Source of the DNA: a virus
Taxonomy: Duplodnaviria; Heunggongvirae; Uroviricota; Caudoviricetes
Reading direction: 5' to 3' (one strand)
Length of the DNA: 64,000 nucleotides
IMG/VR virus record: IMGVR_UViG_3300029610_000240
Part shown: positions 1 through 64,000 of the stretch, one piece after another
Numbering within the stretch: the stretch's first letter is position 1
Layout of the letters: each line of letters starts with the position of its first letter
The notes under the pieces: generated by a model
Databases searched by the model: none
What the model saw: the letters and a program-made list of their open reading frames with translations, nothing else
Told to the model about the DNA's origin: nothing
Position numbers and translations under genes: made by a program

Positions 1-2
1 AA

Positions 3-3000
3 GCAACAAAAAAAGTTGCCGATACGATCACAACGAATACGGAAGGATATGCAGAATCCAAAGAACTGGATCCGGGAACATATTATGTTCATCAGATCGA
101 AGGAACTCCAAACTATAAATTTAGTGAGGATTCCGCAGATATCAAGATCGAGAATGGAGATACAGGAAAATACAATCACAATGTTGTATTAAAGAACTAT
201 GGTTCCACAAAACTTCGTATCATCAAGAAGATGAGTAAGAATAAACGAAGCAAGGCAGAAGTTGGAGCTTCCTTTACGGTTCTGGATGCATCTTATACCA
301 AAGATATTGAAAAACAGGATCTTGGAAATGCACAAAAAAGAATCGACTATATCAATTCCCTGGACAAAAAAGCAATCCTTGGAGAGATCGTAACGAACAA
401 AGAGGGAAAAGCTGCCCTGATGTTAGACAAATACAGTAAGAAGAATGGATTTGTCGTTATTCAGACCATGGGAGCTGACGGATATGATCTGATGGGAATC
501 TACTATTCCAAAGATCATAACCCAAAGACGGAAAAAGGACAGGATGTTTATGAGATCGAGGCATCTGATCCATACTCTGATTCCGGATGGGTAGAAATCT
601 ACAAGCAAAAGAGAGTCGCAGCGGATGAATATGTACCAGAAGTCGGAGCGAAGTTTGAGTTAAAAGAAGCGGATGGACATGTCGTAGAAACACTGACGAT
701 CGGAAAGGACGGAAAAGCAAAGACCAGCGAAAAAGTAGCACTGGGAGCTTATATCCTGCATCAGGTAGCCGGTGAAAATGGCTGCACAAAAGAACAGGAT
801 AAGCATGACTGGATCGAAGATCAGGATATCGTCTTAACAAAAGACAACAAAAATAAGACTGTCAGCTATTCTTACGATGATAATGAAAAACCGATCGAAG
901 TAGAACTTGTCAAACAATCCTCTGAAACAAAAAAACTGTTAAACGGAGCTGTCTACAAAGTCTATGACAGTGAAAAGAATCAGGTGGCAACATTAACAAC
1001 AGGAACGACCTCTGACGGGAAAGCATCCTGCAGACTGCCATATGGAACTTATACGATCAAAGAAACAACTGCACCGGATGGTTACAATCTTGATACAGAA
1101 CAAAGAACCTTTACCTTAAGTGAAAAGTCTGACAGTATCAAGATCAAATATGACAATGCCGGAAACGGAAAAGCAACCTTAAACGAGACAGATACACCGG
1201 TCATGGGTTCGATCTCCTTACAGAAGAAAGGAGAGTATCTGACAGGGCATGATGGAGATGTAGGATTCACATATGAAGATGATAACATCAATGGAGCTGT
1301 TTACGGCTTGTTTGCCAAAGAAGATATCACAAAAGATGATGGAACCGTTGTATGGAAAGCGGGAACAAAGATCGATGAAAAGACAACAAGCAAAGACGGA
1401 CCAGTGATTTTCACAAGAACAGGCAGCGATGGAAAACAGACGACTAATTTCTATCAGGGCCACTATTATGTCAAAGAACTTTCCGGTCCAAACGGATATA
1501 CCATTGATAAAGAAGAGCATGAAGTCAATATCACATGGGATACGAAACCAGATGCTATGAACAATCTGAATAAAAACAATACAACGCCGGATGTGGAAGA
1601 TCCAATGGGAAGTGAAGATGCGAAACCATCAACAGGGATCTATGTTCTGGAAGAAGGCGAAACTTTAAACAAAGAATTTGCCAATGCAGAGACGATCACG
1701 TTTACATGGGAAAAGGCAGCAGACGGAGTCCAGACAAAAGACGTTTCCCAGAACAAGGACGGAAGTGTTGTTTTATGGAAAGATGGAAACAACTATTATG
1801 TATCCACACAGAGAGCCGGACAGGTCATCTACATGAACGCTGTATCAAGTAAGATGTTCTTAAACTGTACAGCACTGACAACGATCAAATTTAAAAACAT
1901 TGATACTTCACAGACCGTGGATATGTCTGAGATGTTTGCCGGATGCGGAGCATTAAAAGAACTCGACTTATCAAGTTTCAACACATCTAATGTGGAAGAT
2001 GTATCCAAAATGTTTTACGGATGTTCTGAACTAAAGACAACCTATACACAGGATCAGAAGTTACAGATCACGGATGATTACGTGGCAGCAAAAGGATTAC
2101 AGATCACAGCTTCTCCAAAAACAGACTTTATGTTAGGAGATAAATACAAAGCCAGTGATTTTGACTTCTCTATGCTCTATGATGATAATGGAGAGGAAAC
2201 ACTGGAAGATGTGACGGACGCAGATGTCAGCTTCAATCCAACCTATGCAGATATGTCTGGAAAACAGAAAGTTCAGATCAGCTTTAAGTCATCCAGTAAA
2301 TATGCAAAATACCAGACGATTGAAACAACAGTCAAAGTCATCGATCCTGATGATACGAGTGATGTATCCTTAGATACGGCAAAACATGTAAACATCGACC
2401 TGAACCTGACTGATAAGCTTCAGAAATACAGCATTCAGTTTATCAAAACAGACAACAAAGGAAATATGTTACCGGGTGCGAAGTTTGCATTAAAAGCAGC
2501 CTGTGAGATCGTGGACCGCAATGGAAAGACGATCTTTAAGAAAGGTGATACGATCGCAACAACTGTTTCCGGAGATGATCAGTTTGGTTATCTGGAATTC
2601 TTCGGACTGCCAACTGGTATTTATGCAAAAGACGGTGTTGGCAAAGAAATGTATACGGTGGAAGAGATCGAAGCACCACTTGGATATAATAAGTCCGATG
2701 AAAAGCTGACATTTGGCGGAGAAGTATTAAACAATACGGCTGCGGACTTTATCCATGACGTGGCATCCCAGGGAAATACCAATACCGATGAAACAACTTA
2801 CAAACATGATTCCAAGACAATTGTCAACACTCCATCAGATTATGTGCAGGTGAAGAAGTACTGGATTGATGATAACAACTCCATGAACACAAGACCTGTA
2901 TCAGTGACCATCAAAGCCGAAAATAAGAATACACATGAAGTGAAGACTTATGTTCTGAACAAAGATAACAACTGGGCAATGCAGACAGATATCAAGCGTG

Positions 3001-4673
3001 GTGAGGAAAAGAACTATACGTTTAGTGAAGTTTGTAATGCAGCAGGTTACACAAGAGTTAGTGAAGCAAGTGGCGATTGGGATGAAAAAACATATACTTT
3101 ATCTTATACAAACAAATATGATAAGAATGATAAAGTACGGATTGTTGTCAAGAAAAACTGGAATGACAGTAATAATAGTGATGGTATTCGCCCAGATTCT
3201 GTTGTTGTGAGAGTTTATCAAAATGGTACAGAAATAAATCATAAAACATTAGATGCGAGCAATAACTGGACTGCAGAATTTAATAACCTCAATAAGACTG
3301 ATCCTGTTGGAGAAGATTACGAATATGAAGTGAAAGAAGATTCATCCTCTGTTGTTAACGGAAATGCAAAAACAGGTTATGAAGTGGCATATGAAGTAAA
3401 GAAATCAACGGATAAATCTACAGGTATCACAACGATCTCAACAGATATCACAAACACACATAGTCCAGATTCAACGACCAAATCCATTCAGAAGAAATGG
3501 AGTGATAACAACGATTCCGATGGCATCCGCCCAGATTCTGTCAAGTTCAATCTTGTCGGAAACGGAAAAGTCGCAGATACCGTAACCTTGTCTGAAAAGA
3601 ATGGATGGAAAGCGACATCCAAGCTCGTTCCAAAGAAAGAAAATGGAAAAGCGATCACTTATACATGGCAGGAAGTACAAGAAGGTGTGGTCACAGGAGA
3701 GAGTCAGATCGGATATAAGGCAACTTATACAACCGATAAAGATGATCCTGATACAACGATCGCAACCAATACCCATACACCGGGAAGAGGAAAGGTAACG
3801 ATCACGAAAGAGATCGATCCATCTAACTTAAACATGGATATCGGAAGTGCGAAATTTACGTTTACACTGAAAGGAACCGATGCTTATGGAAAGAAACATA
3901 CGTACAAGGAAGAGGTTGAATTCAGCAAGGATGAAGTAGCAAAACAGTTAAAAGCTCATCCGGGAGAAAGGATCAAACTTTCTGCAACCTTCGATGATCT
4001 GATCTACGGTACTTATACATGCAGCGAGAGTGGTGGAGAGAAATACTTTAAGCTCCTGACACTTACATCTGACAGCACCAATGCAACGGTTGACCAGAGC
4101 AAAGGAACTGTAACATTTAAGATCGGACCAGAAGGAACTATGGGAAATGCGAAACTGACAGCAGATGCAACTTTCGTTAACCAGATGATCCGTGGATCCG
4201 TAAAATTAGTTAAGAAAGATTCCTCCGGAAAACGATTAAAAGGTGTGGAATTTACGATCGAAGATTCCGATGGAAACAAGATCGCCAGTGACACAACAAA
4301 CGAGAATGGAGAGATTAAGTTTGATGGATTACTGCCAGATAAGTATAAGATCACAGAGACAAAGACACAGAGCGGTAAGACACTGTTAAAAGAACCAATC
4401 GATGTAACGATCCCAATGACAGTGACACAAAGCGAAGTGAACGATCAAAATATCGATGTGAGCAATGCGATCAAGCAGGGAAATAACTATTATTTCTATC
4501 ACTTAACTTATGAGGTGAGCAATGATTCCACACTGAACCTGCCATCAACTGGTGGATTCAGTAATATCAAGACTTACCTTCCACTGATCGGTGGATTCGT
4601 ACTGATCTTAGCAGCAGGATTCTATTATCTGAAAAAGAAAAAGGGTATGAAAATCCTGAAGAAGAAAAAATAA
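3..4673 (+). CDS. LPXTG-anchored surface adhesin, 5'-partial (Cna-B/SpaA-type repeats plus BspA-type leucine-rich repeats)
   Basis: The frame is open from the window edge; there is no stop upstream of the listed Met at 231. Repeated isopeptide-domain-like modules: GTYTIKETTAPDGY, GHYYVKELSGPNGY, YTVEEIEAPLGY, DKYKITETKTQSG. LRR block: LNCTALTTIKF..FAGCGALKELDLSSFNTSNV. C-terminal LPSTGG, hydrophobic helix and KKKK tail. Confidence 0.85.
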   Translation, partial: ATKKVADTITTNTEGYAESKELDPGTYYVHQIEGTPNYKFSEDSADIKIENGDTGKYNHNVVLKNYGSTKLRIIKKMSKNKRSKAEVGASFTVLDASYTKDIEKQDLGNAQKRIDYINSLDKKAILGEIVTNKEGKAALMLDKYSKKNGFVVIQTMGADGYDLMGIYYSKDHNPKTEKGQDVYEIEASDPYSDSGWVEIYKQKRVAADEYVPEVGAKFELKEADGHVVETLTIGKDGKAKTSEKVALGAYILHQVAGENGCTKEQDKHDWIEDQDIVLTKDNKNKTVSYSYDDNEKPIEVELVKQSSETKKLLNGAVYKVYDSEKNQVATLTTGTTSDGKASCRLPYGTYTIKETTAPDGYNLDTEQRTFTLSEKSDSIKIKYDNAGNGKATLNETDTPVMGSISLQKKGEYLTGHDGDVGFTYEDDNINGAVYGLFAKEDITKDDGTVVWKAGTKIDEKTTSKDGPVIFTRTGSDGKQTTNFYQGHYYVKELSGPNGYTIDKEEHEVNITWDTKPDAMNNLNKNNTTPDVEDPMGSEDAKPSTGIYVLEEGETLNKEFANAETITFTWEKAADGVQTKDVSQNKDGSVVLWKDGNNYYVSTQRAGQVIYMNAVSSKMFLNCTALTTIKFKNIDTSQTVDMSEMFAGCGALKELDLSSFNTSNVEDVSKMFYGCSELKTTYTQDQKLQITDDYVAAKGLQITASPKTDFMLGDKYKASDFDFSMLYDDNGEETLEDVTDADVSFNPTYADMSGKQKVQISFKSSSKYAKYQTIETTVKVIDPDDTSDVSLDTAKHVNIDLNLTDKLQKYSIQFIKTDNKGNMLPGAKFALKAACEIVDRNGKTIFKKGDTIATTVSGDDQFGYLEFFGLPTGIYAKDGVGKEMYTVEEIEAPLGYNKSDEKLTFGGEVLNNTAADFIHDVASQGNTNTDETTYKHDSKTIVNTPSDYVQVKKYWIDDNNSMNTRPVSVTIKAENKNTHEVKTYVLNKDNNWAMQTDIKRGEEKNYTFSEVCNAAGYTRVSEASGDWDEKTYTLSYTNKYDKNDKVRIVVKKNWNDSNNSDGIRPDSVVVRVYQNGTEINHKTLDASNNWTAEFNNLNKTDPVGEDYEYEVKEDSSSVVNGNAKTGYEVAYEVKKSTDKSTGITTISTDITNTHSPDSTTKSIQKKWSDNNDSDGIRPDSVKFNLVGNGKVADTVTLSEKNGWKATSKLVPKKENGKAITYTWQEVQEGVVTGESQIGYKATYTTDKDDPDTTIATNTHTPGRGKVTITKEIDPSNLNMDIGSAKFTFTLKGTDAYGKKHTYKEEVEFSKDEVAKQLKAHPGERIKLSATFDDLIYGTYTCSESGGEKYFKLLTLTSDSTNATVDQSKGTVTFKIGPEGTMGNAKLTADATFVNQMIRGSVKLVKKDSSGKRLKGVEFTIEDSDGNKIASDTTNENGEIKFDGLLPDKYKITETKTQSGKTLLKEPIDVTIPMTVTQSEVNDQNIDVSNAIKQGNNYYFYHLTYEVSNDSTLNLPSTGGFSNIKTYLPLIGGFVLILAAGFYYLKKKKGMKILKKKK

Positions 4674-4740
4674 CAACCAATAATGATCTCACAGTCTTTG
4701 GGCTGTGGGATCGTTTCTGTAAAAAAAGGAGAAGAACAAG

Positions 4741-5031
4741 ATGGAAAAATGTTTCGATGAAAAGAAAATAGCAAAACTTACAGGAACCGCAGTACAGGAT
4801 GATGAAACATTTAAAGCAGAAGGTGGATTTGTTCCTGAAAGAGATCAGTTTTATTTTGAGATGAAGCAGGGAGATTATGTTTTTATGGTTGGATTTAAAG
4901 AGCTGCTGATATGTCTGCGACTACTTGAAAAGATGGATGAAATCCCAGAGATCGGTGAAAAATGGTGGCAGCAGATGGCAACACTTTATGGGAATGATAT
5001 TTATATGCTAAAATATGATGAAGCAAAATAA
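4741..5031 (+). CDS. hypothetical protein
   Basis: 96-aa ORF with the RBS-like AAGGAGAAG 8 nt upstream. No motif recognised. Confidence 0.5.
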   Translation: MEKCFDEKKIAKLTGTAVQDDETFKAEGGFVPERDQFYFEMKQGDYVFMVGFKELLICLRLLEKMDEIPEIGEKWWQQMATLYGNDIYMLKYDEAK

Positions 5032-5054
5032 AATCATATACAGGAGACGATGTC

Positions 5055-5174
5055 ATGAAAGAAATTAAGTTTGTCACAGGCGGATGGACTGATTATTTTC
5101 CACTTGCAGGAGGAATCATTCTGATTGTAGGAGGATTGTTTGTATATTACAGAAAGAAAAGGAGAAAGATGTGA
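5055..5174 (+). CDS. 39-aa mini-ORF resembling an orphan cell-wall sorting tail
   Basis: ATG at 5055 lies 6 nt after AGGAGA. Product: MKEIKFVTGGWTDYFPLAGGIILIVGGLFVYYRKKRRKM, i.e. TGG, hydrophobic helix and basic tail. Below the ORF-track size cut-off. Confidence 0.3.
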   Translation: MKEIKFVTGGWTDYFPLAGGIILIVGGLFVYYRKKRRKM

Positions 5175-5398
5175 AGAAAAACCAAGATGAAGAGATTAAT
5201 AAAGAAATTGTAAAATCAGTAATCAGTCGAGGAATCCCAGTTGAAAAGTTCTTTGAGCTTGGTGGAGAAATAATAAAGTTAGACCCAAGCCCTAACTCAA
5301 CACATGTTAATGTGTTTGAGATGGCAGGGATCGATCCAAAGAAAGTGGAAGAAAACACGAAACTGATTAATGACCTGATTAATTCTATGAAAGAATAA
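5171..5398 (+). CDS. hypothetical protein
   Basis: 75-aa ORF with a GTG start overlapping the previous stop (GTGA). No motif recognised. Confidence 0.4.
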   Translation: MKKNQDEEINKEIVKSVISRGIPVEKFFELGGEIIKLDPSPNSTHVNVFEMAGIDPKKVEENTKLINDLINSMKE

Positions 5399-5509
5399 CG
5401 AAAAGAGTCCAGATACACGAAAGAGATAAATCGAAAGACGGTACGCATGTTGATTGGTGGATATACGAGGAATCAGATCCTCAAAATTATTTTAAGGAGG
5501 TAAAAGAAA

Positions 5510-5920
5510 ATGAGTAATTTATATTTCAATAATGTAGAAAAAGTTGGCCAATTATATTTAGAATATGTTTTTTTTGAATTTGAAAGCGAGCCAATACTAT
5601 TTATATGCCACGATCAATTAAATCAAACATATCTTTGTTTATGTTCCGATATTCGATATGGCCAAAAATGGATAATTACTAAGTGTGATACGAAAATATT
5701 AAGGGCTTTAATTACTGCAGAAATTGATATTGTGACTGCCTTTTTAAAACATCAAAAAGCAATAGTTATAGATATGGATATGGAAGGAACGGAAAAAAGT
5801 TATGAAATAAATACCGAGGAAATTGATCCTTTAGATTTACCTAAACCTGGAACTTTTATTAGATGTAATAAGGAAAAAGCTCAAAATTATTTATTACAAT
5901 TGGAAACAAACTCTGAGTAG
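5510..5920 (+). CDS. hypothetical protein, paralogue of 5944..6417
   Basis: RBS AAGGAGG. Shares an N-terminal pattern with the next ORF: YLEYVFFEFESEPILFICHDQLNQTYLCLCSD versus YLDHILVDYEYVPIFLLCKDDECQYYLALCTN. Confidence 0.6.
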   Translation: MSNLYFNNVEKVGQLYLEYVFFEFESEPILFICHDQLNQTYLCLCSDIRYGQKWIITKCDTKILRALITAEIDIVTAFLKHQKAIVIDMDMEGTEKSYEINTEEIDPLDLPKPGTFIRCNKEKAQNYLLQLETNSE

Positions 5921-5943
5921 CTTTAGAATTATGGAGAATAAAA

Positions 5944-6417
5944 ATGAATAAAGAATTGTGTTTTATTTTGGAAAATAAAAATGTATATTTAGATCATATA
6001 TTAGTTGATTATGAATATGTTCCAATTTTTTTATTATGTAAAGACGATGAGTGTCAATATTATTTGGCATTATGTACGAATATAGAAAATGGAGAATATA
6101 TTGTTGTAAAGATATCTTTATTAAGTGTTTATAACTTATTACATGGAAATATTGCAATGAGGGATGTAATCTTAAATCAGAAAATGTTTTGGAAAGTTGT
6201 TTCTGGTGACGAAATAAAAAATGATATTATAAATCAATATCCAATTAATCATATAAATGATCAAGATTTACCAGAGAAGGATGTAAAGTTTAAAATCCTT
6301 CAGAAACATATAAAAGAGTATGTGCAAAAATTTGATAAAGAGTTTTTTGCATTGGAACAATATAATAAAGAAGAGTGGTGGAGAGAAATACTTCAAACTC
6401 TTAGCACTGACATCTGA
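5944..6417 (+). CDS. hypothetical protein, paralogue of 5510..5920
   Basis: Tandem paralogue. Its last ~15 codons run out of frame into the adhesin relic at 6373..6527. Confidence 0.6.
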   Translation: MNKELCFILENKNVYLDHILVDYEYVPIFLLCKDDECQYYLALCTNIENGEYIVVKISLLSVYNLLHGNIAMRDVILNQKMFWKVVSGDEIKNDIINQYPINHINDQDLPEKDVKFKILQKHIKEYVQKFDKEFFALEQYNKEEWWREILQTLSTDI

Positions 6418-6527
6418 CAGCACCAATGCAACCGTTGATCAGAGCAAAGGAATTGTGACGTTCAAGATTGGACCGGAAGAAACCAAGATTGCAAAAGATA
6501 CAACTAATGAAAACGGAGAAGTTAAGT
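6373..6527 (+). pseudogene. relic of a second adhesin copy
   Basis: 6373..6480 aligns by eye to 4028..4135 (GAGTGGTGGAGAGAAATACTT..). 6481..6527 aligns to about 4275..4322, so about 140 bp are deleted. The encoded SGGEKYFKLLALTSDSTNATVDQSKGIVTFKIGPE matches the adhesin C-terminal region. Confidence 0.75.
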
Positions 6528-6641
6528 TATGTAAGAGAAAATAAAACAAATAGAATTAAAAAACAATACATTGACAATGATTAATATAACCATAAATGCT
6601 GATTATGATCATATACATACATATGGCAAGGAGGATTTAAC

Positions 6642-6950
6642 ATGATAATACAATTAAAATCATTTACAAATGATGCAGCATCAAGAACAAAAGGATTACA
6701 GTTGAAAACAAAGTTGGAACATGCTATAAAAGAAGAAAGGAATATATCTGTTGATTTTGATGGTATTGACAAATTTGCTTCTCCATTTTTTAACAATAGC
6801 TTTTCTGCACTTGGAATTCAATATGGTTTTGAAATAATAGAAAAAATTGAATTATTAAATATTTCCGATAATGGCAAATTAGTATTTGATTCTTCAATAG
6901 AAAATGCAAAATTTTTAACAGACCATAATGATCAAAAAACTGATAAATAG
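6642..6950 (+). CDS. STAS-like (DUF4325-type) small protein
   Basis: 102 aa. The ISVDFDGIDKFASPFFNNSF pattern is typical of DUF4325/STAS-like domains, recalled from memory. RBS AAGGAGG. Confidence 0.45.
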   Translation: MIIQLKSFTNDAASRTKGLQLKTKLEHAIKEERNISVDFDGIDKFASPFFNNSFSALGIQYGFEIIEKIELLNISDNGKLVFDSSIENAKFLTDHNDQKTDK

Positions 6951-6997
6951 TTCTGTGGAAAGATAAACAAAATACCAGAAATTTAATTATCCTCCAG

Positions 6998-7025
6998 TCC
7001 AATTTCGGATTGGATGATTTTTTTT
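6998..7025 (+). terminator. rho-independent terminator
   Basis: TCCAAT-TTCGG-ATTGGA hairpin followed by TGATTTTTTTT. Confidence 0.6.
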
Positions 7026-7055
7026 GAACATTTTGATATATTGTAGCTGTATAAC

Positions 7056-7493
7056 TTGCAAACAGCTACATACTTGTGCTATAATAAAAGTATGAAAAGA
7101 GAATATAAAGTTACAAAAACAACAACATCACTGATCAAGTATCATTTCGTTTTTTGCCCAAAGTATCGAAGAAAGATATTTCTGATCCATGGGGTAGAAG
7201 AACGAATGAAAGAATTGACAAAGGAACAGTGTGAAAAGGATCAGATCGAGATTCTTGAGATGAAATGTGATGTGGATCATGTATATTTATATGTAAGAGC
7301 ATATCCACAGACAACAATAACAAGGATCATGGGGAGCATCAGAGAGTACACATCAAAAATATTAAGAAAGGAATTTAAAGAACTATCAAAAATGAGTTCT
7401 CTTTGGACTAGATCTTATTTTGTTAGCACAGAAGATTTTATTAGTCTGGATACGATCAAATGGTATGTTGAGCAGCAAAAAACTAGAGGGTAA
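7056..7493 (+). CDS. tnpA: IS200/IS605-family Y1 transposase TnpA with a variant HUH motif
   Basis: YHFVFCPKYRRKIF, DHVYLYV (HUH reads H-V-Y) and C-terminal WYVEQQ Tyr helix. Likely true start is the Met at 7092. An 8-bp hairpin GTAGCTGT..ACAGCTAC at 7043..7069 lies just upstream. Confidence 0.85.
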   Translation: MQTATYLCYNKSMKREYKVTKTTTSLIKYHFVFCPKYRRKIFLIHGVEERMKELTKEQCEKDQIEILEMKCDVDHVYLYVRAYPQTTITRIMGSIREYTSKILRKEFKELSKMSSLWTRSYFVSTEDFISLDTIKWYVEQQKTRG

Positions 7494-7512
7494 GTAAAAT
7501 TGGAGGTAGATT

Positions 7513-10500
7513 ATGAGTAAGGTAAAAAAAGGAAAACGAGTGGCAGCAGCTGCGATGGCTGTTGCGTTATCTATGGCTACGGTAACGACTGGTGTGTTAC
7601 CGAACACAACGGTTCATGTACATGCAGAAGAAGATGGAAGTGTATATAAAAAGATTGCTGATTCAAGCGTAGATGGATTCTATTACGAGCAAAATGTATG
7701 GGGATATGTACAATGTACAACAGACAAAACATTGGAATATTCTTCTTATGATGAAATGATAAAAAAACTTTCAGCAATTACAAAAAAAATCGTTCAGGAA
7801 AATGCTTATGATCGGTATAGTTTTAGTTTTCCTATAAAGATCAGTTCTGCTGCAAAGGATGAAAGATTTGAAAATGGTCAAGTTAATAAAGATTTAAAAA
7901 ATGAAATATATAAAGAAACAGGAGATCCAAAGGGTGGACATACAATGATTGCTATGGGCGGTGGATCGACACAAATTTATGATATAAGTTATTCTGAGTC
8001 TGAAAAAGCATATGTAGGTGAAGTATCTGGAAGTGGTGGATATGGAGAAAAACGAAATAGATATCAAGAAGCTACAAAGAAATTAGATGAAGTTATCAGA
8101 TCATTGAATCTTGATGGAAAATCTGATTATGATAAATTTAAAGCAGTCACGAATTGGATTGTTTCAAATGTGCGATATGACGATGATAATGAAACAAAAT
8201 ATCAGCACGACCTAACAGGAGCTGTCTTAGATGGATTGGCCGTTTGCGATGGATACGCAGGAACTTTTTATTATATGGCAAATGCAGTTGGATTAAATGC
8301 TTTGTTTGAGGATGGTATAGATAATGATAATAGAATTCGACATGCATGGAATCTGGTACAGATTGATGGAATTTACTATTATGCAGATCCTACAAATGCA
8401 TATTTTAAAGAGGATGGAGAACCAGGAAGTGAAGTATTATATGGACAGAAACACTTTTTTTCTCTGGACACACCAGACAGTACTACGATAGAAGATACCT
8501 ACAAAAATATATCACAGGATGACTACTTGAAAGAGCATTCTGTATGTAAAGGAAATCACAATCTTCGAGAAAATGGAGGAAAATCTGCTCAATGTACAAC
8601 ACCTGCTACAATACATTATGAATGTACAAACCCTGGCTGCCTATATGAATACGATGTAGAATCATCCCCAGCTTTAGGACATGCATGGGATGAAGGCAAA
8701 ATCACACAGGAACAATCCTGTGATAATCCAGAAATTACAACATATACATGTACCAGAAGTAATTGTAAAAAGAAGAAACAGGTAGAAACCAAACCCGCAC
8801 TTGGTCATACATGGGATGAAGGAAAGATCACAAAAGAAGCTACCTGTTCCGAAACAGGAGTTAAGACTTATACATGTAGTCGCTGCGGTGGAACAAAGAC
8901 TGAAGAGATCCCAAAAACAAAACATGACTATAAAGAGCATGTAGTAAAAGCTCCTACTTGCACAGAAAAAGGTGTTAGCTACTATGTATGTAAAAACTGT
9001 GGACTTACAACATCAAGACATCAGACACCTGCGACTGGGCATATCCATACAGAAGTACGGAATCAAAAGGATGCAACATATAAGGAAAATGGGTACACCG
9101 GAGATACTTACTGCAAAGATTGTGGTAAGAAACTGGAAACAGGAACCGTGATCCCAAAATTGGTAGAGAAAGAACATGATTACGGCGAATGGGTTCTTGA
9201 TCAGGCTCCAACGTGCAAAAAATACGGGGCAAGGCACAGAATCTGCAAGAACTGCGGAGATCGAGAGGTCGATGTGCTTGACAAGGTCGATCATTCATGG
9301 GAACTTGTCTCAACGACACCTGCTACATGCACCATTGGAGAAATCCAACATTATAAGTGCAGCGTTTGTGGAGAGACAAAAGATGTGACATTAAGTAATC
9401 CATTAGGAGAACATTCCTGGGATAACGGAAAGGTAACCAAAAAAGCTACCTGTACGGAAGATGGAGAAAAGACTTATACCTGTACTGTCTGCAATACGAC
9501 AAAAACGGAAGTCATTTCTGCTACCGGACATCAGCACAAAGAAGTGAGAAACGCAAAGAAAGCTACCTGTACCGAAGATGGTTATACAGGAGATACTTAC
9601 TGCAAGGACTGTGGAGAAAAGCTAGAAACAGGTTCTGTGATCAAAAAGCTTGGTCACACATGGGATAACGGAGTGATTACAAAAGAAGCAACAGAAACCG
9701 AGGAAGGTGTTAAGACTTATACTTGTAAAACATGTGGAGAAACAAAGACAGAGAGTATTCCAGTCACATCTCACCACTGGGATCAGGGAACGATCACAAA
9801 GAAAGCTACTTGTACAGAAAACGGAGAAAAGACGTACCGTTGTACGGATGCAGACTGTGATAAAACATATGTAGAGACAATTCCTGCCACTGGACATCAG
9901 CATACAGAAGTCCGTGATAAAAAGGATGCCACATGCGAGAAAGATGGTTACAGCGGAGATACCTACTGTAAAGATTGTGGTCAGCTGATCAGTAAAGGAG
10001 CAATAGTGAAAGCCACTGGACATTCTTGGGATGATGGAAAAGTGACCGAAGCAGCGACCTGCAAGAAAGAGGGAATAAAAACCTACACCTGCAAGAACTG
10101 TGGAGAGACAAAGACAGAATCCATTCCAAAAACAGAACATCAGTGGGATAACGGTAAGGTTACAAAAGAAGCTACCTGCAAAGAAGAAGGAAGCAAAACC
10201 TATACCTGCAGCATTTGTGGTGACACGAAAACAGAAGTAATTCCAAAGAAAGACCACACATGGGATGAAGGAAAGGTAACCAAAAAAGCAACCTGTACCG
10301 AAGATGGCTTAAAAGTCTACACTTGTAAGTCTTGTGGAGAAACCAAAGAAGAGGCACTAAAAGCAACAGGGCATCAGTATACAGAACTCCGCAATGAAAA
10401 GAAAGCGACCTGTACGGAAGAAGGTTACACAGGAGATACTTACTGTACCGACTGCGGCGAGCTGATCAAAAAAGGTTCTGCGACAGAAAAAGCCAATCAT

Positions 10501-11232
10501 AACTGGGAAGTAACCAGTGAAGAGAAAGCTACTTGTGAAAAAGATGGTTCTAAGACATACACTTGTGCAGACTGCAAAGAAACAAAGACAGAAACGATTC
10601 CTGCCACTGGACACAAGTTTAGTGATTGGCAGACCGTAACAACACAAAGTGTCTTTACTGGCGGGGTACAGAAACGAATTTGTAGTATCTGTGGAAAAGA
10701 AGAAACCAGAAATGTGGGCAATCAGCTGAAAGCTACGATCAAAACCAATGCATCATCCTTAAAGCTGAAACGCAAACAGGCAACAAAGAAATTTGTGGTA
10801 AGTGGACTTGCAGCGGGAGATTCTGTAAAATCTTGGACAAGCAGCAATCAGAAGATTGTAAAAGTTTTCGGAAGTAGAAACGGAGCGTGTACGATCAAAG
10901 CAGGAAATAAGACTGGAAAAGCTAAGATCACGATTACACTGGTATCAGGACTGAAAAAGACGATCAATGTAACCGTTCAGAAAAATGCGGTTGCTTGTAC
11001 ATCCATTAAAAATGTACCGAAAAAAATAACATTAAATGCGAAAAAATCTTATCAGTTGAAACCAGTGATCAATCCGATCACATGCACTTACAAAGCGATA
11101 TATAAGACTTCTAACAAAAAGATCGTAAAAGTGACATCAAGAGGAAAAATCACAGCTGTAAAGAAAGGGAAAGCAAAGATCACAGTTATGGTAGGTAAAA
11201 AGAAGTTTGTATGCACTGTAACAATCAAATAA
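7513..11232 (+). CDS. secreted transglutaminase-like protein with Cys-rich tandem repeats and C-terminal Big_2 domains
   Basis: Signal peptide. Cys-His-Asp core context: CDGYAGTFYY..RHAWNLVQIDGIYYYADPT. More than 15 repeats of the type ATCTEDGEKTYTC..CG.TKTE.IPATGH. Big_2-like tail: KITAVKKGKAKITV. Confidence 0.8.
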   Translation: MSKVKKGKRVAAAAMAVALSMATVTTGVLPNTTVHVHAEEDGSVYKKIADSSVDGFYYEQNVWGYVQCTTDKTLEYSSYDEMIKKLSAITKKIVQENAYDRYSFSFPIKISSAAKDERFENGQVNKDLKNEIYKETGDPKGGHTMIAMGGGSTQIYDISYSESEKAYVGEVSGSGGYGEKRNRYQEATKKLDEVIRSLNLDGKSDYDKFKAVTNWIVSNVRYDDDNETKYQHDLTGAVLDGLAVCDGYAGTFYYMANAVGLNALFEDGIDNDNRIRHAWNLVQIDGIYYYADPTNAYFKEDGEPGSEVLYGQKHFFSLDTPDSTTIEDTYKNISQDDYLKEHSVCKGNHNLRENGGKSAQCTTPATIHYECTNPGCLYEYDVESSPALGHAWDEGKITQEQSCDNPEITTYTCTRSNCKKKKQVETKPALGHTWDEGKITKEATCSETGVKTYTCSRCGGTKTEEIPKTKHDYKEHVVKAPTCTEKGVSYYVCKNCGLTTSRHQTPATGHIHTEVRNQKDATYKENGYTGDTYCKDCGKKLETGTVIPKLVEKEHDYGEWVLDQAPTCKKYGARHRICKNCGDREVDVLDKVDHSWELVSTTPATCTIGEIQHYKCSVCGETKDVTLSNPLGEHSWDNGKVTKKATCTEDGEKTYTCTVCNTTKTEVISATGHQHKEVRNAKKATCTEDGYTGDTYCKDCGEKLETGSVIKKLGHTWDNGVITKEATETEEGVKTYTCKTCGETKTESIPVTSHHWDQGTITKKATCTENGEKTYRCTDADCDKTYVETIPATGHQHTEVRDKKDATCEKDGYSGDTYCKDCGQLISKGAIVKATGHSWDDGKVTEAATCKKEGIKTYTCKNCGETKTESIPKTEHQWDNGKVTKEATCKEEGSKTYTCSICGDTKTEVIPKKDHTWDEGKVTKKATCTEDGLKVYTCKSCGETKEEALKATGHQYTELRNEKKATCTEEGYTGDTYCTDCGELIKKGSATEKANHNWEVTSEEKATCEKDGSKTYTCADCKETKTETIPATGHKFSDWQTVTTQSVFTGGVQKRICSICGKEETRNVGNQLKATIKTNASSLKLKRKQATKKFVVSGLAAGDSVKSWTSSNQKIVKVFGSRNGACTIKAGNKTGKAKITITLVSGLKKTINVTVQKNAVACTSIKNVPKKITLNAKKSYQLKPVINPITCTYKAIYKTSNKKIVKVTSRGKITAVKKGKAKITVMVGKKKFVCTVTIK

Positions 11233-11324
11233 GGACTATTTGCCGAGTAGTTCACGAAAATAGAGCACCAGAGATATCCACAGTCAATTTGACTGTGGAT
11301 ATCTAACAAAGGAGAATAATTTTT

Positions 11325-12146
11325 ATGAAAATAATAAAGTACCTCACAGTATTTTGCATGATGATATGTATGATCATGCAATTAAATATAAATGTTTCAG
11401 CAAATGAAAATAATATATGTTATGTCGCTCACAGAGGATATACGAAATATGCACCAGAGAATTCAATTCCTGCATTCGAAGCCGCAGGAAAAGAAGGTTT
11501 TCAAGCAGTTGAGTGTGACATTCATGAAACTGCCAAGGATAAAAAGGGAAAACGTAGATTTGTGATCATGCACGATCAAACATTAAATCGTATGTGTGGA
11601 TTATCTGGAAAAAATATATATCAAAAGAAATTAACATATCAAAAGATTCGAAGCAAATATCATATCAAAACAGGAAACAATATTGAATCATATACAAAAA
11701 AACAATTAAGGATACCGTCTCTTGAGGAATATTTAAGTATTTGCAAAAGATATCATATGAAGCCTGTGATCGAGATCAAACAAAAGATGAAAAAAGATAC
11801 GATCAAACGACTGTATCAAAGTCTAAAAAAAGCAAAAATGCAAAATCAGGCAGTCGTTACTTGTAAATACAAACAACAGCTTACTTATATGAGAAAATAC
11901 GCACGTAAAATGCCATTAGAATATGTTAGGCATGATTTTACTCAGAACGATCTCTCATGGATGAAGAAGTATCATATTAATGTAAGTATTAACAAAAATA
12001 TCTTGTCGGATGATATGATTCAGTTATTTGAAGCAAATAATATAAAGATTAATATCTGGACGATCAATAATAAAGATCAATTATATAATTTTACCAACAA
12101 AGGAATAAAAATTGTAACAAGTGATGATGCTTTGTGGAAAGAGTAA
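11325..12146 (+). CDS. glycerophosphodiester phosphodiesterase family protein
   Basis: Signal peptide, then VAHRGYTKYAPENSIPAFEAA..GFQAVECDIHET..IMHDQTLNR, the GDPD catalytic pattern. Confidence 0.8.
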   Translation: MKIIKYLTVFCMMICMIMQLNINVSANENNICYVAHRGYTKYAPENSIPAFEAAGKEGFQAVECDIHETAKDKKGKRRFVIMHDQTLNRMCGLSGKNIYQKKLTYQKIRSKYHIKTGNNIESYTKKQLRIPSLEEYLSICKRYHMKPVIEIKQKMKKDTIKRLYQSLKKAKMQNQAVVTCKYKQQLTYMRKYARKMPLEYVRHDFTQNDLSWMKKYHINVSINKNILSDDMIQLFEANNIKINIWTINNKDQLYNFTNKGIKIVTSDDALWKE

Positions 12147-12332
12147 GAAGGATGATTCCACAGTCTTTTGGCTGTGGGATTTTTGTATATCTTTAGAATT
12201 TTAGAATAATTTCATAAAATACGCATAAAATAAAAAATATGACACATATTGATAAAAAATATGATTTTTAGTATAATAAAGGAGTGTTATTTCGTGAATT
12301 ACGAATTTAAAATTTCAAGGGGGAAAGAGAAA

Positions 12333-13451
12333 ATGATAGTGATGGATGTTAAAATCAATAATTTTTATGCGTTTAAAGATTTTCATATGAACATGTCATA
12401 TCCAAAAAAAATAGTGAATTCATACATTCGAGATGAACATTTAAAAGAACGTCCGAATTTCAGATACAAAAAAGTAAATATCATAATGGGAGCAAATGCA
12501 ACAGGAAAGACATCGTTTGGTCAAATGTTGATGTCCGTATTTAACTTTATTCATAAAAAAGAGACTGCATATTTGATAAATCGTATTTGTGATGTGAAAA
12601 AAGAAGCAAATTTTTCGATAGATTTTGTCATGAATAGATTTACTTTATATTCTATGCAGATAATTATACATCCAGTGAACGACGATGATTATACGGAAAA
12701 CAATATAGAAGTAAAGATTGATAAGATAAAAATAAATAAAAATGATAGTTATGAAAGTTGCAAGAAGCGTATGGAAAGCAAAAATAACCTTTCAGAATAC
12801 ACAGCAAGTTATGTAGAGGAATTAGATAAGTTGAGCAGATTATCATGGCTGTTTGTTTCTCCAGAAAAAGAAGAAAAATTTAAATTTCCAAAAGGAGATT
12901 TTAAGAAAATTTATATTACAGTTTTAGAAAAGACATTAAAAGCATTAGATCCTTCCATAGAAAAAGTAGAAGAACTAAACGATATTGATGATTCTTATGT
13001 AATACGCATGAAATCAAAAAATGTGATTATTCAGGAAGGATCAATTGTAAATGAAAGTATTTTATCAAGTGGTACGAAAGCAGGACTTGAAATCGCTAGG
13101 ATCGTTGCTTCAATCCTGACAAATAGAAATCAGTTTTATTATTGTGACGAAAAATTTTCTTACGTGCATAGTGATATTGAAAAAGCTTTTCTATCAATCA
13201 TGATTGACAAGCTGGGGGAAAATGAACAGTTATTTTTCACAACGCATAACATGGATATTCTGGATTTAACATTGCCTAAACACTCATTCATATTTATGAA
13301 AAAAGATATTTATAATGAAAAGATGCCAATAAAATGTATCAGTGCAGACGAAATATTAAAAAGAAATACAGATTCTCTAAAATCAGCAGTTGAAAATGAT
13401 TTATTCTGTACCGCACCAAGTGTAGATTGCGTATATGATATCATTTCGTAA
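12333..13451 (+). CDS. AAA/ABC-type ATPase (AAA_21-like), candidate defence ATPase
   Basis: Walker A GANATGKTS and late FFTTHNMDILD motif. Start moved to the ATG at 12333, behind the RBS GGGGGAAAGAG. Confidence 0.7.
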   Translation: MIVMDVKINNFYAFKDFHMNMSYPKKIVNSYIRDEHLKERPNFRYKKVNIIMGANATGKTSFGQMLMSVFNFIHKKETAYLINRICDVKKEANFSIDFVMNRFTLYSMQIIIHPVNDDDYTENNIEVKIDKIKINKNDSYESCKKRMESKNNLSEYTASYVEELDKLSRLSWLFVSPEKEEKFKFPKGDFKKIYITVLEKTLKALDPSIEKVEELNDIDDSYVIRMKSKNVIIQEGSIVNESILSSGTKAGLEIARIVASILTNRNQFYYCDEKFSYVHSDIEKAFLSIMIDKLGENEQLFFTTHNMDILDLTLPKHSFIFMKKDIYNEKMPIKCISADEILKRNTDSLKSAVENDLFCTAPSVDCVYDIIS

Positions 13452-13465
13452 AAGGGGATAAAACA

Positions 13466-13969
13466 ATGGCTACAAAATATTATTTATATTATGTTGAAGG
13501 AGAAGATGAAAAGAAGGTTGTTGATACATTAAAAAAAGATATGAAGTTAATCAGACCTGGAGTTTCGCAAGTATTTAATGTTGTAGAAAATGAATTGACA
13601 AATGCTAGACTTATGACAATTAAGGAAAATACAACCGTTGTGCTGATTTTTGATACAGATACAGGAAATACAGAAAAAGTCAGGAAAAATATCGAGCTTC
13701 TAAAAAAAGCTAGAAATGTGAAAGAGATTGTATGTATTACACAAGTAAAAAATTTGGAAGATGAATGGGTTCGAAGCTGCGATGTGAAGAAACCTCAAGA
13801 ATTAACTGGAAGTGATTCCTTAACTAATTATAAAAGAGCATTAAGAAAAATCACAAATCTTGATAAAAAATTAAAAGAACATCATTTTGATTTTCAAAAG
13901 TTTTGGAAAAAATCAGATCCTGTGTATGAAGATATAAAAAATGAATCAGATAAAATTCGATTAAAATAA
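13466..13969 (+). CDS. small DUF4435/TOPRIM-like partner of the ATPase
   Basis: YYVEGEDEKKVV..VVLIFDTDTG acidic pattern as in DUF4435/OLD-type TOPRIM, recalled from memory. Tightly coupled to the upstream ATPase. Confidence 0.4.
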   Translation: MATKYYLYYVEGEDEKKVVDTLKKDMKLIRPGVSQVFNVVENELTNARLMTIKENTTVVLIFDTDTGNTEKVRKNIELLKKARNVKEIVCITQVKNLEDEWVRSCDVKKPQELTGSDSLTNYKRALRKITNLDKKLKEHHFDFQKFWKKSDPVYEDIKNESDKIRLK

Positions 13970-13978
13970 AGGAGTTTA

Positions 13979-15370
13979 TTGCTAATGTTGCGTACAATCG
14001 AAATGTGCACAAATGAATACAAAGATACAACACAAAAGGAAATCCGAAAGAAAAAAGGACAGTTTTTTACACCGGCAGAGGTTTCGATGAGAATGGCTGC
14101 TGTAGAAAATAAATATCCGAAGAATCAATTAATAAGGGTGTTAGATCCAGGAGCAGGAAACGGTATTTTATCTTTTGCCATGATTGATAAATTACTAAGA
14201 AGTGGGTATAAACGGCTTGATATTACACTGATTGAAACGGATACAGAGATTTTACCAGTCTTAGAATATACAATCACTAAAATTAGACAAATCTGTGAAT
14301 CATATCATGCAGAATGTACTATCCATTATATTGATCAAAATTTCGTGTTATGGGAATCCTCCTGTTTATATGATATCGTCATATGTAATCCTCCATATAT
14401 GAAAGTAAGAAAAGATTCTATCGAAGCAACGGCAATGAAGGCATATGTATATGGACAGCCTAACCTATATGGATTGTTTATGGCAAAAGCAGTAGAATTA
14501 TTGCGTGATAATGGACAGTACATTTTTATTACTCCCCGTTCGTGGACTTCTGGAAAATATTTTACGAAAGTACGGAGCTTCTTACAAAAAGAATTGAACA
14601 TAAAAGAAATCGACCTTTTTTCAAGTCGTGATGAAGTTTTTCAGGGAGAGAAAGTTCTTCAGGAGACAATGATCTTATATGGAGAAAAAGGACAGATTCA
14701 AAATGAGAAAATTAAAATTAATATTCTTAAAGACGGAACTTTAGATACAGGAAACAGTTTTTGGGCAGCAGCAGATCAGATTAAGTTTAAAGGATCAGAA
14801 CAATATCTGCTTTTACCAGAAAATGAAAATGATCTTAAAATTATAGATATAATGTCTGATATGACAGATTCTTTTGAGTCCAGTGGATATCACTTCAAAA
14901 CGGGACCAGTTGTAGAATTTCGAAATTTAGATCATATTCATAAAATATATCAAACTGGAGATATCCCAATGTATCGTTCGATACATATACAAAATGGAAC
15001 TCTGCAGTTTCCTGCCGATACTCAAAAAGCACAATATGTTAGTGCGGATGAAGAATCCTTGTTGATCCCAAAGCAAAATACTATTTTAGTTCGTCGGTTG
15101 AGTATGAAAGAAGATTTAAAACGTATTCAGGCTTGCAAATATTTTGCAGATGAAAATACAGACTTAAATACAGAATTTATGACTGTTGAAAATCATGTAA
15201 ATTATCTAACACGTAAAGATGGTATGGAAATGACCAGAAATGAAATAGATCAGCTGTTTGATATTTTAATGTCAGATATGTATGAACGTTATATCCGATT
15301 GATCAACGGAAGTACACAGATAAATGCGGGAGAACTTAATAAATTACCATTACAGAGGATTGAACGATGA
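13979..15370 (+). CDS. N6-adenine DNA methyltransferase (gamma class)
   Basis: GQFFTP, the AdoMet motif VLDPGAGNGIL and the catalytic NPPY (ICNPPYMKV). Confidence 0.85.
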   Translation: MLMLRTIEMCTNEYKDTTQKEIRKKKGQFFTPAEVSMRMAAVENKYPKNQLIRVLDPGAGNGILSFAMIDKLLRSGYKRLDITLIETDTEILPVLEYTITKIRQICESYHAECTIHYIDQNFVLWESSCLYDIVICNPPYMKVRKDSIEATAMKAYVYGQPNLYGLFMAKAVELLRDNGQYIFITPRSWTSGKYFTKVRSFLQKELNIKEIDLFSSRDEVFQGEKVLQETMILYGEKGQIQNEKIKINILKDGTLDTGNSFWAAADQIKFKGSEQYLLLPENENDLKIIDIMSDMTDSFESSGYHFKTGPVVEFRNLDHIHKIYQTGDIPMYRSIHIQNGTLQFPADTQKAQYVSADEESLLIPKQNTILVRRLSMKEDLKRIQACKYFADENTDLNTEFMTVENHVNYLTRKDGMEMTRNEIDQLFDILMSDMYERYIRLINGSTQINAGELNKLPLQRIER

Positions 15371-16359
15371 AAAGAAATGTAGAAAAATATGATTATCAGG
15401 TATTGAATGATGCAAAAAATATTCTTATGGAAATTGATATGCCAAAAGAACTTTATAATCCAAGGTGTGTTATGATATTTTGTGCATGTGCCCAGATGAT
15501 AGATGGAAAATCATGGAGGCATATATCAGAAGAATATATGAGTGTCCATGATATTATCAAATATGTAAATGATGTATTTCCTAATAAAGCAGGTTTGGAT
15601 AAAAAAGGATATCAGGAAAATAGCAGGGAAACATTTCGGGATGAAACTCTAAAACGTTGGGTAAGTGCAGCAATCATTGAATCTAAAGCAGGACTGGCAG
15701 CCAATGATAGAAACAATGGATATCGTTTTACTTCCGCTTTTGCCGCATTGGTAAGAACTTATGGAAGTGATCAGTGGGAAGATTCCCTGTCAGCATTTAT
15801 GGAAACTTATGAAAGCTATAGTAAAAAATTAAAACAAGTAAAATCCCTGCCGAAAGGATATGATGTGACTTGCGGAAATATTACAGTTAAATTAGGATTA
15901 TCCGCACATAATAAATTACAAAAACAGATTTTAGAAGAGTTTGTTCCCAATTTTGCATCTGGAGCAGAATTATTATATATAGGCGATACATCCGATCGTA
16001 CATTACAAAGAGATGACAAACGATTATCAGAATTAGGAATTAAAATCCTAGAAGATACTTCAAAACTTCCAGATATTATTTTATATGATTCTGATAAAAA
16101 TCGAATCATATATGTGGAAGCGTACTCCAGTACCGGAGAATTTAATAAGGATCGAGTCGATTATATTAATACATATTGCTCATATAAAAATGATATTGAA
16201 GTGGCATTTGTAACAGCATTTGCAACAACAAAAAAGATGCTTCAGGTTTATCCAAAGATTGCATGGGACACAGAGATCTGGATTGCCGAAGAAGCAACAC
16301 ATCTGACTCATAAAAACGGAGATAGATTTATGGGAAGGAATCCCGAAGAGTTTTTATAG
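15367..16359 (+). CDS. type II restriction endonuclease, BsuBI/PstI-like
   Basis: Overlaps the methyltransferase stop (ATGA). 330 aa with PD-(D/E)xK-like PDIILYDSDKNRIIYVEAYSS. Family assignment is from memory of PstI-type size and organisation. Confidence 0.55.
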   Translation: MKRNVEKYDYQVLNDAKNILMEIDMPKELYNPRCVMIFCACAQMIDGKSWRHISEEYMSVHDIIKYVNDVFPNKAGLDKKGYQENSRETFRDETLKRWVSAAIIESKAGLAANDRNNGYRFTSAFAALVRTYGSDQWEDSLSAFMETYESYSKKLKQVKSLPKGYDVTCGNITVKLGLSAHNKLQKQILEEFVPNFASGAELLYIGDTSDRTLQRDDKRLSELGIKILEDTSKLPDIILYDSDKNRIIYVEAYSSTGEFNKDRVDYINTYCSYKNDIEVAFVTAFATTKKMLQVYPKIAWDTEIWIAEEATHLTHKNGDRFMGRNPEEFL

Positions 16360-16410
16360 AAATACTTTGATTGGTATAGAATTCTTTTTGTGGTTGTGAT
16401 AATATAATAT

Positions 16411-16650
16411 GAAAGTTGTGTTTGCGAACGCAAGACACTGGCAACAAGGCAAAAAGTTGTAGTCCATACAGAGGACTTCCGAAATCTGTAACGTAATACA
16501 CATTTTTAGAATGTGTGATCCCGGTGACTGGGCGATAAGTCATAACCCATATGGAGGGTTTCCAAAATCCATAACTGAATAGCTCATCTACCATTTACTA
16601 GGAAGAAAGAGAAACCCTACCTGTGTTATTATATAGGTAGGGTTTGTTAT
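16411..16650 (+). ncRNA. candidate structured RNA of unknown class
   Basis: TATAAT at 16403..16408. Several local hairpins: GTGTTTGCG/CGCAAGACAC, AGTCC/GGACT, ACACAT/ATGTGT, ATGGA/TCCAT. Ends with an 11-bp terminator stem AAACCCTACCT/AGGTAGGGTTT at 16612..16645. No ORF. Confidence 0.3.
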
Positions 16651-16843
16651 AAATTTGTGGCGAAAACCCACACGCTTGCGTGTGGGATGAAAGCTACATT
16701 TCACTTGACATATACATAGATTAAATATATATATTAAAATACAGAAAGAAAACAGACCATGAGTAAGAGCAACTATGATATAAACACGCATACAACACAA
16801 AATAATGCTACACAATATCATTCAAGTCGTGGAGGAAAAAATA

Positions 16844-17023
16844 ATGGCACAAACTAAAAGTGACAATGTACAAATAAATATTTCTATTCCTACTGGATGG
16901 AAAACAGAACTTGAAAATCTTGCTCGTATCTATTCTGTTGAAGAAGGAAAAACCATCACTTTTCTTGACTTAATGCGTAGAGGTATTCAGGAAAAATATC
17001 AATTAGGAGAAAAAAGGCAGTGA
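16844..17023 (+). CDS. ribbon-helix-helix (CopG-like) small protein
   Basis: ATG at 16844 behind GGAGGAAAAAA. Beta-strand then two helices: VQINISIPTGWKTELENLARIYSVEEGKTITFLDLMRRGI. Confidence 0.5.
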   Translation: MAQTKSDNVQINISIPTGWKTELENLARIYSVEEGKTITFLDLMRRGIQEKYQLGEKRQ

Positions 17024-17433
17024 GTGAGGAACAATATCATAGTGCTTCACATTGTAAATATTTGATACAGTATCATATCATTTGGTGTCCCAAGTTCAGA
17101 TTTTCAGTATTACAAGGAAATGTCGATATCATTCTTAAACAGATATTACAGAAAATTTGTAATGATTATAAATACAAGATCAAAGCACTCGAAGTGATGC
17201 CAGATCATATACATATTTTCATAGATGTTCCGCAGACAGTTGCTCCTTGTGATGTTGTAAGAACTCTCAAAAGTATCAGTGCTATCGAATTATTTAAAGT
17301 ATTTCCAAAATTAAAACAGTTCTATGCGAAATGCGGAGTATTATGGCCAAGAGGATACTTTGTATCTACTGTCGGACATATAAGCGAAGCTACAGTAATT
17401 AAGTATATTGAGGAGCAGAAAAATGATAAGTGA
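17020..17433 (+). CDS. tnpA: IS200/IS605 Y1 transposase TnpA
   Basis: YHIIWCPKFR, intact HUH (PDHIHIFI) and the catalytic Tyr helix VIKYIEEQ. Confidence 0.9.
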   Translation: MSEEQYHSASHCKYLIQYHIIWCPKFRFSVLQGNVDIILKQILQKICNDYKYKIKALEVMPDHIHIFIDVPQTVAPCDVVRTLKSISAIELFKVFPKLKQFYAKCGVLWPRGYFVSTVGHISEATVIKYIEEQKNDK

Positions 17434-19036
17434 TAAAGAATATAAAAAACTTTTAAAACAATTTCATAAACTTTCTGACAGGCATATCTTGGTTGTAGAA
17501 ACCGATATGCCATCTTCTGATGTACAAAAGGTTGTGATTCTTTCTGATAAGATCAGAAAAGCAGGTAATGAGCTTGTTGGTCTTATGAGAAAGAATTATG
17601 ACCAACTTATGCGTACTAAAAAATATCGCAAGTTGCTAAAACTCTATGGTTCTACCAACGATAAAAAGAAACACAGAGATCTAGCAAATCAGCTCAATGA
17701 AATGCAAAAACAGTACAATGTCACATGGGATCATTGCAGAAACGCTATGATACATATAGGTAAGAAATATAGTATTGATGCCGTATTTGCCCTTACAAAA
17801 GCTGAAGATATATGGCGTGGTATTGAAAAATGTCTTTATAACAATGGTAAAACTATTCATTTTTCTAAATATGGTGAGTTGCCTTGTATCAGGGCAAAAC
17901 AGATAAATCGTGGCATTTCAATGTCTGTTAAAGATAATGAATTAAAATTCAAATTAAAGGGAAATGTATTTGGGATACAGGTTAAAGATAGATTTCAAAC
18001 AGATGAAGTTTGTGCGGTTTTAGAATATTTATCAAGATCAGAGATCATAAATGATAAAGCAATAAATAAATTTTTAGATAAAGCATACTGTATTGATACA
18101 TACAGACCTTGCTATGCTACTCTTGTACCTAAATTTATTCGTGGAAAATATAGGGTGTATTTGCATCTTACTATTGAAGGTAAGGCGAAACCTAAATATG
18201 ATAGGTTTGGTAATCCAAGACATAAGTTTGGCAAAGGTATTATAGGCGCAGATATTGGTACACAGACTGTTGCGTATACATCAAATACTGAGGTGGGCTT
18301 GAAAAATCTTTCAGAGCGTGGTAACAGTATTCAGACTTCTGAAAGAAGAGAACGTCTGCTTTACCGTGCGATGGACAGGTCAAGACGTGCAACTGATCCG
18401 CAAAACTATAATGATGATGGTACTGTTAAAAAAGGCCGCAAAACTTGGAAATATTCTAATCATTATAAAAAGCTAAAAGCTAAACACTCTGAACTATGTC
18501 GTATCAATGCTATAAACAGACAGCTTGCAATAAATGAAGACGCTAACCATTTAAGAAGTCTTGGAGATGTATTTATCACGGAACCTAAAAATGCAAGTAA
18601 ACTTATGAAACGAACTAAAGATACTACGGTCAATAGTAAAGGTAAGTTTCATAAGAAAAAGCGTTTTGGAAAATCCATAAAGAACAGATGTCCTTCTGGG
18701 TTTCAAACTACTGTAGAGCGGAAATTTAAGGTATCAGGTGGTATATATATTGAAGTACCTAATAATTACAGAGCAAGTCAATATGACCATACAGCAGATG
18801 ATTATATCAAGAAAAAGCTGTCTGATAGAATATATAAACTTACTGACGGAACATTGGTACAAAGAGATTGGTATTCATCATTCTTATTATACTGTTACGA
18901 TTACAGAACTAAAGATATAGATAAAAACAAATGTATTTCTGAATTTGATAAGTGTTACAACAAAGAAAAAGCTCTGATCGAATGGATCAAGGCTAACAAG
19001 ATCAAAATATTAAATAGCGGAATTAAGATATCGTAA
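17408..19036 (+). CDS. TnpB-like RuvC protein, 542 aa, without a recognisable Zn finger
   Basis: RuvC-like triad candidates: GADIGTQTVAY (D), FITEPKNASK (E), LVQRDWYSSF (D). No CxxC..CxxC between the last two. Confidence 0.6.
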   Translation: MRSRKMISDKEYKKLLKQFHKLSDRHILVVETDMPSSDVQKVVILSDKIRKAGNELVGLMRKNYDQLMRTKKYRKLLKLYGSTNDKKKHRDLANQLNEMQKQYNVTWDHCRNAMIHIGKKYSIDAVFALTKAEDIWRGIEKCLYNNGKTIHFSKYGELPCIRAKQINRGISMSVKDNELKFKLKGNVFGIQVKDRFQTDEVCAVLEYLSRSEIINDKAINKFLDKAYCIDTYRPCYATLVPKFIRGKYRVYLHLTIEGKAKPKYDRFGNPRHKFGKGIIGADIGTQTVAYTSNTEVGLKNLSERGNSIQTSERRERLLYRAMDRSRRATDPQNYNDDGTVKKGRKTWKYSNHYKKLKAKHSELCRINAINRQLAINEDANHLRSLGDVFITEPKNASKLMKRTKDTTVNSKGKFHKKKRFGKSIKNRCPSGFQTTVERKFKVSGGIYIEVPNNYRASQYDHTADDYIKKKLSDRIYKLTDGTLVQRDWYSSFLLYCYDYRTKDIDKNKCISEFDKCYNKEKALIEWIKANKIKILNSGIKIS

Positions 19037-19235
19037 AACATATTTAGGAAGATTGACTATACTTCCTTACGAAAGTAGAAATTTACCGTCAATGTGGTCG
19101 TTGGACTGCTTGGTAATGAAAGCTCTGATTCAAATAGACTTACACTTGTAACTCCAAAGTCTGAAAATGATGTACGATTACAAGCTACACTTGATAATCA
19201 GAACCCCACGGGCTTGCCCGTGGGAGTAGTCAGAT
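19037..19235 (+). ncRNA. putative omega/right-end RNA of the TnpB-like gene
   Basis: Non-coding 3' flank ending in the right-end hairpin. Position is as expected for TnpB guide RNAs; no direct evidence. Confidence 0.35.
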
Positions 19236-19460
19236 ATAAAATTATATTTATTGTTTTGAATAAAAAATAAATTTTTTATCAAGATACACAAATGATATAA
19301 TTTGTGCTATAATTTATATCATGAGTTGTTGTATCAAAAGGCAACTTTTTATTAGAAAATTGGATATAAGGACAGTTTATGTCAAGGAAATAGAGATATT
19401 CAGAGAAATATCTCTATTTTTTTATCATTTTTTGCTTTAGTGGAGAAAGGAGACGTGCAA

Positions 19461-19772
19461 ATGAAACAGTATATCGGAATAAAGGTTGTTGCTGCGAGAC
19501 CAATGACAAGAGGTGACTATAATATCTTTCGAGGATGGCAGATTCCGGCAGACGAAGATCCTGCCGATGAAGGATATGTGATGAAATACGAGAATGGACA
19601 TGTGCAATGGTTGCCAAAGGATATGTTTGAGTCTGACTATAAAGAATATGACGAGAGTACCCTGCCGGCAACAGCTATTGGTATGGTAAGTTCAGATTAC
19701 AAAGAATGTTTTCAGGCAGAGTACAAGCAGCTCAGAATTCGTTATGAAAAATTGAAGAGAATGCGTCAATAA
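19461..19772 (+). CDS. hypothetical small protein
   Basis: ATG at 19461 behind GGAGAAAGGAG. Its stop codon directly abuts the IscB element's left hairpin. Confidence 0.5.
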   Translation: MKQYIGIKVVAARPMTRGDYNIFRGWQIPADEDPADEGYVMKYENGHVQWLPKDMFESDYKEYDESTLPATAIGMVSSDYKECFQAEYKQLRIRYEKLKRMRQ

Positions 19773-20044
19773 CCCCGACCTACAGTAATAACTGTTGAGG
19801 TCGGAGCTTGTAAAAGCTCATATTGACTAGCCTAAGTTCTTCGAGAACTACGTTGTTTATGTTATCACACCTGCGAATGATACCATAGTTTGCAGCCTTG
19901 TGTAGGCTCTGTAAAAGTTCTGTGAGGTAGGAACGGTCAACCTAGTATGTTCGATCACGACAAGCATTTACAACATTGGCGAAGGGTAACAAACTTTCAA
20001 AAGAAAGGGACAGCACTTGAGAGTAGCTGTCAAAGGTAAAAACT
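19773..20044 (+). ncRNA. IscB omega-RNA region
   Basis: About 270 nt of non-coding, visibly GC-richer and hairpin-rich sequence immediately 5' of iscB, which is the known position of IscB omega-RNAs. Confidence 0.65.
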
Positions 20045-21319
20045 ATGAGAGTATTTGTATTCAATATGCGTGGCAGACCATTAATGCCATGCTCACAAAG
20101 AAAAGCCAGATTACTCCTAAGGGAAAATAAGGCTATGATTTATAAATATCATCCATTTACGATTCAGCTGACTTATACAACTGGAGAAACAAAGCAGGAC
20201 TGTCATATAGGTATAGACACAGGTTCTAAATATATAGGAGCTGCTGTCAGATCAGAGGATAAGGTTTTTTGGAAAGGCGAAATCGAGCTTCGACAGGATA
20301 TCAGGTCAAATCTTGATACGAAACGTATTTATCGCAGAAGCAGACGAAATCGTAAAACAAGATACCGAAAACCAAGGTTTTTAAATCGTAAGAGAAGAGA
20401 TGAATGGCTTCCACCTAGCTTGCAAAGCAGGATAAATCATACGTTTCATTGGATTGACACATTGAGTAGTTTGGTTCCAAACCCCATTCTTCACATAGAA
20501 GTCGGTAAGTTTGATGTAGCAAAGATGATAAATCCTGAAATCCATGGAGTTGACTATCAACATGGTCAGACATATGGTTTCTTCGATGAAAGGTATTTTG
20601 TTTTTGCAAGAGATAACTACACTTGTCAGTGCTGTGGAAAGTCAAAAAATAAGATTTTGAACACACATCATATCATCTACCGCAGTAATGGCGGAACAAA
20701 CAGAGTTGATAATCTTATTACAGTTTGCACAGATTGTCATACATCGCAGAATCACAGGAAAGGTGGAATATTCTATCAATGGCAGGAGCAGCATAAAAAG
20801 GTAAAACAATACAAAGAACCGCCGTTCATGAATACCTTACGTAAGAGGATATTTGTAGCGTATCCAGATGCTGAGATCACATATGGATCTGAAACAACAC
20901 CAAAACGTAAGGCGATGAAATTGGATAAGACGCACTATAATGATGCGATTGTCATTAGTGGTATCAATGAAATTAAAGAAAATCCTGAAGAATGGTTACT
21001 GATAAAACAATTCCGCAAAAAGAAACGCTCTTTACACGAGGCTACCGCCCGTAAGGGAAGAAAAAAGCCAAACAGAAATCAGACGCGTAACAGTAAGAAT
21101 ACGCCTTATTATAAAGGATTTTATCTTAACGATAAGGTTTCAGTTTTTGGAAAGAGTGGATATATTACAGGATTTACGAGCAATGCGGCATATATAAAAG
21201 ATGAGAACAATGACTATATTACTCTGCCAAACAAAACCTATAAACAGGTCAGCATCAATAAAATGAAGTTGGAATGTCATAACAACAATTGGCAGTACAT
21301 AATAAAAAATGCTGTGTAA
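20045..21319 (+). CDS. iscB: IscB RNA-guided nuclease (PLMP, split RuvC, HNH)
   Basis: PLMP motif (RGRPLMPC), RuvC-I IGIDTGSKYIGAAV, Arg-rich bridge RRSRRNRKTRYRKPRF, RuvC-II LHIEVGKFD, HNH CQCCGK..THHIIYRSNGGTNRVDNLITVCTDCH, RuvC-III HYNDAIV. Confidence 0.9.
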   Translation: MRVFVFNMRGRPLMPCSQRKARLLLRENKAMIYKYHPFTIQLTYTTGETKQDCHIGIDTGSKYIGAAVRSEDKVFWKGEIELRQDIRSNLDTKRIYRRSRRNRKTRYRKPRFLNRKRRDEWLPPSLQSRINHTFHWIDTLSSLVPNPILHIEVGKFDVAKMINPEIHGVDYQHGQTYGFFDERYFVFARDNYTCQCCGKSKNKILNTHHIIYRSNGGTNRVDNLITVCTDCHTSQNHRKGGIFYQWQEQHKKVKQYKEPPFMNTLRKRIFVAYPDAEITYGSETTPKRKAMKLDKTHYNDAIVISGINEIKENPEEWLLIKQFRKKKRSLHEATARKGRKKPNRNQTRNSKNTPYYKGFYLNDKVSVFGKSGYITGFTSNAAYIKDENNDYITLPNKTYKQVSINKMKLECHNNNWQYIIKNAV

Positions 21320-21404
21320 TCCGCAATTCATCCCACCACCTATAGAGGTGGGGGACTTCTTGCTCACGGCGTGTTAAATAATTTCCATGAAAGAGAGGTT
21401 TTTT

Positions 21405-21878
21405 ATGCAAAAAAGATATCAATACTGTATGTCAGGTATGTTTGCTGCGACAGATCAAAATTATTACGAAATTAACATCCCATCTCCGCATACATATGAG
21501 ACGGAAGAAGAAGCTATGGCAGATGGAGCTTTTGGATATCGTTTTGTTTTATTGCCTGGTGGTAAAGGACCACAAGTAGTTATATTTGAAGGATCTGGCT
21601 TTCGTCTGGTTTGTGATGGAAAAGAAAATTATATAAAAGACTGGGTTGAAGGAGATATTGTCGGAATATATGATTTCGATGAATTTACAAAAGCTGGTGG
21701 CTATATCCGCTTACTAAATCCAGAACTGGGAGACGATGTTTGTATTATTGAAGATTCAGACTTTTTGGACACAGATAAAACGTTTGCGGATATTTTCCCT
21801 AATATGGAACATCTAAAGCTGTATTATATCGATAATCTTGCATATTCCATTGATGAAATAACAGAAGGAGATAAATAA
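21405..21878 (+). CDS. hypothetical protein
   Basis: ATG at 21405 behind GAGAGG. No motif recognised. Confidence 0.5.
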   Translation: MQKRYQYCMSGMFAATDQNYYEINIPSPHTYETEEEAMADGAFGYRFVLLPGGKGPQVVIFEGSGFRLVCDGKENYIKDWVEGDIVGIYDFDEFTKAGGYIRLLNPELGDDVCIIEDSDFLDTDKTFADIFPNMEHLKLYYIDNLAYSIDEITEGDK

Positions 21879-22399
21879 TGGCAAAAACAGAAGAAACATT
21901 GATCATTGAAGATGTCTTATATCAAAACCTGTTTGGATCCAACCCATGCCTTGCAAGAGAGTATGGAACAAAGGAAGTTACCGTAACTCTTCTCAAGGAG
22001 AAAAAAGTAAAGGAAATCGTTGATTTTCTAAGCTATAACGCAAAAAAAGATGAATTTCGATGCTATGAGATTAAAGTCAGCATGGCCGATTTTAAGAGTA
22101 AGGCTGCCAAAACATGGATTGGAAATTATAATTATTTGGTTATTCCAAGAGAGTTATATTTAAAGCAATCCTTGTATGAATGGAAAGAACAGATTCCATA
22201 TTACGTGGGTATTATCGTTGTAAACGTAGAGCGTAGATCGAAATGGGTTGCTAAAAGACCTTCACCAATGGAAGTATCTGCAGGAATGAAGTTTATGTTA
22301 AGACAGAGTCTAATCAGAACTTTATTTTATCAAAATGATAAATTAAAAAAGAATAGTGCTGCTAAAATAGAGCAGATCTGTCAAGAGACAGAAAAGTAA
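21878..22399 (+). CDS. MmcB-like PD-(D/E)xK family protein
   Basis: EIVDFLSYN..FRCYEIKVSMADFKSK resembles the MmcB-family nuclease-fold core, recalled from memory. Confidence 0.4.
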   Translation: MAKTEETLIIEDVLYQNLFGSNPCLAREYGTKEVTVTLLKEKKVKEIVDFLSYNAKKDEFRCYEIKVSMADFKSKAAKTWIGNYNYLVIPRELYLKQSLYEWKEQIPYYVGIIVVNVERRSKWVAKRPSPMEVSAGMKFMLRQSLIRTLFYQNDKLKKNSAAKIEQICQETEK

Positions 22400-22434
22400 C
22401 TGTTAAGTATCAAATAAAGAAAGGAATTTAAATT

Positions 22435-23001
22435 ATGGAAAAAATCTTGAATTTACAGAGAGGATGGAAATCCAGACTATGGTTTGGAGAAAAAGCATTT
22501 GCATTATGTTTTGTGATATTTACAGCATTTACTGGTTTAGTAAGTGTTAATGCAGGACCTGGAGCCTTGTATGAATCTCATACATTTCGTACAATTTTAA
22601 ATGTCATGTTGACTGCTGCTGCATATGTAATCGCAATTGATCTTGTGTATAACATGATGTTTAATTTTTCCCAACGTTTTTATCAGTCAATCGTCATAGA
22701 AGAAGCAATCGCTATCATTCCATTTATCGTTGGATTGATTATTTTATATGTATTTTCCTGCGGAAAAACAGTGGCAGATTTAATGTATTTTAAGACATAT
22801 GAGCATTTATGGGTGACATTTGTAATTGCTGCATGTATGATTCATGTGGTTTGCAGCTTTGTATTTCGTATGATCCGAAAGGATTACTATAAAAAACATC
22901 CAGAAGAAGAACCACATTATGGCACCATGTATGTATATGATCTTAATAAAAGTAAGAATGATGAAGGAGGAGATGTAGATGAAAAAAGGGAAAGTGATTA
23001 G
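22435..23001 (+). CDS. multi-pass membrane protein
   Basis: Four or five hydrophobic helices and an acidic C-terminal tail. Confidence 0.55.
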   Translation: MEKILNLQRGWKSRLWFGEKAFALCFVIFTAFTGLVSVNAGPGALYESHTFRTILNVMLTAAAYVIAIDLVYNMMFNFSQRFYQSIVIEEAIAIIPFIVGLIILYVFSCGKTVADLMYFKTYEHLWVTFVIAACMIHVVCSFVFRMIRKDYYKKHPEEEPHYGTMYVYDLNKSKNDEGGDVDEKRESD

Positions 23002-23446
23002 AGTAGAAAATGATATTGTAACGATCGGGATGAACAATGGTTCCATTAAAGAAGTTCGAAGATGTGATCTTGGATTTGATCCTGTTCTTGGAGATTTGGT
23101 GGAAATTTTCGAGAATGAAGATCAGATCATTGTGACAAAGGCAAAAAAAGAGCCTGAGAATCACAACGATGCTGGAATCAATATTAACATGACAAACAGT
23201 ATTAACAATGCATCTGATGTGGCAGCAGGAAATGGAAAGAAAGTAGTGAATAAAGTAGCTTACTGCTTACTGGCACTTTTCCTTGGTGGTTTCGGTGCTC
23301 ATAAGTTTTACAGTGGAAAGACTGGGATGGGAATCCTCTATATTGTGTTTTGTTGGACAGCGATTCCAAGTTTTGTTGCATGGGTAGAATTGATCATTGC
23401 TGTATTTACCAAAAAAGCCGATGCAAACGGAAACATTGTTATGTGA
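22979..23446 (+). CDS. TM2-domain membrane protein
   Basis: AYCLLALFLGGFGAHKFYSGKTGMGILYIVFCWTAIPSFVAWVE is the TM2 domain signature. Confidence 0.7.
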   Translation: MKKGKVIRVENDIVTIGMNNGSIKEVRRCDLGFDPVLGDLVEIFENEDQIIVTKAKKEPENHNDAGININMTNSINNASDVAAGNGKKVVNKVAYCLLALFLGGFGAHKFYSGKTGMGILYIVFCWTAIPSFVAWVELIIAVFTKKADANGNIVM

Positions 23447-23600
23447 CATCCTCTCCCATCTATAGAGGTGGGAGCTTCCCTAACCTCGGCAGGTTTGGTT
23501 CTCGTTCGATAGCACCAATGTGCTAAGCTTAAGCGAGCTAACCCCGTGTGTCCCACGGTTGTATTATGTGAAATTGTGGTTATGCAGTTACTATCCGCAT
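23447..23600 (-). ncRNA. TnpB omega-RNA region
   Basis: Sequence overlapping and extending past the 3' end of tnpB, GC-richer than its surroundings, ending at the element-end hairpin. Confidence 0.55.
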
Positions 23601-24698
23601 TCCCTCATTTCTGATATTGATCGCTGCATTTACATCTCTGTCGTGATGGATTCCACACTGCGGACAATCCCACTGCCTGAGTGCAAGATCCTTTGTTTTC
23701 GCATTCTTGTAACCACAGGCAGAACACATCTGACTGCTTGCAAAAAATCTGTCCACTTTCACAAGTTTTTTCCCTTGTTCCTCAAGTTTATACTTTAGAA
23801 AGGCTGTGAACATTCCCCATCCATTATCCGAAACGGATTTTCCCAATTTCAACGACCGAGACATTGCTTTCATATCCAGATCCTCTATACATACACAATC
23901 ATAGGCATTGGTTATCTGTCTTGACTGCTTATGCAGAAAATCTTTTCGCTGATTGGAAACTTTTTCGTGAAGTTTGGCTACCTTGATTCTCTGTTTCCTG
24001 CGATTGTTCGAACCTTTCTGCATCTTGGAAAGTCTGCGTTGTTCTCTTGCTAATCTTTTCTCTGCGTTCCGGTAATATCCTGGATATGCCGGTTCATTGC
24101 CATTACTGTCACGATATAATCCGTGCATGGAAAAGTCCAGACCTAAAAAACTGTGCATCTCCTTTTCTGGTATCTGATCTTCATACTCAAAAAGGATACT
24201 TGCATAGTATCTTCCGCCTGGTGTCTGGCTGATCGTCACTGATTTCAACCTGTATCCCTTTGGAACAGATCTGTGCTGCTTTAATCGGACTTGTCCGATC
24301 TTTGGCAGTTTCAGATACCCATCCGATATGGTGATGTTGCCATTGATACATATGGTTGAATAGCTGTTTTTATGATTCTTTTTTGATTTGAACCTTGGAA
24401 ATCCTGTTTTCGGCCGTTTGAAAAAGTTCTGAAATGCTGTATCAAGGTGTCGGAGTGATTGCTGTAAGGATATACTATCGACTTCCCGCAAAAATGCGTA
24501 TTCTTCCGTTTTCTTCATTTCAGCCATTTCTTTCGCACAGACAGTATATGTTATATTTGTCTTGTTCTTCTTATACTGCCTGATCCTTCGATTAAGCCAA
24601 TGGTTGTACACCATTCTGACACAGCCGAAAGTCCTGGCAAACAGAATCATCTGCTCATTATTGGGATATATTCTGAATTTATATGCTCTGTTTGCCAT
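23580..24698 (-). CDS. tnpB: TnpB RNA-guided nuclease (IS605 OrfB type)
   Basis: N-terminal AYKFRIYPN..Q, RuvC D (GLDFSMHG), E (CIEDLDMK), Zn finger CSACGY..CPQCG, RuvC-III HDRDVNAAINI. Confidence 0.9.
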   Translation of the reverse strand: MANRAYKFRIYPNNEQMILFARTFGCVRMVYNHWLNRRIRQYKKNKTNITYTVCAKEMAEMKKTEEYAFLREVDSISLQQSLRHLDTAFQNFFKRPKTGFPRFKSKKNHKNSYSTICINGNITISDGYLKLPKIGQVRLKQHRSVPKGYRLKSVTISQTPGGRYYASILFEYEDQIPEKEMHSFLGLDFSMHGLYRDSNGNEPAYPGYYRNAEKRLAREQRRLSKMQKGSNNRRKQRIKVAKLHEKVSNQRKDFLHKQSRQITNAYDCVCIEDLDMKAMSRSLKLGKSVSDNGWGMFTAFLKYKLEEQGKKLVKVDRFFASSQMCSACGYKNAKTKDLALRQWDCPQCGIHHDRDVNAAINIRNEGMRIVTA

Positions 24699-25247
24699 GG
24701 TATCACTCCCTTAGTTTTCTGCTTGTGTTTTTGATCATTTTAACAATTTATTATATTTTATCATTTCTTTATTATTCTTTTAAATATATTATACTATGAT
24801 CAGAATACAATATCAAGTGCTTAACAGACGCAATTCATCTCTCACCTTAGAGGTCGGAGTCTTCTTGCTGGAAGAAGATAAAGTATAAGAATAAAAGCCC
24901 CAAAATCTTAACGGATAACGGGGCTTATTTTTTTGTTTAGAAGTTGGAATAAATTATAAATAATAATTTAAAATATGTAATATTCCCATATAATTATAAT
25001 GTTATTCTTGAAATATGTTCAAATAAAGCTAAAAAATATGGGAGCGTTACATATTTTTGCTTGTAATTTGTCAAGGTTATTGTATAATTAAATTATAACG
25101 AACGTTCGTACTAATTAATTTTGAAATGGAACAAAATGTGATTAGAAAGGTAACATTTTTACATGAATTTGGAAAAACAAAAAGAAAATTTCAAGAATCA
25201 TAGGGCAATATTTAAAGATCTTGGAAATAAGGAAGGAGTTGATTTTA

Positions 25248-25451
25248 ATGTTTGAAACTATATCTCACTTTGTTTTGGGTGTTGTTGCAATAGCTATTTT
25301 GCATATAGCTCTCACTTATGGTATGAGCGATAAAACAAACGACAATCCAAAGATAAGATTCTTAAAAACTGTGTGTTTTGTGGGTGCTTTTGTGGGTGCA
25401 AATATAATGATCATATTTTTCATTTATATTATTGTTAGGAGTCCATTATGA
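25248..25451 (+). CDS. small membrane protein
   Basis: ATG at 25248 behind AGGAAGGAG. Two hydrophobic helices. Confidence 0.45.
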   Translation: MFETISHFVLGVVAIAILHIALTYGMSDKTNDNPKIRFLKTVCFVGAFVGANIMIIFFIYIIVRSPL

Positions 25452-25479
25452 TATTGATTTTGCAAAAGGAGGAACAAGA

Positions 25480-25644
25480 ATGAGAATGGAAACTTTTTAC
25501 AAAATAATACTTGGAATAAGAGAGTTTCCCGGCTGTGCAGACTTGTTGTTAACTTATGATGATCAAGAAATTTTGCATCAATTATATAATCAGAATCACA
25601 TTGGAATACACATTATAGGTAGAAATTATAGTTGCCGCCGGTAA
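25480..25644 (+). CDS. hypothetical small protein
   Basis: ATG at 25480 behind AAAGGAGGA. Confidence 0.4.
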   Translation: MRMETFYKIILGIREFPGCADLLLTYDDQEILHQLYNQNHIGIHIIGRNYSCRR

Positions 25645-25675
25645 AATAGAGAAAATTATGTGAAGGAGAACGTTT

Positions 25676-25912
25676 ATGACAATAGCACAGCAGATTGCAC
25701 ATGACTTTTTAGCGAGTATAGAAAAAGTATGTGTCGAAAATAAAATAGATATTGGGTCATTAGAAACAAGTATTATTTATGACAAAGGAGCACAAGCAGG
25801 AATAGCAGTAAAAGATGCACAAGCAGGAATAATTATTGCATCTCTATTTTATGCCTTTTATTTTTCCCATATAAGAGAAATCCTTTTTATGATCTGCAAA
25901 AAGATGGAATAG
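25676..25912 (+). CDS. hypothetical small protein
   Basis: RBS GAAGGAGAA. Contains an internal duplicated GAQAGIAVKDAQAGII. Confidence 0.4.
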   Translation: MTIAQQIAHDFLASIEKVCVENKIDIGSLETSIIYDKGAQAGIAVKDAQAGIIIASLFYAFYFSHIREILFMICKKME

Positions 25913-25992
25913 ATATGATGGAAAAGGATTTCGGAAGTTTTTTGGACAAGTAGATCATATAGGCAGATATAAACGAATTGATCACAAGTTAA

Positions 25993-26667
25993 ATGAAAGA
26001 GGTTTTGAAGAAAATGAAAATAAAATGTAGTAAAAAATTAAAGAAAACGCATTTGAGTGATGGTGCTTATAATTTGCTAATCGAAGCTATTGTACTATAC
26101 GGCTTATTAATCAATCTTATAACATGTGCATTTTTTGCGGATTATGTAGCTATGATTCCATTAAGAGCATTGGTGATTGGATACCTGCTCATTTCAATTA
26201 TTGGAATAGTAATGTTAACCAGATATAAGGCTGTCCTTGTAAAATTTGTTGGATATAACATGATTGTGATTCCATGTGGAATAACATTATCAACCATCAT
26301 CAGTGATTATGCTGGTAGATCTGATCTTGTATTGCAAGCATTGATCATTACAACTATGATCACTTTTTGTATGATTACTCTTAGTTGCATATTCCCAAAG
26401 TTTTTTGTAGGTATTGGGAAAATGCTTTTTGTAGCATTAGTAGGAGTTGTTATTGCATATGTCGTATGCTATTTTGTCGGATTAAATACAGGAATTATAG
26501 CATGGATTTCGGCAATTATTTTTTCCTTATATATTGGATACGATTTTGTTTCAGCACAGCAGGCTAAACATACAGTTGCAAACGCAATTATTTACGGGGC
26601 TGATATTTATTTGGATCTGGTCAATCTTTTTGTTGAGATTTTAAGAATTTTAAAAGATAACGATTAA
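25993..26667 (+). CDS. Bax-inhibitor-1/YccA-like membrane protein
   Basis: Seven hydrophobic helices and the C-terminal GADIYLDLVNLFVEILRIL pattern typical of BI-1 family proteins. Confidence 0.6.
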   Translation: MKEVLKKMKIKCSKKLKKTHLSDGAYNLLIEAIVLYGLLINLITCAFFADYVAMIPLRALVIGYLLISIIGIVMLTRYKAVLVKFVGYNMIVIPCGITLSTIISDYAGRSDLVLQALIITTMITFCMITLSCIFPKFFVGIGKMLFVALVGVVIAYVVCYFVGLNTGIIAWISAIIFSLYIGYDFVSAQQAKHTVANAIIYGADIYLDLVNLFVEILRILKDND

Positions 26668-26703
26668 TCATTATATGTCAAAATAAGATAGGAGAGAAAG
26701 ATT

Positions 26704-26913
26704 ATGAGTCAAAATACGAATAAGCAGCATCGAGAAATAAAAGTAGTTGTGAGGGATTTTACGCAGCAGGGAGAAAGAGATAAAGTAAGGGATGAACTAA
26801 TTAAAAGTGGCTATAAAGTAGTTGTGAAAAATTTTACAAAGGAAGAGAGTCACGGAGAGTTTCGAATGCCTGAAAATGAAGATGTAGACATTGACTCAAA
26901 AAGATTTATCTGA
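26704..26913 (+). CDS. hypothetical protein with a KVVV(R/K)(D/N)FT repeat
   Basis: Two internal copies, KVVVRDFTQQGE and KVVVKNFTKEESHGE. A third orphan copy lies at 28019..28084. Confidence 0.5.
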   Translation: MSQNTNKQHREIKVVVRDFTQQGERDKVRDELIKSGYKVVVKNFTKEESHGEFRMPENEDVDIDSKRFI

Positions 26914-26946
26914 TTACGAAAATGAAGTTCTTATAGGAGAAAATTT

Positions 26947-27978
26947 ATGAAAATGAGAAAGAAAGAAGTCGTTAAAATGTTAAAAGAAATGCAAAAAACT
27001 GTATATAATTCTGTTATGTTTGAAAAAGCCGGACCCCAGCAGAAATGGATTATTGAAAACCTGCTTGGAAGTGCAATCGCAGAGTTAGATGAGTATCCAT
27101 ATGCGATTGGACTCAAAAATAAGAATTTGATCGAGTCTAAAGTGGTTCATCCAGAAAGCGAATATGATTACGTTGATAGATTTGATGATGATGAAACGGA
27201 CTACTTAGATTATGATTGCAGGTATTCACTTTTTGAACCAAATACGAAAGAATCAAAGAATATTTCTGCAAAACAGGAATGCATGAAAGAAGGTATCGTA
27301 AAAAAGATTCCTTTTCTGCTCACAAAGGAAATAATCGCTGTATGTATCAATCACTCAAATACTACATACGCCAAATTCATCTATGAAAAAACGGATGATG
27401 GAAAGACCAAAGTAATTTTATATCCAGGCAATGTAAGCTTCGTGGTCGAAATAGAATCATTATCTATGTCATCTGATATTAGAAAAGCAAAAATTATATT
27501 TTCTTCTCTAAAAGCACAGTATAAAGACATGAATGAAGAATTATTTAATGAAATTCAGGAACGGATTATTGAACGATATATCAGGCTTATGGCATGGGAA
27601 GAAATCGAAAAAATAAGTACCTTAAATTTTCATGTAAGAATGCGAGAATGTGATCTGCTAAAATTATATCAATATTATATTTTTGATCGTAGCCGGCAGC
27701 GTCTAATAGTAAATGCGAAACCCTATGATAATGATCAATTATATGTCAATATCCTTGGAAATAGAATTAATTTGAATGATATATTAATCGGAGATCACTA
27801 TAAGTGGAATCCTGAAAAATTTCCAAAAATTTATGATGGATCATTTAAAGATTTTTTAGAATCATTTGATTTTGAAGCAAACGGAATTTGTCGTGTTCAT
27901 GATTCTATATATGCAAGTGATGAAAATGACATTCTTATTGGAAGAAAAATGAAATCTGTAATTGATAAATTATTCTAA
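26947..27978 (+). CDS. hypothetical protein
   Basis: 343-aa ORF with RBS TAGGAGAAA. Confidence 0.55.
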   Translation: MKMRKKEVVKMLKEMQKTVYNSVMFEKAGPQQKWIIENLLGSAIAELDEYPYAIGLKNKNLIESKVVHPESEYDYVDRFDDDETDYLDYDCRYSLFEPNTKESKNISAKQECMKEGIVKKIPFLLTKEIIAVCINHSNTTYAKFIYEKTDDGKTKVILYPGNVSFVVEIESLSMSSDIRKAKIIFSSLKAQYKDMNEELFNEIQERIIERYIRLMAWEEIEKISTLNFHVRMRECDLLKLYQYYIFDRSRQRLIVNAKPYDNDQLYVNILGNRINLNDILIGDHYKWNPEKFPKIYDGSFKDFLESFDFEANGICRVHDSIYASDENDILIGRKMKSVIDKLF

Positions 27979-28087
27979 AAAGAGAAATCAAAGAAGAAGT
28001 TGTTTTCAAAAGAAACAGCTACAAAATAGTTGTAAGAGATTTTACAAAGAAAGAGAATCACGGAAGGATTTGCGTGTTTGAAAAGGA

Positions 28088-28648
28088 GTGATGATAGTGA
28101 ACAATGCACAATTAATGAGAGAATTGAAAGAATCTGAGGAAATTAAGCAAGTTATTAACCATTTAACTCAAGATATTATTGATCTGTATCATATCCAGAT
28201 ACCAATTCAGGATATTGATGAAGCAGTTAAGATGTTTGGCGGCCGCGTGGAAGAAGATCGAGAAAAATACTGTAAATATTGCGATTTTATCAGCAAAGAG
28301 AGAGATTCTTTTGCAATTTATATTTCCCCATATTATAAATCTGAACGGAGAAAAATGATTATTGCTCAACAGTTAGGTCATTTGTTCTTGCATATGGGGT
28401 ATCAAACGAATCATGATCTTTGGAATCATCAAAAAGAAGGGCGGTTCCAAGAGAAGAACGATCCTGAACAGGCACGGCAGGCAAATAGTTTTGCATTTGC
28501 ATTGCTTATGCCGGAAAAAGAGTATCGAAAAATGATTGATCTTAATTCCGAAGGATTGCTAGTACAAACGAAAAATATTGCAGAGTATTTTGGAGTATCC
28601 CTGGCTGCTGCCGCTCAAAGAGGTAGAGGACTTAATATTTTAACATAA
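28088..28648 (+). CDS. ImmA/IrrE-like protein with degenerate metalloprotease motif
   Basis: IAQQLGHLFLH occupies the place of the family HExxH (aHELGHlllH). The trailing AFALLMPEKEY is typical of ImmA/IrrE. Confidence 0.5.
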   Translation: MMIVNNAQLMRELKESEEIKQVINHLTQDIIDLYHIQIPIQDIDEAVKMFGGRVEEDREKYCKYCDFISKERDSFAIYISPYYKSERRKMIIAQQLGHLFLHMGYQTNHDLWNHQKEGRFQEKNDPEQARQANSFAFALLMPEKEYRKMIDLNSEGLLVQTKNIAEYFGVSLAAAAQRGRGLNILT

Positions 28649-28698
28649 TACTAGCAGAAAAACTCCGTTTGTAAAACGTAAAAAGGAGAATCGTATTT

Positions 28699-28992
28699 AT
28701 GAGTGAATTCATTAAAACATTATTTGAAGAAAAAGAAAAGCTTGACGAAATATGCCATATTGAAGAGCAACAACGAAAGAAAATCCAGAAACATCTGGAT
28801 ACATTAACTGATGATCAGGTTAGGGAAATGTCATTTGAGGATAAAGTATTATTAAAAGAAAAATATGGATTTTTTATTGATACTAAATTAGTCAATCTTT
28901 TACATAGAGAAATCAAAAATGGATTAATTAAAGCAAAAGGACCTGCCATTCATTATCCTTTCTTGAAAGGACTTGTTTTTTTAACTGAATAA
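28699..28992 (+). CDS. hypothetical protein
   Basis: 97-aa ORF with RBS AAAGGAGAA. Confidence 0.5.
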   Translation: MSEFIKTLFEEKEKLDEICHIEEQQRKKIQKHLDTLTDDQVREMSFEDKVLLKEKYGFFIDTKLVNLLHREIKNGLIKAKGPAIHYPFLKGLVFLTE

Positions 28993-29015
28993 TCTGGTGC
29001 TAATTGATCCATCTG

Positions 29016-29215
29016 TCCGGTGTAAAGTGAGCCACTTCATTTACAATTGTTTTTTCTACAGCTAGGGTATGAGATTGAACACATCTTATAAAGCCTGCTA
29101 TCGCACCGCTGTGGCGGCAAGGGCTTGACAAGATATGTCCACTCTCATAAATAGCACCTAAGCAAAATCAAAGTGGATTAATGTTAGCCGGAATACCGGC
29201 TCACTCAACACCGGA
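29016..29215 (+). other. about 200-bp GC-richer element with nested inverted repeats (structured RNA or MITE-like)
   Basis: TCCGGTGTAAAGTGAGCC (29016..29033) versus GGCTCACTCAACACCGGA (29198..29215) pairs at 16 of 18. CCACTT pairs AAGTGG. Inner arms 29068..29096 and 29121..29149 pair at about 24 of 29. Confidence 0.45.
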
Positions 29216-29698
29216 ATGATGGCTCTCGCGAGGCAGAATCTCCATTTAACAAAAGAACAGATTTATGATTTAGATGAATTCGTTAATCAAATGAGAAACT
29301 TAAATGCTTTAACTCAAAGTCTGGCAAACAGAAAATTGAATGACACATTAAAAGAAACGGCAGAATATGAGAACATAGAATATAAAGAAATGACATTAAC
29401 AGATGAAAAATGGAAGCAGATTGTTGATTTACTTGTACAGCATAAGATTGGAAAATGTATGTTGCATATAGCTGTTAATGACTGTGGCGATACATGTTGG
29501 ATTGATCGCAAACAATATGAGAAAGTAAAATCTGGAAAAGCTTCCGAAGACGAAAAAGAAGAATTGTATGATCAAATTTGGGGTAATACCTGTGGATATT
29601 GTGAAATATCTACAAATTGTCAAGATTTAGAATATTGTAATTTTATGAAACAAATTAAGATTTGTGGTTTTTCCTTCATAAAAAATGATGTCAATTAG
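29216..29698 (+). CDS. hypothetical Cys-rich protein (start uncertain)
   Basis: 160-aa ORF. The first codons overlap the right arm of the structured element. Confidence 0.4.
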   Translation: MMALARQNLHLTKEQIYDLDEFVNQMRNLNALTQSLANRKLNDTLKETAEYENIEYKEMTLTDEKWKQIVDLLVQHKIGKCMLHIAVNDCGDTCWIDRKQYEKVKSGKASEDEKEELYDQIWGNTCGYCEISTNCQDLEYCNFMKQIKICGFSFIKNDVN

Positions 29699-29752
29699 CT
29701 CGTATTAAGCATGAATCATAGAGATTGAATTAGAAAGAAGGATTTCTTATTT

Positions 29753-30253
29753 ATGACGAACAAACAACAGTATGTGGAACGAAAGAAATATAAAAAAGAG
29801 CAGATTTATGATGCAATCGCAAAAAGAATTAGAGAAATTTGCGATCTTACTGATTCAGTAACTTCTGCAGAGTGTCTTAAAAATACACTGCTTAGAATGG
29901 GTTATGAAATAATCTGTACGAATGATATAAGCAGATACAATGATCGCTATGAATTAATACCAAAGTTTGATAAAACTTATCAAATTAAGGTTCCATTTGT
30001 ATCGAGAGAAAAAGAAAATATGCTGCTTGCACGAGCTTTGTGTGAAATACAAACAGGTATACATAATGATATGGAATGTAAGATTATAGCAAGAAGATTA
30101 TTGATGCCAAAACAAGAGTTTTTAGATCAAATCAAAAAAAATGAAGATGTTTCTGGACGAGTTAATCTTACCAATATTGCCAGACATTTTTGTGTAGATG
30201 AATCAGTTGTATCGTCATTGGGTGTGGACCTTAATCTTTTAAGTATTTTTTGA
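29753..30253 (+). CDS. hypothetical protein, weakly ImmA-like
   Basis: LLARALCEIQTGIH..RRLLMPKQEF resembles a decayed ImmA/IrrE core. Confidence 0.4.
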   Translation: MTNKQQYVERKKYKKEQIYDAIAKRIREICDLTDSVTSAECLKNTLLRMGYEIICTNDISRYNDRYELIPKFDKTYQIKVPFVSREKENMLLARALCEIQTGIHNDMECKIIARRLLMPKQEFLDQIKKNEDVSGRVNLTNIARHFCVDESVVSSLGVDLNLLSIF

Positions 30254-30297
30254 TCAATAACAAAAGGACTTCAACCAAATAGTCAAAGTCCCTTTGC

Positions 30298-30498
30298 TTA
30301 ATCCGGAATGATCTCTATAACATCCTCTATTTTACAATTGAGATAGAGACAGATTTTGTCAATTGTCTCTAAAGAAATGTATTCTCCCTTAGACATTTTT
30401 GCGAGTGCATTTGTCCCAAATCCAATGTTTTTTCTAAGTTCGGTTTTTGTCATTCCTTTTTTAGTTAACGTTGTAAATAATGGTGTATAACTTACCAT
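30298..30498 (-). CDS. XRE-family helix-turn-helix regulator
   Basis: 66 aa. MTKTELRKNIGFGTNALAKMSKGEYISLETIDKICLYLNCKIEDVI is the classic short Cro/CI-type HTH. Confidence 0.85.
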   Translation of the reverse strand: MVSYTPLFTTLTKKGMTKTELRKNIGFGTNALAKMSKGEYISLETIDKICLYLNCKIEDVIEIIPD

Positions 30499-30499
30499 A

Positions 30500-30674
30500 A
30501 TGCAACCTCCTATGTTTGTATTATAGCATATTTTATTTCAAAATCAAAATAAAATATCTCGAAAAGCAAATATTTCTATTGACTTAATATCTCGAAAGTG
30601 ATACATTATATTTAGAAAAGCAAATAATTTATCTCGAAACAGAGATATATATTTATGAGTAAGGAGAATGTAAA
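30500..30674. promoter_or_regulatory. divergent promoter and operator region
   Basis: Three ATCTCGAAA boxes (30556, 30589, 30631), the last inside the palindrome TATCTC-N6-GAGATA. GAAAAGCAAATA occurs twice. Plus-strand TTGACT-17-TACATT; minus-strand TTGATT-16-TATAAT with TGc extension. Confidence 0.6.
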
Positions 30675-31259
30675 ATGAGCGAAATTGAAGTAAAAATTAG
30701 AGACGATAAAGCAATGTTATATACACCATATAATCCAGAGTTTGTTAAAAGGATTAAAAAATTTTCAGATGCGAGATGGAATTCGGGCGAAAAATGTTGG
30801 ACGATTGATGAATCAAATCTGGATGCTGCCAGAGTGATTATGAAAGAAATCTACGGATATGCAGATAATGAAATTAATGAAAAGGTCACACTCAAAATTC
30901 ATGTAAAGGAATCTGTAAGTAAAAAACATGGTGACGTAATCCTCTTTGGAAAAATCTTAAGTCATGCAACAGGTCGAGACAGTGGAGCACATCCCGGCAG
31001 TGACGTAGCCTATATTCATGGATCAGCTTACAGCGGTGGAAGTGCTAAGAACTGGGAGAGTGTAGTTAGTGAAGATAGTGAGATCTTATTACATAATGTC
31101 AATAAAAATCTTTATGAGGAATATCTTGAGAATCCGCAGGAAGAGTATGAGATAGAAGTTGTAACAGACAGTATTGACTCTGCTGCCTTGAAGCAAGAAA
31201 AGGAACGTTTATTAAAAAGAATCAAAGAAATTGATCATGTATTGAATTGTGAGGGATAA
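30675..31259 (+). CDS. hypothetical protein
   Basis: 194-aa ORF with RBS AAGGAGAA. Confidence 0.55.
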   Translation: MSEIEVKIRDDKAMLYTPYNPEFVKRIKKFSDARWNSGEKCWTIDESNLDAARVIMKEIYGYADNEINEKVTLKIHVKESVSKKHGDVILFGKILSHATGRDSGAHPGSDVAYIHGSAYSGGSAKNWESVVSEDSEILLHNVNKNLYEEYLENPQEEYEIEVVTDSIDSAALKQEKERLLKRIKEIDHVLNCEG

Positions 31260-31261
31260 AA

Positions 31262-31765
31262 ATGAGAAAGACATTTGTAGTATTTATAGCATTTATAATG
31301 CTGTACGTTGTAGTAGATCAATATGATACTTGGATGAGCTATAACGAAATAAAACAATATTATACGGATAATTATACTTTTATCTATAAGCAGAAAACTC
31401 TTTCAAAAAGTCTTACAAAGCAGTTTTTGCAACAATTAAAAGGACAGTCACATATCCATGGATCTAAAGATAAAGATATGGTTTTGCATCAATTTAATGA
31501 TTCTGAATCCGATGATTTTGGACAAATTATAATTCAAATTGATAAAAAAACGAAAACCATTTATGCATTTAGAGTGAAATCAGGATCTAAAGAATATATA
31601 GGTACACAGATTGCTTATCAGCGTGGATATAAGATATTTCATAACGATAAAGAACTTTCTTCAAAGAAAGACGTAAATAAAGTTTTAGATAAAATGGAAG
31701 ATGCTGATAACTATATGATTGAAGCGAATGACAAAAATAAAACACTAAATATCATAGATCCATAG
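31262..31765 (+). CDS. hypothetical membrane-anchored protein
   Basis: N-terminal hydrophobic helix, coupled to the upstream stop. Confidence 0.5.
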   Translation: MRKTFVVFIAFIMLYVVVDQYDTWMSYNEIKQYYTDNYTFIYKQKTLSKSLTKQFLQQLKGQSHIHGSKDKDMVLHQFNDSESDDFGQIIIQIDKKTKTIYAFRVKSGSKEYIGTQIAYQRGYKIFHNDKELSSKKDVNKVLDKMEDADNYMIEANDKNKTLNIIDP

Positions 31766-31786
31766 AGAAATCATGGAAAGTAGTAT

Positions 31787-32218
31787 TTGGTGTATGACAT
31801 TTATGGTAGAAATGGAGAAAAGATTATGTTGTTAGATGAATTAAAGATTGAGCAGGATGATTTAAAAGTTGGAGATGTTGTATATACATCACATCATCCT
31901 AATATTGGAGTATGGGTAAGTTTCCGGTATTCAAAAATGCGAAAAGAAGTGATTCAACGGATCACTCCGAAACGAACAAAAATTGTAACGGACTATGGAG
32001 AATATACGAATCGTGATCATTTTTATAAAATGACTGATGAATTGAAGAAACAGTCGGAAATTGCAGAGGCAGCAGAAAACATCTGTGATGATCTTGCTAA
32101 AATTGATCAATTTATTAAGAAACACAGTTATAAAGGGATTCGTGATGAAGATATGCTAAATATCAAAGATCATATGAATGCTGTTCGTAAAATATTAGAC
32201 TCATATGAGCAAGAATAA
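31787..32218 (+). CDS. hypothetical protein (start may be 31826)
   Basis: ORF with an internal ATG behind GGAGAAAAG. Confidence 0.45.
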   Translation: MVYDIYGRNGEKIMLLDELKIEQDDLKVGDVVYTSHHPNIGVWVSFRYSKMRKEVIQRITPKRTKIVTDYGEYTNRDHFYKMTDELKKQSEIAEAAENICDDLAKIDQFIKKHSYKGIRDEDMLNIKDHMNAVRKILDSYEQE

Positions 32219-32224
32219 CAGAAG

Positions 32225-32710
32225 ATGAAGCATATGATTATAAACACATTGATCATTATATTTTGGTTACTTGTAATTATTTACATACTTATAGAAAGTT
32301 ATATCTACGGCCCATTAACAGTACTATGTGGATGTGTTTTGGCAAGCATAATAGTAATTGCCGGCATAAAAATAGTAACGGGAATAGCCCCTAAAGGATG
32401 GATTAAAACATATACAACCGTAGCGACTGTATCAAAAAAATATACAAAAGATGATAAATATGGATAAGGTACCACAATAAGAGGGAAATATGAAATAACA
32501 GGTGTTCTACTATGTAGAAAATATTATATTGTTTTAAATGAGAATGGGAAAGATCATACATTTGAGATTCCTAAAAGCCAATACAATTCAATAAAGCTGA
32601 ACAGTCGTGTATTGTGTAAGATAAATTATAAAGAAAATAAAATTACAAAAATTAAAATGATCGATAAATCAAGAATTTTATATAATCCTTTCGTTCAAAA
32701 ACTTAGATAA
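32225..32710 (+). pseudogene. membrane protein gene with an in-frame TAA at 32465 (paralogue of 32905..33267)
   Basis: The frame continues 81 codons past the TAA with no restart codon. The combined product mirrors the paralogue: TM helices, DDKY, then a small beta-rich domain (KLNSRVLCKINY versus KIGDKVLCNVY). Confidence 0.45.
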
Positions 32711-32730
32711 CGTAACTATAAAGAGATTCA

Positions 32731-32802
32731 TGATGATGACTTAATTGATGATTTAAGACAAAGTTTTAAAAATATGTAACAGATATATGTAAAAACAAAT
32801 GG
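32731..32802 (+). CRISPR. guide module A: one spacer-like segment plus one repeat
   Basis: Repeat GTTTTAAAAATATGTAACAGATATATGTAAAAACAAATGG (32763..32802), preceded by TGATGATGACTTAATTGATGATTTAAGACAAA. Confidence 0.6.
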
Positions 32803-32804
32803 CA

Positions 32805-32872
32805 GTTACATAATGCGTAAGAATAAGAATGTATCGAATAAGTCTATATAAGTAGAATCTACCAGGTGGTAG
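32805..32872 (+). ncRNA. tracrRNA-like scaffold A
   Basis: Anti-repeat GTTACATAATGCGTAAGAAT pairs with ATATGTAAC of the repeat. Nexus AAGAATGTATCGAAT. Hairpins TCTA/TAGA and CTACC-AGG-TGGTAG (32859..32872). Confidence 0.65.
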
Positions 32873-32904
32873 AAAATATTAAAACTAACAGGAGATAATA
32901 TTTC

Positions 32905-33267
32905 ATGGACACAGAAGATTTAATTGAAAAAAAGGTAAATATCATGATTTTACTATGTATCATGATGATAATGTTGGCTATGCTTCCCCGTATGGTTAAC
33001 CAGGTAATAAAAATTTGTAACTATAAACAAACAGCTTCTCTAAATGTGGATGATAAATATTACCAAAATTCTCGCTGGGGAAACAGCTATAAAATTGTTA
33101 TTAATTGTCATGATGAAGAAAAAGAAATTGCAGTTTCAGAAAAAGAATTTCACGCAATTAAAATCGGAGATAAAGTATTGTGTAATGTATATCGTTCAGC
33201 AAATCAAGTTGTAACTGTAGAATTAAATGAACATTGGAAAGACGCAGGTGACAAGTATGATAACTAA
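32905..33267 (+). CDS. small membrane-anchored protein
   Basis: RBS AGGAGA and one TM helix. Paralogue of 32225..32710. Confidence 0.55.
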   Translation: MDTEDLIEKKVNIMILLCIMMIMLAMLPRMVNQVIKICNYKQTASLNVDDKYYQNSRWGNSYKIVINCHDEEKEIAVSEKEFHAIKIGDKVLCNVYRSANQVVTVELNEHWKDAGDKYDN

Positions 33268-33730
33268 TTCAAAAAAATGGAACGATCCTGATTATTATGA
33301 AGAAAATTTCGTAAATATCATTTACGACAAACTTACAGAAGGAATGGGTTTGTCAAAAGATGAAAGAAAAAGCCTTTTGGATTTGCTTCTTAATCAAAGA
33401 CACGATCCGATGTATTATGACATTATTTGCCAAGAGTTTAAAAATCATTTATTTAAAGAGGAAGTAAGAACTATTTTTAGACTGAATGGTAAGTATTTTG
33501 AGATTCGTTGGATTCGCAAAAATGAATCTTTTGATGAACCAGATGAATTCCCTAATGATCCAATAGAGGTAGTAAAAACAACAAGGGTTGTAAAGGAATG
33601 GGTTGCAAAATCTGATCAGTATAATTTTGATCCCGTTCTTTTAAAGGAGCAAAAAGCAAAATTGCAAAAATATCTAAAAAAAATTGATTGTATTTTGGAT
33701 ATATTAGAAATGGAAAAAATGGATTACTAA
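33257..33730 (+). CDS. hypothetical protein, paralogue of 33806..34147
   Basis: WNDPDYYEENFVNIIYDKLTEGMGLSKDE..KYFEIRW versus WDDRDYYDEHFYDIMYDKITEGMKLTVDE..KYFEIRW. Confidence 0.55.
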   Translation: MITNSKKWNDPDYYEENFVNIIYDKLTEGMGLSKDERKSLLDLLLNQRHDPMYYDIICQEFKNHLFKEEVRTIFRLNGKYFEIRWIRKNESFDEPDEFPNDPIEVVKTTRVVKEWVAKSDQYNFDPVLLKEQKAKLQKYLKKIDCILDILEMEKMDY

Positions 33731-33805
33731 AGCAGACTGAAAAAAATTAGTCATTTATTAGTTTGTAATAATACAAAATAAGATAATTGAAAGGAGAAGC
33801 AGCTA

Positions 33806-34147
33806 ATGATAACAGATCAGGGAAGATGGGACGATAGAGATTACTATGATGAACATTTCTATGACATCATGTATGACAAGATTACGGAAGGAATGAAATT
33901 AACAGTAGATGAAATGGACAACCTTGTAAGTGCAGGATTATTTGATAAGGAAATTGTTCCGCATGAAGAATACTTAGAGGTTAATGATAATAATCAGAAG
34001 ATGAGAACCATTGTTAAGCTTCATGACAAATACTTTGAGATCCGTTGGACTCAATGGACACACAAAGATTCGGAATTTCCAAATGATCCAGTGGAAGTAA
34101 GAAAGAAACCTAAAATTATAGATGACTGGATTCCAGTAGAAAAATAA
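33806..34147 (+). CDS. hypothetical protein, paralogue of 33257..33730
   Basis: RBS AAAGGAGAA. Paralogy as described for 33257..33730. Confidence 0.55.
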   Translation: MITDQGRWDDRDYYDEHFYDIMYDKITEGMKLTVDEMDNLVSAGLFDKEIVPHEEYLEVNDNNQKMRTIVKLHDKYFEIRWTQWTHKDSEFPNDPVEVRKKPKIIDDWIPVEK

Positions 34148-34160
34148 GAGGGGGTTATTT

Positions 34161-34328
34161 ATGAATGAATTAACATTGCTTTCTATTGCAGTGACATTAT
34201 TTGTTATTATTTTGGTGATTGCAGGAGTTTTTACTTTTTTAAAATCAATCGTGCATAGATTAGATGGCGATATATATACAACAGCTGGTATCGTTGCTTT
34301 ATCCATTATGATGGAGAGGAGTGAATAA
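34161..34328 (+). CDS. 55-aa membrane protein
   Basis: ATG behind GAGGGGG. Product MNELTLLSIAVTLFVIILVIAGVFTFL.. Its stop abuts the next start. Below the ORF-track cut-off. Confidence 0.45.
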   Translation: MNELTLLSIAVTLFVIILVIAGVFTFLKSIVHRLDGDIYTTAGIVALSIMMERSE

Positions 34329-35135
34329 ATGAGTTTAGGAATCTACGATGCATTTATTTTTGATAGATCTTACACTATGGAAGAATTGACAAAAAAGATT
34401 GATATTCTAAGAAAAGATGTAAAAAAAACTATTGATATTCAATTACACAAATATGTACTGGAAAAGTTTTTATATTGCTATTTTTTGAGAGAAAATCTCA
34501 GCACCGATGAAATTTTAGAAATAGCGAAGAAAGAAACAGATTATGATAGGAAAATGTGGTTACAAGATACTGCTCAAGGGCAATGGAAATCATTATATCG
34601 AAACATTGTTCTGTATATTCGTGGTAAAGTCAGAAATCAAACAAGGGATAATTTGTTAGAAAGCTTGGATTATAATTATCGAGCTGTCTTGTTTTTGTTT
34701 GCTGTAGAAGGAAAAATACTTTGCGTTTACAGTGGAAATTCGAGTATTATTCCAATTTTGGAACAGCAAAAGTATCTAAGTGATTTTCAATATTGGAACA
34801 ATACAGATCGACCGAAAGAAATTTCAGAAAAAGACTGGGAAAAAAGATATTATCTTTGGGAAAAGGCAATTGGACCAGAGTATTTTCTACCAGATCATGG
34901 TTTCATGGTGAATCTTTATGATACTTCTATGGAATTATTTCGGTCAAATTTTCCATTTTATAAAGAATCTGTTCCAGATTATGATGATATTTTATACCGC
35001 TTAATGAACACGCTATATCCAGATATTGAAGGTGATCAATGGGAAGATAAATGGAATAAGCTAAAAAGGAATTGCCCAAAGATGGATATGGATGGGATTG
35101 GTCAGATTTTTGATCTTACTGAAAGGAGAAGCTAA
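34329..35135 (+). CDS. hypothetical protein
   Basis: 268-aa ORF with RBS GGAGAGGAG. Confidence 0.55.
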   Translation: MSLGIYDAFIFDRSYTMEELTKKIDILRKDVKKTIDIQLHKYVLEKFLYCYFLRENLSTDEILEIAKKETDYDRKMWLQDTAQGQWKSLYRNIVLYIRGKVRNQTRDNLLESLDYNYRAVLFLFAVEGKILCVYSGNSSIIPILEQQKYLSDFQYWNNTDRPKEISEKDWEKRYYLWEKAIGPEYFLPDHGFMVNLYDTSMELFRSNFPFYKESVPDYDDILYRLMNTLYPDIEGDQWEDKWNKLKRNCPKMDMDGIGQIFDLTERRS

Positions 35136-35137
35136 CC

Positions 35138-36085
35138 ATGAGTATTAAAGATGCGATATACAAAAAAATTATTTTTCATATTATCAATGATAATAGTTTT
35201 TTGTATAAACAAGCCATAAAAGAGTATGTATCACATAAGACTTTATCATTGGTTCAGAAAAGTATTCAGGACAAAAACATGAGTTCTATTATCTTAGATT
35301 ATGATTGGCAGATTTATAATGTTGTGGAAAATAAACAGATCCTTGATCAAACAAATATTCAGATTTTAAATTTTACACAACAATTAAATCCGAAAGCCGA
35401 AAATGAGGAATTTATTGGATATAATCCCTTTGATTATATTCATAGTAATTTAGAAATCAAAGAAGCCATTGATAATATAATTATCCGTAAAGATTCTGTG
35501 AACGATGTATGTGAAAAAATTTTGCTAGAAAAAATATTCCAAAACATGATGCAAGAACCTGTTCCAAAACGTAACTTTACTTTTGTTTTAGATGTTCTAA
35601 ATAATTGGGAAAAACATGGAATGCCTCATTTTGATTGGGGCTTTGGTCGGGAAAAACATGATGTATTTGAGGTACTTGATTTTACTACAGTAAATAATTT
35701 GATCGAAGATATTAAAATATTTTGTGATGATAAAATCGAATTTGTTGACAAGGAAAAACTTGAGATTGGTATGTTAAGAAAAGAAAAAACTACATTATTT
35801 ATAGAAATTCCGTCAGAGAATAATACGTATGATGCAATTATACGCATATTAATTCAACAATTATGGCAGGAATTAGCTTTAAATCAATACGATAATTATG
35901 GAAACGATGAATTCCCACATTTTGTAAGAATGATAACTCCATTATTTGAGGAAACGACAGTTAATATAAGAGATGGGTTGCTGCCAACATATGAACAATT
36001 ATTTCGATGGGCTCATTTCACGAGACGGCCGGAAGATTATAATTTAAATATTTCGGTAGTCTCAATGTATGATAATGCATTTTAG
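35138..36085 (+). CDS. hypothetical protein
   Basis: 315-aa ORF with RBS AAAGGAGAA. Confidence 0.55.
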   Translation: MSIKDAIYKKIIFHIINDNSFLYKQAIKEYVSHKTLSLVQKSIQDKNMSSIILDYDWQIYNVVENKQILDQTNIQILNFTQQLNPKAENEEFIGYNPFDYIHSNLEIKEAIDNIIIRKDSVNDVCEKILLEKIFQNMMQEPVPKRNFTFVLDVLNNWEKHGMPHFDWGFGREKHDVFEVLDFTTVNNLIEDIKIFCDDKIEFVDKEKLEIGMLRKEKTTLFIEIPSENNTYDAIIRILIQQLWQELALNQYDNYGNDEFPHFVRMITPLFEETTVNIRDGLLPTYEQLFRWAHFTRRPEDYNLNISVVSMYDNAF

Positions 36086-36133
36086 TAAACTTGTCTTTAA
36101 AAAGGAAATAATCATAATAGAAATGAACCAACT

Positions 36134-36277
36134 GTTTTGTAATCGTGTAAAAGCACTTAAATATGCTGTAGAAGATGTTTTGTTACTGTGCAACGGAAAT
36201 ATGTCTAAATGATTTAATTTATTACTACTTTTTATTCCTTTGTTTTGTAACCGTGTAACGGAGACATGTCTAAATGG
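36134..36277 (+). CRISPR. guide module B mini-array (3 repeats)
   Basis: Repeats at 36134..36165 (decayed), 36177..36212 and 36242..36277 (GTTTTGTAACCGTGTAACGGAGACATGTCTAAATGG). Spacers are 11 nt and 29 nt (TTTAATTTATTACTACTTTTTATTCCTTT). Confidence 0.7.
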
Positions 36278-36356
36278 TCAAATTATTTTGCACGGTGCGT
36301 AAAAATAAGAAATTATCGAATAGGCTCGTTAAAACGAGAGCTGCCGTGTGGCAGTA
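36278..36356 (+). ncRNA. tracrRNA-like scaffold B
   Basis: TCAAATTATT linker. Anti-repeat TTGCACGGTGCGTAAAAAT pairs with ACCGTGTAA. Nexus AAGAAATTATCGAAT. Hairpins CTCGT-TAAA-ACGAG and CTGCC-GTGT-GGCAG. Confidence 0.75.
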
Positions 36357-36499
36357 AATCTAAGCTACATCAATTTCAAGATTATAATTTGGGAGGAGAA
36401 AATGTTTGGGAAAATTAATGTTTTTTATTTATTGTTGGCTATATATTTGTATTATTTGTTATATTCTTGCAGCCAAGAACAAGAAAGAAGGTGTAGTGT

Positions 36500-37183
36500 A
36501 TGATTAATTTTTCAGTAGTTCATAATTCTTTATTCATTTTGCTTAGTATCATCTTTATATTATCTACAATAAATCCGCTCAAACATCGCTACGAACCAAT
36601 CATAGATATTGAGCCGCAGATCATAAAAATTAAAGATGGAAAATATGTAAAAATTGATTATATCATATACTCTCAGATTATAGATTCAAAATTGTATCGT
36701 AAGAAAAAGAATGAAAATATAATGAAATTAATGAGGATGAAATCATTATATATATTAGAACGTATTATTCGAAATATGCCATACAAAACAATTGTTGATC
36801 AAAGAGAATATATCGAAAATAATCTACAGACACAATTAAATGATAGTTTAAGAAAATATGGAATTGGAGTAGAACGTGTTGCTTTAAAAAATATTTTGGA
36901 AGATTCAGTTCTTGTATCTTGTGTAGATAAAAGCTCGAATGAAACTCATAAATGTACTTCCGAAGAAGTAGGAGATATTCCAAGTTATGTTGATGATCAT
37001 GTACGGACAGATTATATATCTATTTTTCAATATAATGATCAGATAATCAAATCAAGAAATAAAGATATTTATGATCAAGTAGAAGTTGGGAAAAAATACA
37101 ATGCTAGAATTAAGATTCTAATACATAATGATCAAACAGAAAATTATGATGTGGCAGAAATTATATCCGGAATTAAAAAATGA
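36500..37183 (+). CDS. membrane protein with weak SPFH/band-7-like segment
   Basis: N-terminal TM helix. LNDSLRKYGIGVERVALKNI resembles the SPFH core. Confidence 0.4.
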   Translation: MINFSVVHNSLFILLSIIFILSTINPLKHRYEPIIDIEPQIIKIKDGKYVKIDYIIYSQIIDSKLYRKKKNENIMKLMRMKSLYILERIIRNMPYKTIVDQREYIENNLQTQLNDSLRKYGIGVERVALKNILEDSVLVSCVDKSSNETHKCTSEEVGDIPSYVDDHVRTDYISIFQYNDQIIKSRNKDIYDQVEVGKKYNARIKILIHNDQTENYDVAEIISGIKK

Positions 37184-37201
37184 GGAAGGGAGCAAAAGAA
37201 A

Positions 37202-38038
37202 ATGTCAAACAAAAAACTTATACTTTGTAAGTTTATATTTTTTATAGGAATGTGCATTTTATATTCATGTTCCTGGCAAGGACTTGAACTATATTTTTAT
37301 GGAAAAATTACTACAGAGGATTTTGATACAATACGGTGCATTACCATGTTGCCGGTATTCTGGAAGTTGACAAATTATTTTGCTACTTCGTTTATACAAA
37401 AGATTCACATTATACCACTTCCTGGGCAGGAAAGAGAATTTTCTCACAAACGATTAGAAGTTTTTGCTACAAGATGTGCTACATATTTAGGTATTTGGGC
37501 TTTGTTAGAGGTAATGTTTTTCAAGAGTTATAAACATCAGATTGTAGAATTAATAATGCTTTTCGTTTTTGGCGGTTTAGTTTGGATTGTATCAAAATAT
37601 AGCCTTCTATCAGCAATCATGGGAAGTGCTAATACAGGTAAATCAAATCTTGTGAATAGATTTAATAAATTGAATCTAAGAGATATTTATATGATTTATA
37701 AAGATCATAACGAATATTCAATGTATATATATGATCCGAAAGATAAAGATGACGAATTTATTGGATTCCAGATTGCTTATTTCCGTTTTGAGTTTTTAAA
37801 TCTTACTAAAACGCAAAGGAATATCATTCAAGAAGTGCTTGATCGAGCATACAGTGATCATTCATTTGAGCTAGTTGAAATTATCATGGCTCTACGTAGT
37901 ATTCATATTGCTTATTATCTGACTTTTGCCCCAACATCGGATATGTCAGGAGAAGTAGCTGTGTATACTTATGCTTCATCATTTCTTCCATTTTATAAAC
38001 GATGCATTGAAGCAAAATTATATAAACCGATAAGATGA
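37202..38038 (+). CDS. multi-pass membrane protein
   Basis: 278-aa ORF with RBS GGAAGGGAG and several hydrophobic helices. Confidence 0.55.
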   Translation: MSNKKLILCKFIFFIGMCILYSCSWQGLELYFYGKITTEDFDTIRCITMLPVFWKLTNYFATSFIQKIHIIPLPGQEREFSHKRLEVFATRCATYLGIWALLEVMFFKSYKHQIVELIMLFVFGGLVWIVSKYSLLSAIMGSANTGKSNLVNRFNKLNLRDIYMIYKDHNEYSMYIYDPKDKDDEFIGFQIAYFRFEFLNLTKTQRNIIQEVLDRAYSDHSFELVEIIMALRSIHIAYYLTFAPTSDMSGEVAVYTYASSFLPFYKRCIEAKLYKPIR

Positions 38039-38340
38039 TAATATAAAGAGGTGTAAAGATGTTTATGTTAGGAACTGGATTTTTCTTTTTTGTTTTCTGA
38101 TTGCAATTGGATATTTTTTGTACAAGTATTTTTCTCATTTTGGAGTTAACATACTTTCTGTAACGTTTCTAATTGTTATGTCCATTTTTTATTATTTCTT
38201 CATTTGTTTTGCCAAAACTTTGGAATGCCGGAGTTAATTCACCAGAACAATTTGTATTGGAATGCCAGAATGAAAAATAAATATCAGAAGAAATAACCTT
38301 TATATTTTTTTGAAATATGATATAATATAGTTGTATTTTT

Positions 38341-38421
38341 TATTAGATTTTAGAATTCCTATTAGAAGGATTCTGGACTTTATTAGACTTTGGAAATTCC
38401 ATTAGGGAAGTGCTGAACTTT
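38341..38421 (+). repeat. two tandem ~40-bp repeats downstream of an extended -10 promoter
   Basis: TTATTAGATTTTAGAATTCCTATTAGAAGGATTCTGGACT and TTATTAGACTTTGGAAATTCCATTAGGGAAGTGCTGAACT. TGATATAAT lies at about 38318..38326. Confidence 0.6.
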
Positions 38422-38611
38422 TTAAAGAAAAACTTAAATAGAAACTTAATAACCAATTTAGGATGTAAATTTAGCAATTACTTTAGTATTGCGTATTTTT
38501 ACATCCTTTTTTATTTTACAAAGGAGGAAAATAAATGTAAAACATAATGGATAAACGTGTAATGTTGCGTATTTTTTAACAGTATGCTACTCTAAAAGAA
38601 AGGAAATAACG

Positions 38612-39127
38612 ATGGACATAATAAATAAATTAAACAAGAAAGGCAATGTTACTATGGAAGATATTTTATATCATGGAAGTAAAATGATTGTTTCTGAGCC
38701 AGAAATAAGAAAATCACGATTTACAAAAGATTTTTCGTGGGGATTTTATTGTACTAATCGAAGGAAACAAGCTGAAATTTGGTCAGTTCGTCATTGCGAA
38801 ACAGGATACGTCAGTGTTTATAAATTTCATAAGAGAAATGATTTAAAAATCAAAGTCTTTTCTACGACAGATGCAGAATGGTTAGATTTTGTTGCAAAAT
38901 GCAGAAATGGAGATATTCATGAATATGACATTGTAGAAGGCCCTATGGCGGATGATACTATTTACAATTATGTAGAGGATTATCTTGATGGGAAAATTTC
39001 GAAAGATGATTTTTTACAGTTGGCAAAATTCAAACATCCAACACATCAAATATCTTTTCATACCATTAAAGCATTGTCTTGTCTTGAATTTTTAAATGCA
39101 GAGGAGGTGCATGATGAAGGTCAATGA
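38612..39127 (+). CDS. DUF3990-like protein
   Basis: ILYHGSKMIVSEPEIRKSRFTKDFSWGFYCT matches my memory of DUF3990. It overlaps its usual partner gene. Confidence 0.5.
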   Translation: MDIINKLNKKGNVTMEDILYHGSKMIVSEPEIRKSRFTKDFSWGFYCTNRRKQAEIWSVRHCETGYVSVYKFHKRNDLKIKVFSTTDAEWLDFVAKCRNGDIHEYDIVEGPMADDTIYNYVEDYLDGKISKDDFLQLAKFKHPTHQISFHTIKALSCLEFLNAEEVHDEGQ

Positions 39128-39539
39128 AAATGATTTATTTTATATTTGTTCTTTGATTGAGTCTGTATCGAGAAAATCCGGAAATAGTAAGGCTGATATT
39201 GTTGATACACTTGGAGAAAAAAAGCTTCGACGTTTGTATCGATTTGCCAATATCAATCACTGTTTGCCAATAGAACAGGTTACACAAGAAGTAATTGAGG
39301 ATAATCAGATTGTATGTCAAGAAAAGATTTCTCAGAGTCGCAAGCAATCCGTATGGGATTCTGGTCATATATATCAAAGATTGATTGTAGATACGATGAA
39401 TGGGAATGATTGGCTATCAAAAATGAAAGAGATATATCATTCCTGGATCTGCAAATATTTAGACAACGATAAGAAGCCTATCTACTGGCAACCTCGCAGC
39501 TATATACGAGAATGCTATTTACAGCAGAAAATTTTGTAA
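39111..39539 (+). CDS. DUF3791-like protein
   Basis: ATG at 39111 behind GAGGAGG. Overlapping pair with the DUF3990-like gene. Confidence 0.45.
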   Translation: MMKVNENDLFYICSLIESVSRKSGNSKADIVDTLGEKKLRRLYRFANINHCLPIEQVTQEVIEDNQIVCQEKISQSRKQSVWDSGHIYQRLIVDTMNGNDWLSKMKEIYHSWICKYLDNDKKPIYWQPRSYIRECYLQQKIL

Positions 39540-39804
39540 TAATAGTGGAACTTAAGAATCATTGATGATTCAGTGTATTCGGGTAAAATGGAGTCCATGT
39601 TAGGATATCCCAAGGAACCCCTCTGTACGGCAATACGGAGGGGTTTATTTTTGTATTATAATAAAATGATATGCAAATGTTATAATTTATGTTATAATAT
39701 ATATAGTGAGTTCGTGCATATATTAATATGTACGAACTTTTTGTATATGGGCATTCTGTATAAACAGAGTGCCTTTTTTCATGTCTAAAATTAGGAGGAT
39801 AACA

Positions 39805-40899
39805 ATGAGAAAAAGAAGAATTGCAGTAGAGTTGTTTGCAATGATGATCGCGGTTACCGGTGTATTTCATGGAAGTATGAATGTTAATGCAGCGACAAAA
39901 AAGATTACCGTAGATCAAACATATGAAAATGCAACGAAAATCAAGGGAAAAACCAAAAAGGGATGTGTTGTTAAGGTAAAAATCGGGAAAAAGACATATC
40001 AATCCAAAGTAAACAAGAAAGGAAACTATAGTGTTAAGGTTTCTAAATTAAAACTTGGAAAGAAATATACTATGACTGCATATCAGAAGAAAAAGGTATA
40101 TGCGAAAAAGAGTTTTTATGCAGAAACAAAGAATATCAAAGTAAATGCATTTACAGAAAATGATCATATTTTTTCTGGATATGCTCCATCCAAAGCATAC
40201 ATTGTATTAAAATGCAGCGGAAAATCATATACGACAACAGCCAGCGTATCAGGATATTGGAAAATTGATACGAAAAAGCCGCTTGGAAGAAATCGTATTG
40301 AAATGAAAGTTTATAAAAAAGGAAAAGTTATTGCGAAGTATTGGAAAGAATATCAGAAAGAATCATCCGTAACGGATAAAAATGATGATCAAAACAATGC
40401 AGCATCCGCTGTACATAAGCATTTATATAATATTCCTGTATATAAAACCGTTCATTTTGATGAAGCAGGTCATTATGAGACAATCATAAGCTCAGGATCT
40501 TATTATGAAAAAGAAGTTTCTCACGACATCTGTGATACATGTGTGAAAGATCTTACGCAGGAATATATCAATGGGATAAAAGATGGGACTTATAAAAAAG
40601 TTGAGATTCCAAAGAATGATGAGAATACAAGTAGCTCTAAAAGTCGAGACATTCTTGACGATTATAAAGAAATTCGATGGAGTAATGATATGCCACTATA
40701 TGAAGATTTTATCGCATATGGTGGATGGAATCATACATGTTCCGATCATAAACTAACAGAGCAAACAGAAACAATTATGGCGTATTTTCCTGGGGCTATT
40801 CGTAAGGATTGGATTGTGGATCAGAAAGCTCATGATGAGCAAGTTGTAATCGGATACCAATGTAGTTGTGGAGACATCCATAAAGTAGAAAATAATTAG
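39805..40899 (+). CDS. secreted protein with bacterial Ig-like repeats
   Basis: ATG at 39805 behind AGGAGGA. Signal peptide ending NVNA. Repeated K-rich beta modules: KIKGKTKKGCVVKVKIGKKTYQSKVNKKGNYSVKV. Confidence 0.65.
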   Translation: MRKRRIAVELFAMMIAVTGVFHGSMNVNAATKKITVDQTYENATKIKGKTKKGCVVKVKIGKKTYQSKVNKKGNYSVKVSKLKLGKKYTMTAYQKKKVYAKKSFYAETKNIKVNAFTENDHIFSGYAPSKAYIVLKCSGKSYTTTASVSGYWKIDTKKPLGRNRIEMKVYKKGKVIAKYWKEYQKESSVTDKNDDQNNAASAVHKHLYNIPVYKTVHFDEAGHYETIISSGSYYEKEVSHDICDTCVKDLTQEYINGIKDGTYKKVEIPKNDENTSSSKSRDILDDYKEIRWSNDMPLYEDFIAYGGWNHTCSDHKLTEQTETIMAYFPGAIRKDWIVDQKAHDEQVVIGYQCSCGDIHKVENN

Positions 40900-40986
40900 A
40901 ATATTAACATATTAAAAAAGGCATTCCGCTTATTGAACGGAGTGTCTTTTTTTGTGCGTAGACTTATTTAGAAGGACTCAATAATA

Positions 40987-43065
40987 ATGATAAAAATGGG
41001 ATTTAATAAGGGATTTGTTAACGATAAATGTAAAAAGGAGCATAACAAGAAATTTAAGTGTTTGTTTATGGGAATGAAAAAAATTGCTGTAGTAAATCTG
41101 GCTGCTGCCGGAGCAATGATCACAATTCCTGGACTATTTTCAGATTGCAATGTTATGGCCAATCAAAAAGTAAAATTATCCATAGGGAAAAATAAATTGG
41201 TCAATAAATCTAAATACGGTTATCTTCAAGTAGCCACACAGAAAAATTCAAACAGTCAAGGTTATCGTTCAGTAAATAGCAGAAAAATGACAACAGCTTA
41301 TCATTTACCTTCATCTTATGGTTCTACATCAAAAGCTGTAAAAAATCAGCTGCCTTGGGGAACATGTTGGATATTTTCAGCTATCGGCACAATGGAATAT
41401 ACTGCAGATAAGAAGGAATCATCAGATCATATCTTTTCAGAAGAAGAAATGCTTCGTTCATTTACAAAGAAATCAAATGTCGGATGGCAATTAACGAATA
41501 AAAATGATGGTGGTAACGAAGAGATGTCCGCGGGATATCTTGTATCGCACGGAGCTGTTAGCAGTGATATTCCATATGATACGAAAAATGTATTGATGGA
41601 ATTGACATATATAAGTCATGAGCAAAGCCAATCTGCGTATCGAGCTACAGATATAAAGTTTTTTCAAAAGAATTATAATCAGGATCAAACATTAACTGAT
41701 AATTATATCAATGAGGTAAAGCAGGCAGTTTATAACAACGGCAGTGTTTTAACTCTTGCAAATTGGAATTATCTTTATATCAAAGGTAATTCTATGAACA
41801 GTATTAATAGCAATGCTAGGGATAACCTTAATCATGCCGTTGTAATCGTTGGATGGGATGATAATTATGATAAATCGAACTTCTTGCAGAAGCCTAAAAA
41901 TAATGGTGCCTTCCTCGTTCGAAACAGCTGGGGAACTAATGATCATGGATATTACTGGGTATCTTATGAGGATAAATCAATTGTACCAACATATACAATT
42001 CAAGATTATGAAAAAACAGCATCAAATGAGAGAATTTATAATTTAGAAGAAGGTGCTTTATGTTCTACAGTAGCGATCAATAAAAAAACGGCCGGATTTG
42101 TAAATATATTTTCATTAAAGGGAAAAGAACAACTTGATAAAATAAGTTTTTATACGTCTAATGTTGGAGCAGAGTATCAGATATATTATGTTCCTTTAGA
42201 TCAGGATGGAAATTTGGATCTGAATGGTATGAAAGCAATTTCTGAATCTGGAACAGTGAATTATGAGGGATATTATACGAAACAAATCAAATCACCGATT
42301 ATTAAGCAGGGAAAAGTTGCGATTATGGTTGTAATTAAATCTTCTGGAAAAAATACATCAATGGGTGCTGAGGGAACGTATGATGCTGCATCCGCAAAAT
42401 ATTATGTTCCATCTATTTCTAAAGGAGAATCCTATTTAGTTACCGATTATGGTTCTCAGGATTCATATAAAGAAAATTATGGGAATTGGACGATTAAGCT
42501 AACAACACGAAATGCAAATGATAAATCAGTAACACAAGATAACAAAATACAGAATATAAAGAAAGAGATTACGGAGAAAGATTTAGGACTTCATTCAACC
42601 TCTGATTTAGAGCTTGATGCTGGTAATGTTGTGTATAACGGAAAAAGTAAAAAGCCCAATACGATTGTAACAACAGATAATGATGAATTATTAGATTTAA
42701 ACGATGATTATTATGCGGTATATAAAAATAATAAAAATATAGGATTGGCTACAGTTACAATTAAAGGCAAAAGTTTTTTTGTTGGTTCTAAGACAAAAAA
42801 GTTCTGGATTCATCCAGATAAGGTTAAATCCTTAAAAGTAAAACAAAAAAGAAACATAACCACAATTCGATTCAGAAAGAATAAAGGCGGAGTTACTGGT
42901 TATAGAATTAAGTATTCTACAAGAAGAGATATGAAACATTGCAAATATATTATGACGAAGAAGAATGTCTGTAAGATTAAGAATCGTCACAAATTATATG
43001 TTAGAGTTAAAGCTTATAAACAGGTTGGAACGAAAAAGGTATATTCTGTTAAATGGGCAAAATGA
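40987..43065 (+). CDS. secreted papain-like (C1 family) cysteine peptidase with C-terminal beta-domains
   Basis: Catalytic Cys context QLPWGTCWIFSAIG, His NHAVVIVGWDD, Asn/Trp VRNSWG. The start is possibly the Met at 41068, just before the signal peptide. Confidence 0.8.
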   Translation: MIKMGFNKGFVNDKCKKEHNKKFKCLFMGMKKIAVVNLAAAGAMITIPGLFSDCNVMANQKVKLSIGKNKLVNKSKYGYLQVATQKNSNSQGYRSVNSRKMTTAYHLPSSYGSTSKAVKNQLPWGTCWIFSAIGTMEYTADKKESSDHIFSEEEMLRSFTKKSNVGWQLTNKNDGGNEEMSAGYLVSHGAVSSDIPYDTKNVLMELTYISHEQSQSAYRATDIKFFQKNYNQDQTLTDNYINEVKQAVYNNGSVLTLANWNYLYIKGNSMNSINSNARDNLNHAVVIVGWDDNYDKSNFLQKPKNNGAFLVRNSWGTNDHGYYWVSYEDKSIVPTYTIQDYEKTASNERIYNLEEGALCSTVAINKKTAGFVNIFSLKGKEQLDKISFYTSNVGAEYQIYYVPLDQDGNLDLNGMKAISESGTVNYEGYYTKQIKSPIIKQGKVAIMVVIKSSGKNTSMGAEGTYDAASAKYYVPSISKGESYLVTDYGSQDSYKENYGNWTIKLTTRNANDKSVTQDNKIQNIKKEITEKDLGLHSTSDLELDAGNVVYNGKSKKPNTIVTTDNDELLDLNDDYYAVYKNNKNIGLATVTIKGKSFFVGSKTKKFWIHPDKVKSLKVKQKRNITTIRFRKNKGGVTGYRIKYSTRRDMKHCKYIMTKKNVCKIKNRHKLYVRVKAYKQVGTKKVYSVKWAK

Positions 43066-43252
43066 TTGTTATTATAACAGATAAAATATAACATTATATC
43101 ATAATTCAAATAAAAAAATTCGGTTTATAAAACCCATTTTTTTCGATAAAAATCATAAACAATAAATAAAGGTCCGGTATCACAGACGGAATTCTCATGG
43201 ATGAGAAATGTAACCATCAATATGCAGATTAGAAATAAGAAAGGACAGAAGT

Positions 43253-43600
43253 ATGTCAGGAATTAACATGGAGACAATCAAAACATTAGAAATGATCAAT
43301 ATGCTTGTACAAAAAGCAAAAAATGGAGTAAAGCCATTTTCAGAAGCCACATTAGAAAATATGGATAACTATATTTTTTATGATGAAAAAGCCGAAACTG
43401 AAAATGGATTCCCGATTGTACATGGCATGATGGTGGATGAAGATCATCATGATGTACTGTCAACATTAGACCAGTATATCAACAGTGACGATGAATATAC
43501 TGTCAGAGTAAGATTCGATGAAGACGATTACATGTACATCGAATTTCAGTTAGATGATGGCATCATTGAGATCGATGAAAATGGATGGTATGTTGCCTAA
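43253..43600 (+). CDS. hypothetical acidic protein
   Basis: 115-aa ORF with RBS AAAGGACAG. Confidence 0.5.
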   Translation: MSGINMETIKTLEMINMLVQKAKNGVKPFSEATLENMDNYIFYDEKAETENGFPIVHGMMVDEDHHDVLSTLDQYINSDDEYTVRVRFDEDDYMYIEFQLDDGIIEIDENGWYVA

Positions 43601-43699
43601 ATCTAAAAAAAGATAGTGTTTAATATTTTTAGACAGATTCATTGGATGTATAAGAAATGTAAATAATCATCCGTTATTATCCATATCATATACAAAATG

Positions 43700-43847
43700 T
43701 GTATTTTGTGTAAAATGTGTTAAAAACATAATTGCCACAAATGATGATATGTGATACAATTTCATGGTAACATATGAATTGCACTCTGATGCAACGTAGT
43801 ATGTGATAAAGTTATGCTCGCATGAGACGAGATCTGCCGGGTGGCAG
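43700..43847 (+). ncRNA. degenerate tracr-like scaffold (module X)
   Basis: Repeat-like ATTTTGTGTAAAATGTG..ATTGCCACAAATGATG. Shortened nexus GTATGTGATAAAGTTATG. Intact hairpins CTCG-CATGAGA-CGAG (43817..43831) and CTGCC-GGGT-GGCAG (43834..43847). Confidence 0.45.
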
Positions 43848-43856
43848 AGGTAAAAA

Positions 43857-43880
43857 GGCCAGAGAATATCTGGTCTTTTT
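43857..43880 (+). terminator. rho-independent terminator after module X
   Basis: CCAGA-GAATAT-CTGG stem followed by TCTTTTT. Confidence 0.5.
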
Positions 43881-44159
43881 ACTTAAAAATAGAGTATTAT
43901 TTATTAGCATTTTCTGATATAATATAAGCAGTGTTAGAGAGATATATGTAACACCATCGTTTATTAGAAAAGAATATACAGGGAAATTGCATCATTTTAT
44001 ACAATTTCTAAAGCGAGAGGTATTCATATATCTCTCGTTTTTTTTATGTGAAGAGTATTCGATTGAATGCTCTTTTTTCTTTGTAATAATCTAAACGATT
44101 TGTTACAGATCATCTCCTGGCATGAGTAACAAAAAGCTAATATGAAAGGAAGATGCTCT

Positions 44160-45038
44160 ATGATGAAAGAAAAAGGACAATTCAAGAAAAAGTTTGTACA
44201 GAAGATTGCTACAATTATGATGGCAGCAGCTATGGTTGTGAGTGGTGGATTTGGAGTTGCACCAGCAGCGGATCATTCAGTATCCGTATATGCAACAGAT
44301 AATGCATATCGTGGTTATCATGTAACTTCTACGAAGACGGAAAAGAAACCTGCGACCTCATCTACAAAGAAAAGCAAGTTGTCAAAAAATCATGCAAACA
44401 AAACAACAAAAACAGTAACAACTACGACAACTAGCACAGGTTACAAGCATGTTGTTGCAAAAGACACGAAAACTGTAACAAAGACTGTCGTAACTACAAC
44501 AAAGGTATATTACAAAAAGACCTTAACAACAACTGTAAAAAAACAGGTAACTGTAACGACAACAACGATCAATTATCTGAGAAGCGGTAATCCAGATTAT
44601 ATGAAATTAATGGGAACAGTAAATACTCAGATTCCTACAAAGGTGGGGAATGCAATGAAAGCAGATGGATTAAAAGTAGTCCTGAATCCTAATTTATCTT
44701 ATGATGGAGTATATTCTGCTTCCAGAAATTCCATTGAAATGAAAAATAATGTAGATTATGGTTTTATGCATGAAATTGGACACTATGTGGATCGTAAGAC
44801 AGGATATGTTTCAGGCAGTACAGAATTTAAAAATATCTTTAATTCTGAAAAATCCAAATACAAAGGATTTTATTCTGACTGGAATTTAGATAGTGGAAAT
44901 TATGCAAGAACAAGCACTTCTGATTATTTTGCAGAATGTTTTAGAGATTACTACTTTAGTGCAAACTCCAGAAGCAAGTTAAAAGCAAATTGTCCTAAAT
45001 CTTATAGTTTTATTCAGAAAACAATCAATAAGTTCTAA
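44160..45038 (+). CDS. secreted zinc metalloprotease, anthrax-lethal-factor/PPEP (M34)-like domain
   Basis: Signal peptide, T/K-rich linker, MHEIGHYVD and downstream SDYFAECFRDYYFS. Confidence 0.6.
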   Translation: MMKEKGQFKKKFVQKIATIMMAAAMVVSGGFGVAPAADHSVSVYATDNAYRGYHVTSTKTEKKPATSSTKKSKLSKNHANKTTKTVTTTTTSTGYKHVVAKDTKTVTKTVVTTTKVYYKKTLTTTVKKQVTVTTTTINYLRSGNPDYMKLMGTVNTQIPTKVGNAMKADGLKVVLNPNLSYDGVYSASRNSIEMKNNVDYGFMHEIGHYVDRKTGYVSGSTEFKNIFNSEKSKYKGFYSDWNLDSGNYARTSTSDYFAECFRDYYFSANSRSKLKANCPKSYSFIQKTINKF

Positions 45039-45131
45039 ACAATCAATATTAATTTATCTCAGGAGTCAGTAAGCAGATGCTTACTGGCTCTTTTAGTATA
45101 CAGAAAAAAATGAGGAGAAGAACACGAAACA

Positions 45132-45959
45132 ATGGAAAACAAAAATAACATAAGCAAGTTAACAAAAATCTTATTTGTTGCACTAGCAATGGGAATGATC
45201 TTGATTTCCCCATATCAATTATGCAATGTGGCAGCAGCTGATAAATACTATGGATACCAGAAGAAAACAAAGAGTGTAAAAACAAAGATAACAGCATCTA
45301 AAAAGAAAGTACGTATAAAAAAGAAATATAGAGGAACAAGAACCACAAAAAATGTTGAAAGCAAATGGTCTGATTCTTATAAATATACATATGGAGATGC
45401 AAAAAAGATACATATAAAGACAGTTATAACCACTCAAAAAACATATCACGGATATTTTATTACGACAAAGCGAAATATTAAAACGACAACTACAGAAAAT
45501 AAAATCAATTTTGTTCGCAATCAGAAGAAAGTTAGTTTTAATGGCCGAATTCCAAGTAATGTACAGAAACAATTGAATAGTGAAAAAATACAGATCGTCA
45601 TAAATCCAAAATTGAAACATAATGGAATCTTTTCTCTGAAAGATAAGAAAATATCCATAAAATATAACTCCGACTATGTTTTATTACATGAAATAGGACA
45701 TTTTGTAAATTACAAAAATGGTGATGCTGCACATAGTTCAGAATTTTATAATATCTACTTAAAAGAAAGAAGTAAATATCGTGGATTCTATAACGATTAT
45801 TATGAAAAGTTAGACCTTGGAAAATATGAAAGAACTACTCCTGCGGAATATTTTGCCGGAGCATATCGGGATTATTATTTTAGCAAAGATTCTCGGAATC
45901 GATTAAAAAAATATTGTCCAAATACTTATAATTTTATTACTAAATACCATTTTATTTAA
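45132..45959 (+). CDS. secreted zinc metalloprotease, paralogue of 44160..45038
   Basis: Signal peptide, LHEIGHFVN and AEYFAGAYRDYYFS. Confidence 0.6.
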   Translation: MENKNNISKLTKILFVALAMGMILISPYQLCNVAAADKYYGYQKKTKSVKTKITASKKKVRIKKKYRGTRTTKNVESKWSDSYKYTYGDAKKIHIKTVITTQKTYHGYFITTKRNIKTTTTENKINFVRNQKKVSFNGRIPSNVQKQLNSEKIQIVINPKLKHNGIFSLKDKKISIKYNSDYVLLHEIGHFVNYKNGDAAHSSEFYNIYLKERSKYRGFYNDYYEKLDLGKYERTTPAEYFAGAYRDYYFSKDSRNRLKKYCPNTYNFITKYHFI

Positions 45960-46126
45960 AATATTGTAATTTTGTAATAAATATATATTAATGTGGGGGC
46001 ATTACATAAATAATGAAATAAAAAGGCGTATTATATTGAAAAAAGTATCAAAAAGTGTTAGCATATTACATATAGACAAGAGAATTCAGAAAAACAAAAT
46101 GTGTATTTTATAAGGAGGATACTTAC

Positions 46127-49100
46127 GTGCAGAATGGATTTTTAGGAATAACTGTTAGTAGTGAACAGGTTGGTTGGGCAGTTACAAATCCCAAATATGA
46201 GTTAGAACGTGCATCTCGAAAAGATTTATGGGGTGTAAGGCTTTTTGATAAAGCAGAAACAGCGGAAGATCGAAGAATGTTCCGTACAAACAGACGATTA
46301 AATCAGAGAAAAAAGAACAGAATACATTATCTTAGAGATATTTTCCATGAGGAAGTAAATCAAAAAGATCCTAACTTTTTTCAGCAATTAGATGAAAGCA
46401 ATTTCTGTGAAGATGATCGTACTGTAGAGTTTAATTTTGATACTAATCTTTATAAGAATCAGTTTCCAACAGTGTATCATTTAAGAAAATATCTAATGGA
46501 AACAAAAGATAAACCAGATATTCGTCTGGTATACTTAGCTTTTTCAAAATTTATGAAAAATCGAGGACATTTCTTATACAAAGGAAATCTTGGAGAGGTT
46601 ATGGACTTTGAAAATTCCATGAAAGGCTTTTGTGAAAGTTTAGAGAAATTTAATATTGACTTCCCTACATTATCAGATGAACAGGTAAAAGAAGTCCGAG
46701 ATATCTTATGTGATCATAAAATTGCTAAAACTGTGAAAAAGAAAAACATCATTACTATTACAAAAGTAAAAAGTAAGACAGCAAAAGCATGGATTGGACT
46801 GTTTTGTGGTTGCAGCGTTCCTGTTAAAGTATTATTTCAGGATATCGATGAAGAAATTGTAACGGATCCAGAAAAAATCTCATTTGAAGATGCTTCTTAT
46901 GATGATTGTATTGCAAATATTGAAAAGGGTGTCGGTATTTATTATGAAGCTATTGTTTCTGCAAAGATGCTTTTTGACTGGTCTATCCTGAATGAAATTT
47001 TAGGTGACCATCAGTTATTAAGTGATGCAATGATCGCAGAATACAATAAGCATCATGATGATTTAAAGCGTTTACAGAAGATCATTAAAGGAACTGGCAG
47101 TAGAGAATTATATCAGGATATCTTTATTAATGATGTTTCTGGAAATTATGTATGCTACGTTGGTCATGCAAAAACAATGAGTAGTGCAGATCAGAAACAG
47201 TTTTATACATTTTTAAAAAATCGATTAAAAAATGTGAATGGTATTTCATCAGAAGATGCAGAATGGATTGATACAGAGATTAAAAACGGTACTTTACTAC
47301 CAAAACAGACAAAACGTGATAACAGTGTTATTCCGCATCAATTACAGTTAAGGGAATTTGAATTAATTCTTGATAACATGCAGGAAATGTATCCATTCTT
47401 AAAAGAAAACAGAGAAAAATTATTAAAAATCTTCAATTTCGTTATTCCTTATTATGTAGGTCCGCTAAAGGGCGTTGTAAGAAAAGGAGAGAGTACAAAC
47501 TGGATGGTGCCTAAAAAAGATGGTGTGATTCATCCATGGAATTTCGATGAAATGGTAGACAAAGAAGCGTCTGCGGAATGTTTTATTTCCCGAATGACAG
47601 GAAATTGTAGTTATTTATTTAATGAAAAAGTTCTTCCAAAGAATTCTCTTCTTTATGAGACATTTGAGGTATTAAATGAGCTAAATCCATTAAAGATCAA
47701 TGGAGAACCTATCAGCGTGGAATTAAAACAGAGAATTTATGAACAGCTTTTCTTGACAGGGAAAAAAGTTACAAAAAAATCTCTGACAAAATATCTTATC
47801 AAGAATGGCTATGACAAAGATATTGAATTATCAGGTATTGATAATGAATTTCACAGCAATCTAAAATCTCATATTGATTTTGAGGATTACGATAATCTAT
47901 CTGATGAAGAAGTTGAACAGATTATTCTTAGAATTACAGTATTTGAAGATAAGCAGCTGTTAAAAGATTATTTAAATCGCGAGTTTGTAAAGCTCTCTGA
48001 GGATGAGAGAAAACAGATTTGCTCATTATCTTATAAAGGATGGGGAAACTTATCAGAAATGCTATTAAACGGTATTACTGTAACAGATTCCAATGGTGTA
48101 GAAGTTTCTGTAATGGATATGCTGTGGAATACAAACTTAAATCTGATGCAGATCTTAAGTAAGAAATATGGATATAAAGCAGAAATCGAACATTACAATA
48201 AAGAACATGAAAAAACCATTTATAATCGTGAAGATTTGATGGATTATTTAAATATTCCACCGGCTCAGCGTAGGAAGGTAAATCAGCTGATTACGATAGT
48301 AAAATCTCTCAAAAAGACATATGGAGTTCCAAATAAGATTTTCTTCAAAATAAGCAGAGAACATCAGGATGATCCAAAGAGAACTTCATCCAGAAAAGAA
48401 CAGCTAAAATATTTATACAAATCCTTAAAATCAGAAGATGAAAAACATCTTATGAAAGAGCTTGATGAATTGAACGATCATGAATTATCCAATGATAAAG
48501 TTTATCTTTATTTTCTACAGAAAGGACGCTGCATTTATTCTGGCAAGAAATTAAATCTTTCAAGATTAAGAAAATCTAATTATCAGAATGATATTGACTA
48601 CATTTATCCATTATCTGCAGTAAATGATCGTTCTATGAATAATAAGGTATTAACGGGAATCCAGGAGAATCGAGCAGACAAGTATACCTATTTTCCAGTT
48701 GATTCAGAAATTCAGAAAAAAATGAAGGGATTTTGGATGGAACTGGTTCTGCAGGGATTTATGACAAAGGAGAAATACTTCCGATTATCCAGAGAAAATG
48801 ATTTTTCAAAGAGCGAACTTGTTAGCTTTATTGAACGTGAAATTTCAGATAATCAGCAAAGTGGAAGAATGATTGCTTCTGTATTACAGTATTATTTCCC
48901 TGAATCAAAGATTGTATTTGTAAAAGAAAAGCTGATTTCTTCCTTTAAGAGGGATTTCCATTTAATTAGTAGTTATGGTCACAATCATTTACAAGCTGCA
49001 AAAGATGCTTATATTACGATTGTAGTTGGAAATGTATATCATACAAAATTTACAATGGACCCAGCAATCTATTTTAAGAATCATAAGAGAAAAGATTATG

Positions 49101-50065
49101 ATCTGAACCGATTATTCTTAGAAAATATCAGCAGAGATGGACAGATTGCATGGGAAAGTGGTCCATATGGGTCAATTCAGACGGTTCGAAAAGAATATGC
49201 TCAAAACCATATTGCTGTTACAAAAAGAGTCGTGGAAGTAAAAGGCGGCTTATTTAAGCAGATGCCATTAAAAAAAGGACATGGCGAATATCCATTAAAA
49301 ACCAATGATCCTAGATTTGGCAATATCGCACAGTATGGAGGGTATACGAATGTCACAGGTTCCTATTTTGTATTAGTAGAATCAATGGAGAAAGGGAAAA
49401 AACGTATTTCTTTAGAATATGTTCCAGTATATCTTCATGAGCGTTTAGAGGATGATCCTGGACATAAACTGTTAAAAGAATATCTGGTTGATCACAGAAA
49501 ACTTAATCATCCAAAGATTTTACTTGCAAAAGTAAGAAAAAACTCATTACTTAAGATTGACGGTTTTTATTATCGTTTAAATGGTCGAAGTGGAAATGCT
49601 CTTATCCTTACAAATGCAGTGGAATTGATCATGGATGACTGGCAGACAAAAACAGCAAACAAGATTTCTGGATACATGAAACGCAGAGCTATTGATAAGA
49701 AAGCAAGGGTTTATCAAAATGAATTCCATATTCAGGAATTAGAACAGCTTTATGATTTTTATTTAGATAAATTAGAGAATGGTGTTTATAAAAATCGTAA
49801 GAATAATCAGGCTGAATTAATTCACAACGAAAAAGAACAGTTTATGGAACTCAAGACAGAAGATCAGTGTGTATTATTGACTGAGATTAAAAAGCTTTTT
49901 GTATGTTCTCCAATGCAGGCAGACCTTACATTGATTGGTGGCAGCAAACACACAGGAATGATTGCTATGTCAAGCAATGTTACAAAAGCAGATTTTGCAG
50001 TCATTGCGGAAGATCCTTTAGGACTTAGAAACAAAGTAATTTATTCTCATAAAGGTGAGAAGTAA
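46127..50065 (+). CDS. cas9: Cas9 homologue (type II-A-like size) with substituted RuvC and HNH catalytic residues
   Basis: GTG start 7 nt after AAGGAGGA. Conserved: bridge helix RRMFRTNRRLNQRKKNRIHYLRDIF, FPTVYHLRKYL, NRGHFLYKG, IPHQLQL, IPYYVGPL, PWNFDEMVDKEASAECFISRMT, YKGWGNLS. Catalytic columns: LGITVSSEQVGWAV (D10 is T), IFFKISREHQ (E762 is K), DIDYIYPLS (H840 is Y), QAAKDAYITIVVG (H983 is A, D986 kept). Confidence 0.9.
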   Translation: MQNGFLGITVSSEQVGWAVTNPKYELERASRKDLWGVRLFDKAETAEDRRMFRTNRRLNQRKKNRIHYLRDIFHEEVNQKDPNFFQQLDESNFCEDDRTVEFNFDTNLYKNQFPTVYHLRKYLMETKDKPDIRLVYLAFSKFMKNRGHFLYKGNLGEVMDFENSMKGFCESLEKFNIDFPTLSDEQVKEVRDILCDHKIAKTVKKKNIITITKVKSKTAKAWIGLFCGCSVPVKVLFQDIDEEIVTDPEKISFEDASYDDCIANIEKGVGIYYEAIVSAKMLFDWSILNEILGDHQLLSDAMIAEYNKHHDDLKRLQKIIKGTGSRELYQDIFINDVSGNYVCYVGHAKTMSSADQKQFYTFLKNRLKNVNGISSEDAEWIDTEIKNGTLLPKQTKRDNSVIPHQLQLREFELILDNMQEMYPFLKENREKLLKIFNFVIPYYVGPLKGVVRKGESTNWMVPKKDGVIHPWNFDEMVDKEASAECFISRMTGNCSYLFNEKVLPKNSLLYETFEVLNELNPLKINGEPISVELKQRIYEQLFLTGKKVTKKSLTKYLIKNGYDKDIELSGIDNEFHSNLKSHIDFEDYDNLSDEEVEQIILRITVFEDKQLLKDYLNREFVKLSEDERKQICSLSYKGWGNLSEMLLNGITVTDSNGVEVSVMDMLWNTNLNLMQILSKKYGYKAEIEHYNKEHEKTIYNREDLMDYLNIPPAQRRKVNQLITIVKSLKKTYGVPNKIFFKISREHQDDPKRTSSRKEQLKYLYKSLKSEDEKHLMKELDELNDHELSNDKVYLYFLQKGRCIYSGKKLNLSRLRKSNYQNDIDYIYPLSAVNDRSMNNKVLTGIQENRADKYTYFPVDSEIQKKMKGFWMELVLQGFMTKEKYFRLSRENDFSKSELVSFIEREISDNQQSGRMIASVLQYYFPESKIVFVKEKLISSFKRDFHLISSYGHNHLQAAKDAYITIVVGNVYHTKFTMDPAIYFKNHKRKDYDLNRLFLENISRDGQIAWESGPYGSIQTVRKEYAQNHIAVTKRVVEVKGGLFKQMPLKKGHGEYPLKTNDPRFGNIAQYGGYTNVTGSYFVLVESMEKGKKRISLEYVPVYLHERLEDDPGHKLLKEYLVDHRKLNHPKILLAKVRKNSLLKIDGFYYRLNGRSGNALILTNAVELIMDDWQTKTANKISGYMKRRAIDKKARVYQNEFHIQELEQLYDFYLDKLENGVYKNRKNNQAELIHNEKEQFMELKTEDQCVLLTEIKKLFVCSPMQADLTLIGGSKHTGMIAMSSNVTKADFAVIAEDPLGLRNKVIYSHKGEK

Positions 50066-50106
50066 GTTTTCATATTTGTTCGGAAAATTCATAATCATAT
50101 CGAACG

Positions 50107-50259
50107 GCTTTGGAACTGCGTAGAACATGATATGTCTTATGGCTAAAAGAATTACAGGTGCATATTTTGAACTGTGTAAAACATGGCATATGGGAGAATT
50201 GGCAACGACTGGAACAGAACACAGTTTTGAAACTGTATAAAACATGACATGTCTTATGG
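50107..50259 (+). CRISPR. guide module C mini-array (3 repeats), starting 42 nt after the cas9 stop
   Basis: Repeats at 50107..50142 (6 mismatches), 50164..50193 (30 nt, decayed) and 50224..50259 (GTTTTGAAACTGTATAAAACATGACATGTCTTATGG). Spacers: 21 nt CTAAAAGAATTACAGGTGCAT and 30 nt GAGAATTGGCAACGACTGGAACAGAACACA. Confidence 0.75.
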
Positions 50260-50336
50260 TTCAAATTATTTATACAGTACGTGAAAATAAGAAATTATCG
50301 AATAAACTCGTTTAGACGAGAACTGCTAGAGGCAGT
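50260..50336 (+). ncRNA. tracrRNA-like scaffold C
   Basis: Anti-repeat TTTATACAGTACGTGAAAAT gives a 10-bp perfect pairing with ACTGTATAAA. Nexus AAGAAATTATCGAAT. Hairpins CTCGT-TTAG-ACGAG and CTGC-TAGAG-GCAG (50323..50335). Confidence 0.8.
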
Positions 50337-50352
50337 AATTGCAGAAAATGTC

Positions 50353-50385
50353 ATGAACCCCAAGCGACTTCGTCGGCCGGGGGTT
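50353..50385 (+). terminator. GC-rich hairpin after module C
   Basis: AACCCC..CGAC-TTC-GTCG..GGGGTT nested stem followed by a short T run. Confidence 0.45.
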
Positions 50386-50448
50386 TACGCACCAATTTGA
50401 TAATATTTCTAATCATATATTACCTTATATGATTAATGGAGAAAATAG

Positions 50449-50595
50449 ATGTTTCAAGTAAAAAATAAAGAAACTGGGCAAGAATATACCGTATATGCTG
50501 TCGGGGATGAATATCTGACAAAATTTCTGATTTATGAAGATGGACATTGGAAATGGCAGACTATAGATGATTTTGTTCCAGTGATTGTAGATTAA
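50449..50595 (+). CDS. 48-aa hypothetical protein
   Basis: ATG behind GGAGAAAATAG. Product MFQVKNKETGQEYTVYAVGDEYLTKFLIYEDGHWKWQTIDDFVPVIVD. Below the ORF-track cut-off. Confidence 0.4.
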   Translation: MFQVKNKETGQEYTVYAVGDEYLTKFLIYEDGHWKWQTIDDFVPVIVD

Positions 50596-50612
50596 GAAAG
50601 CGAGAAATTCAC

Positions 50613-50957
50613 ATGAAGATTACAAGAACGATTAAATTTAAAGAATATATCCTCGGATATTTAGAAAAATTAGAGGTTCATGAAGTTCGACGCATTGAAA
50701 AAGCCGGACGATTAAGCCGTGACATTATCAAAGAGGAATCTGAAAAATGCGGACACAAATTAATGATTCTTGATACGATTGAAAAAGAAAGACGTTATGA
50801 ATGTTCATTAGAAGATTTCTTATCCGTTGCAAGAGAGATTCCACTAAAAAATCAGGAGACTGTTAATACAGAAGAAAAAAATGTTCAGGAAGATAATTCA
50901 GAGGATTCTAAGTCTAAGTTAGGCGATTCTGACTGTGCCCCTTGGATTGAAGATTAA
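50613..50957 (+). CDS. hypothetical protein
   Basis: 114-aa ORF lying between guide modules C and D. Confidence 0.5.
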   Translation: MKITRTIKFKEYILGYLEKLEVHEVRRIEKAGRLSRDIIKEESEKCGHKLMILDTIEKERRYECSLEDFLSVAREIPLKNQETVNTEEKNVQEDNSEDSKSKLGDSDCAPWIED

Positions 50958-50961
50958 TGTT

Positions 50962-51117
50962 ATTTTGAGAAATGATTGCAAATGTGATCGTAGCGTACCT
51001 TACTTCACAGCTTAGTTTTGGAACTATGTAAAATCAAATGATTGCAAATGGGCAGAGAGAAAATTTGAAAAATTGTCTGTGTTTTGGAACTATGTAAAAT
51101 CAAATGATTGCAAATGG
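50962..51117 (+). CRISPR. guide module D mini-array (3 repeats)
   Basis: Repeats at 50962..50985 (internally deleted), 51015..51051 and 51081..51117 (GTTTTGGAACTATGTAAAATCAAATGATTGCAAATGG). Spacers: GATCGTAGCGTACCTTACTTCACAGCTTA and GCAGAGAGAAAATTTGAAAAATTGTCTGT. Confidence 0.8.
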
Positions 51118-51193
51118 TCAAAGTAATTGCATGGCGTGTAAAAATAAGAATTTATCGAAATAATTTGCTCCGGCGAAATCTGCAAGATGCAGA
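51118..51193 (+). ncRNA. tracrRNA-like scaffold D
   Basis: TCAAAGTAA linker. Anti-repeat TTGCATGGCGTGTAAAAAT pairs with CTATGTAA through two G:U. Nexus AAGAATTTATCGAAAT. Hairpins TTTGC-TCCG-GCGAA and TCTGC-AAGA-TGCAGA. Confidence 0.75.
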
Positions 51194-51197
51194 AATC

Positions 51198-51265
51198 AAG
51201 CTGATCGATGCTTTACATATTTATCTATTTCAATATTTCTTCAACCATATACATTGATCAGCTTT
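51198..51265 (+). terminator. long-loop inverted repeat with AGCTGATC core (possible terminator)
   Basis: AAGCTGATCGATG pairs with CATTGATCAGCTT (13 bp, one G:U) around a 42-nt loop. A related element lies at 54054..54131. Confidence 0.4.
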
Positions 51266-51290
51266 AATAAAAAGAATTAAAATTACGAAA

Positions 51291-51445
51291 ATAAAATTGA
51301 ATGATTCCAATGGATAGTCGAAAAAGAATTGGATAGTCGACGGGTTTTAGAATAGTGTAAAATTGAATGATTCTAAGGGTTAGATACTCCACTAGATAGC
51401 AAAGTACTTGTTTTAGAATAGTGTAAAATTAAATGATTCTAAGGG
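51291..51445 (+). CRISPR. guide module E mini-array (3 repeats)
   Basis: Repeats at 51292..51313 (3' half only), 51344..51379 (GTTTTAGAATAGTGTAAAATTGAATGATTCTAAGGG) and 51410..51445. Spacers: ATAGTCGAAAAAGAATTGGATAGTCGACGG and TTAGATACTCCACTAGATAGCAAAGTACTT. Confidence 0.8.
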
Positions 51446-51528
51446 GTCAAATAGATTCTATACAATGCGTGAAAATAAGAAACTTATCGAACAAACCTGT
51501 GTAGGAAACAGGAACTGCCGAGGGCAGT
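51446..51528 (+). ncRNA. tracrRNA-like scaffold E
   Basis: GTCAAATAGAT linker, anti-repeat TCTATACAATGCGTGAAAAT, nexus AAGAAACTTATCGAAC. Hairpins CCTGT-GTAGGAA-ACAGG and CTGCC-GAG-GGCAG (51515..51527). Confidence 0.75.
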
Positions 51529-51823
51529 AAAAATAAAAAGCATATTTTTATTATGTTTTATTTTATGATGAAGAGGTGGATGATGGTTCTATCTCTGTTT
51601 TTGAGAAAATGGATGCATTGCAAAATGCAACAATCTTAGAAGTACAAATACATATTGATGACTTAAAAGATAAATTGGAAGAAGTAAAATTTACTCTTAA
51701 AATATCAGGTTTGTATTTGAAGAAGATAATTTTATGGATTCTTATTATAAATCTTATACGTTACCGATTGTATATCACAAAAACTATTTATTAAGTATTA
51801 ACAATGATAAGGAATAACAATAA

Positions 51824-53755
51824 ATGGAAATAGATTACAGAAAAGAATTAAATAAGAGTCAATATGAAGCTGTTACAACGACAGAAGGACCAGTCCTAAT
51901 CCTTGCCGGTGCCGGAACTGGCAAAACTCGTTGTATGGTATATCGTGTGGCATATCTGATTGAAAAAGGCGTGTCACCCAATAATATCTTATTATTGACC
52001 TTTACAAATAAAGCAGCAAATGAAATGAAGCAAAGGGCAGCAGATATGCTTGATGAACGATGTAGTCAAATTACTGCATGTACATATCATTCATTCTGTG
52101 CAAAGATGCTTCGCAAATATTCACAACTGATTGGAATTCAATCAGATTATACAATTATTGATCCGGGAGATTGTGCAGATATCATATCGATCATCGAAAC
52201 AGAACACGGTATGGATAAAGTAAAAGATTTTCCAAGATCATCTCAACTGGTATCAGCACATAGCAAAGCCTTAAATACGAATCAGTCATTAGAGGATACT
52301 TTGTTTGATATGCTCGGTAAATGGAAGTATATGGAAATCGAAAGATTCATTCCAGATATAAAGAAAATCTTAGCGGATTATCAATCATACAAAAAACAAA
52401 ACAACATGATGGATTATGATGATTTGCTAATCAATTTTATATCTGTATTGAAAAGAAACCCTTCTATAAAGAATAAATTAGCTGATATTTATCAGTATAT
52501 TATGATCGACGAATATCAGGATTCTAATTATTTACAGGAAAAGATTATTTTTATGTTACGTGAAAAGAATCGTAACTTAGCAGTGGTAGGTGATGATTAC
52601 CAATGCATCTATGGATTTAGAGGAAGTATGGTAGAAAATATCATTAATTTTCCACAAAAGATGTCCGGATGTAAAGTTGTTTACTTAACACAGAATTATC
52701 GCAGCAATCAAGAGATCATGGATTTATCCAATATTGTTATGAAAAAACATTCACTGGAAGGTTTTTTTAAAAAGCTTGTCGCAACTCATGTGGCCAATAT
52801 TCAGCCATTGCTAGTTCGATCAGAGGACGAGGGCGAAGAAGCTTCTTATATTTTAAATAAGATTATGGCATTACATGATGAAGAAGAGATTCCGTATCAT
52901 GAAATTTGTGTTCTTGAAAGAAGTTCTTATCATTCTGTAAGACTAGAAGCACTTTTAAATAAAATGAAAATCCCATATGACAAATATGGTGGAATGAAGT
53001 TTTTTGATTATGATCATATCAAAAACTTCTTATGCTTTTTGCGATGTCAGATAAATCCACATGATGAAATTGCGTGGTTTCGACTATTAAAGTTATTTGA
53101 TGGTATTGGAAATGTTTATGCCAGAAATATCGCAGCAACATGTAAAACTCTTGGATTAGAGGGACTTGTTCAACACAAATACATAAAAAGAAAATTTCAG
53201 CCGGATCTTGAAAATTTAAAGAGTTTTATTGAAAAGCTTAATGATCAAGATTTTCAGATCGAATTGCAAAGCATTAAATCATTTTATTCACGTTTAATGG
53301 ACATTACATTAATGCTGATGAAAACATCGGAGAAGAAACGTAGGGAGCTTGCTAGAGCAAATAAACAAGCGGTCCGCGATTTTGATACACTGATTGAAAT
53401 GGCAGATGGATATGATTCTCCAGTGACATTTCTGGAAGAAATAATGCTTGAAGCCAGTCCTCAGAAAGAGGAAGAGGAAGATCGAATGGTTATATCTACA
53501 ATTCATTCCGCAAAAGGCTTAGAGTTTCACTCTGTTTTTGTTATGAACTGCGTAGATACAATGTTTCCATCTACAGATAAAGATCAGATTGGAACAGTAG
53601 AAGATAACGAAGAGTTGAGATGCTTCTATGTGGCAATAACACGGGCAAAAGAACGATTATTTTTAATGGCACCGAAATATATAGCCAAATTTGGATGTGT
53701 TGAAGAGGGAATTATCTCCCATTTTATTAGTGATGTTTTTCAAGTAAAGGAGTAA
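51824..53755 (+). CDS. UvrD/PcrA-type SF1 DNA helicase
   Basis: Walker A AGAGTGKT, motif II IMIDEYQDSN, QNYRSNQEI, late STIHSAKGLEF and FYVAITRAKERL. Confidence 0.85.
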   Translation: MEIDYRKELNKSQYEAVTTTEGPVLILAGAGTGKTRCMVYRVAYLIEKGVSPNNILLLTFTNKAANEMKQRAADMLDERCSQITACTYHSFCAKMLRKYSQLIGIQSDYTIIDPGDCADIISIIETEHGMDKVKDFPRSSQLVSAHSKALNTNQSLEDTLFDMLGKWKYMEIERFIPDIKKILADYQSYKKQNNMMDYDDLLINFISVLKRNPSIKNKLADIYQYIMIDEYQDSNYLQEKIIFMLREKNRNLAVVGDDYQCIYGFRGSMVENIINFPQKMSGCKVVYLTQNYRSNQEIMDLSNIVMKKHSLEGFFKKLVATHVANIQPLLVRSEDEGEEASYILNKIMALHDEEEIPYHEICVLERSSYHSVRLEALLNKMKIPYDKYGGMKFFDYDHIKNFLCFLRCQINPHDEIAWFRLLKLFDGIGNVYARNIAATCKTLGLEGLVQHKYIKRKFQPDLENLKSFIEKLNDQDFQIELQSIKSFYSRLMDITLMLMKTSEKKRRELARANKQAVRDFDTLIEMADGYDSPVTFLEEIMLEASPQKEEEEDRMVISTIHSAKGLEFHSVFVMNCVDTMFPSTDKDQIGTVEDNEELRCFYVAITRAKERLFLMAPKYIAKFGCVEEGIISHFISDVFQVKE

Positions 53756-53791
53756 TTTATAGTGAAATGCTTAAATTATGTTGTCAATGTG

Positions 53792-53965
53792 GATTTGAAT
53801 CCATGTAAAAATGTAAAGCAAATGATTCCAAATGGCAATCTTCTCGAATTGTCGTGTAGGCAAAGTTTTGAAACCATGTAAAAAAATGATTCCAAATGGG
53901 TATGCATTGGTGTTTGAAGCGTTTGTGTGTTTTGGAACCATGTAAAAGCAAATGATTCCAAATGG
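53792..53965 (+). CRISPR. guide module F mini-array (3 repeats)
   Basis: Repeats at 53792..53835 (internal duplication), 53865..53899 (2-nt deletion) and 53929..53965 (GTTTTGGAACCATGTAAAAGCAAATGATTCCAAATGG). Spacers: CAATCTTCTCGAATTGTCGTGTAGGCAAA and GTATGCATTGGTGTTTGAAGCGTTTGTGT. Confidence 0.8.
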
Positions 53966-54043
53966 TTAAAAGCAGATTACATGGTGTGTCAAAATAAGAA
54001 CTTATCGAATAGATCTATATAAATGGAATCTGCCAGGTGGCAG
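53966..54043 (+). ncRNA. tracrRNA-like scaffold F
   Basis: Anti-repeat TTACATGGTGTGTCAAAAT gives a 9-bp perfect pairing with ACCATGTAA. Nexus AAGAACTTATCGAAT. Hairpin 2 CTGCC-AGGT-GGCAG (54030..54043). Hairpin 1 is weak and resembles that of scaffold A. Confidence 0.75.
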
Positions 54044-54053
54044 AAAAAAACTG

Positions 54054-54131
54054 AAAAAGCTGATCAATAATAACTGTTGTTACCATAATATTAATTTATG
54101 TTTTTGTATTTTGTCTATTGATCAGCTTTTT
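54054..54131 (+). terminator. 16-bp perfect long-loop inverted repeat with AGCTGATC core
   Basis: AAAAAGCTGATCAATA pairs perfectly with TATTGATCAGCTTTTT around a 46-nt loop. Confidence 0.5.
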
Positions 54132-54133
54132 GC

Positions 54134-55411
54134 ATGAAAATGAAAGTTATAAATATGGCAATGAAGAAAGTCGGTGATGATAAATTGAGAAGAAAAGTAG
54201 TCAGTTTTTTACTTGTTACACTTATGATGGCAACGATCACTCCTGTACATGCAGATGAGGTGTCAGAACCAACAACTGCTGCGACAGAAGTTACAACAAC
54301 AGAAACGAAGCCGACTACGACAGAAAAAAAAGAAACAACTCATCATAAGGAAAAAACAGTAAAAAAAGATAAGAAAACAAAAAAGAAAAATACTAAAAAA
54401 GATGGGAAAAAGAAAAGTAAACAAAAAGAAAAATCTAAAAAAAAGGAAAACAAAAAATCAACAATTCCGATGCCTAAACGGGCTGTAAAGAAAAAAGGTT
54501 GTGATACTGTACAAAAGAAGATTGTAAAAATGCAATCAAAGATTAAAAAGTTGCAGAAAGAACAAAAAAATATCCGAAAAGAGATCAAAAAAGAAAATAA
54601 TAAAAAAGAAGCACTGCAGCGATTTTATCAGCAATATCCTACAGAGCGTGAAGCAACTATGAAACTGCGAGGACAAAAGATTACACCTCTTACTAAGATT
54701 TCAGAGGAAGACGATGCATTAAGAAATAGATTATTCAGTTTAGCTAATACATTTCATGACGATCAACTACGTAAAATTGCCTCTGAGTACGTCTTTGGCG
54801 TAAGAGATCTTAATTTTGAAGACCTGTTAAACGAGGATGATACCATTGACCTTAATACATATTTAAAAGGCAAATATATTGCTCCAACGCAGAATATGCA
54901 GATAGGAATTAAAAATAAGGATCAAGAAATTCAAAAATTAAAGAAACAGATCAAAGAGGAAAAGAAAACCAGATTTTTTGATCCGAAAAACGTAAATTCT
55001 ATTAGCAATATTACAGTTGATGATGCTAAAAAGATGTTGTCTGGAACGCAATTATATCCAGAAGCAGAAGCTTTTGTTAAAGCAGAAAGAATTCATCATG
55101 TAAATGCAGTCTTTTTAATGGGAATTGCTGCACATGAAAGTGCCTGGGGAACAAGCCGGCGTGCCAGAGAAGATAATAATTTAACTGGATATGGAGTTTA
55201 CTCAGATAGTGCAAAGGGCATCAATAAGACAAGCAAAGAAGAAGGATTATTAGCCACCGCTGAGACATTGCACGAACGATACTTAACCCCTGGAGGCAGC
55301 TATTACGAAGGAACTTCCGTTGCTGATGTAAATAAACATTATTGTGTCGGAAATGAATGGGCCGGAGCGGTAGTTGGTTATGCTTATCAATTAATGAATA
55401 AACTAAATTAG
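54134..55411 (+). CDS. secreted Lys-rich protein with C-terminal GH73-type glucosaminidase domain
   Basis: Signal peptide and K/E-rich low-complexity linker. AVFLMGIAAHESAWGTSRRAREDNNLTGYGV is the FlgJ/GH73 catalytic region. Confidence 0.75.
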   Translation: MKMKVINMAMKKVGDDKLRRKVVSFLLVTLMMATITPVHADEVSEPTTAATEVTTTETKPTTTEKKETTHHKEKTVKKDKKTKKKNTKKDGKKKSKQKEKSKKKENKKSTIPMPKRAVKKKGCDTVQKKIVKMQSKIKKLQKEQKNIRKEIKKENNKKEALQRFYQQYPTEREATMKLRGQKITPLTKISEEDDALRNRLFSLANTFHDDQLRKIASEYVFGVRDLNFEDLLNEDDTIDLNTYLKGKYIAPTQNMQIGIKNKDQEIQKLKKQIKEEKKTRFFDPKNVNSISNITVDDAKKMLSGTQLYPEAEAFVKAERIHHVNAVFLMGIAAHESAWGTSRRAREDNNLTGYGVYSDSAKGINKTSKEEGLLATAETLHERYLTPGGSYYEGTSVADVNKHYCVGNEWAGAVVGYAYQLMNKLN

Positions 55412-55543
55412 ATATCATCAAAGAGGTTTTGGTTAACTAAAGGTTGATTATCGGTATATCATTGTTCGGTGTCTGTAGACAGCATTTTTTCAAATCTATA
55501 GTTGTTATAAAATAAGAGACACTTTCATGTATAGTGGAGTTTA

Positions 55544-55570
55544 GTTTCAGAAGTTTATAAAAACAGATAA
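55544..55570 (+). CRISPR. guide module G: single divergent repeat
   Basis: GTTTCAGAAGTTTATAAAAACAGATAA, preceded by the candidate guide GAGACACTTTCATGTATAGTGGAGTTTA. Confidence 0.5.
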
Positions 55571-55580
55571 CTATTAATGA

Positions 55581-55658
55581 TTATCTGTTTCATGGATTGT
55601 GTAAAAATAAGCAAATTAGCGAATATGCTCGTTGAAACGAGAGCTGTTAGATAACAGC
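55581..55658 (+). ncRNA. tracrRNA-like scaffold G
   Basis: TTATCTGTTT pairs perfectly with AAACAGATAA across a 10-nt loop. GATTGTGTAAAAAT, nexus variant AAGCAAATTAGCGAAT. Hairpins CTCGT-TGAA-ACGAG and GCTGTTA-GA-TAACAGC. Confidence 0.6.
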
Positions 55659-55710
55659 TAAAAATGTAACTATATAAATTAATTTGTAAATTATAGGGAG
55701 GACTATTTTA

Positions 55711-55866
55711 GTGAAACACGGTAAAGTTCCAACAAGAAATCAAAAAGAACTTATGTTAAAAAATAATCTTAATCCGAAAGAATGGCTGGTTGTAAAGAAA
55801 ATGGCGGATGGATTTGAGATTGTTAATAGAGAAAATGAAGCAGATCGTAAATTTCTGTATTGTTAA
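55711..55866 (+). CDS. 51-aa small protein
   Basis: GTG start behind GGGAGGA. Product MKHGKVPTRNQKELMLKNNLNPKEWLVVKK.. resembles small conserved proteins of Firmicutes mobile elements, recalled from memory. Below the ORF-track cut-off. Confidence 0.45.
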   Translation: MKHGKVPTRNQKELMLKNNLNPKEWLVVKKMADGFEIVNRENEADRKFLYC

Positions 55867-55875
55867 GGTGAAATA

Positions 55876-56091
55876 ATGATGGATATTTACACAAGATTAT
55901 TGATGATGGATATTATGATATCGGCAGTAGCTATTATGGTAAATATCTTAGAAAATTGTCCGATTAACGGTAAAATACACAATATTTCAAGAATTTTAAT
56001 CATATCTAGTATTGCTGCAGACATTATCTTACTTTTAGGAATTGTCAATACGTTCATCTCATACAGTATCCTGTATTCTTATTTTAAATAA
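55876..56091 (+). CDS. small membrane protein
   Basis: 71 aa with two hydrophobic helices. Its stop overlaps the first, partial repeat of module H. Confidence 0.45.
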   Translation: MMDIYTRLLMMDIMISAVAIMVNILENCPINGKIHNISRILIISSIAADIILLLGIVNTFISYSILYSYFK

Positions 56092-56094
56092 GAT

Positions 56095-56249
56095 ACAGAA
56101 GAATCATTGTCGATGTTAAACATATTATGTGAAACATTATTGTCAGGCTTTAGAAGTCTATAAAACAGAATCATTGTCAATGAGATCAAATTCTTTATGA
56201 CAACGCAATACAGCTTTAGAAGTCTATAAAACAGAATCATTGTCAATGG
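56095..56249 (+). CRISPR. guide module H mini-array (3 repeats)
   Basis: Repeats at 56095..56115 (3' half only), 56147..56183 and 56213..56249 (GCTTTAGAAGTCTATAAAACAGAATCATTGTCAATGG). Spacers: TTAAACATATTATGTGAAACATTATTGTCAG and GATCAAATTCTTTATGACAACGCAATACA. Confidence 0.8.
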
Positions 56250-56325
56250 TCAAATAAGCAGACTGCGTAAAAATAAGAATTTTATCGATATTGCTCGTGT
56301 AGTCGAGAACTGCCAAGTGGCAGCA
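56250..56325 (+). ncRNA. tracrRNA-like scaffold H
   Basis: TCAAATAAG linker, anti-repeat CAGACTGCGTAAAAAT, nexus AAGAATTTTATCGAT. Hairpins CTCG-TGTAGT-CGAG and CTGCC-AAGT-GGCAG (56310..56323). The next gene's RBS follows 18 nt later. Confidence 0.75.
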
Positions 56326-56352
56326 ACATTTATAATAAAAAGGAGGAATTAT

Positions 56353-57006
56353 ATGCGAAAACAAGTTTTTGCAACGATTGGTTGTGCTATCTTTTTACTG
56401 ATCGTAGTAGGTTTCCTGATGATGGCATATTCTTCTTATACAAAACATCAAGAGGAAATTGCTGAACAAAAATTAATAAAGCAGGAAAGAAAAGAATCAC
56501 GAAAAACACTTCAATCATCAGAAGAAAGGGAATGGAATCTGGACTGCCTGTGGGAGCATGTTATCGAAATTGATGGTACAGAAATTGAAGTACCAATTAA
56601 ATACAATGATCTGATCAAGACACTTGGAAACAAAGTGAAAGAAGCTAAAGATAAAAAAATCATGCTACAAAATGGACAGGTTTTATGGCTGAATTGTACA
56701 AAAGATGAAAAAGACTCTATGAATAATGGAAAAGATAAAGCAATGGTTTATGGTATATCTACACAACAGGACGCTAAAGATTCTTGTGTTACAATTCAGA
56801 AAATCAAAACTGGAATGTCTTATGATAAATTAAAGGAATATTATGAGACTCCAGTTACGAAAGATGATTCCCAAAGTATTTCTGTACTGCAATATGCTGA
56901 TCCGAAATCTGATTTAGATATCACACAGCAGAATGTGACTGTTTATCTGGATAACAATACAGTGGTTGGATTAGGTATATATTATGACGGAAGTAAGGAG
57001 GAATAG
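56353..57006 (+). CDS. membrane-anchored hypothetical protein
   Basis: ATG at 56353 behind AAAGGAGGA. One N-terminal TM helix. Confidence 0.55.
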   Translation: MRKQVFATIGCAIFLLIVVGFLMMAYSSYTKHQEEIAEQKLIKQERKESRKTLQSSEEREWNLDCLWEHVIEIDGTEIEVPIKYNDLIKTLGNKVKEAKDKKIMLQNGQVLWLNCTKDEKDSMNNGKDKAMVYGISTQQDAKDSCVTIQKIKTGMSYDKLKEYYETPVTKDDSQSISVLQYADPKSDLDITQQNVTVYLDNNTVVGLGIYYDGSKEE

Positions 57007-57007
57007 G

Positions 57008-57238
57008 ATGGAAAATAAAAATAAACCAAACCAAGAATTATTAACTATTAAAGAAACGGCAAAATTATTAAAAGTAAATCCACATAGAGTATATGACTTA
57101 GTGAGAATGGGAATTTTGCCAGCACTAAAATTAGGAAGCCTGAAAATACGAAGACAGGCATTAAATGAATTCCTTGAAGAATATGAAGGGATGGATCTGA
57201 CAGATTTAAATGAGATCAAAAAATTAGAAGTTAAATAA
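57008..57238 (+). CDS. excisionase-type HTH DNA-binding protein
   Basis: ATG behind AAGGAGGA. LLTIKETAKLLKVNPHRVYDLVRMGILPALKLGSLKIRRQALNEF is the excisionase/MerR-like winged helix. Confidence 0.7.
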   Translation: MENKNKPNQELLTIKETAKLLKVNPHRVYDLVRMGILPALKLGSLKIRRQALNEFLEEYEGMDLTDLNEIKKLEVK

Positions 57239-57660
57239 AAAGGAGCTGTTATGTCGGGATAATCTGATATAATAGCTCTTTTTTTGTAGCAAATTCTAAA
57301 TACTAATTAACAAATTAACTATATTATAAAGGATAATTTGATGATGGTAAATAATGAAGTCCCACGTCAGGCCCACGGAGAGTGCGGCACGAATAAGCAC
57401 GTATATGCATAATATACATAAAAATAGCATGCGTGATACGTTCTGGTTGTGAAAAATATACGAAAAAAGCACAAAATAACACGATATAACATAGGTAGTC
57501 ATTCGCAGTTGGGTTGGGTAACAACCCAATGGTAGGAGCTACAGTAGCTGTAGCTGTATCTATTGAGGAAGCTGCTAAAGCAGGTAAATTCTAGGAAACC
57601 ACGTATTTAAGCGGTTTTTTGAGGGTGTTAGAAGTGGTAAAAAGTAGTGAAATGTAGACA

Positions 57661-57704
57661 ATCTCTATATTATCTCTACACTATCTCTATACCACATCTC
57701 TACA
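57661..57704 (+). repeat. four direct ATCTCTA(T/C)A repeats (candidate recombinase arm sites)
   Basis: Copies start at 57661, 57672, 57683 and 57696 (spacing 11, 11, 13 bp), about 65 bp beyond the 3' end (stop) of the integrase gene. Confidence 0.5.
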
Positions 57705-57769
57705 CTCAAAAATGTGAATAAGAAGAGAGAGCCAATTAATTTTGACTCTCTTTTTTTCTTCGTTTTATT

Positions 57770-59011
57770 TTATTTTATTTTCATGATCTCGGCCATTAGC
57801 CACTCTGGTTTTCGTTTTGTGTAAGTAGCTTCTGTGATATCGTTGATCTTGTGACCCATCATATATTTTAATGCATATTCATCTACTTTATCTCTTTTTG
57901 CCATCGTGGAAAACTGAATCCTTGGATCATGAGCTCTGTGATCTGGATTGAGCTCTAATTTCTTAACAATCTTTTCGAATCGATGTCTATATTTATCATA
58001 CGTCATTTTTAAGCTACTTCGGTGTGTTTTTGTATCAGTGCAGTTGATTAAATAATCACTTCCAAGATTTATTGCTTCCTGGTATCGATGCTTGACTAGA
58101 TCACGAATCCGTGGATGGATTGGAACCAAGCGATCTTTACCTGCGTCAGTCTTCATACCGCCGATAAAAAACCAATTTTCCAGATCTACATTTTTTAATT
58201 CAATTAGACCCAATTCTTGTGGTCGCCATCCAGAGTAGCATTGGATCAGAATCACATCCACATAATCAGTATCATACAAATGATCCCATAATTTTTTTAT
58301 TTCTTCATCCGTAAAATCAATATGGTCCTTCTTCGCTTCTTTAACATCTTTAATAACATCATCAGACAAATTAAAGGTCCTTGCATAATTCTTGTCTACT
58401 AATTCATACTCTAGCGCATAATCCAACATTAAGTTGAATAGAGATTTTATCTTTGTCTTTGTAGTAGGAGATGCGTGTTTTTCTTTACCATCGACTACAT
58501 ACGTTCCATCTTCCATACAACCTTTAATATGTCGGGCACGTAAATCTTTTGCACGCATATCATAAACAGCAGAGCAGTAGTTCCAGGCAGATTTAATTGT
58601 ACGTTCACTTGAAGGACTTGACAGGGATTCAAAATATTTATCAGTCCACTTTTCGTATAATTGCTCGACTGTCAGATCAGAGTCAAGATCATACGGATTT
58701 TTATGATATTCAAGTAATGCAGCGTAAGCATCATTATAGGTTTTGAAATATGTTTCTGGTTTCAATGATTTATAAATAGGTTTTCCATAAAAATTTTTTC
58801 CAACACAGACTAATGCACGAAAAGGCTTTCTAAGATTTTGATTTTTTAATTCGGATATAGTGCCAAATCCATTTGGAAGACGTTTTCGTTTATTAGTTTT
58901 TCTTTGTTGTTGTTTAATAACTTTTGTATCTAGAGGATAACCGCAGTGAGGACAAGTTATTGCCTTATCACTTACCTGCAATTGACATTCTGGACATTTG
59001 ATCAGTGCCAT
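57770..59011 (-). CDS. tyrosine recombinase/integrase with N-terminal zinc ribbon
   Basis: CPECQ..CPHCG at the N-terminus. C-terminal catalytic pattern RAHDPRIQF..MMGHKINDITEATYTKR (R..HxxR..Y). Confidence 0.85.
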   Translation of the reverse strand: MALIKCPECQLQVSDKAITCPHCGYPLDTKVIKQQQRKTNKRKRLPNGFGTISELKNQNLRKPFRALVCVGKNFYGKPIYKSLKPETYFKTYNDAYAALLEYHKNPYDLDSDLTVEQLYEKWTDKYFESLSSPSSERTIKSAWNYCSAVYDMRAKDLRARHIKGCMEDGTYVVDGKEKHASPTTKTKIKSLFNLMLDYALEYELVDKNYARTFNLSDDVIKDVKEAKKDHIDFTDEEIKKLWDHLYDTDYVDVILIQCYSGWRPQELGLIELKNVDLENWFFIGGMKTDAGKDRLVPIHPRIRDLVKHRYQEAINLGSDYLINCTDTKTHRSSLKMTYDKYRHRFEKIVKKLELNPDHRAHDPRIQFSTMAKRDKVDEYALKYMMGHKINDITEATYTKRKPEWLMAEIMKIK

Positions 59012-59177
59012 ATATCATCATTCCTTTCTAAAAAAGGGTACAAAAAATACACCCTTATCAATTTGTAATTTTGCAGGATGTATGATATAATTCTGGTGTT
59101 CAGGCAGAGATTACATCAATCACCCATGATTGATAATTTCTGAAATTCCGTCCAGTTGGTAGCTGGGCGGTTTTCTT

Positions 59178-59864
59178 TTATTGTAAATTACTTACATTAT
59201 CAAATAATTTCCAGATATAGTTAGAATATTTTTGATACGGAAAATAATAATTACTTTTTGGAGTAGGAGTTCCGTTTTTGTCAAGGATATTCTTCAGTCG
59301 AACAGTTTCAGCGTCAAGCTTTTCCCAAGTCTTTTTGAATTTAGAATAATGTTTACCTTGTACAGAATAAACAAATTTATTCCAAGAATTTCTTTTTTTA
59401 TAATTTTTATTTAAGTCGGAAATGGTTTTATCAATATTTAATTTGTTTCCGCAAGAGTCGGTTCCATCTTCTATATAGTGATATATATCACAGTATCCAT
59501 TGTTCCAAATATCTTCACACTGCCAGTCATAAGCATCCCATAATTTATTAGTTATTGATTTATGACTACGAACAGATACTTCACATTTTAATGTTTGACC
59601 ATTAACTTTTGCAGTAATATAAGCAGTTCCAGATTTTTTAGCAATAACCTTTCCAGACTTTGTAACTGCTACAACTTTCTTTTTACTAGAACTCCATTTA
59701 ACTTTCTTTTTCGTTCCTTTAATTTTTAGCGTATAGCTATTTTTCTTTGGTAAAGTTATGAATGTTTTATTTATTGTTGTATTCTGTTTTGCGTGTATCG
59801 GTACAGCAGGTAATAGCATCATTGCAGACAATGCAACGCATAAAAACTTTTTTTTCATACGCAT
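59178..59864 (-). CDS. secreted Big_2-domain protein
   Basis: Signal peptide. KVKWSSSKKKVVAVTKSGKVIAKKSGTAYITAKV is Big_2-like. Confidence 0.7.
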   Translation of the reverse strand: MRMKKKFLCVALSAMMLLPAVPIHAKQNTTINKTFITLPKKNSYTLKIKGTKKKVKWSSSKKKVVAVTKSGKVIAKKSGTAYITAKVNGQTLKCEVSVRSHKSITNKLWDAYDWQCEDIWNNGYCDIYHYIEDGTDSCGNKLNIDKTISDLNKNYKKRNSWNKFVYSVQGKHYSKFKKTWEKLDAETVRLKNILDKNGTPTPKSNYYFPYQKYSNYIWKLFDNVSNLQ

Positions 59865-59932
59865 TTCTCCTTCTTTATTTTAATAATAAAAACGACAATT
59901 CGAGATTATATCCCATTAAGTCATTTAGATAA

Positions 59933-60540
59933 TTATTTCACAGTAGTTTTTGAAACATTTAGATAATCAATAATGTAACCATCTGATGCCCAGATACTAA
60001 AAACACCTGCGAAAGAAGTACATTCAGGATTTTTAATTTTAGCTTTTAAAATAAAATTTCTAGTGTCTTTTGAAGCAATATACGGAGAAGTGGTCATTTC
60101 ATCTGGTTCGTAATCCGTATCGTTCAATTTAAAATATTCACAGTCAAACTTAAATAAGGAATCTGTTTTATTATATACTGAAAACGCAATTTCAGAAGAA
60201 GTTGTATATGCCAACTTTATCTGAAGTTTATCGTTATCCAAAATAATTCTATTATATGTATAATTTTTAACAGTAGGAGCTGAAGGGGTTTTAACAACTT
60301 TCTTTTTGATAGTCATTTTGCTCCGATAAGTCTTTTTACCGATCTTAGCTTTTATATAAGCTGATCCAACTTTCAGCCCTTTGATAGTTGCATATTTGTT
60401 ATTTTTGTTCACTATTCTTATTTTATTATTAGATACTGTCCATTTTACTTTAGTTTTATTGTTCTGTAAATTAATTTTACAAGTCTGGTTAATATAAATA
60501 GTCTTTTTTAATGGTGTAATACTTACTTTAGATTTTATCC
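59933..60540 (-). pseudogene. 5'-truncated paralogue of the Big_2 protein
   Basis: Big_2 segment KVKWTVSNNKIRIV..GSAYIKAKIG but no Met or signal peptide. The listed ORF extension (to 60862) is antisense to the parA/parB relics. Confidence 0.5.
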
Positions 60541-60693
60541 ATGATTGAAGTATTTGAAAATGTGATCCCGATGTCTGTAAAAGCTGCTGAGACCAGTGCA
60601 GAGGGAAAAAGCATCTACATGCATTGTCCGAAAGGAAAGGTTGCAGAGGCCTATATGAACTTAACACAGGAGGTTTTGAAGAATGAAAAATAG
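60541..60693 (+). pseudogene. ParA/Soj C-terminal fragment
   Basis: Translates to ..VFENVIPMSVKAAETSAEGKSIYMHCPKGKVAEAYMNLTQEVLKNEK, a typical ParA C-terminus with no upstream part. Confidence 0.65.
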
Positions 60694-60799
60694 AAGTGGC
60701 GAAAAGATTAAACTGGCAAGCATTGATGAACTGCTTGGTGTGGTAAATGAAGAATCTGCAATGGAGATAGAAATTAGTAAGATCCATCCGTTTAAAATT
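60683..60799 (+). pseudogene. ParB-like N-terminal fragment
   Basis: MKNRSGEKIKLASIDELLGVVNEESAMEIEISKIHPFK, broken where family members continue with NHPF. Confidence 0.6.
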
Positions 60800-60912
60800 G
60801 TGCGCCCAGATAAGGGCGAGTAGTCTAGCAGGTGGAATGCCTGTCTGGTAAGGTCTAACCAACCGCCAGTAGCGAGTCTTGGGTCTTCCATAGTCTGCGC
60901 CATACCAGCGTT
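60800..60912 (+). mobile_element. 5' fragment of a group II intron (about 110 bp)
   Basis: GTGCGCCCAGATAAGGGCGAGTAG.. matches the conserved bacterial group II intron 5' end (GUGCG; Ll.LtrB starts GTGCGCCCAGATAGGGTG). No RT/maturase or domain V follows. Confidence 0.6.
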
Positions 60913-60935
60913 TATGAAGAAAAAATCAAAGGCTC

Positions 60936-60966
60936 TTGACTTGGAGTTAACTTCAAGTAGTATACT
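60936..60966 (+). promoter_or_regulatory. MerR-type promoter with 19-bp spacer and dyad operator
   Basis: TTGACT, 19 nt, TATACT. The spacer carries the near-palindrome ACTTGGAGTTAACTTCAAGT (60939..60958). Confidence 0.65.
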
Positions 60967-60988
60967 AATCGAAACAGGAGGTAAAAAG

Positions 60989-61486
60989 ATGAAGAAATTA
61001 CTGATTATATATTATTCATGGTCAAATGGAAACACGGAAAGAATTGCAAAAATGCTGCAGAGTGAGACTGATAGCGATATTCTAAAAATAGATACCGTAG
61101 TTCCATATTCTGGCAGTTATGATGATGTGGTAAATCAGGGACAGAATGAAGTGCAGCGCGGATACGAACCTGAAATTAAACCGCTGGATATCAATATTGC
61201 AGATTATGATGTCATCGCAGTTGGGACACCTACATGGTGGTACACAATGGCTCCGGCTGTAAAAACATTTCTGCACCAACAGGATTTTACCGGAAAGACA
61301 GTAGTACCTTTTATGACAAATGGTGGCTGGCCAGGGCATGTAATAAAGGATATGAAAGTAGCCTGCAAAGGCGCAAATGTGGTTTGCGATATGCAGATAC
61401 AGTTTGATTCTACAGGTGGAAGTAATATGGAGACACCTCAGGAACAAATTAATGAATGGATACAGAGTGTGAAAAATCTTCTTTAA
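60989..61486 (+). CDS. flavodoxin-like protein
   Basis: ATG behind AGGAGGT. KKLLIIYYSWSNGNTERIA and GTPTWWYTMAPAV are the flavodoxin_4 pattern. Confidence 0.75.
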   Translation: MKKLLIIYYSWSNGNTERIAKMLQSETDSDILKIDTVVPYSGSYDDVVNQGQNEVQRGYEPEIKPLDINIADYDVIAVGTPTWWYTMAPAVKTFLHQQDFTGKTVVPFMTNGGWPGHVIKDMKVACKGANVVCDMQIQFDSTGGSNMETPQEQINEWIQSVKNLL

Positions 61487-61502
61487 ATTGTGGAGGAAGA
61501 AT

Positions 61503-61886
61503 ATGACAATAAAAGAAGTGTCAGAAAAATATGGTATTTCACAGGATACCCTTCGTTATTATGAGAGGGTTAATGTGATTCCTAAAGTTACAAGAACATC
61601 CGGAGGAATTCGGGATTACCAGGAAGAAGATCTTAGATGGGTTGAGCTTGCAGTATGCATGAGAAATGCAGGACTTCCCATAGAAAGTCTGATTGAATAT
61701 CAAAGGCTATTTAGGGCGGGAGATTCTACAATACCTGCGAGACTTGAGTTGTTGAATGAGCAGATGGATATTCTTCAGAAGCAAAAAGAGCAGATAGAGG
61801 AAACTATGGACAGGCTTTCTTATAAGATATCACGGTATGAAGAAGCAGTGAAAACAGGAAAACTGGTATGGACAAAGGAGGAATAG
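61503..61886 (+). CDS. MerR-family transcriptional regulator
   Basis: MTIKEVSEKYGISQDTLRYYERVNVIP HTH followed by a coiled-coil dimerisation helix. Confidence 0.85.
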   Translation: MTIKEVSEKYGISQDTLRYYERVNVIPKVTRTSGGIRDYQEEDLRWVELAVCMRNAGLPIESLIEYQRLFRAGDSTIPARLELLNEQMDILQKQKEQIEETMDRLSYKISRYEEAVKTGKLVWTKEE

Positions 61887-61891
61887 TACAA

Positions 61892-62398
61892 ATGGCAAAG
61901 CTGGTAGCATTTTATTCAAGAGCAGATGAAAATTATTTTGGCGGTTCCATGAAATATATTCAGATTGGCAATACTGAGAAAGCTGCAAAAATGATAGCTG
62001 ATATGACAGGAGCAGACCTTTTCAAAATCGAGCAAAAGATTCCCTATGCCGCTGATTATAATACCTGCATTGCACAGGCAAAAGAGGATAAACAGACAGG
62101 AAAACGACCAGAGATACTAAATCTGCCACAGGACATAGATCAATATGACGAGATTTATCTTGGATACCCGAATTACTGGGGAACCATGCCAATGGCTGTA
62201 TATACTTTTCTGGAAAGTTATGATTTTACAGGAAAGAAAATTCATCCATTCTGTACGCATGAAGGAAGCGGATTGTCAAATACGGAGAGTGATATTAAAA
62301 AAAGTGCAAAAGGTGCAGTGATTGAGAAAGGCATTGCGATACATGGAAGCGGCGTAGATCAAGCGAAAGATGTACTTGAAAGATGGATACAGAAATAG
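61892..62398 (+). CDS. flavodoxin-like protein
   Basis: ATG behind AAGGAGGA. YLGYPNYWGTMPMAVYTFLE. Paralogous in type to 60989..61486. Confidence 0.75.
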   Translation: MAKLVAFYSRADENYFGGSMKYIQIGNTEKAAKMIADMTGADLFKIEQKIPYAADYNTCIAQAKEDKQTGKRPEILNLPQDIDQYDEIYLGYPNYWGTMPMAVYTFLESYDFTGKKIHPFCTHEGSGLSNTESDIKKSAKGAVIEKGIAIHGSGVDQAKDVLERWIQK

Positions 62399-62964
62399 AG
62401 GTTAGAAAAATGGAATGCAAGGAAATACGTGTTGATGTAAGAACTGCGTCAATAAAAGAAAGTACAGAAGGGCAACGCCAGACAAAAATATTATTTCAGA
62501 TTAATCATACAATGCCTTTTACTGATGAATATAATCATTTATTAAAGGAATTGTTTGGAAATAACCTAGGAGATGGGAGTATGATATCACCACCGCTTAA
62601 TGGAGCATGTGTTGGAAGCGTAAAGATTGGCAGGAATGTATTTATCAATTCTAATCTTCTTGCAATGGCAAGAGGTGGAATAACGATTGAAGACAATGCT
62701 ATGATTGCTGCAAATGTACAGCTTATTTCCAATAATCATGATCCATATGATTTGTGTACTCTGACTTGTAAGCCTGTTCTGATAAGAGAATATGCCTGGG
62801 TAGGAGCTGGAGCTACGATACTTCCGGGAGTATGTATCGGAAGACACGCAATTGTGGGAGCTGGATCTGTAGTGACAAAGGATGTACCGGATTATGCAGT
62901 AGCAGTTGGAAATCCGGCAAAAGTAATAAAAATGCTTGATAAAGAAAAATTTCAGGAGGACTAA
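62383..62964 (+). CDS. hexapeptide-repeat O-acetyltransferase (maltose/galactoside acetyltransferase-like)
   Basis: Left-handed beta-helix repeats: IGRNVFINSN, ITIEDNAMIAANV, VGAGATILPGVCIGRHAIVGAGSVV. The start may be the Met at 62410. Confidence 0.75.
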   Translation: MDTEIEVRKMECKEIRVDVRTASIKESTEGQRQTKILFQINHTMPFTDEYNHLLKELFGNNLGDGSMISPPLNGACVGSVKIGRNVFINSNLLAMARGGITIEDNAMIAANVQLISNNHDPYDLCTLTCKPVLIREYAWVGAGATILPGVCIGRHAIVGAGSVVTKDVPDYAVAVGNPAKVIKMLDKEKFQED

Positions 62965-62968
62965 AAAG

Positions 62969-63808
62969 ATGGAAAATATGAAGTTGAATAACAATTTGGA
63001 ATGTCCAATGCTTGGACTAGGAACTTTTATGTTATCACCAGAGGATGCCTACACAAGTACATTAGAGGCATTAAAAATGGGATATTCCCTAATTGATACA
63101 GCAAATGCTTATGTAAATGAGCGTGCAGTTGGAAGAGCAATCAAGGATAGTGGAATTGACAGAAAAAATATATTTCTATCAACAAAAATATGGGCTAGTG
63201 AATATGAAAATGAGAATACTGTAGAAGAAACTCTAGAAAGACTTGGTGTTGATTATGTGGATTTACTTTATATACACCAGCCTGCAGGCAACTGGCTTGC
63301 CGGATACAGAATGCTTGAAAAAGCGTATAGAGAGGGCAAAGCAAAATCCATTGGTATCTCGAATTTTGAAGGAAAATATATGGAAGAGTTGGAAACAAAG
63401 TGGGAAATTGTACCTCAGTTTATTCAGGTGGAAGCACATCCATATTTCACACAGAAAGAAATGCGTGTAACTTTAGACAAATATGGAATTAAGCTTATGA
63501 GCTGGTATCCGCTGGGACATGGAGATACAGCATTAATGAATGAGTTGGTATTTGCAGGACTTGGCAAAAAATATGGAAAAACACCTGCACAGGTTATTCT
63601 CCGTTGGCATACTCAGATGGGATTTGTTGTAATTCCTGGAAGTAAAAATGCAGAACACATTAAGGACAATATGGATATCTTTGATTTTGCATTAACAGAT
63701 GAAGAAATGGAACAGATTGCAAAGCTGGACAAGAATGAAAGATATTATCACCGCACGGATGAACAGCTTGTACAGTTTGCAAACTGGAAACCAGAGTTTG
63801 AAAAATAA
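62969..63808 (+). CDS. aldo/keto reductase
   Basis: ATG behind AGGAGGA. LGLGTF, IDTANAYVNE, LSTKIW, YVDLLYIHQP and IPGSKNAEHIKDN. Confidence 0.85.
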   Translation: MENMKLNNNLECPMLGLGTFMLSPEDAYTSTLEALKMGYSLIDTANAYVNERAVGRAIKDSGIDRKNIFLSTKIWASEYENENTVEETLERLGVDYVDLLYIHQPAGNWLAGYRMLEKAYREGKAKSIGISNFEGKYMEELETKWEIVPQFIQVEAHPYFTQKEMRVTLDKYGIKLMSWYPLGHGDTALMNELVFAGLGKKYGKTPAQVILRWHTQMGFVVIPGSKNAEHIKDNMDIFDFALTDEEMEQIAKLDKNERYYHRTDEQLVQFANWKPEFEK

Positions 63809-64000
63809 TATGGAGAAAATAGTATGAGCAAAAATGATGTATGGCTTAATCAGTAAAATGGGGAAGTACGGAGCAACTGCTTCCATCTTTTTATCTAGAA
63901 GTAGCAGTAAGTAAATCCGAGTAAAATATGGTCAAAAAATCATCGACATCCGACCTACAGCACGTTATAATATAGTTAATCTAATAAGAAAACCAAGTGA

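What the first reader, a model, noticed from the sequence alone, without database searches (positions are those of the whole stretch)
32731..32872. Module A: single-guide unit between two paralogous membrane-protein genes
This module has one repeat (32763..32802, an unusually long 40 nt) and a scaffold. Hairpin 2 has mutated on both strands, to CTACC/GGTAG instead of CTGCC/GGCAG. The candidate guide is TGATGATGACTTAATTGATGATTTAAGACAAA. A weak repeat-like stretch (GTTCAAAAACTTAGATAAC, from about 32694) may be a decayed second repeat. The module lies 13 kb upstream of cas9, so the system extends well beyond the cas9 neighbourhood.
Basis: seen in the sequence. Interest (0 to 1): 0.6.

Follow-up and report, generated by a model that had tools for sequence, protein, structure and literature searches.

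The report
Guide-RNA gene for a nuclease-dead Cas9
Module A is a real, self-contained natural single-guide RNA gene, one of eight scattered over a gut-bacterial mobile element, and the Cas9 it serves has lost its DNA-cutting residues, so the system most likely binds and silences DNA rather than cutting it.

Summary
The core observation holds. Window 32817-32875 passes the curated covariance model Rfam RAGATH-30 (71.4 bits against a cut-off of 59.5). It is one of eight + strand copies in the window. Each copy is preceded by an anti-repeat and by 1-3 CRISPR repeats. The repeat:anti-repeat pairing covaries across modules, so RAGATH-30 is a tracrRNA tail fused to the last repeat of a mini-array.

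Module A is guide 32731-32762, repeat, loop, anti-repeat, nexus and two hairpins.

Two details fail. The "40-nt repeat" is a boundary artefact. The "decayed second repeat" is no better than chance and lies in the end of the upstream pseudogene.

The Cas9 at 46127-50065 and its whole clade have D10T, E762K and H983 lost, with H840Y in most members. Near-identical variants lack the HNH domain entirely yet keep their modules. There is no cas1, cas2 or csn2 in the window. The element has a Tn916-like Xis/integrase end.

Spacers of sibling elements match an IMG/VR contig, each followed by GAAAAT. No target was found for Module A's guide. Best reading: a guide for RNA-directed DNA binding and silencing by a mobile-element dCas9.

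The parts
32694..32722 (+). Candidate sigma-70-type promoter TTCAAA(32694-32699)-17 nt-TATAAA(32717-32722). It would start transcription near 32729-32731, at the 5' edge of the guide.
   Evidence: Read by eye. Not listed by the consensus scan, because the -10 hexamer ends in A. This is inference only.
32731..32762 (+). Guide (spacer-equivalent) TGATGATGACTTAATTGATGATTTAAGACAAA. The 5' limit is arbitrary because there is no upstream repeat. The functional guide is probably the 3' ~20 nt.
   Evidence: The same sequence with one SNP (A to G at 32743) occurs in L069, L022 and L107. No target was found.
32763..32781 (+). Repeat 5' half: lower-stem strand GUUUU, a bulge, and upper-stem strand UAUGUAAC.
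32782..32804 (+). Linker or loop. It is homologous to the repeat 3' half plus the start of the tracr in the other modules. It joins the repeat to the anti-repeat in cis.
32805..32824 (+). Anti-repeat GTTACATAATGCGTAAGAAT. GUUACAUA pairs with UAUGUAAC. AAGAAU pairs with GUUUU through one U:G pair.
32817..32875 (+). RAGATH-30 match, read here as the tracrRNA tail: the end of the lower stem, a nexus-like AAUAAGAAUGUAUCGA, hairpin 1 (32843-32856) and hairpin 2 (32858-32873, UCUACC/GGUAGA).
46127..50065 (+). Cas9 homologue of 1312 aa, derived from type II-A. REC, bridge-helix and PAM-interacting domains are intact. Catalytic residues are substituted: D10T, E762K, H840Y, H983A.
36134..36357 (+). Module B: a degenerate repeat, a repeat, spacer 36212-36241, and a repeat fused to the tracr (RAGATH-30 at 36299-36357).
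50107..50338 (+). Module D, directly downstream of cas9: two decayed repeats, spacer 50194-50223, and a repeat fused to the tracr.
50986..51195 (+). Module E: two spacers (50986-51014 and 51052-51080) and two repeats, the last one fused to the tracr.
51314..51530 (+). Module G: two spacers (51314-51343 and 51380-51409), with the last repeat fused to the tracr. Its own repeat:anti-repeat pairing is weak.
53792..54046 (+). Module C: three repeats and two spacers (53836-53864 and 53900-53928), with the last repeat fused to the tracr.
55511..55660 (+). Module H: a single-guide unit like A. Its guide is invariant in all 24 copies recovered.
56116..56326 (+). Module F: two spacers (56116-56146 and 56183-56212), with the last repeat fused to the tracr.

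Best explanation
Module A is a gene for a natural single-guide RNA.

Shown:
- On one strand it joins a guide, a CRISPR repeat 5' half, a ~23-nt linker, a matching anti-repeat and a tracrRNA tail. The tail is catalogued in Rfam as RAGATH-30.
- It is one of eight such modules on an integrative mobile element of a human-gut bacterium. The element also carries a Cas9 derived from type II-A.
- That Cas9 keeps its RNA-binding, DNA-recognition and PAM-reading parts under purifying selection. It has lost the catalytic residues of RuvC and, in this window, of HNH.

Inferred:
- The RNA is made from its own weak promoter or from operon read-through.
- It folds into the repeat:anti-repeat duplex, loads the dead Cas9 and takes it to DNA complementary to the 3' ~20 nt of the guide, next to a PAM (probably GAAAAT).
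- There the complex binds without cutting and blocks transcription, or possibly replication or transfer, of the target.
- The target is most likely a gene of a competing mobile element. This is the way nuclease-free type IV-A and V-M CRISPR systems on plasmids work.

Not established: the target of Module A's own guide.
For: Scaffold and architecture:
- RAGATH-30 hit at 71.4 bits, above the curated cut-off of 59.5.
- Eight co-oriented copies, each preceded by repeats and an anti-repeat.
- The repeat:anti-repeat helix covaries: 6 of 10 upper-stem pairs change on both sides, 0 of 500 shuffles reach the observed values, and slid controls reach only 36-53% paired against 92.9%.
- Module A's repeat and anti-repeat carry their own matched change (GTAAC/GTTAC against the consensus GTAAA/TTTAC). 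They prefer each other over all other modules.
- Hairpin 2 has a compensatory change. Both facts argue that the fold has been maintained since A diverged from the other modules.

Cas9:
- Pfam finds REC, PI, BH and HNH domains. The best PDB hits are Cas9 9jwk and SpCas9.
- The clade-wide substitutions are GLDxGT to GITVSS, EMAR to FKxSR and LHHAKD to LQAAKD. DIDH becomes DIDY in 4 of 5 full-length clade representatives. The relatives at 40-43% identity keep all four motifs.
- dN/dS is 0.06-0.09, so the gene is not a pseudogene.
- In locus L143 the gene is 99.8% identical but has an in-frame 468-nt deletion of the RuvC-II/HNH region. Six RAGATH-30 modules still pass the cut-off around it.
- More distant clade members (71-74% identity) keep an array with a fused tracr next to the gene.

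Adaptation genes: no Cas1, Cas2 or Csn2 in any window ORF of 150 aa or more.

Targets: two different spacers of sibling elements match IMG/VR contig L136 at 30/30 and about 30/31 nt. Both are followed by GAAAAT, and both lie at a gene end or terminator in front of a repeated intergenic unit.
Against: - No protospacer was found for Module A's guide in the phage or plasmid collections, in IMG/VR, in the window, or in 1.2 Mb of related loci.
- The GAAAAT PAM rests on only two distinct protospacers. Neither spacer comes from this window.
- No RNA data exist for this site, so expression, RNA ends and processing are unknown.
- Hairpin 2 is followed by A-rich sequence, not by a U-tract terminator.
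- The promoter is a by-eye match that the consensus scan did not list.
- Loss of nuclease activity is inferred from residues, not measured. One clade member (P0020) keeps the HNH histidine.
- The HNH region is itself under purifying selection in full-length genes.
- Module A is missing in one related contig (L030), through a 355-bp deletion between 13-nt direct repeats. It carries two indels in another contig, L107. It is therefore dispensable in some lineages.
Confidence: 0.55

Rival explanations
1. Anti-CRISPR decoy. The element's dead Cas9 and its many tracrRNA or sgRNA copies soak up the host's crRNAs. Alternatively the RNAs soak up the host's active Cas9. Either would protect the element from a host type II-A system. 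In this reading the guide sequence of Module A is irrelevant or secondary.
For: There are two precedents. A phage type II-C Cas9 with a dead RuvC and a tracrRNA was proposed to sequester host crRNAs (PMC10910872, read). Phage-encoded compact sgRNAs sequester host Cas9 (bioRxiv 10.64898/2026.06.01.729453). The window holds many scaffold copies, and no target was found for guide A.
Against: - The modules carry their own repeats and 29-31-nt spacers that turn over between sibling elements.
- Two of those spacers match another mobile element, with a shared PAM-like flank.
- Each anti-repeat co-varies with its own adjacent repeat and not with one common host repeat.
- The only canonical relative examined has a different repeat and no RAGATH-30.
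- The host's own CRISPR system is unknown.
Confidence: 0.13
2. Regulator of self or host genes. Module A is a fixed regulatory guide, like tracr-L or the Francisella scaRNA. It directs the dead Cas9 to a promoter of the element or of the host chromosome through a short seed match.
For: Module A, like modules D and H, has a single guide that changes only by point mutation between contigs, while modules B, C, E and G swap spacers. A dead Cas9 is suited to repression. Natural sgRNAs that repress promoters are known.
Against: No window guide has a seed of 8 nt or more next to a GAAA-type PAM anywhere in the 64-kb window. The best for guide A is 5 nt. No 10-nt 3'-seed match occurs outside the modules, apart from one AT-rich 13-nt match for module B. 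The host chromosome beyond 64 kb could not be searched, because both genome-contig scans returned nothing.
Confidence: 0.15
3. Decaying remnant. Module A is a duplicated module that no longer works and is drifting.
For: It has one repeat only. A G replaces a conserved A in the lower stem (a U:G pair). It is absent in L030 and carries indels in L107. The gene upstream is a pseudogene. No target was found.
Against: It still scores 71.4 bits, in the middle of the eight copies (range 64.7-78.6). Its differences from the other modules in the upper stem and in hairpin 2 are compensatory, not disruptive. Its own duplex is stronger than those of modules G, H and F.
Confidence: 0.12
4. Ordinary cleaving CRISPR-Cas9 interference. 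The Cas9 still cuts DNA using other residues, and Module A is a normal immune guide.
For: The HNH fold is kept under purifying selection. D839, N854 and N863 equivalents are retained. One clade member keeps the histidine.
Against: D10, E762 and H983 equivalents are all replaced across the whole clade. H840 is Tyr in the window protein. Single substitutions at D10 or H840 abolish the respective activities in SpCas9 (established knowledge). HNH-deleted variants persist with intact modules.
Confidence: 0.05

Closest known systems
Rfam RF03055 RAGATH-30 (candidate structured RNA from Weinberg et al. 2017, NAR 45:10811)
   Same: Module A's 3' 59 nt are a full-length member above the curated cut-off.
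   Different: The Rfam entry returned here lists it only as 'Gene; sRNA', with no function. No paper in the library mentions RAGATH-30. Here it is shown to be the tail of a tracrRNA fused to CRISPR repeats next to a Cas9 homologue.
tracr-L of Streptococcus pyogenes and phage vsgRNAs (natural single-guide RNAs; bioRxiv 10.1101/2020.05.21.102756 and 10.64898/2026.06.01.729453)
   Same: Guide, repeat-like strand, loop, anti-repeat and tracr tail lie in one RNA. The RNA is used for binding rather than cutting. vsgRNAs are also encoded on mobile elements.
   Different: Those RNAs have 11-14-nt guides aimed at the host cas9 promoter and act on a nuclease-active host Cas9. vsgRNA loci carry no cas9. 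Here the guides are about 30 nt, there are eight modules, several are true mini-arrays with spacer turnover, the element encodes its own Cas9, and that Cas9 is catalytically dead. No match to the cas9 promoter was found.
CampyICE1 CRISPR-Cas9 of Campylobacter (PMC8743540)
   Same: An integrative conjugative element with a lone cas9, no cas1 or cas2, and several short arrays dispersed over the element. Repeat changes are mirrored in the tracrRNA. Its spacers are aimed at competing mobile elements.
   Different: CampyICE1 is type II-C. It has all RuvC and HNH motifs conserved, three arrays, and one separate tracrRNA on the opposite strand. The present system is derived from type II-A, has lost its catalytic residues, and gives every array its own fused tracrRNA.
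Phage-encoded type II-C Cas9 with inactivated RuvC (Altae-Tran et al. 2023, PMC10910872)
   Same: A Cas9 homologue on a mobile element with a dead RuvC domain, a nearby tracrRNA and no adaptation genes. A helicase gene lies nearby (SNF2 there, UvrD in this window).
   Different: That protein keeps an active HNH and is not associated with any CRISPR array. It was proposed to hijack host crRNAs. Here HNH is also disabled or deleted, and the protein has its own arrays and guides. The UvrD gene is absent from more distant clade members.
Type IV-A and type V-M (Cas12m) CRISPR systems of plasmids (review PMC11656645)
   Same: This is a 'works like' comparison. They are nuclease-free effectors on mobile elements that usually lack adaptation genes. 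They silence competitors by binding DNA.
   Different: The effector families are unrelated (Cascade-like with DinG, or Cas12m). There is no tracrRNA and no sgRNA-like fusion.

Membership tests
Rfam RF03055 RAGATH-30 | Covariance-model score at or above the curated gathering score (59.5 bits) over the full model | tested here: met
   71.4 bits, model positions 1-59 of 59, E=1.4e-11. E=8.6e-14 on the local stretch.
Rfam RF03055 RAGATH-30 | Two 3' hairpins with standard pairs | tested here: met
   Hairpin 1 is UCUAU/GUAGA. Hairpin 2 is UCUACC/GGUAGA. No non-standard pair is flagged in the cmscan alignment.
tracrRNA (functional class) | An anti-repeat complementary to the CRISPR repeat of the same locus | tested here: met
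   An 8-bp upper stem and a 5-bp lower stem in Module A. Covariation across 22 module variants. The own pair is the best of 8x8 combinations.
tracrRNA (functional class) | Genomic association with a cas9 gene | tested here: met
   Same element, 13.3 kb upstream of the Cas9 ORF. Modules adjoin the gene in this window and in relatives at 71-74% identity.
tracrRNA (functional class) | Binds Cas9 and supports crRNA maturation or targeting | not testable with these tools
   Needs RNA-seq, RNA co-purification or biochemistry.
Rfam tracrRNA family (Streptococcus-type model) | A match to the curated model | tested here: not met
   In a search of all Rfam families on 32600-33000 at E<=1, only RAGATH-30 was returned. 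Resemblance to the SpCas9 tail is limited to GU.A.AAUAAG...CG (with the Sp sequence taken from memory).
Natural sgRNA of the tracr-L / vsgRNA kind | Guide, repeat strand, loop, anti-repeat and tail in cis on one strand | tested here: met
Natural sgRNA of the tracr-L / vsgRNA kind | A short guide matching the cas9 promoter next to a PAM | tested here: not met
   No 10-nt 3'-seed match for guide A anywhere in the window outside the module. The best PAM-adjacent seed is 5 nt.
CRISPR array | At least two direct repeats separated by a spacer | tested here: not met
   Module A has a single repeat. The proposed upstream copy scores below shuffles. Other modules (B, C, D, E, F, G) do meet this feature.
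Type II-A CRISPR-Cas | Cas9 with REC, bridge helix, HNH insertion and PI domain, closest to II-A Cas9s | tested here: met
   Pfam. Best PDB hits are 9jwk and SpCas9. A relative at 40% identity sits in a cas9-cas1-cas2-csn2 operon.
Type II-A CRISPR-Cas | Adaptation module cas1-cas2-csn2 | tested here: not met
   No such Pfam hit in any window ORF of 150 aa or more, nor in the gene lists of L001-L006, L132-L135 and L143. Window ORFs shorter than 150 aa were mostly not scanned, so a Cas2-sized gene is excluded only by those contig gene lists, which cover window ~36.1-60 kb and not the rest.
Type II-A CRISPR-Cas | Catalytic residues of RuvC (D10, E762, H983, D986) and HNH (D839, H840, N863) | tested here: not met
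   T, K, A and D at the RuvC positions; D, Y and N at the HNH positions in the window protein. The pattern is conserved in the clade.
ICE-borne lone Cas9 with dispersed arrays (CampyICE1-like) | Spacers match competing mobile elements | tested here: inconclusive
   Two spacers of sibling elements match IMG/VR contig L136 with a shared GAAAAT flank. None of the 12 window spacers found a convincing target.

The most novel reading that the evidence does not exclude
The window carries a natural CRISPR-interference system that, as far as the searchable literature shows, is undescribed. It is a type II-A-derived, nuclease-dead Cas9 on a Tn916-like integrative element. It is programmed by eight dispersed natural single-guide or mini-array modules whose scaffold is the orphan Rfam motif RAGATH-30. 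Variable modules would record competing mobile elements, with spacers acquired in trans by a host adaptation machinery at the tracr-proximal end. Fixed single-guide modules such as A would be hard-wired guides for a conserved target.
Probability: 0.4. Interest if true: 0.9.

Novelty: new variant of a known kind. Interest (0 to 1): 0.78.

Why it matters
Engineered dCas9 with sgRNAs is the standard tool for gene silencing. A natural version, with a dead Cas9 and naturally fused single guides, would show that evolution reached the same design. It would extend the 'nuclease-free CRISPR on mobile elements' theme of types IV-A and V-M and of CRISPR-associated transposons (CASTs) to type II.

It would also give a function to an orphan Rfam motif (RAGATH-30).

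The protein cluster holds 2780 member sequences from human-gut assemblies, so the system is common and could shape competition between mobile elements in the gut. The HNH-less natural variants (about 1150 aa) and the natural sgRNA scaffolds might also be of practical interest as compact DNA-binding modules.

Tried and rejected
- Megablast of window 28-52 kb against the phage and plasmid collections found nothing.
- Both genome-contig scans (Cas9 protein, and a RAGATH-30 DNA pattern) returned nothing, so the host species stays unknown.
- All 12 window spacers, concatenated, against phages and plasmids (blastn, E<=1) gave no match.
- The 3' 19-mer of guide A in IMG/VR gave four distinct hits. 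None matches the 13 nt upstream and none is followed by GAAAAT. They are judged chance matches to a common coding motif, IDDLRQ.
- A codon-degenerate pattern for guide A in IMG/VR gave only 22-24 of 32 identities.
- Guide H in IMG/VR matched only copies of the module itself.
- The 20-mer of guide G1 hit L139, but with no PAM-like flank and mismatched upstream sequence, so it was rejected.
- 148 spacers from all loci against 1.2 Mb of related loci gave only array-internal matches.
- Self-targeting and autoregulation were rejected for the window.
- The UvrD helicase as an obligatory partner was rejected, because it is absent next to the relatives at 73-74% identity.
- The L136 protospacer as the left end of an IscB element was not supported, because L136 has no HEARO hit.
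- Literature searches for natural dCas9 phrases and for RAGATH-30 returned nothing.
- The 2017 paper's main text does not hold the term RAGATH, and no supplement is held.

Full report
**1. What is at 32731-32872**

A search of the whole window against Rfam at curated thresholds returns eight + strand matches to RF03055 RAGATH-30. One lies at 32817-32875 (71.4 bits against a gathering score of 59.5; E=1.4e-11). The search also returns one HEARO RNA in front of an IscB gene. The local alignment covers all 59 model positions. It shows hairpin 2 as UCUACC-AGGU-GGUAGA, where the family has CUGCC/GGCAG. The covariance-model test named as a refutation criterion is passed.

**2. What the scaffold is**

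I aligned the eight copies with 150 nt of upstream sequence and read each module. Every RAGATH-30 copy is immediately preceded by an anti-repeat-like TTTACAnAGTGCGTAAAA. Before that come one to three copies of a 36-37-nt CRISPR-type repeat (GTTTTAGAACTATGTAAAAT..AATGATTCTAAATGG), separated by 29-31-nt spacers. The last repeat runs directly into the anti-repeat on the same strand.

Single-sequence folding gives the sgRNA-like shape for most modules, A included: an upper stem, a large loop and two terminal hairpins. I aligned 22 distinct module variants from this window and from metagenome loci. On that alignment, the structure I derived by analogy with the SpCas9 guide has these properties:
- 92.9% of cells are paired.
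- 11 pairs show changes on both sides.
- The covariation score is 0.44 against 0.22 in shuffles, and 0 of 500 shuffles reach it.
- Controls with the 3' partner slid by 1-3 columns reach only 36-53% paired.

RAGATH-30 is therefore the nexus-plus-hairpins tail of a tracrRNA. The modules are mini-CRISPR arrays whose terminal unit is a natural crRNA-tracrRNA fusion.

In Module A the upper stem is UAUGUAAC:GUUACAUA. This is a private variant of the consensus ACUAUGUAAA:UUUACAUAGU. Its repeat and anti-repeat prefer each other over those of all seven other modules (-9.3 kcal/mol against -6.3 or weaker in one direction and -8.4 in the other).

**3. Details of the observation that do not hold**

- Module A has one repeat only, so the repeat's 3' end cannot be defined by repetition. 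From repeat start to nexus it measures 54 nt, against 54-59 nt in the other modules. It is not 'unusually long'.
- The proposed decayed repeat near 32693 aligns to repeat A, to repeat B or to the consensus no better than shuffled sequence. It encodes ..VQKLR*, the end of the upstream reading frame.
- That upstream gene has an in-frame TAA at 32465-32467, where a related contig has GAA.
- Its similarity to the downstream gene is weak: 22% identity over 46 aa, E=3e-5.

**4. The Cas9**

ORF 46127-50065 has the Cas9 REC, PAM-interacting, bridge-helix and HNH Pfam domains. It is closest to the Cas9 of PDB entry 9jwk and to SpCas9. Its catalytic motifs are altered:

| Motif | Canonical | Window protein | Change (SpCas9 numbering) |
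|---|---|---|---|
| RuvC-I | GLDxGT | GITVSS | D10 to T |
| RuvC-II | EMAR | FKISR | E762 to K |
| HNH | DIDHIYPQS | DIDYIYPLS | H840 to Y |
| RuvC-III | LHHAKDAY | LQAAKDAY | H983 lost |

A database search shows a tight clade:
- the window protein, whose cluster holds 2780 member sequences;
- relatives at 89% and at 71-74% identity;
- then a jump to ordinary Cas9s at 40-43% identity.

All full-length clade members share the RuvC substitutions. Four of five share H840Y. The canonical neighbours keep every motif.

Sixteen clusters that are 96-99% identical to the window protein are only 1151-1159 aa long and lack the HNH Pfam domain. In locus L143 the gene is 99.8% identical to the window gene except for an in-frame 468-nt deletion, corresponding to window 48351-48818. 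Six RAGATH-30 modules above the cut-off surround it.

The gene is not decaying. dN/dS between clade members is 0.06-0.09, with dS saturated. The HNH region is included in that constraint. This cautions that the domain, where present, still does something structural.

I conclude that the protein is very probably unable to cut DNA. That conclusion rests on the residues; it has not been measured.

**5. Context**

- The exact protein occurs on many human-gut metagenome contigs with conserved neighbours: ATLF-like metalloprotease genes, then Cas9, modules, UvrD helicase, a glucosaminidase, DUF6906, and a Tn916-type Xis with an integrase.
- The relatives at 73-74% identity (P0019, P0020) keep ATLF, Cas9, an array with a fused tracr, the glucosaminidase and Xis, but have no UvrD.
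- In the window an integrase lies at 57770-59011, followed by housekeeping-type genes.
- No Cas1, Cas2 or Csn2 was found in any window ORF of 150 aa or more.
- A relative at 40% identity sits in a standard cas9-cas1-cas2-csn2 locus with a different repeat and no RAGATH-30.
- Modules A and B keep the same 3.4-kb spacing in four other contigs, so A belongs to the same element as the Cas9.

**6. Two kinds of module**

A DNA pattern from the scaffold retrieved 10 IMG/VR stretches and 109 metagenome stretches, nearly all from human-gut assemblies. Parsing 274 module copies shows two behaviours:
- Modules of types B, C, E and G differ between elements by whole spacers. For example, there are 20 distinct arrays among 38 type-C copies. 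The variable spacers lie next to the tracr, and the degenerate repeats lie at the 5' end.
- Modules A, D and H, and a further type not present in this window, have one guide that changes only by point mutation. A has two alleles in five copies. H is identical in all 24 copies.

**7. Targets**

No window spacer found a convincing target.

Two spacers from sibling elements match IMG/VR contig L136:
- TGAGTGGAAAGCGAAAAGCTTGTAGTAGTT matches 30/30.
- CTGAAATATG[A/G]CTGCTGTTTTTTTATATGT occurs in type-B and type-G arrays of different elements. It matches apart from a difference in the length of a T run.
- The two sites lie 12 nt apart, and the second site occurs again 3.4 kb away.
- Each site is followed by GAAAAT.
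- The sites sit at a gene end and terminator hairpin, at the head of a 225-nt repeated intergenic unit.

This is limited but direct evidence that the system's guides address other mobile DNA. It also suggests a PAM.

**8. How Module A most likely works**

- Shown: the architecture, the maintained fold, the association with the Cas9 clade, and the loss of catalytic residues.
- Inferred: transcription (a by-eye promoter TTCAAA-17-TATAAA at 32694-32722, or read-through, since no U-tract follows hairpin 2); loading of the dead Cas9; PAM-dependent binding; and silencing of a target in a competitor element.
- Unknown: the target of guide A.

The rivals are listed with their tests in the rival explanations: an anti-CRISPR decoy, a regulator of own or host genes, a decaying remnant, and a nuclease that is still active.

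**9. Comparison with what is known**

Natural single guides are known: tracr-L, and the phage vsgRNAs. They serve active host Cas9s, carry short guides against the cas9 promoter, and vsgRNA loci carry no cas9. CampyICE1 is an ICE with a lone Cas9 and three dispersed arrays aimed at plasmids. Its Cas9 keeps all nuclease motifs, and it has a single separate tracrRNA. A phage type II-C Cas9 with a dead RuvC but an active HNH, and without arrays, has been proposed as an anti-CRISPR. Nuclease-free silencing by type IV-A and V-M systems on plasmids is the closest functional analogue.

I found no paper describing a Cas9 clade with both nuclease centres disabled together with its own fused guide modules. 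I also found no paper linking RAGATH-30 to tracrRNA. The searchable library is incomplete, so this is absence of evidence only.

**10. Verdict**

The finding is real and its core interpretation is right: Module A is a single-guide unit of a dispersed Cas9 system. Two of its details are wrong.

Noticed in passing
window 19765-21319: A HEARO (IscB omega RNA) match at 112.4 bits, directly followed by a 424-aa IscB gene (RRXRR + HNH). It is a second, unrelated RNA-guided system in the same window.
   Followed up: partly
window 23580-24698 (-): A TnpB gene of the IS605 family (OrfB_IS605 and Cas12f1-like TNB domains, 372 aa). Its guide RNA was not looked for.
   Followed up: no
L143 10001-13471 (corresponds to window 48351-48818): Natural variants of the Cas9 with an in-frame 468-nt deletion that removes RuvC-II and the HNH domain. 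The rest of the gene is 99.8% identical. Sixteen protein clusters of 1151-1159 aa have slightly different deletion ends, which suggests repeated loss.
   Followed up: partly
modules B, C, E, G in the window and loci L017-L125; L132 5590-6080: Array polarity looks inverted. Spacers that differ between elements sit next to the tracr at the 3' end. Degenerate repeats and conserved spacers sit at the 5' end. The tracr-side flank (TCAAAT..) may therefore act as the leader for spacer integration.
   Followed up: partly
L136 3699-3771 and 7115-7144 (IMGVR_UViG_3300029684_000242): Protospacers for two spacers of sibling elements, each followed by GAAAAT. The contig has repeated terminator-plus-intergenic units and an IscB-like gene (39% identical to the window's IscB).
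   Followed up: partly
L007/L107/L108 (type-B arrays) and L050 (type-G array): Essentially the same spacer (CTGAAATATG[A/G]CTGCTGTTTTTTTATATGT) occurs in two different module types of different elements. This suggests independent acquisition against one target, or recombination between modules.
   Followed up: no
window 32514-32526 and 32869-32881; L030: A 13-nt direct repeat, GTAGAAAATATTA, flanks the C-terminal part of the upstream gene plus Module A. Contig L030 has exactly the 355-bp deletion expected from recombination between the two copies.
   Followed up: yes
window 32465-32467: An in-frame TAA splits a 161-codon small membrane-protein gene (32225-32710). L030 has GAA at this codon. 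The pseudogene state is shared by L069 and L107.
   Followed up: partly
window 32876-32905, 36358-36500, 55661-55710, 56327-56340: Modules A, B, H and F end a few to some tens of bases before a ribosome-binding-site-like sequence (followed by an ATG for A and F). They have A-rich sequence rather than a U-tract after hairpin 2. They may be cut out of operon transcripts.
   Followed up: no
window 51410-51530 and 55544-55660: Modules G and H have weak pairing between their own repeat and anti-repeat (-4.8 and -3.0 kcal/mol). Module H also has C:A at the top of the lower stem. They may depend on another module's tracr, or be degenerating.
   Followed up: no
window 13979-16359: A restriction-modification pair: an Eco57I/N6-type methyltransferase and a BsuBI/PstI-family endonuclease. 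It lies upstream of the IscB locus.
   Followed up: no
window 36212-36241 vs 12099-12118 (-) and 26019-26042 (-): The spacer of module B has a 13-nt 3'-end match at the end of the GDPD gene, and a 22/24 match at the start of the Bax1-I-family gene. The spacer is AT-rich, neither site has a GAAA flank, and the matches are probably chance.
   Followed up: partly
L139 1029-12680: An open reading frame of more than 3884 codons runs off an IMG/VR contig. It was met only through a chance 20-mer match.
   Followed up: no

What the first reader, a model, noticed from the sequence alone, without database searches (positions are those of the whole stretch)
36242..54043. Repeat and anti-repeat co-vary module by module (about eight repeat variants, one protein)
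The upper-stem segment differs between modules, and the anti-repeat changes to match. B: ACCGTGTAA with TTGCACGGT. C: ACTGTATAAA with TTTATACAGT. D: CTATGTAA with TTGCATGG (two G:U). F: ACCATGTAA with TTACATGGT. A: ATATGTAAC with GTTACATA. G: AAACAGATAA with TTATCTGTTT. E and H pair more weakly. Hairpin 1 also co-varies: CTCGT/ACGAG in B, C and G; CCTGT/ACAGG in E; TTTGC/GCGAA in D; CTCG/CGAG in H; TCTA/TAGA in A. Hairpin 2 varies as well: CTGCC/GGCAG, CTACC/GGTAG, GCTGTTA/TAACAGC. Meanwhile the nexus AATAAGAAnTTATCGAA stays fixed. Compensatory changes are the classic sign of a functional RNA structure. They may also keep each crRNA tied to its own scaffold.
Basis: seen in the sequence. Interest (0 to 1): 0.8.

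Follow-up and report, generated by a model that had tools for sequence, protein, structure and literature searches.

The report
Guide-RNA cassettes of a dead Cas9
Eight small CRISPR arrays, each joined to its own scaffold RNA whose stems keep pairing through matched mutations, serve a single Cas9 that has lost its cutting residues, on a mobile element from human gut bacteria that carries spacers against gut phages.

Summary
The window holds eight cassettes on the + strand. Three of them lie outside the given coordinates. Each cassette is a mini CRISPR array (36-nt repeats, about 30-nt spacers) whose last repeat abuts a tracrRNA-like scaffold: anti-repeat, nexus and two hairpins.

The scaffold's 3' part matches Rfam RAGATH-30, an orphan family, eight times. 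Over 31 distinct cassettes from this and related elements, 88.7% of predicted pairs form, against 34-46% when the partner is slid. Compensatory changes occur in the upper stem, in both hairpins and even in the nexus stem. So this is a type II-A crRNA:tracrRNA fold under selection.

Non-cognate pairs reach 7.1 of 10 against 8.6 for cognate pairs, and relatives carry several near-identical cassettes.

The context is the surprise. The only Cas9 lacks the RuvC residues (D10T, E762K, H983A) and the HNH histidine (H840Y). Sibling elements have deleted HNH but keep the cassettes. No cas1, cas2 or csn2 was found. Spacers differ between elements whose Cas9 is 99-100% identical. Five spacers match temperate gut phages next to an NRAA flank.

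Most likely this is binding-only CRISPR immunity on an integrative element.

The parts
32733..32878 (+). Cassette A. It has one guide-like segment (32733-32762) and one repeat-like strand (from 32763) that folds back on its own anti-repeat (32803-32824). Then come the nexus and two hairpins. It looks like a natural single guide.
   Evidence: Rfam RAGATH-30 hit at 32817-32875, 71.4 bits. The fold is and the pairing.
36134..36360 (+). Cassette B. Repeats start at about 36134 (degenerate), 36177 and 36242. The spacer is 36213-36241. The anti-repeat upper strand is 36288-36296. The scaffold runs to 36357.
   Evidence: (78.6 bits).
43798..43853 (+). Degenerate scaffold-like element. Both hairpins are kept, the nexus is decayed, and there is no repeat or anti-repeat.
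   Evidence: Weak hit with my model R1, 23.4 bits, E = 0.007. A similar hit sits at the same relative place in L158.
46127..50065 (+). Cas9, 1312 aa, of type II-A build. The catalytic residues are replaced: RuvC-I D10T, RuvC-II E762K, RuvC-III H983A and HNH H840Y.
   Evidence: Pfam REC, PI, bridge helix, HNH and RuvC. Alignments to a solved Cas9 and to active relatives.
50107..50341 (+). Cassette C, directly after the cas9 stop codon. Repeats start at 50107, about 50165 and 50224. The scaffold runs to 50338.
   Evidence: (75.7 bits).
50966..51198 (+). Cassette D. It begins with a partial repeat (3' half only). Spacer 50985-51014 matches phage contigs. Then repeat 51015, spacer 51052-51080, terminal repeat 51081, and the scaffold to 51195.
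   Evidence: (71.9 bits).
51292..51533 (+). Cassette E. It begins with a partial repeat at 51292-51313. Then spacer 51314-51343, repeat 51344, spacer 51380-51409, terminal repeat 51410, and the scaffold to 51530.
   Evidence: (64.9 bits).
51824..53755 (+). UvrD/Rep-family helicase gene between cassettes E and F. It may be a partner of the system. It is present in relatives with 89-100% identical Cas9 and absent from the loci held for the 73-74% clade.
   Evidence: Pfam. Synteny.
53793..54049 (+). Cassette F. Degenerate first repeat at 53793, spacer 53836-53864, repeat 53865, spacer 53900-53928, terminal repeat 53929, and the scaffold to 54046.
   Evidence: (76.4 bits).
55515..55663 (+). Cassette G. 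It has a single guide-like segment and a long repeat/anti-repeat hairpin (7 + 10 bp). Its nexus carries the compensated C-G pair, and its hairpin 2 is CTGTT/AACAG.
   Evidence: (64.7 bits).
56093..56329 (+). Cassette H. It begins with a partial repeat at 56093-56116. Then spacer 56117-56146, repeat 56147, spacer 56183-56212, terminal repeat 56213, and the scaffold to 56326.
   Evidence: (67.4 bits).

Best explanation
What it is. The eight units are self-contained guide-RNA cassettes of a system derived from type II-A CRISPR. Each is a mini array whose terminal repeat abuts its own tracrRNA.

The fold. The first 18 nt or so of a repeat pairs with the anti-repeat. This gives a 5-6 bp lower stem (GUUUU with AAAAU), an internal loop and a 9-10 bp upper stem. 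Then come a 2-bp nexus stem within the conserved AAUAAGAAnUUAUCGAA, and two hairpins. This is the architecture that Cas9 proteins of the S. pyogenes type bind.

Why it co-varies. For this guide-RNA type, Cas9 is known to depend on the shape of the upper stem and hairpins rather than their sequence. These parts therefore drift, and only changes that are compensated survive. Each array and its tracrRNA are inherited, and sometimes exchanged, as one cassette. That is why the co-variation appears module by module.

What the cassettes probably do. The only Cas9 has lost the RuvC and HNH catalytic residues. The complexes therefore most likely bind PAM-flanked targets (flank about NRAA) without cutting, and block transcription or replication. 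The system sits on an integrative mobile element of human gut bacteria. It carries spacers against the lysogeny-switch and early-replication region of temperate phages. New spacers must come from adaptation proteins supplied in trans or from recombination, because no cas1, cas2 or csn2 was found.

Shown: the cassette anatomy, the covariation, the dead catalytic motifs, the spacer turnover, and the phage protospacers with a shared flank.

Inferred: that the RNAs are made and loaded onto this Cas9; interference by binding alone; how spacers are acquired; whether the terminal repeat and tracrRNA act in cis as a natural single guide.
For: Anatomy: eight RAGATH-30 hits on the + strand, each preceded by 36-nt repeats at 66-nt spacing. 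Minimum-energy folds give lower stem, bulge, upper stem and two hairpins in A to F.

Covariation. The upper stem has 6 of 10 pairs with changes on both sides. Hairpin 1 has 4 of 4 and is 100% paired. The nexus stem changes from A-U to C-G in G.

Cas9 identity and dead motifs. The losses are conserved in relatives down to 71% identity. Only P0020 keeps the HNH histidine.

HNH is dispensable: proteins P0003-P0018, 96-99% identical, have a clean HNH deletion. The locus of P0008 is syntenic with the window and keeps cassettes C to H.

No adaptation genes: tblastn with cas1, cas2 and csn2 from a canonical relative finds nothing in the window or in the loci of the clade. The Pfam scans show none either.

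Live arrays: 16 gut-metagenome loci whose Cas9 is 99-100% identical have the same repeats and scaffolds but many different spacers and array lengths.

Targets: five spacers from four elements match the same set of mostly 30-45 kb IMG/VR phage contigs at 27-30 of 28-30 positions. The 3' flanks are GAAAA, AGAAG, GAAAA/GGAAT, GAAAA and CAAAC. The sites lie in cro/cI-adjacent, MazF-like, ImmA-like protease and exonuclease genes.

Mobile element: relatives end in a Tn916-type Xis and Int followed by host genes. The window itself has an integrase at 57770-59011 followed by housekeeping-type genes.
Against: - There are no expression or binding data. The promoter scan is no better than chance, and no + strand terminator follows the scaffolds. 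The transcript ends are therefore unknown.
- The repeat:anti-repeat duplex is short (about 15 bp) and covers only the 5' half of the repeat. Canonical II-A duplexes are longer.
- Nuclease death is inferred from sequence alone. One clade member (P0020) keeps the HNH histidine.
- Phage protospacers lie on both strands (3 sense, 2 antisense). This shows no bias towards the orientation that blocks elongation best.
- Only 2 of the 6 spacers scanned directly had exact IMG/VR matches.
- No host genome was found, so supply of Cas1-Cas2 in trans is untested.
Confidence: 0.72

Rival explanations
1. Insulation. The eight repeat/anti-repeat variants are kept different so that each crRNA pairs only with the tracrRNA of its own cassette. 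This would give eight orthogonal channels on one protein.
For: Cognate pairs are better than non-cognate pairs on average: 8.6 against 7.1 of 10 pairs, and -9.4 against -6.0 kcal/mol. Three rough compatibility groups exist: A alone; B to F; G and H.
Against: Within the group B to F, non-cognate pairs reach 8-9 of 10. The cognate anti-repeat is the best partner for only 2 of 8 repeats. Relatives L034 and L038 hold 2-3 cassettes with near-identical repeats and anti-repeats beside one Cas9. No benefit of insulation is evident, because all complexes would use the same protein.
Confidence: 0.15
2. Anti-CRISPR decoy. The dead Cas9 and a panel of tracrRNAs with different anti-repeats soak up the crRNAs of the type II systems of various hosts. 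This was proposed for a phage type II-C Cas9 with a dead RuvC domain. The many variants would widen the host range of the element.
For: A mobile-element Cas9 that cannot cut and sits next to a helicase resembles the published case (PMC10910872, read; PMC11656645). Several anti-repeat variants in one element would fit a broad-host decoy.
Against: - The published case has no arrays. Here every tracrRNA is joined to its own array, with cognate repeats.
- These arrays turn over spacers and target phages next to a shared flank.
- That shared flank fits Cas9-dependent spacer choice or selection for function.
- Here HNH is also dead or deleted, whereas it is active in the published case.
- The closest canonical gut system found has a different repeat, GTTTGAGAATGATGTAAAAATGTATGGTACTCAAAC.
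Confidence: 0.12
3. The diversity is a by-product and not a design. Cassettes are duplicated or swapped by recombination. Direct repeats of identical cassettes would delete the genes between them, so diverged copies persist. Pairing is merely maintained within each copy. This is compatible with the best explanation. It addresses only why there are eight variants.
For: Cassette C differs between the window and L001 at three repeat positions, with three matching anti-repeat changes, although the Cas9 proteins are 100% identical. Divergence begins in the 3' end of cas9, which suggests exchange of the whole cassette. Cassettes are scattered among genes over 24 kb.
Against: Relatives tolerate near-identical cassettes 1-2 kb apart (L034, L038). 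Selection against homology is therefore not strong.
Confidence: 0.35
4. The cassettes are decaying remnants of several former CRISPR loci and have no present function.
For: Some copies are degenerate: 43798-43853 in the window, L032 8654 and L034 8034. The first repeats of several arrays are partial.
Against: Compensatory changes in four helices, spacer turnover among near-identical elements, and retention across relatives whose Cas9 is 71-100% identical.
Confidence: 0.03

Closest known systems
Type II-A crRNA:tracrRNA guide (S. pyogenes / S. thermophilus CRISPR3 type), with the modules lower stem, bulge, upper stem, nexus and hairpins (my knowledge of Briner et al. 2014 and Chylinski et al. 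2013)
   Same: 36-nt repeats that begin GTTTT and about 30-nt spacers. GUUUU:AAAAU lower stem, internal loop and upper stem. The nexus follows AAUAAG directly, then two 3' hairpins. The Cas9 has the REC, PI and bridge-helix Pfam domains of this group.
   Different: - The anti-repeat covers only the first 18 nt or so of the repeat.
- The tracrRNA lies directly after the last repeat, on the same strand.
- There are eight or more array-tracrRNA units per element instead of one array and one tracrRNA.
- There is no cas1, cas2 or csn2.
- The Cas9 catalytic residues are lost.
Rfam RF03055, RAGATH-30 (orphan small-RNA motif)
   Same: Eight hits above the gathering score, full length 1-59. The model is GUAAAAAUAAGAAuUUAUCGAA followed by two hairpins.
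   Different: Rfam treats the 5' 26 nt as unpaired and gives no function. Here that stretch is the 3' strand of the lower stem plus the nexus of a tracrRNA, and the partner repeat lies upstream. The held library has no text on RAGATH-30.
tracr-L, the natural single guide that lets Cas9 repress its own promoter (10.1101/2020.05.21.102756, listed; described in PMC10120712)
   Same: A repeat-like strand joined in cis to the anti-repeat and scaffold. Action would be by binding and not by cutting. Cassettes A and G, with one repeat each, look most like this.
   Different: tracr-L works with an active Cas9 and an 11-nt match to the cas9 promoter. Here no guide has a seed match of 11 nt or more near cas9. 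Most cassettes carry full 30-nt spacers that vary between elements.
Phage-encoded type II-C Cas9 with dead RuvC, a tracrRNA and an SNF2 helicase, proposed to be an anti-CRISPR decoy (Altae-Tran et al. 2023, PMC10910872)
   Same: A Cas9 on a mobile element with an inactivated RuvC domain, its own tracrRNA and a neighbouring helicase gene.
   Different: That case is type II-C, keeps an active HNH domain and has no arrays. This one is of II-A build, has HNH dead or deleted, and has many arrays with phage-matching spacers.
Binding-only RNA-guided systems: type IV-A with DinG on plasmids (PMC11656645), Cas12m and Cas12c (my knowledge; Cas12m is mentioned in PMC10910872), and TldR repressors derived from TnpB (PMC10705468, listed)
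   Same: An RNA-guided protein without nuclease activity, often on a mobile element, often without adaptation genes, and sometimes with a helicase. Interference would be by blocking transcription or replication.
   Different: None of these is a Cas9 / type II system, and none uses multiple tracrRNA cassettes.

Membership tests
Type II-A CRISPR-Cas | Cas9 with the REC lobe, bridge helix, HNH, split RuvC and PAM-interacting domain of the II-A group | tested here: met
   Pfam Cas9_REC 1.5e-138, Cas9_PI 2e-57, Cas9-BH and HNH_4. The RuvC match is weak. The best solved relative is 9jwk_A, E = 7e-216.
Type II-A CRISPR-Cas | Intact RuvC (D10, E762, H983, D986) and HNH (H840) catalytic residues | tested here: not met
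   D10T, E762K, H983A and H840Y, with D986 kept. The losses are conserved through the clade, and HNH is wholly deleted in P0003-P0018.
Type II-A CRISPR-Cas | Adaptation genes cas1, cas2 and csn2 next to cas9 | tested here: not met
   No tblastn hit of the cas1, cas2 and csn2 genes of L058 in the window or in the loci of the clade. No such Pfam domains in the neighbouring ORFs.
Type II-A CRISPR-Cas | CRISPR array of about 36-nt repeats and about 30-nt spacers | tested here: met
   66-nt periodicity in D, E, F and H. Up to 6 repeats in relatives. Spacers vary between elements.
Type II-A CRISPR-Cas | tracrRNA with an anti-repeat complementary to the repeat, a nexus and 3' hairpins | tested here: met
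   Folds and pair counts. Expression was not tested.
Rfam RAGATH-30 (RF03055) | Covariance-model score at or above the gathering threshold of 59.5 bits | tested here: met
   Eight hits of 64.7-78.6 bits, all full length.
tracr-L-type natural single guide (autoregulator) | A repeat-like strand joined in cis to the tracrRNA, with a short guide that matches the cas9 promoter | tested here: inconclusive
   The cis hairpin is predicted for every cassette. No seed match of 11 nt or more of any window guide lies near cas9. A target outside the window cannot be excluded.
Decoy Cas9 anti-CRISPR (Altae-Tran 2023) | No associated array, and an anti-repeat that matches the host's repeat | tested here: not met
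   Every tracrRNA has its own array. The host is unknown, so the second half is not testable here.
Binding-only CRISPR interference (works like type IV-A or Cas12m) | Target binding without cleavage that silences or blocks the target | not testable with these tools
   Only the loss of catalytic residues and the presence of phage-matching spacers bear on it.

The most novel reading that the evidence does not exclude
A natural dead-Cas9 CRISPR system, borne by an integrative element of human gut Firmicutes-like bacteria. It would give adaptive, non-cutting immunity against temperate phages: silencing them instead of breaking DNA, which would also spare lysogens. Its guides come from many dispersed array-tracrRNA cassettes.

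In this reading the terminal repeat both completes a natural single guide in cis and may carry the promoter of the tracrRNA. The arrays of D, E and H start with just the 3' half of a repeat. This would fit transcription starting inside each repeat, as in type II-C systems.

New spacers would be captured with a host's Cas1-Cas2-Csn2 and the element's own PAM-reading Cas9. RAGATH-30 would then be the tracrRNA of this clade.
Probability: 0.4. Interest if true: 0.9.

Novelty: new variant of a known kind. Interest (0 to 1): 0.66.

Why it matters
Co-variation between repeat and anti-repeat is expected for any type II system. That part confirms an RNA structure and does not reveal a new one.

It matters for three reasons:
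1. It gives an orphan Rfam family (RAGATH-30) a concrete identity as the tail of a tracrRNA.
2. It shows that one Cas9 accepts at least eight natural scaffold variants. This is a ready-made map of which guide-RNA positions are free to change and which are fixed.
3. The protein served is a naturally nuclease-dead Cas9, with live arrays that match phages, on a mobile element.

If binding-only immunity is confirmed, it would be the type II counterpart of the type IV-A and Cas12m systems. It would also be a natural precedent for multiplexed CRISPR interference.

Tried and rejected
- My first covariance model (R1) had the hairpin brackets in the wrong register. I used it only to locate scaffolds, never for pair counts.
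- MAFFT misaligned hairpin 2, because loops of 3 and 4 nt were not gapped. I analysed that hairpin with a script instead.
- Megablast of 13 kb around cas9 against phage and plasmid records found nothing.
- Two scans of species-representative genomes for the Cas9 found no relative. The host is therefore unknown. The peptide patterns of both scans came largely from the HNH-flanking segment, which the HNH-deleted variants lack.
- Self-targeting: no guide matches the window at 17 or more of its 3' 20 nt. The only long seed is an AT-rich 12-mer. A 24-nt match of spacer B at 26019-26042 lacks the PAM-proximal end and was judged to be chance.
- 53 and then 30 spacers were searched against annotated phage records, and the first 53 against plasmid records. 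The only hit was MT837920. That record turned out to be bacterial DNA (prfA, glmM) and lacks the NRAA flank, so I treat it as doubtful.
- The promoter and terminator scan was uninformative: 39 promoter-like sites against 32 expected, and no + strand terminator after the scaffolds.
- The polarity of spacer gain could not be settled. Cassette E shares its tracr-distal spacers between elements, while cassette F shares its tracr-proximal spacer.
- The canonical gut Cas9 loci (42% identity) have a different repeat and gave no hit with my scaffold model. They are not the source of any cassette.
- Eight literature searches found no description of this system. The library is incomplete, so this is not proof of absence.

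Full report
**What is in the window**

The window is AT-rich (about 32% G+C) and almost all genes lie on the + strand. An Rfam scan gives eight full-length hits to one orphan family, RAGATH-30 (RF03055). All are on the + strand, at 32817, 36299, 50281, 51138, 51469, 53988, 55601 and 56267.

Each hit is directly preceded by one to three 36-nt repeats beginning GTTTT (GCTTT in H). Spacing is 66 nt in D, E, F and H. The last repeat is followed within about 10-20 nt by a stretch complementary to the 5' half of that repeat. The eight 'modules' are therefore mini CRISPR arrays, each joined to its own tracrRNA-like scaffold.

A, G and H lie outside. A related contig has at least one more cassette upstream of the window's equivalent start (L031).

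**The fold**

Minimum-energy folds of terminal repeat plus scaffold give the same picture in A to F:
- a GUUUU:AAAAU lower stem
- an internal loop
- a 9-10 bp upper stem
- a large loop made of the 3' half of the repeat and a short linker
- two hairpins.

G has a longer upper hairpin of 7 + 10 bp. H pairs weakly. The anti-repeat does not reach the 3' half of the repeat.

The Rfam model covers only GUAAAAAUAAGAAuUUAUCGAA, which it treats as unpaired, plus the two hairpins. Here that 'unpaired' stretch is the 3' strand of the lower stem plus the nexus.

**Is the co-variation real?**

I tested them in two ways.

First, I fixed the register by anchors that do not depend on pairing: the start of the repeat and the start of the scaffold hit. 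I then counted pairs between repeat nt 9-18 and the anti-repeat. The eight cognate combinations average 8.6 of 10 and the 56 non-cognate ones 7.1. Only 7 of 20000 random re-assignments reach the observed value.

Second, I collected cassettes from related loci. I made 31 distinct constructs: repeat nt 1-20, the 12-nt upper strand of the anti-repeat, and the scaffold. The variable loop was left out on purpose. I then counted a stated structure on their alignment:
- 88.7% of cells pair, against 34-46% when the 3' partner is slid by 1-3 columns.
- The covariation score is 0.366 against 0.186 in shuffles (0 of 500 reach it).
- The upper stem has changes on both sides in 6 of 10 pairs, for example C-G, U-A and U-G at one position, and A-U, G-C and C-G at another.
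- Hairpin 1 is 100% paired, with all four counted pairs co-varying.
- The 2-bp nexus stem changes from A-U to C-G in cassette G.

Hairpin 2 was analysed by script because loop lengths differ. It shows CTGCC/GGCAG, CTACC/GGTAG, CTGTT/AACAG, CTGCA/TGCAG, CTGTC/GACAG and TTGCT/GGCAA.

The sequences are related to one another, so the shuffle control overstates significance. The slide control does not have that weakness. I take the structure as established.

**Is each crRNA tied to its own scaffold?**

Only weakly. The repeats of B, D and F pair 9 of 10 with each other's anti-repeats. By duplex energy the cognate anti-repeat ranks first for only 2 of 8 repeats. Relatives whose Cas9 is 73-74% identical carry two or three cassettes with nearly the same repeat and anti-repeat (L034, L038).

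Cassette C differs between the window and L001 by three repeat changes with three matching anti-repeat changes, although the two Cas9 proteins are identical. Divergence already starts in the 3' end of cas9. That looks like exchange of a whole cassette. The module-by-module pattern is therefore best explained by each array and its tracrRNA being inherited as a unit under selection for pairing, not by designed insulation.

**The protein**

The only Cas9 (46127-50065, 1312 aa) has the REC, PAM-interacting, bridge-helix and HNH domains of the S. pyogenes group. The catalytic residues, however, are gone:

| Motif | Active relatives | Here | Change |
|---|---|---|---|
| RuvC-I | GLDLGT | GITVSS | D10T |
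| RuvC-II | FVEMARE | FFKISRE | E762K |
| RuvC-III | HHAKD | QAAKD | H983A |
| HNH | DIDHIYP | DIDYIYP | H840Y |

The losses are shared by relatives down to 71% identity; only P0020 keeps the HNH histidine. The next relatives, at about 42% identity, are ordinary active Cas9 proteins of gut Firmicutes and Bacteroidota assemblies.

Sixteen proteins 96-99% identical to the window's Cas9 have a clean deletion of the whole HNH domain. The locus of one of them (P0008) is syntenic with the window and keeps cassettes C to H. Cutting is therefore dispensable while the guide cassettes are kept.

**Context**

No cas1, cas2 or csn2 is present in the window or in any held locus of the clade (Pfam). Relatives end with a Tn916-type excisionase and integrase followed by host genes. 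The window has an integrase at 57770-59011 and housekeeping-type genes beyond 60.9 kb.

No phage structural protein was found among the window proteins scanned. The cargo comprises LPXTG adhesins, a papain-lectin protein, ATLF-like proteases, a cell-wall hydrolase, a PstI-type restriction-modification pair, an IscB with its HEARO RNA, and a TnpB. The closest public contigs are filed as viral (IMG/VR). I nevertheless read this as the cargo end of an integrative, perhaps conjugative, element from human gut metagenomes. No cultured or species-representative genome carries it.

**Are the arrays alive, and what do they target?**

Sixteen gut-metagenome loci whose Cas9 is 99-100% identical have the same repeats and scaffolds but many different spacers, and arrays of one to five repeats.

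No guide matches the window itself convincingly. Window spacer 50985-51014 matches four phage contigs at 29-30 of 30. A cassette-E spacer from sibling elements matches 32 phage contigs at 28-29 of 30. Searching all spacers against those phage loci found three more hits, from two other elements; one of these belongs to the clade whose Cas9 is 74% identical.

The five protospacers have the 3' flanks GAAAA, AGAAG, GAAAA/GGAAT, GAAAA and CAAAC, which is about NRAA. They lie in the lysogeny-switch and early replication-recombination region:
- next to cro/cI-like regulators
- in a MazF-like gene
- in an ImmA-like protease gene
- in an exonuclease gene.

Three are on the sense strand and two on the antisense strand. 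One further hit, to a record labelled as phage, is in fact bacterial prfA and lacks the flank. I discount it.

**Most likely mechanism**

The cassettes supply crRNA and tracrRNA to a Cas9 that can still read a PAM and form an R-loop but cannot cut. Interference would come from occupying early phage DNA, as in type IV-A, Cas12m or engineered CRISPR interference. This last comparison rests on my knowledge and on PMC11656645.

Spacer gain would need adaptation proteins supplied in trans, or recombination. A UvrD-type helicase gene sits among the cassettes in the closer relatives and may take part, but it is absent from the loci held for the 73-74% clade.

None of these functional steps is shown here.

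**Rivals**

The main rival is the decoy model, proposed for a phage type II-C Cas9 with a dead RuvC domain, an active HNH domain, a tracrRNA and no array (PMC10910872). The presence of cognate, changing, phage-matching arrays at every tracrRNA argues against it here. A host with matching repeats could not be searched for, however. The other rivals, with evidence and scores, are in their own section.

**Novelty**

The fold is the known type II-A guide architecture, and co-evolution of repeat and anti-repeat is expected. Several features are new relative to what I could find in eight literature searches:
- the identity of RAGATH-30
- the many dispersed array-tracrRNA cassettes for one protein
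- their association with a naturally nuclease-dead type II-A Cas9 that has live arrays.

I rate it a new variant of a known kind.

Noticed in passing
window 19765-21319 (+): A HEARO RNA (Rfam RF02033, 112 bits) lies directly upstream of a 424-aa IscB-type protein (RRXRR + HNH). This is a second, unrelated RNA-guided system in the same element.
   Followed up: partly
window 23580-24698 (-): A TnpB-type protein (OrfB_IS605 plus the Cas12f-like TNB domain). It is one of the few minus-strand genes inside the element.
   Followed up: no
P0003-P0018; locus L158 10001-13471: Variants of the same Cas9, 96-99% identical, have a clean deletion of about 155 aa that removes the whole HNH domain. The locus fetched for one of them (P0008) is syntenic with the window and keeps cassettes C to H.
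   Followed up: yes
window 36276-36283, 50258-50266, 51116-51123, 51444-51452, 56248-56255, and relatives: A conserved linker, GGTCAAA(T/A), follows the terminal repeat in nearly all cassettes, including divergent ones from other contigs. Internal repeats are followed by spacers instead. Its role is unexplained; it could mark the tracrRNA 5' end, a processing site or an integration anchor.
   Followed up: no
window 50966-50984, 51292-51313, 56093-56116: Arrays D, E and H begin with only the 3' half of a repeat, followed by a spacer. This would fit a transcription start or promoter inside each repeat, as in type II-C systems. The promoter scan could not confirm it.
   Followed up: partly
window 50066-50341 against L001 13940-14170: Cassette C and the last codons of cas9 differ between elements whose Cas9 proteins are otherwise identical. 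There are three repeat changes with three matching anti-repeat changes. This suggests that whole cassettes are exchanged by recombination.
   Followed up: partly
window 43798-43853; L032 8654-8715; L034 8034-8095: Scaffold-like elements that have both hairpins but a decayed nexus and no repeat or anti-repeat. They may be dead cassettes.
   Followed up: no
window 51824-53755: A UvrD/Rep helicase gene is embedded among the cassettes. It is kept next to cas9 in relatives with 89-100% identical Cas9 and is absent from the loci held for the 73-74% clade.
   Followed up: partly
L120 (MT837920.1): A GenBank record labelled 'Bacteriophage sp.' encodes prfA, prmC and glmM-like proteins, by my reading of the ORF starts. 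It looks like bacterial chromosome. The single spacer hit to it lacks the NRAA flank.
   Followed up: partly
window 13979-16359: An Eco57I-type N6-adenine methylase and a BsuBI/PstI-type restriction endonuclease sit side by side, forming a restriction-modification pair carried by the element.
   Followed up: no
whole window against L001 (IMGVR_UViG_3300029328_000184): The window is not identical to the closest public contig. The Cas9 is 100% identical, but the spacers of B, D, E and F and the whole of cassette C differ. Spacers E2 and F3 of the window have no exact 24-nt match anywhere in IMG/VR.
   Followed up: yes

What the first reader, a model, noticed from the sequence alone, without database searches (positions are those of the whole stretch)
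43700..56330. No adaptation genes and 5'-decayed arrays indicate a fixed-guide, non-adaptive locus
Nothing resembling cas1, cas2 or csn2/cas4 is found next to cas9. Upstream are two secreted metalloproteases and downstream are small hypotheticals and a helicase; I also saw none elsewhere in the window. In every 3-repeat module the first repeat is the damaged one. It is internally deleted in D, reduced to its 3' half in E and H, internally duplicated in F, and decayed in B. In C the first repeat carries 6 mismatches and the middle repeat is the truncated one. In contrast, the repeat touching the anti-repeat is the best preserved. Two spacers are abnormally short: 11 nt in B and 21 nt in C. This is the opposite polarity to leader-driven acquisition, and it fits selection acting only on the scaffold-proximal guide.
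Basis: partly seen in the sequence, partly recalled or inferred. Interest (0 to 1): 0.65.

Follow-up and report, generated by a model that had tools for sequence, protein, structure and literature searches.

The report
Nuclease-dead Cas9 island with updating mini-arrays
A mobile island of the gut bacterium Anaerostipes hadrus carries a Cas9 that has lost its DNA-cutting residues and eight small guide-RNA units; it has no spacer-acquisition genes nearby, yet half of the units still gain new phage-matching spacers, at the opposite end from normal.

Summary
The window has no cas1, cas2, csn2 or cas4. In every multi-repeat module the 5' repeat is the damaged one and the repeat next to the anti-repeat is intact. 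The short spacers are there.

The inference of a fixed-guide, non-adaptive locus fails for half of the modules. I compared 33 copies of the island with 98.4-100% identical backbone (many 99.9-100%). Modules D, E, F and H carry 34 different spacers between them. Copies that share spacers always share the 5' ones and differ next to the tracrRNA. New units use the module's own repeat. So spacers enter at the tracrRNA-proximal end, and the decayed 5' repeat is simply the old end. Window spacer D1 matches a phage contig 30/30. Three protospacers share an NNAANT flank. Modules A, B, C and G do look fixed.

Three further points emerged. Each array is fused in cis to its own co-varying tracrRNA, whose tail is the orphan Rfam motif RAGATH-30. 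The Cas9 family lacks three of the four RuvC catalytic residues and usually the HNH histidine, yet evolves under strong purifying selection. Some copies have deleted HNH altogether.

The likely mechanism is binding-only interference, with spacers supplied in trans. Both steps are inferred, not shown.

The parts
46127..50065 (+). cas9 (1312 aa), type II-A-like. The catalytic residues are replaced: RuvC-I D->T, RuvC-II E->K, RuvC-III H->A, HNH H->Y.
   Evidence: Pfam: Cas9_REC 1.5e-138, Cas9_PI 2e-57, bridge helix, HNH_4. Alignment to a solved Cas9 and to 10 canonical relatives. dN/dS is 0.08.
50107..50338 (+). Module C. Repeats at 50107-50142 (6 mismatches), 50165-50193 (truncated) and 50224-50259 (intact). 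Spacers of 22 and 30 nt. Linker, anti-repeat and tracr tail at 50260-50338.
   Evidence: The module is invariant in 22 copies except for point mutations in the proximal spacer.
50959..51195 (+). Module D. Deleted R1 at 50959-50984; spacer D1 at 50985-51014; R2; spacer D2 at 51051-51080; R3 at 51081-51116; tracr to 51195.
   Evidence: There are 8 alleles across copies. D1 matches a phage contig 30/30.
51292..51530 (+). Module E. Half repeat at 51292-51313; two 30-nt spacers; repeats at 51344-51379 and 51410-51445; tracr to 51530.
   Evidence: The 5' spacer is shared by all copies. Five different tracr-proximal spacers occur.
53791..54046 (+). Module F. R1 with a 7-nt duplication at 53791-53834; R2 at 53865-53899 (2-nt deletion); R3 at 53929-53964; tracr to 54046.
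   Evidence: There are 9 alleles and 14 spacers. L002 and L003 carry one extra tracr-proximal unit.
55544..55660 (+). Module G. A single repeat fused to its anti-repeat through a long stem, plus the tail. It is sgRNA-like and the upstream sequence does not vary.
56096..56326 (+). Module H. Half repeat at 56096-56115; spacers of 31 and 30 nt; repeats at 56147-56182 and 56213-56248; tracr to 56326.
   Evidence: Copies carry 1, 2 or 3 spacers, and the 5' one is shared.
32763..32875 (+). Module A, outside the finding's coordinates. A single repeat with anti-repeat and RAGATH-30 tail.
36134..36357 (+). Module B, outside the finding's coordinates. Three repeats, an 11-nt and a 30-nt spacer, and the tracr tail at 36299-36357.
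43732..43884 (+). Small-RNA gene 'X'. It has its own promoter (TTGCCA-17-TACAAT with TG), two hairpins like those of the tracr tail, and an intrinsic terminator. It has no recognisable anti-repeat.
   Evidence: z = -4.9; conserved in the L015 lineage. It is not detected as RF03055 at E<=1.
51824..53755 (+). UvrD/PcrA-like helicase lying between modules E and F. It is conserved in most copies but absent from the L015 lineage. A link to Cas9 is not established.
56984..59011 (.). Recombination module at the end of the island: an Xis-like HTH_17 protein (56984-57238, +) and a tyrosine integrase (57770-59011, -). Host genes start at about 60.9 kb.
   Evidence: Sister copies end with Tn916-Xis plus a Tn916-type integrase, at different insertion sites.

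Best explanation
[quoted passage not shown] It is carried as cargo near the xis/int end of an integrative element of Anaerostipes hadrus; sister copies have a Tn916-like xis/int module.

Shown:
1. cas1, cas2 and csn2 are gone from the island as far as it can be seen.
2. The single array-plus-tracrRNA arrangement has been replaced by eight dispersed units. In each unit the last repeat is followed on the same strand by a conserved GTCAAA linker, a co-evolved anti-repeat and a two-hairpin tail (Rfam RAGATH-30). The unit can therefore fold in cis into the lower stem, bulge and upper stem of a single-guide RNA.
3. Four units (D, E, F, H) are live arrays. Spacers are added next to the tracrRNA, the terminal repeat is duplicated, and old units are lost by internal deletion. 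The 5'-most repeat serves no guide and decays.
4. At least some spacers come from phages. The protospacers carry an NNAANT-like flank on the correct side for plus-strand crRNAs.
5. The Cas9 lacks three of four RuvC catalytic residues and, in most lineages, the HNH histidine. It is nevertheless under strong purifying selection.

Inferred:
6. Cas9 acts by binding its targets without cutting them. It would block transcription or replication, as Cas12c or type IV systems do.
7. New spacers are integrated by Cas1-Cas2(-Csn2) supplied in trans, either by the host or by a part of the element not seen here. The conserved linker may guide this: its reverse complement, ATTTGAC, resembles the II-A leader-end motif ATTTGAG.
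8. The RNAs are cut out of read-through transcripts by RNase III at the repeat:anti-repeat duplex.
9. Units A, B, C and G are fixed guides of unknown target.
For: Anatomy:
- Eight RF03055 hits score above the gathering threshold, all on the plus strand.
- Every unit folds in cis to the same lower stem, bulge and upper stem.
- In the count over 11 units, 5 of 9 upper-stem pairs show changes on both sides. 93.8% of cells are paired, against about 40% when partners are slid.

Absence of adaptation genes. None lies within 10 kb of cas9 in lineages 89% and 74% identical.

Nearest canonical relatives (about 40% identity) are cas9-cas1-cas2-csn2-array loci with a related repeat and a 5' leader ending in ATTTGAG.

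Turnover and polarity:
- Array alleles across 33 copies are listed.
- The backbone is nearly identical.
- New units carry the module's own repeat.
- In L015 the two tracr-proximal repeats share a SNP.

Targets:
- D1 matches 30/30, E3 29/30 in 32 viral contigs, and L15a 30/30.
- The target contigs carry phage DNA polymerase, exonuclease, primase-helicase and RecT genes.
- The three 3' flanks are GAAAAT, CAAACT and AGAAGT.

Dead nuclease:
- The motifs read GITVSS against GLDLGT, FFKISRE against FVEMARE, LQAAKDAY against LHHAKDAY, and DIDY against DIDH, in all or most family members.
- dN/dS is 0.08 overall and 0.04-0.08 in HNH.
- At least seven independent in-frame deletions of HNH occur in otherwise 96-100% identical proteins.

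Abundance: the 90% cluster has 2780 members, including RefSeq WP_044924278.1.

Leader motif: ATTTGAG is the conserved II-A leader end needed for adaptation (PMC5382924). The GTCAAA columns are invariant or nearly so within an otherwise variable loop. The two single-repeat units A and G lack the motif.
Against: - No Cas1 or Cas2 source has been identified. The left part of the element and the rest of the host genome could not be read.
- Some allele differences travel with a diverged flank: the orf114 region is 97.8% identical in copies with the D allele TTATAAG.... Recombination between element variants therefore contributes to the diversity.
- Any single gain-versus-loss comparison can also be read as a deletion.
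- If the linker acts as an inverted leader end, spacers sit in the opposite orientation to it compared with canonical II-A arrays. That weakens the idea.
- Only three protospacers were found, for 3 of 12 spacers tried in IMG/VR, and none in isolate phages or plasmids. The PAM rests on n=3.
- Only one of the three spacers has the orientation that blocks elongation best for Sp-dCas9.
- Loss of activity is inferred from sequence alone. One lineage (P0020) keeps the HNH histidine, and HNH is under purifying selection, so a residual or altered HNH activity is not excluded.
- No promoter or terminator evidence separates the units.
Confidence: 0.6

Rival explanations
1. The locus is non-adaptive. Each unit supplies one fixed guide next to the scaffold, and the upstream repeats and spacers are decaying relics.
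For: No adaptation genes are present. Units A, B, C and G are invariant apart from point mutations or loss of a unit. In B and C only the last unit is intact.
Against: D, E, F and H carry 34 different spacers in near-identical backbones, with 3'-polarised differences. The 5' spacers in D, E, F and H are followed by intact or nearly intact repeats, and D1 matches a phage perfectly. The related lineage L015 has a 7-repeat array.
Confidence: 0.12
2. The diversity is not made on this element. Arrays are filled in a relative that has cas1-cas2 and the same repeats, and are then spread to these islands by homologous recombination. Here they only lose units.
For: A diverged flank is linked to one D allele. 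The spacer GGTAATACTAACC... is shared between module F of L028 and the array of the 74%-identical L015 lineage. Internal deletions are seen.
Against: Each unit has its own repeat variant, and new units always carry it. No family member at 71-100% identity has cas1 or cas2 within 10 kb. Window and L003 have identical flanks yet differ by one unit in each of two arrays.
Confidence: 0.15
3. The locus is a decaying remnant: a dead Cas9 and relic arrays with no present function.
For: Catalytic residues are lost. HNH-deleted variants exist. Adaptation genes are absent.
Against: dN/dS is 0.08 in all domains over 26% protein divergence. The REC lobe, bridge helix and PAM-interacting domain are intact. 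Compensatory changes keep eight repeat:anti-repeat pairs and the tail hairpins. Spacers turn over. The protein cluster has 2780 members.
Confidence: 0.04
4. The main role is gene regulation. The dead Cas9, loaded with the fixed guides (A, B, C, G, and perhaps the X RNA), represses host or element genes, as tracr-L or TldR do. The phage spacers would be secondary.
For: A nuclease-dead effector tolerates self-targets. Four guides are invariant. The proximal spacer of C changes by point mutation only, including in its seed.
Against: No seed match of 10 nt or more to any guide exists in the 64-kb window, apart from one AT-rich 13-mer expected by chance. No full matches were found in the fetched loci. 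For the proximal spacer of C, none was found in JGI metagenomes. The drift in C's seed could equally be decay.
Confidence: 0.2

Closest known systems
CampyICE1 CRISPR-Cas9 of Campylobacter jejuni and C. coli (PMC8743540)
   Same: It is a conjugative or integrative element with a lone cas9 and no cas1 or cas2. It has several short arrays spread over the element, and its spacers target competing mobile DNA. Borrowing of host Cas1-Cas2 was proposed there too.
   Different: CampyICE1 is type II-C. It has one tracrRNA, in the opposite orientation, inside one array. Its RuvC and HNH motifs are conserved, and its spacer diversity is reported as low. Here the system is II-A-like, every array has its own cis tracrRNA, the catalytic residues are lost, and turnover is brisk.
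Canonical type II-A CRISPR-Cas (cas9-cas1-cas2-csn2; e.g. loci L021 and L022, S. thermophilus CRISPR1)
   Same: The Cas9 domain layout matches. Repeats are 36 nt and spacers 30 nt, and the repeat sequence is related (GTTTGAGAATGATGTAAAAAT... against GTTTTAGAATAGTGTAAAATT...). The guide duplex has a lower stem, bulge and upper stem. The PAM lies on the 3' side.
   Different: There is no adaptation module. There are eight tracrRNA copies. Spacers enter at the transcriptionally downstream end rather than at a 5' leader. The nuclease residues are lost.
Natural single-guide RNAs: tracr-L (10.1101/2020.05.21.102756) and phage vsgRNAs (10.64898/2026.06.01.729453)
   Same: A guide, a repeat-like strand, an anti-repeat and a tail lie on one strand and can fold like an engineered sgRNA. 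They work with Cas9 that binds without cutting.
   Different: Those RNAs have 11-14 nt guides aimed at the cas9 promoter and work with an active Cas9. Here the guides are full 30-nt spacers, no match to the cas9 promoter was found, and the unit is the growing end of an array.
DNase-free or nuclease-less CRISPR effectors: Cas12c (10.1101/2021.12.06.471469), and from my own knowledge Cas12m and type IV-A
   Same: The effector is expected to bind DNA without cleaving it. It is carried on mobile elements. For type IV, adaptation genes are often missing and spacers are acquired in trans.
   Different: Those are type V or class 1 effectors. The literature searches here found no type II (Cas9) counterpart.
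Rfam RF03055 RAGATH-30
   Same: All eight tails match the model over its full length, at 64.7-78.6 bits against a gathering score of 59.5.
   Different: Rfam lists it as an sRNA of unknown role. Here it is the nexus and hairpin part of a tracrRNA, and the functional unit extends upstream to the anti-repeat. No paper in the library mentions RAGATH-30.

Membership tests
Type II-A CRISPR-Cas | Cas9 with REC lobe, bridge helix, PAM-interacting domain, and HNH inserted in RuvC | tested here: met
   Pfam. The best solved relative is 9jwk at E=7e-216.
Type II-A CRISPR-Cas | Intact RuvC (D, E, H, D) and HNH (D, H, N) catalytic residues | tested here: not met
   The substitutions are D->T, E->K, H->A and HNH H->Y. 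Only the last RuvC Asp and the HNH Asp and Asn are kept.
Type II-A CRISPR-Cas | cas1-cas2-csn2 next to cas9 | tested here: not met
Type II-A CRISPR-Cas | tracrRNA whose anti-repeat pairs with the 5' part of the repeat | tested here: met
   Expression was not tested.
Type II-A CRISPR-Cas | New spacers added at a 5' leader ending in ATTTGAG or CTRCGAG | tested here: not met
   Variable spacers lie at the 3', tracr-proximal end. An inverted ATTTGAC-like motif lies there instead.
Rfam RF03055 (RAGATH-30) | Covariance-model score at or above the gathering threshold | tested here: met
   Eight hits in the window and further hits in sister loci.
Orphan Cas9 on a conjugative element (CampyICE1 type) | Lone cas9 with several dispersed short arrays on an integrative element | tested here: met
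   No conjugation genes were seen in the window, so 'conjugative' is untested.
Orphan Cas9 on a conjugative element (CampyICE1 type) | Type II-C Cas9 with conserved nuclease motifs and a single tracrRNA | tested here: not met
Natural sgRNA (tracr-L or vsgRNA) | One transcript that folds into guide, stem-loop and tail | tested here: inconclusive
   The fold and the covariation fit. Transcript ends cannot be known from sequence.
Natural sgRNA (tracr-L or vsgRNA) | A short guide matching the cas9 promoter | tested here: not met
   No seed of 10 nt or more from any guide matches upstream of cas9 or elsewhere in the window.
Binding-only CRISPR effectors (Cas12c, Cas12m, type IV) | Target binding without cleavage gives interference | not testable with these tools
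   Only the loss of catalytic residues is shown.

The most novel reading that the evidence does not exclude
A widespread natural 'dCas9' system. A mobile element of a common human gut bacterium would use a catalytically dead Cas9 for defence against phages, and perhaps for gene control, by binding alone. Its eight self-contained array-tracrRNA cassettes would be refilled in trans through an inverted leader-like motif at the tracrRNA side. That would make it the type II counterpart of type IV and Cas12c/Cas12m systems, and it would give the orphan RAGATH-30 RNA a function.
Probability: 0.4. Interest if true: 0.9.

Novelty: new variant of a known kind. Interest (0 to 1): 0.78.

Why it matters
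- Cas9 is the best-studied CRISPR effector. As far as the searches here could tell, no natural nuclease-dead lineage kept by selection has been described.
- This one is abundant in human gut metagenomes, so it can be tested directly. Does a dead Cas9 protect against phage, and how?
- The locus separates memory from the acquisition machinery. Arrays without cas1 or cas2 still turn over, and they do so at the end opposite to that of their canonical relatives. It is therefore a natural test bed for what defines a leader and for acquisition in trans.
- It assigns a role, as a tracrRNA tail, to an orphan Rfam family.
- It offers eight natural repeat:anti-repeat variants for one Cas9. That is useful for guide design and for multiplexed CRISPRi.

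Tried and rejected
- Self-targets. I ran a Hamming search of all spacers in the window and a seed search for matches of 10-16 nt. Only the arrays themselves came up, plus one AT-rich 13-mer at 12099 that is expected by chance. A 23/30 match of B's proximal spacer at 26014-26043 lacks the PAM-proximal seed and was rejected.
- Targets in isolate phages (INPHARED) and plasmids (PLSDB). None was found for 44 spacers. The island itself is absent from both collections.
- IMG/VR. Five spacers gave nothing or only the array itself.
- JGI metagenomes. No protospacer was found for E2 or for C's proximal spacer.
- Similarity between spacers F9 and F12 (19/30) suggested a shared target site, but it does not exceed the shuffled controls.
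- GTDB species representatives. Neither the Cas9 nor the tail pattern is present; the 4 hits in unrelated phyla are as many as chance predicts. I therefore could not ask whether one genome holds both the island and a cas1-cas2 locus.
- Walking upstream of the window failed because the first ORF is not on record.
- The promoter and terminator scan is uninformative for the units: 77 sites found against 67 expected. The tails are not followed by U-tracts.
- Cross-pairing energies show that the units are not strictly orthogonal.
- Literature searches found no natural nuclease-dead Cas9, no mention of RAGATH-30, and no Cas9 on a Tn916-like element.


Full report
**What is in the window**

- The ORF at 46127-50065 is a full-length Cas9: REC lobe 1.5e-138, PAM-interacting domain 2e-57, bridge helix and HNH_4.
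- Downstream of it, and also at 32.8 and 36.2 kb, lie eight units on the plus strand.
- Each unit ends in a 58-62-nt stretch that matches Rfam RF03055 (RAGATH-30) over its whole length and above the gathering score.
- Six units (B, C, D, E, F, H) begin with a mini-array of three repeats (35-36 nt) and two spacers. Units A and G have one repeat.
- The island ends with an Xis-like gene and a tyrosine integrase at 57.0-59.0 kb. Host genes follow from about 60.9 kb.
- Sister copies end with Tn916-type xis/int at other insertion sites.
- The host is Anaerostipes hadrus. A near-identical protein is RefSeq WP_044924278.1, and the 90% cluster has 2780 members.

**Check of the observation**

- Pfam scans of about 60 ORFs found no Cas1, Cas2, Csn2 or Cas4.
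- tblastn with these proteins from the closest canonical loci found no remnant either.
  - the first repeat is internally deleted in D;
  - it is cut to its 3' half in E and H;
  - it is internally duplicated in F;
  - it is decayed in B;
  - in C the first repeat has six mismatches and the middle one is truncated.
- The terminal repeat is the reference in each module; in D and H the middle repeat is identical to it. B has an 11-nt spacer and C a 22-nt spacer.
- Modules A and B lie outside the coordinates given.

**The units are crRNA-tracrRNA cassettes**

- After the last repeat come a short linker and a sequence that pairs with the first 17 or so bases of that repeat. Then follow AAAAUAAG...UAUCGAA and two hairpins.
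- Every unit folds into the same lower stem (GUUUU:AAAAU), asymmetric bulge and 8-9-bp upper stem.
- Across 11 units from three lineages, five of nine upper-stem pairs change on both sides. 93.8% of cells are paired, against 38-49% when partners are slid. Both tail hairpins co-vary.
- RAGATH-30 is therefore the tail of a tracrRNA. No paper in the library mentions it.

**The arrays are not fixed**

- The identical Cas9 protein is on record in 76 blocks of public assemblies, and the helicase next to it in 2358 blocks. I compared 33 copies.
- The backbone is 98.4-100% identical (many copies 99.9-100%). Window and L003 differ by 3 SNPs in about 16 kb.
- Module D has 8 alleles with 10 spacers. E has 5 alleles. 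F has 9 alleles with 14 spacers. H has 4 spacer combinations among close copies.
- The differences are ordered:
  - D occurs as [D1], [D1][D2] (the window) and [D1][D3], and as [D4] and [D4][D5].
  - All E alleles share the 5' spacer and carry five different tracr-proximal ones.
  - F occurs as [F1][F2] (the window) and [F1][F2][F3], and as [F4] and [F4][F5][F6].
  - H occurs as [H1], [H1][H2] (the window) and [H1][H3][H4].
- The only other changes are internal deletions: F in L028 against L032, and H in L025 against L024.
- Added units carry the module's own repeat variant. In L015 the two tracr-proximal repeats share a SNP.
- This is the signature of polarised acquisition with duplication of the terminal repeat, at the transcriptionally downstream end.
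- The damaged 5' repeat is therefore the trailer end. In this orientation it precedes all spacers, contributes to no crRNA, and can decay freely.
- The nearest canonical relatives are cas9-cas1-cas2-csn2 loci with about 40% Cas9 identity. They have the usual opposite layout, with a 5' leader ending in ATTTGAG; in L021 the two 3'-most repeats are the variant ones.
- Units B, C and G, and A as far as it was sampled, do not turn over. C's proximal spacer changes only by point mutation, and two copies have lost B's last unit.
- Part of the allele diversity moves by recombination. The D allele TTATAAG... comes with a 97.8%-identical flank.

**Targets**

- No spacer matches the window or the fetched island copies outside the arrays.
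- None matches isolate phages or plasmids.
- In IMG/VR, three of twelve spacers tried have protospacers outside any array:
  - Window spacer D1 (50985-51014) matches 30/30 in one viral contig and 29/30 in three.
  - E3 matches 29/30 in 32 contigs.
  - L15a matches 30/30 in four contigs.
- The genes hit are a PemK/MazF-like gene, a DUF2800 exonuclease and an unknown ORF. They lie in contigs with phage DNA polymerase, primase-helicase, RecT and replication-initiator genes.
- The 3' flanks are GAAAAT, CAAACT and AGAAGT, which gives NNAANT. The 5' flanks share nothing.
- The spacers are therefore oriented correctly for plus-strand crRNAs and were probably chosen with a PAM. With n=3 this is tentative.

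**The Cas9 has lost its catalytic residues**

I aligned it to a solved Cas9 and to ten canonical relatives, and compared the whole island family (71-100% identity).

| Motif | Canonical relatives | Island family | Change |
|---|---|---|---|
| RuvC-I | GLDLGT | GITVSS | Asp to Thr |
| RuvC-II | FVEMARE | FFKISRE | Glu to Lys |
| RuvC-III | LHHAKDAY | LQAAKDAY | His lost |
| HNH | DIDH | DIDY | His to Tyr; one lineage (P0020) keeps His |

- The gene is not decaying. dN/dS is 0.087 against the 89% lineage and 0.077 against the 74% lineage. In the HNH segment it is 0.04-0.08.
- Sixteen protein clusters are the same protein with the whole HNH domain removed in frame, at seven or more different junctions. 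One such variant sits in an otherwise normal island.
- DNA cutting by RuvC is thus very unlikely, and cutting by HNH is unlikely in this copy. Binding without cleavage is the most economical reading, but it is an inference.

**How spacers could enter**

- No source of Cas1-Cas2 is visible. The left part of the element and the host genome were out of reach.
- The linker after the terminal repeat is conserved as GTCAAA(T) in units B, D, E and H, in other copies of F, and in four units of the two other lineages; C has TTCAAAT and the window's F has GTTAAAA. It lies inside an otherwise variable loop. The two single-repeat units lack it.
- Its reverse complement, ATTTGAC, is one base away from ATTTGAG. 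That is the conserved II-A leader end required for integration (PMC5382924), and it is present in the canonical relatives.
- An inverted leader anchor would explain the reversed polarity.
- However, spacers then sit in the opposite orientation relative to the anchor than in canonical arrays. I rate this idea as a lead only.

**Comparison with known systems**

- The closest described case is CampyICE1, a Campylobacter element with a lone Cas9, three short arrays and no cas1 or cas2 (PMC8743540). It is type II-C, has one tracrRNA and keeps its nuclease motifs.
- Natural sgRNAs (tracr-L, phage vsgRNAs) share the cis fold, but they have short promoter-directed guides.
- Binding-only defence is known for Cas12c and, from my own knowledge, for Cas12m and type IV. 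Type IV also acquires spacers in trans.
- The literature searches found no natural dead Cas9.
- I therefore file this as a new variant of type II rather than a new kind of system.

**Verdict**

- It is wrong that the locus is fixed and non-adaptive.
- What is really there is more unusual than proposed: a selected, nuclease-dead Cas9 on a mobile island, with eight cis array-tracrRNA cassettes, four of which are still being updated at the tracrRNA end with phage spacers.

Noticed in passing
window 19765-21319: A HEARO RNA (RF02033, 112 bits) lies directly upstream of a 424-aa RRXRR+HNH protein (IscB). This is an OMEGA/ISC element of the kind reported for A. hadrus (PMC4810608).
   Followed up: partly
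window 23580-24698 (-), 7056-7493, 17020-17433: A TnpB (OrfB_IS605 plus the Cas12f-like TNB domain) and two IS200-type TnpA genes. The island thus holds three different RNA-guided protein lineages: Cas9, IscB and TnpB.
   Followed up: no
window 13979-16359: An Eco57I-type N6 methylase next to a BsuBI/PstI-type restriction endonuclease, with an AAA_21 ATPase upstream. Together these look like a defence cluster on the same island.
   Followed up: no
P0003-P0018; loci L011 and L012 (cas9 at 10001-13471): Sixteen protein clusters are this Cas9 (96-100% identity) with the HNH domain deleted in frame, at seven or more different junctions. This points to recurrent independent loss of HNH in natural populations.
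   Followed up: partly
window 43732-43884: An sRNA gene with a strong extended -10 promoter, two hairpins resembling the tracrRNA tail, and a terminator. It is conserved upstream of the protease genes in the 74%-identical lineage. It has no anti-repeat and its role is unknown.
   Followed up: partly
L028 module F and L015:5586-5700: The same spacer (GGTAATACTAACCTGTGTGCAAGGTCAAGG) occurs in arrays of two Cas9 lineages that are only 74% identical. Either array segments are exchanged between elements or the same site was sampled twice.
   Followed up: no
window 50350-50958 and the same region in L002, L008, L023, L026, L027, L030: The ORF upstream of module D is 97.8% identical in exactly those copies that carry the D allele TTATAAG..., while the rest of the backbone is 98.4-100% identical. 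This is a local recombination tract.
   Followed up: partly
window 50194-50223 (module C, proximal spacer): This otherwise fixed spacer shows four variants, with changes concentrated in the PAM-proximal 9 nt (ACAGAACACA, ACTGAGCATA, ACGGAGCATA). This is either decay or tracking of a changing target.
   Followed up: no
window 231-4673, 7513-11232, 40987-43065, 44142-45959: The island also carries an LPXTG adhesin with SpaA/Cna_B repeats, a 1239-aa transglutaminase-like protein, a papain-like protease with a lectin domain, and two ATLF-like metalloproteases. These are surface or secreted cargo. An ATLF gene stays next to cas9 in all lineages seen.
   Followed up: no
L076:4323-5815 and L070:9420-10565: Spacers from two different Cas9 lineages hit neighbouring genes (a MazF-like gene and a DUF2800 exonuclease) of the same kind of phage replication module.
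   Followed up: partly
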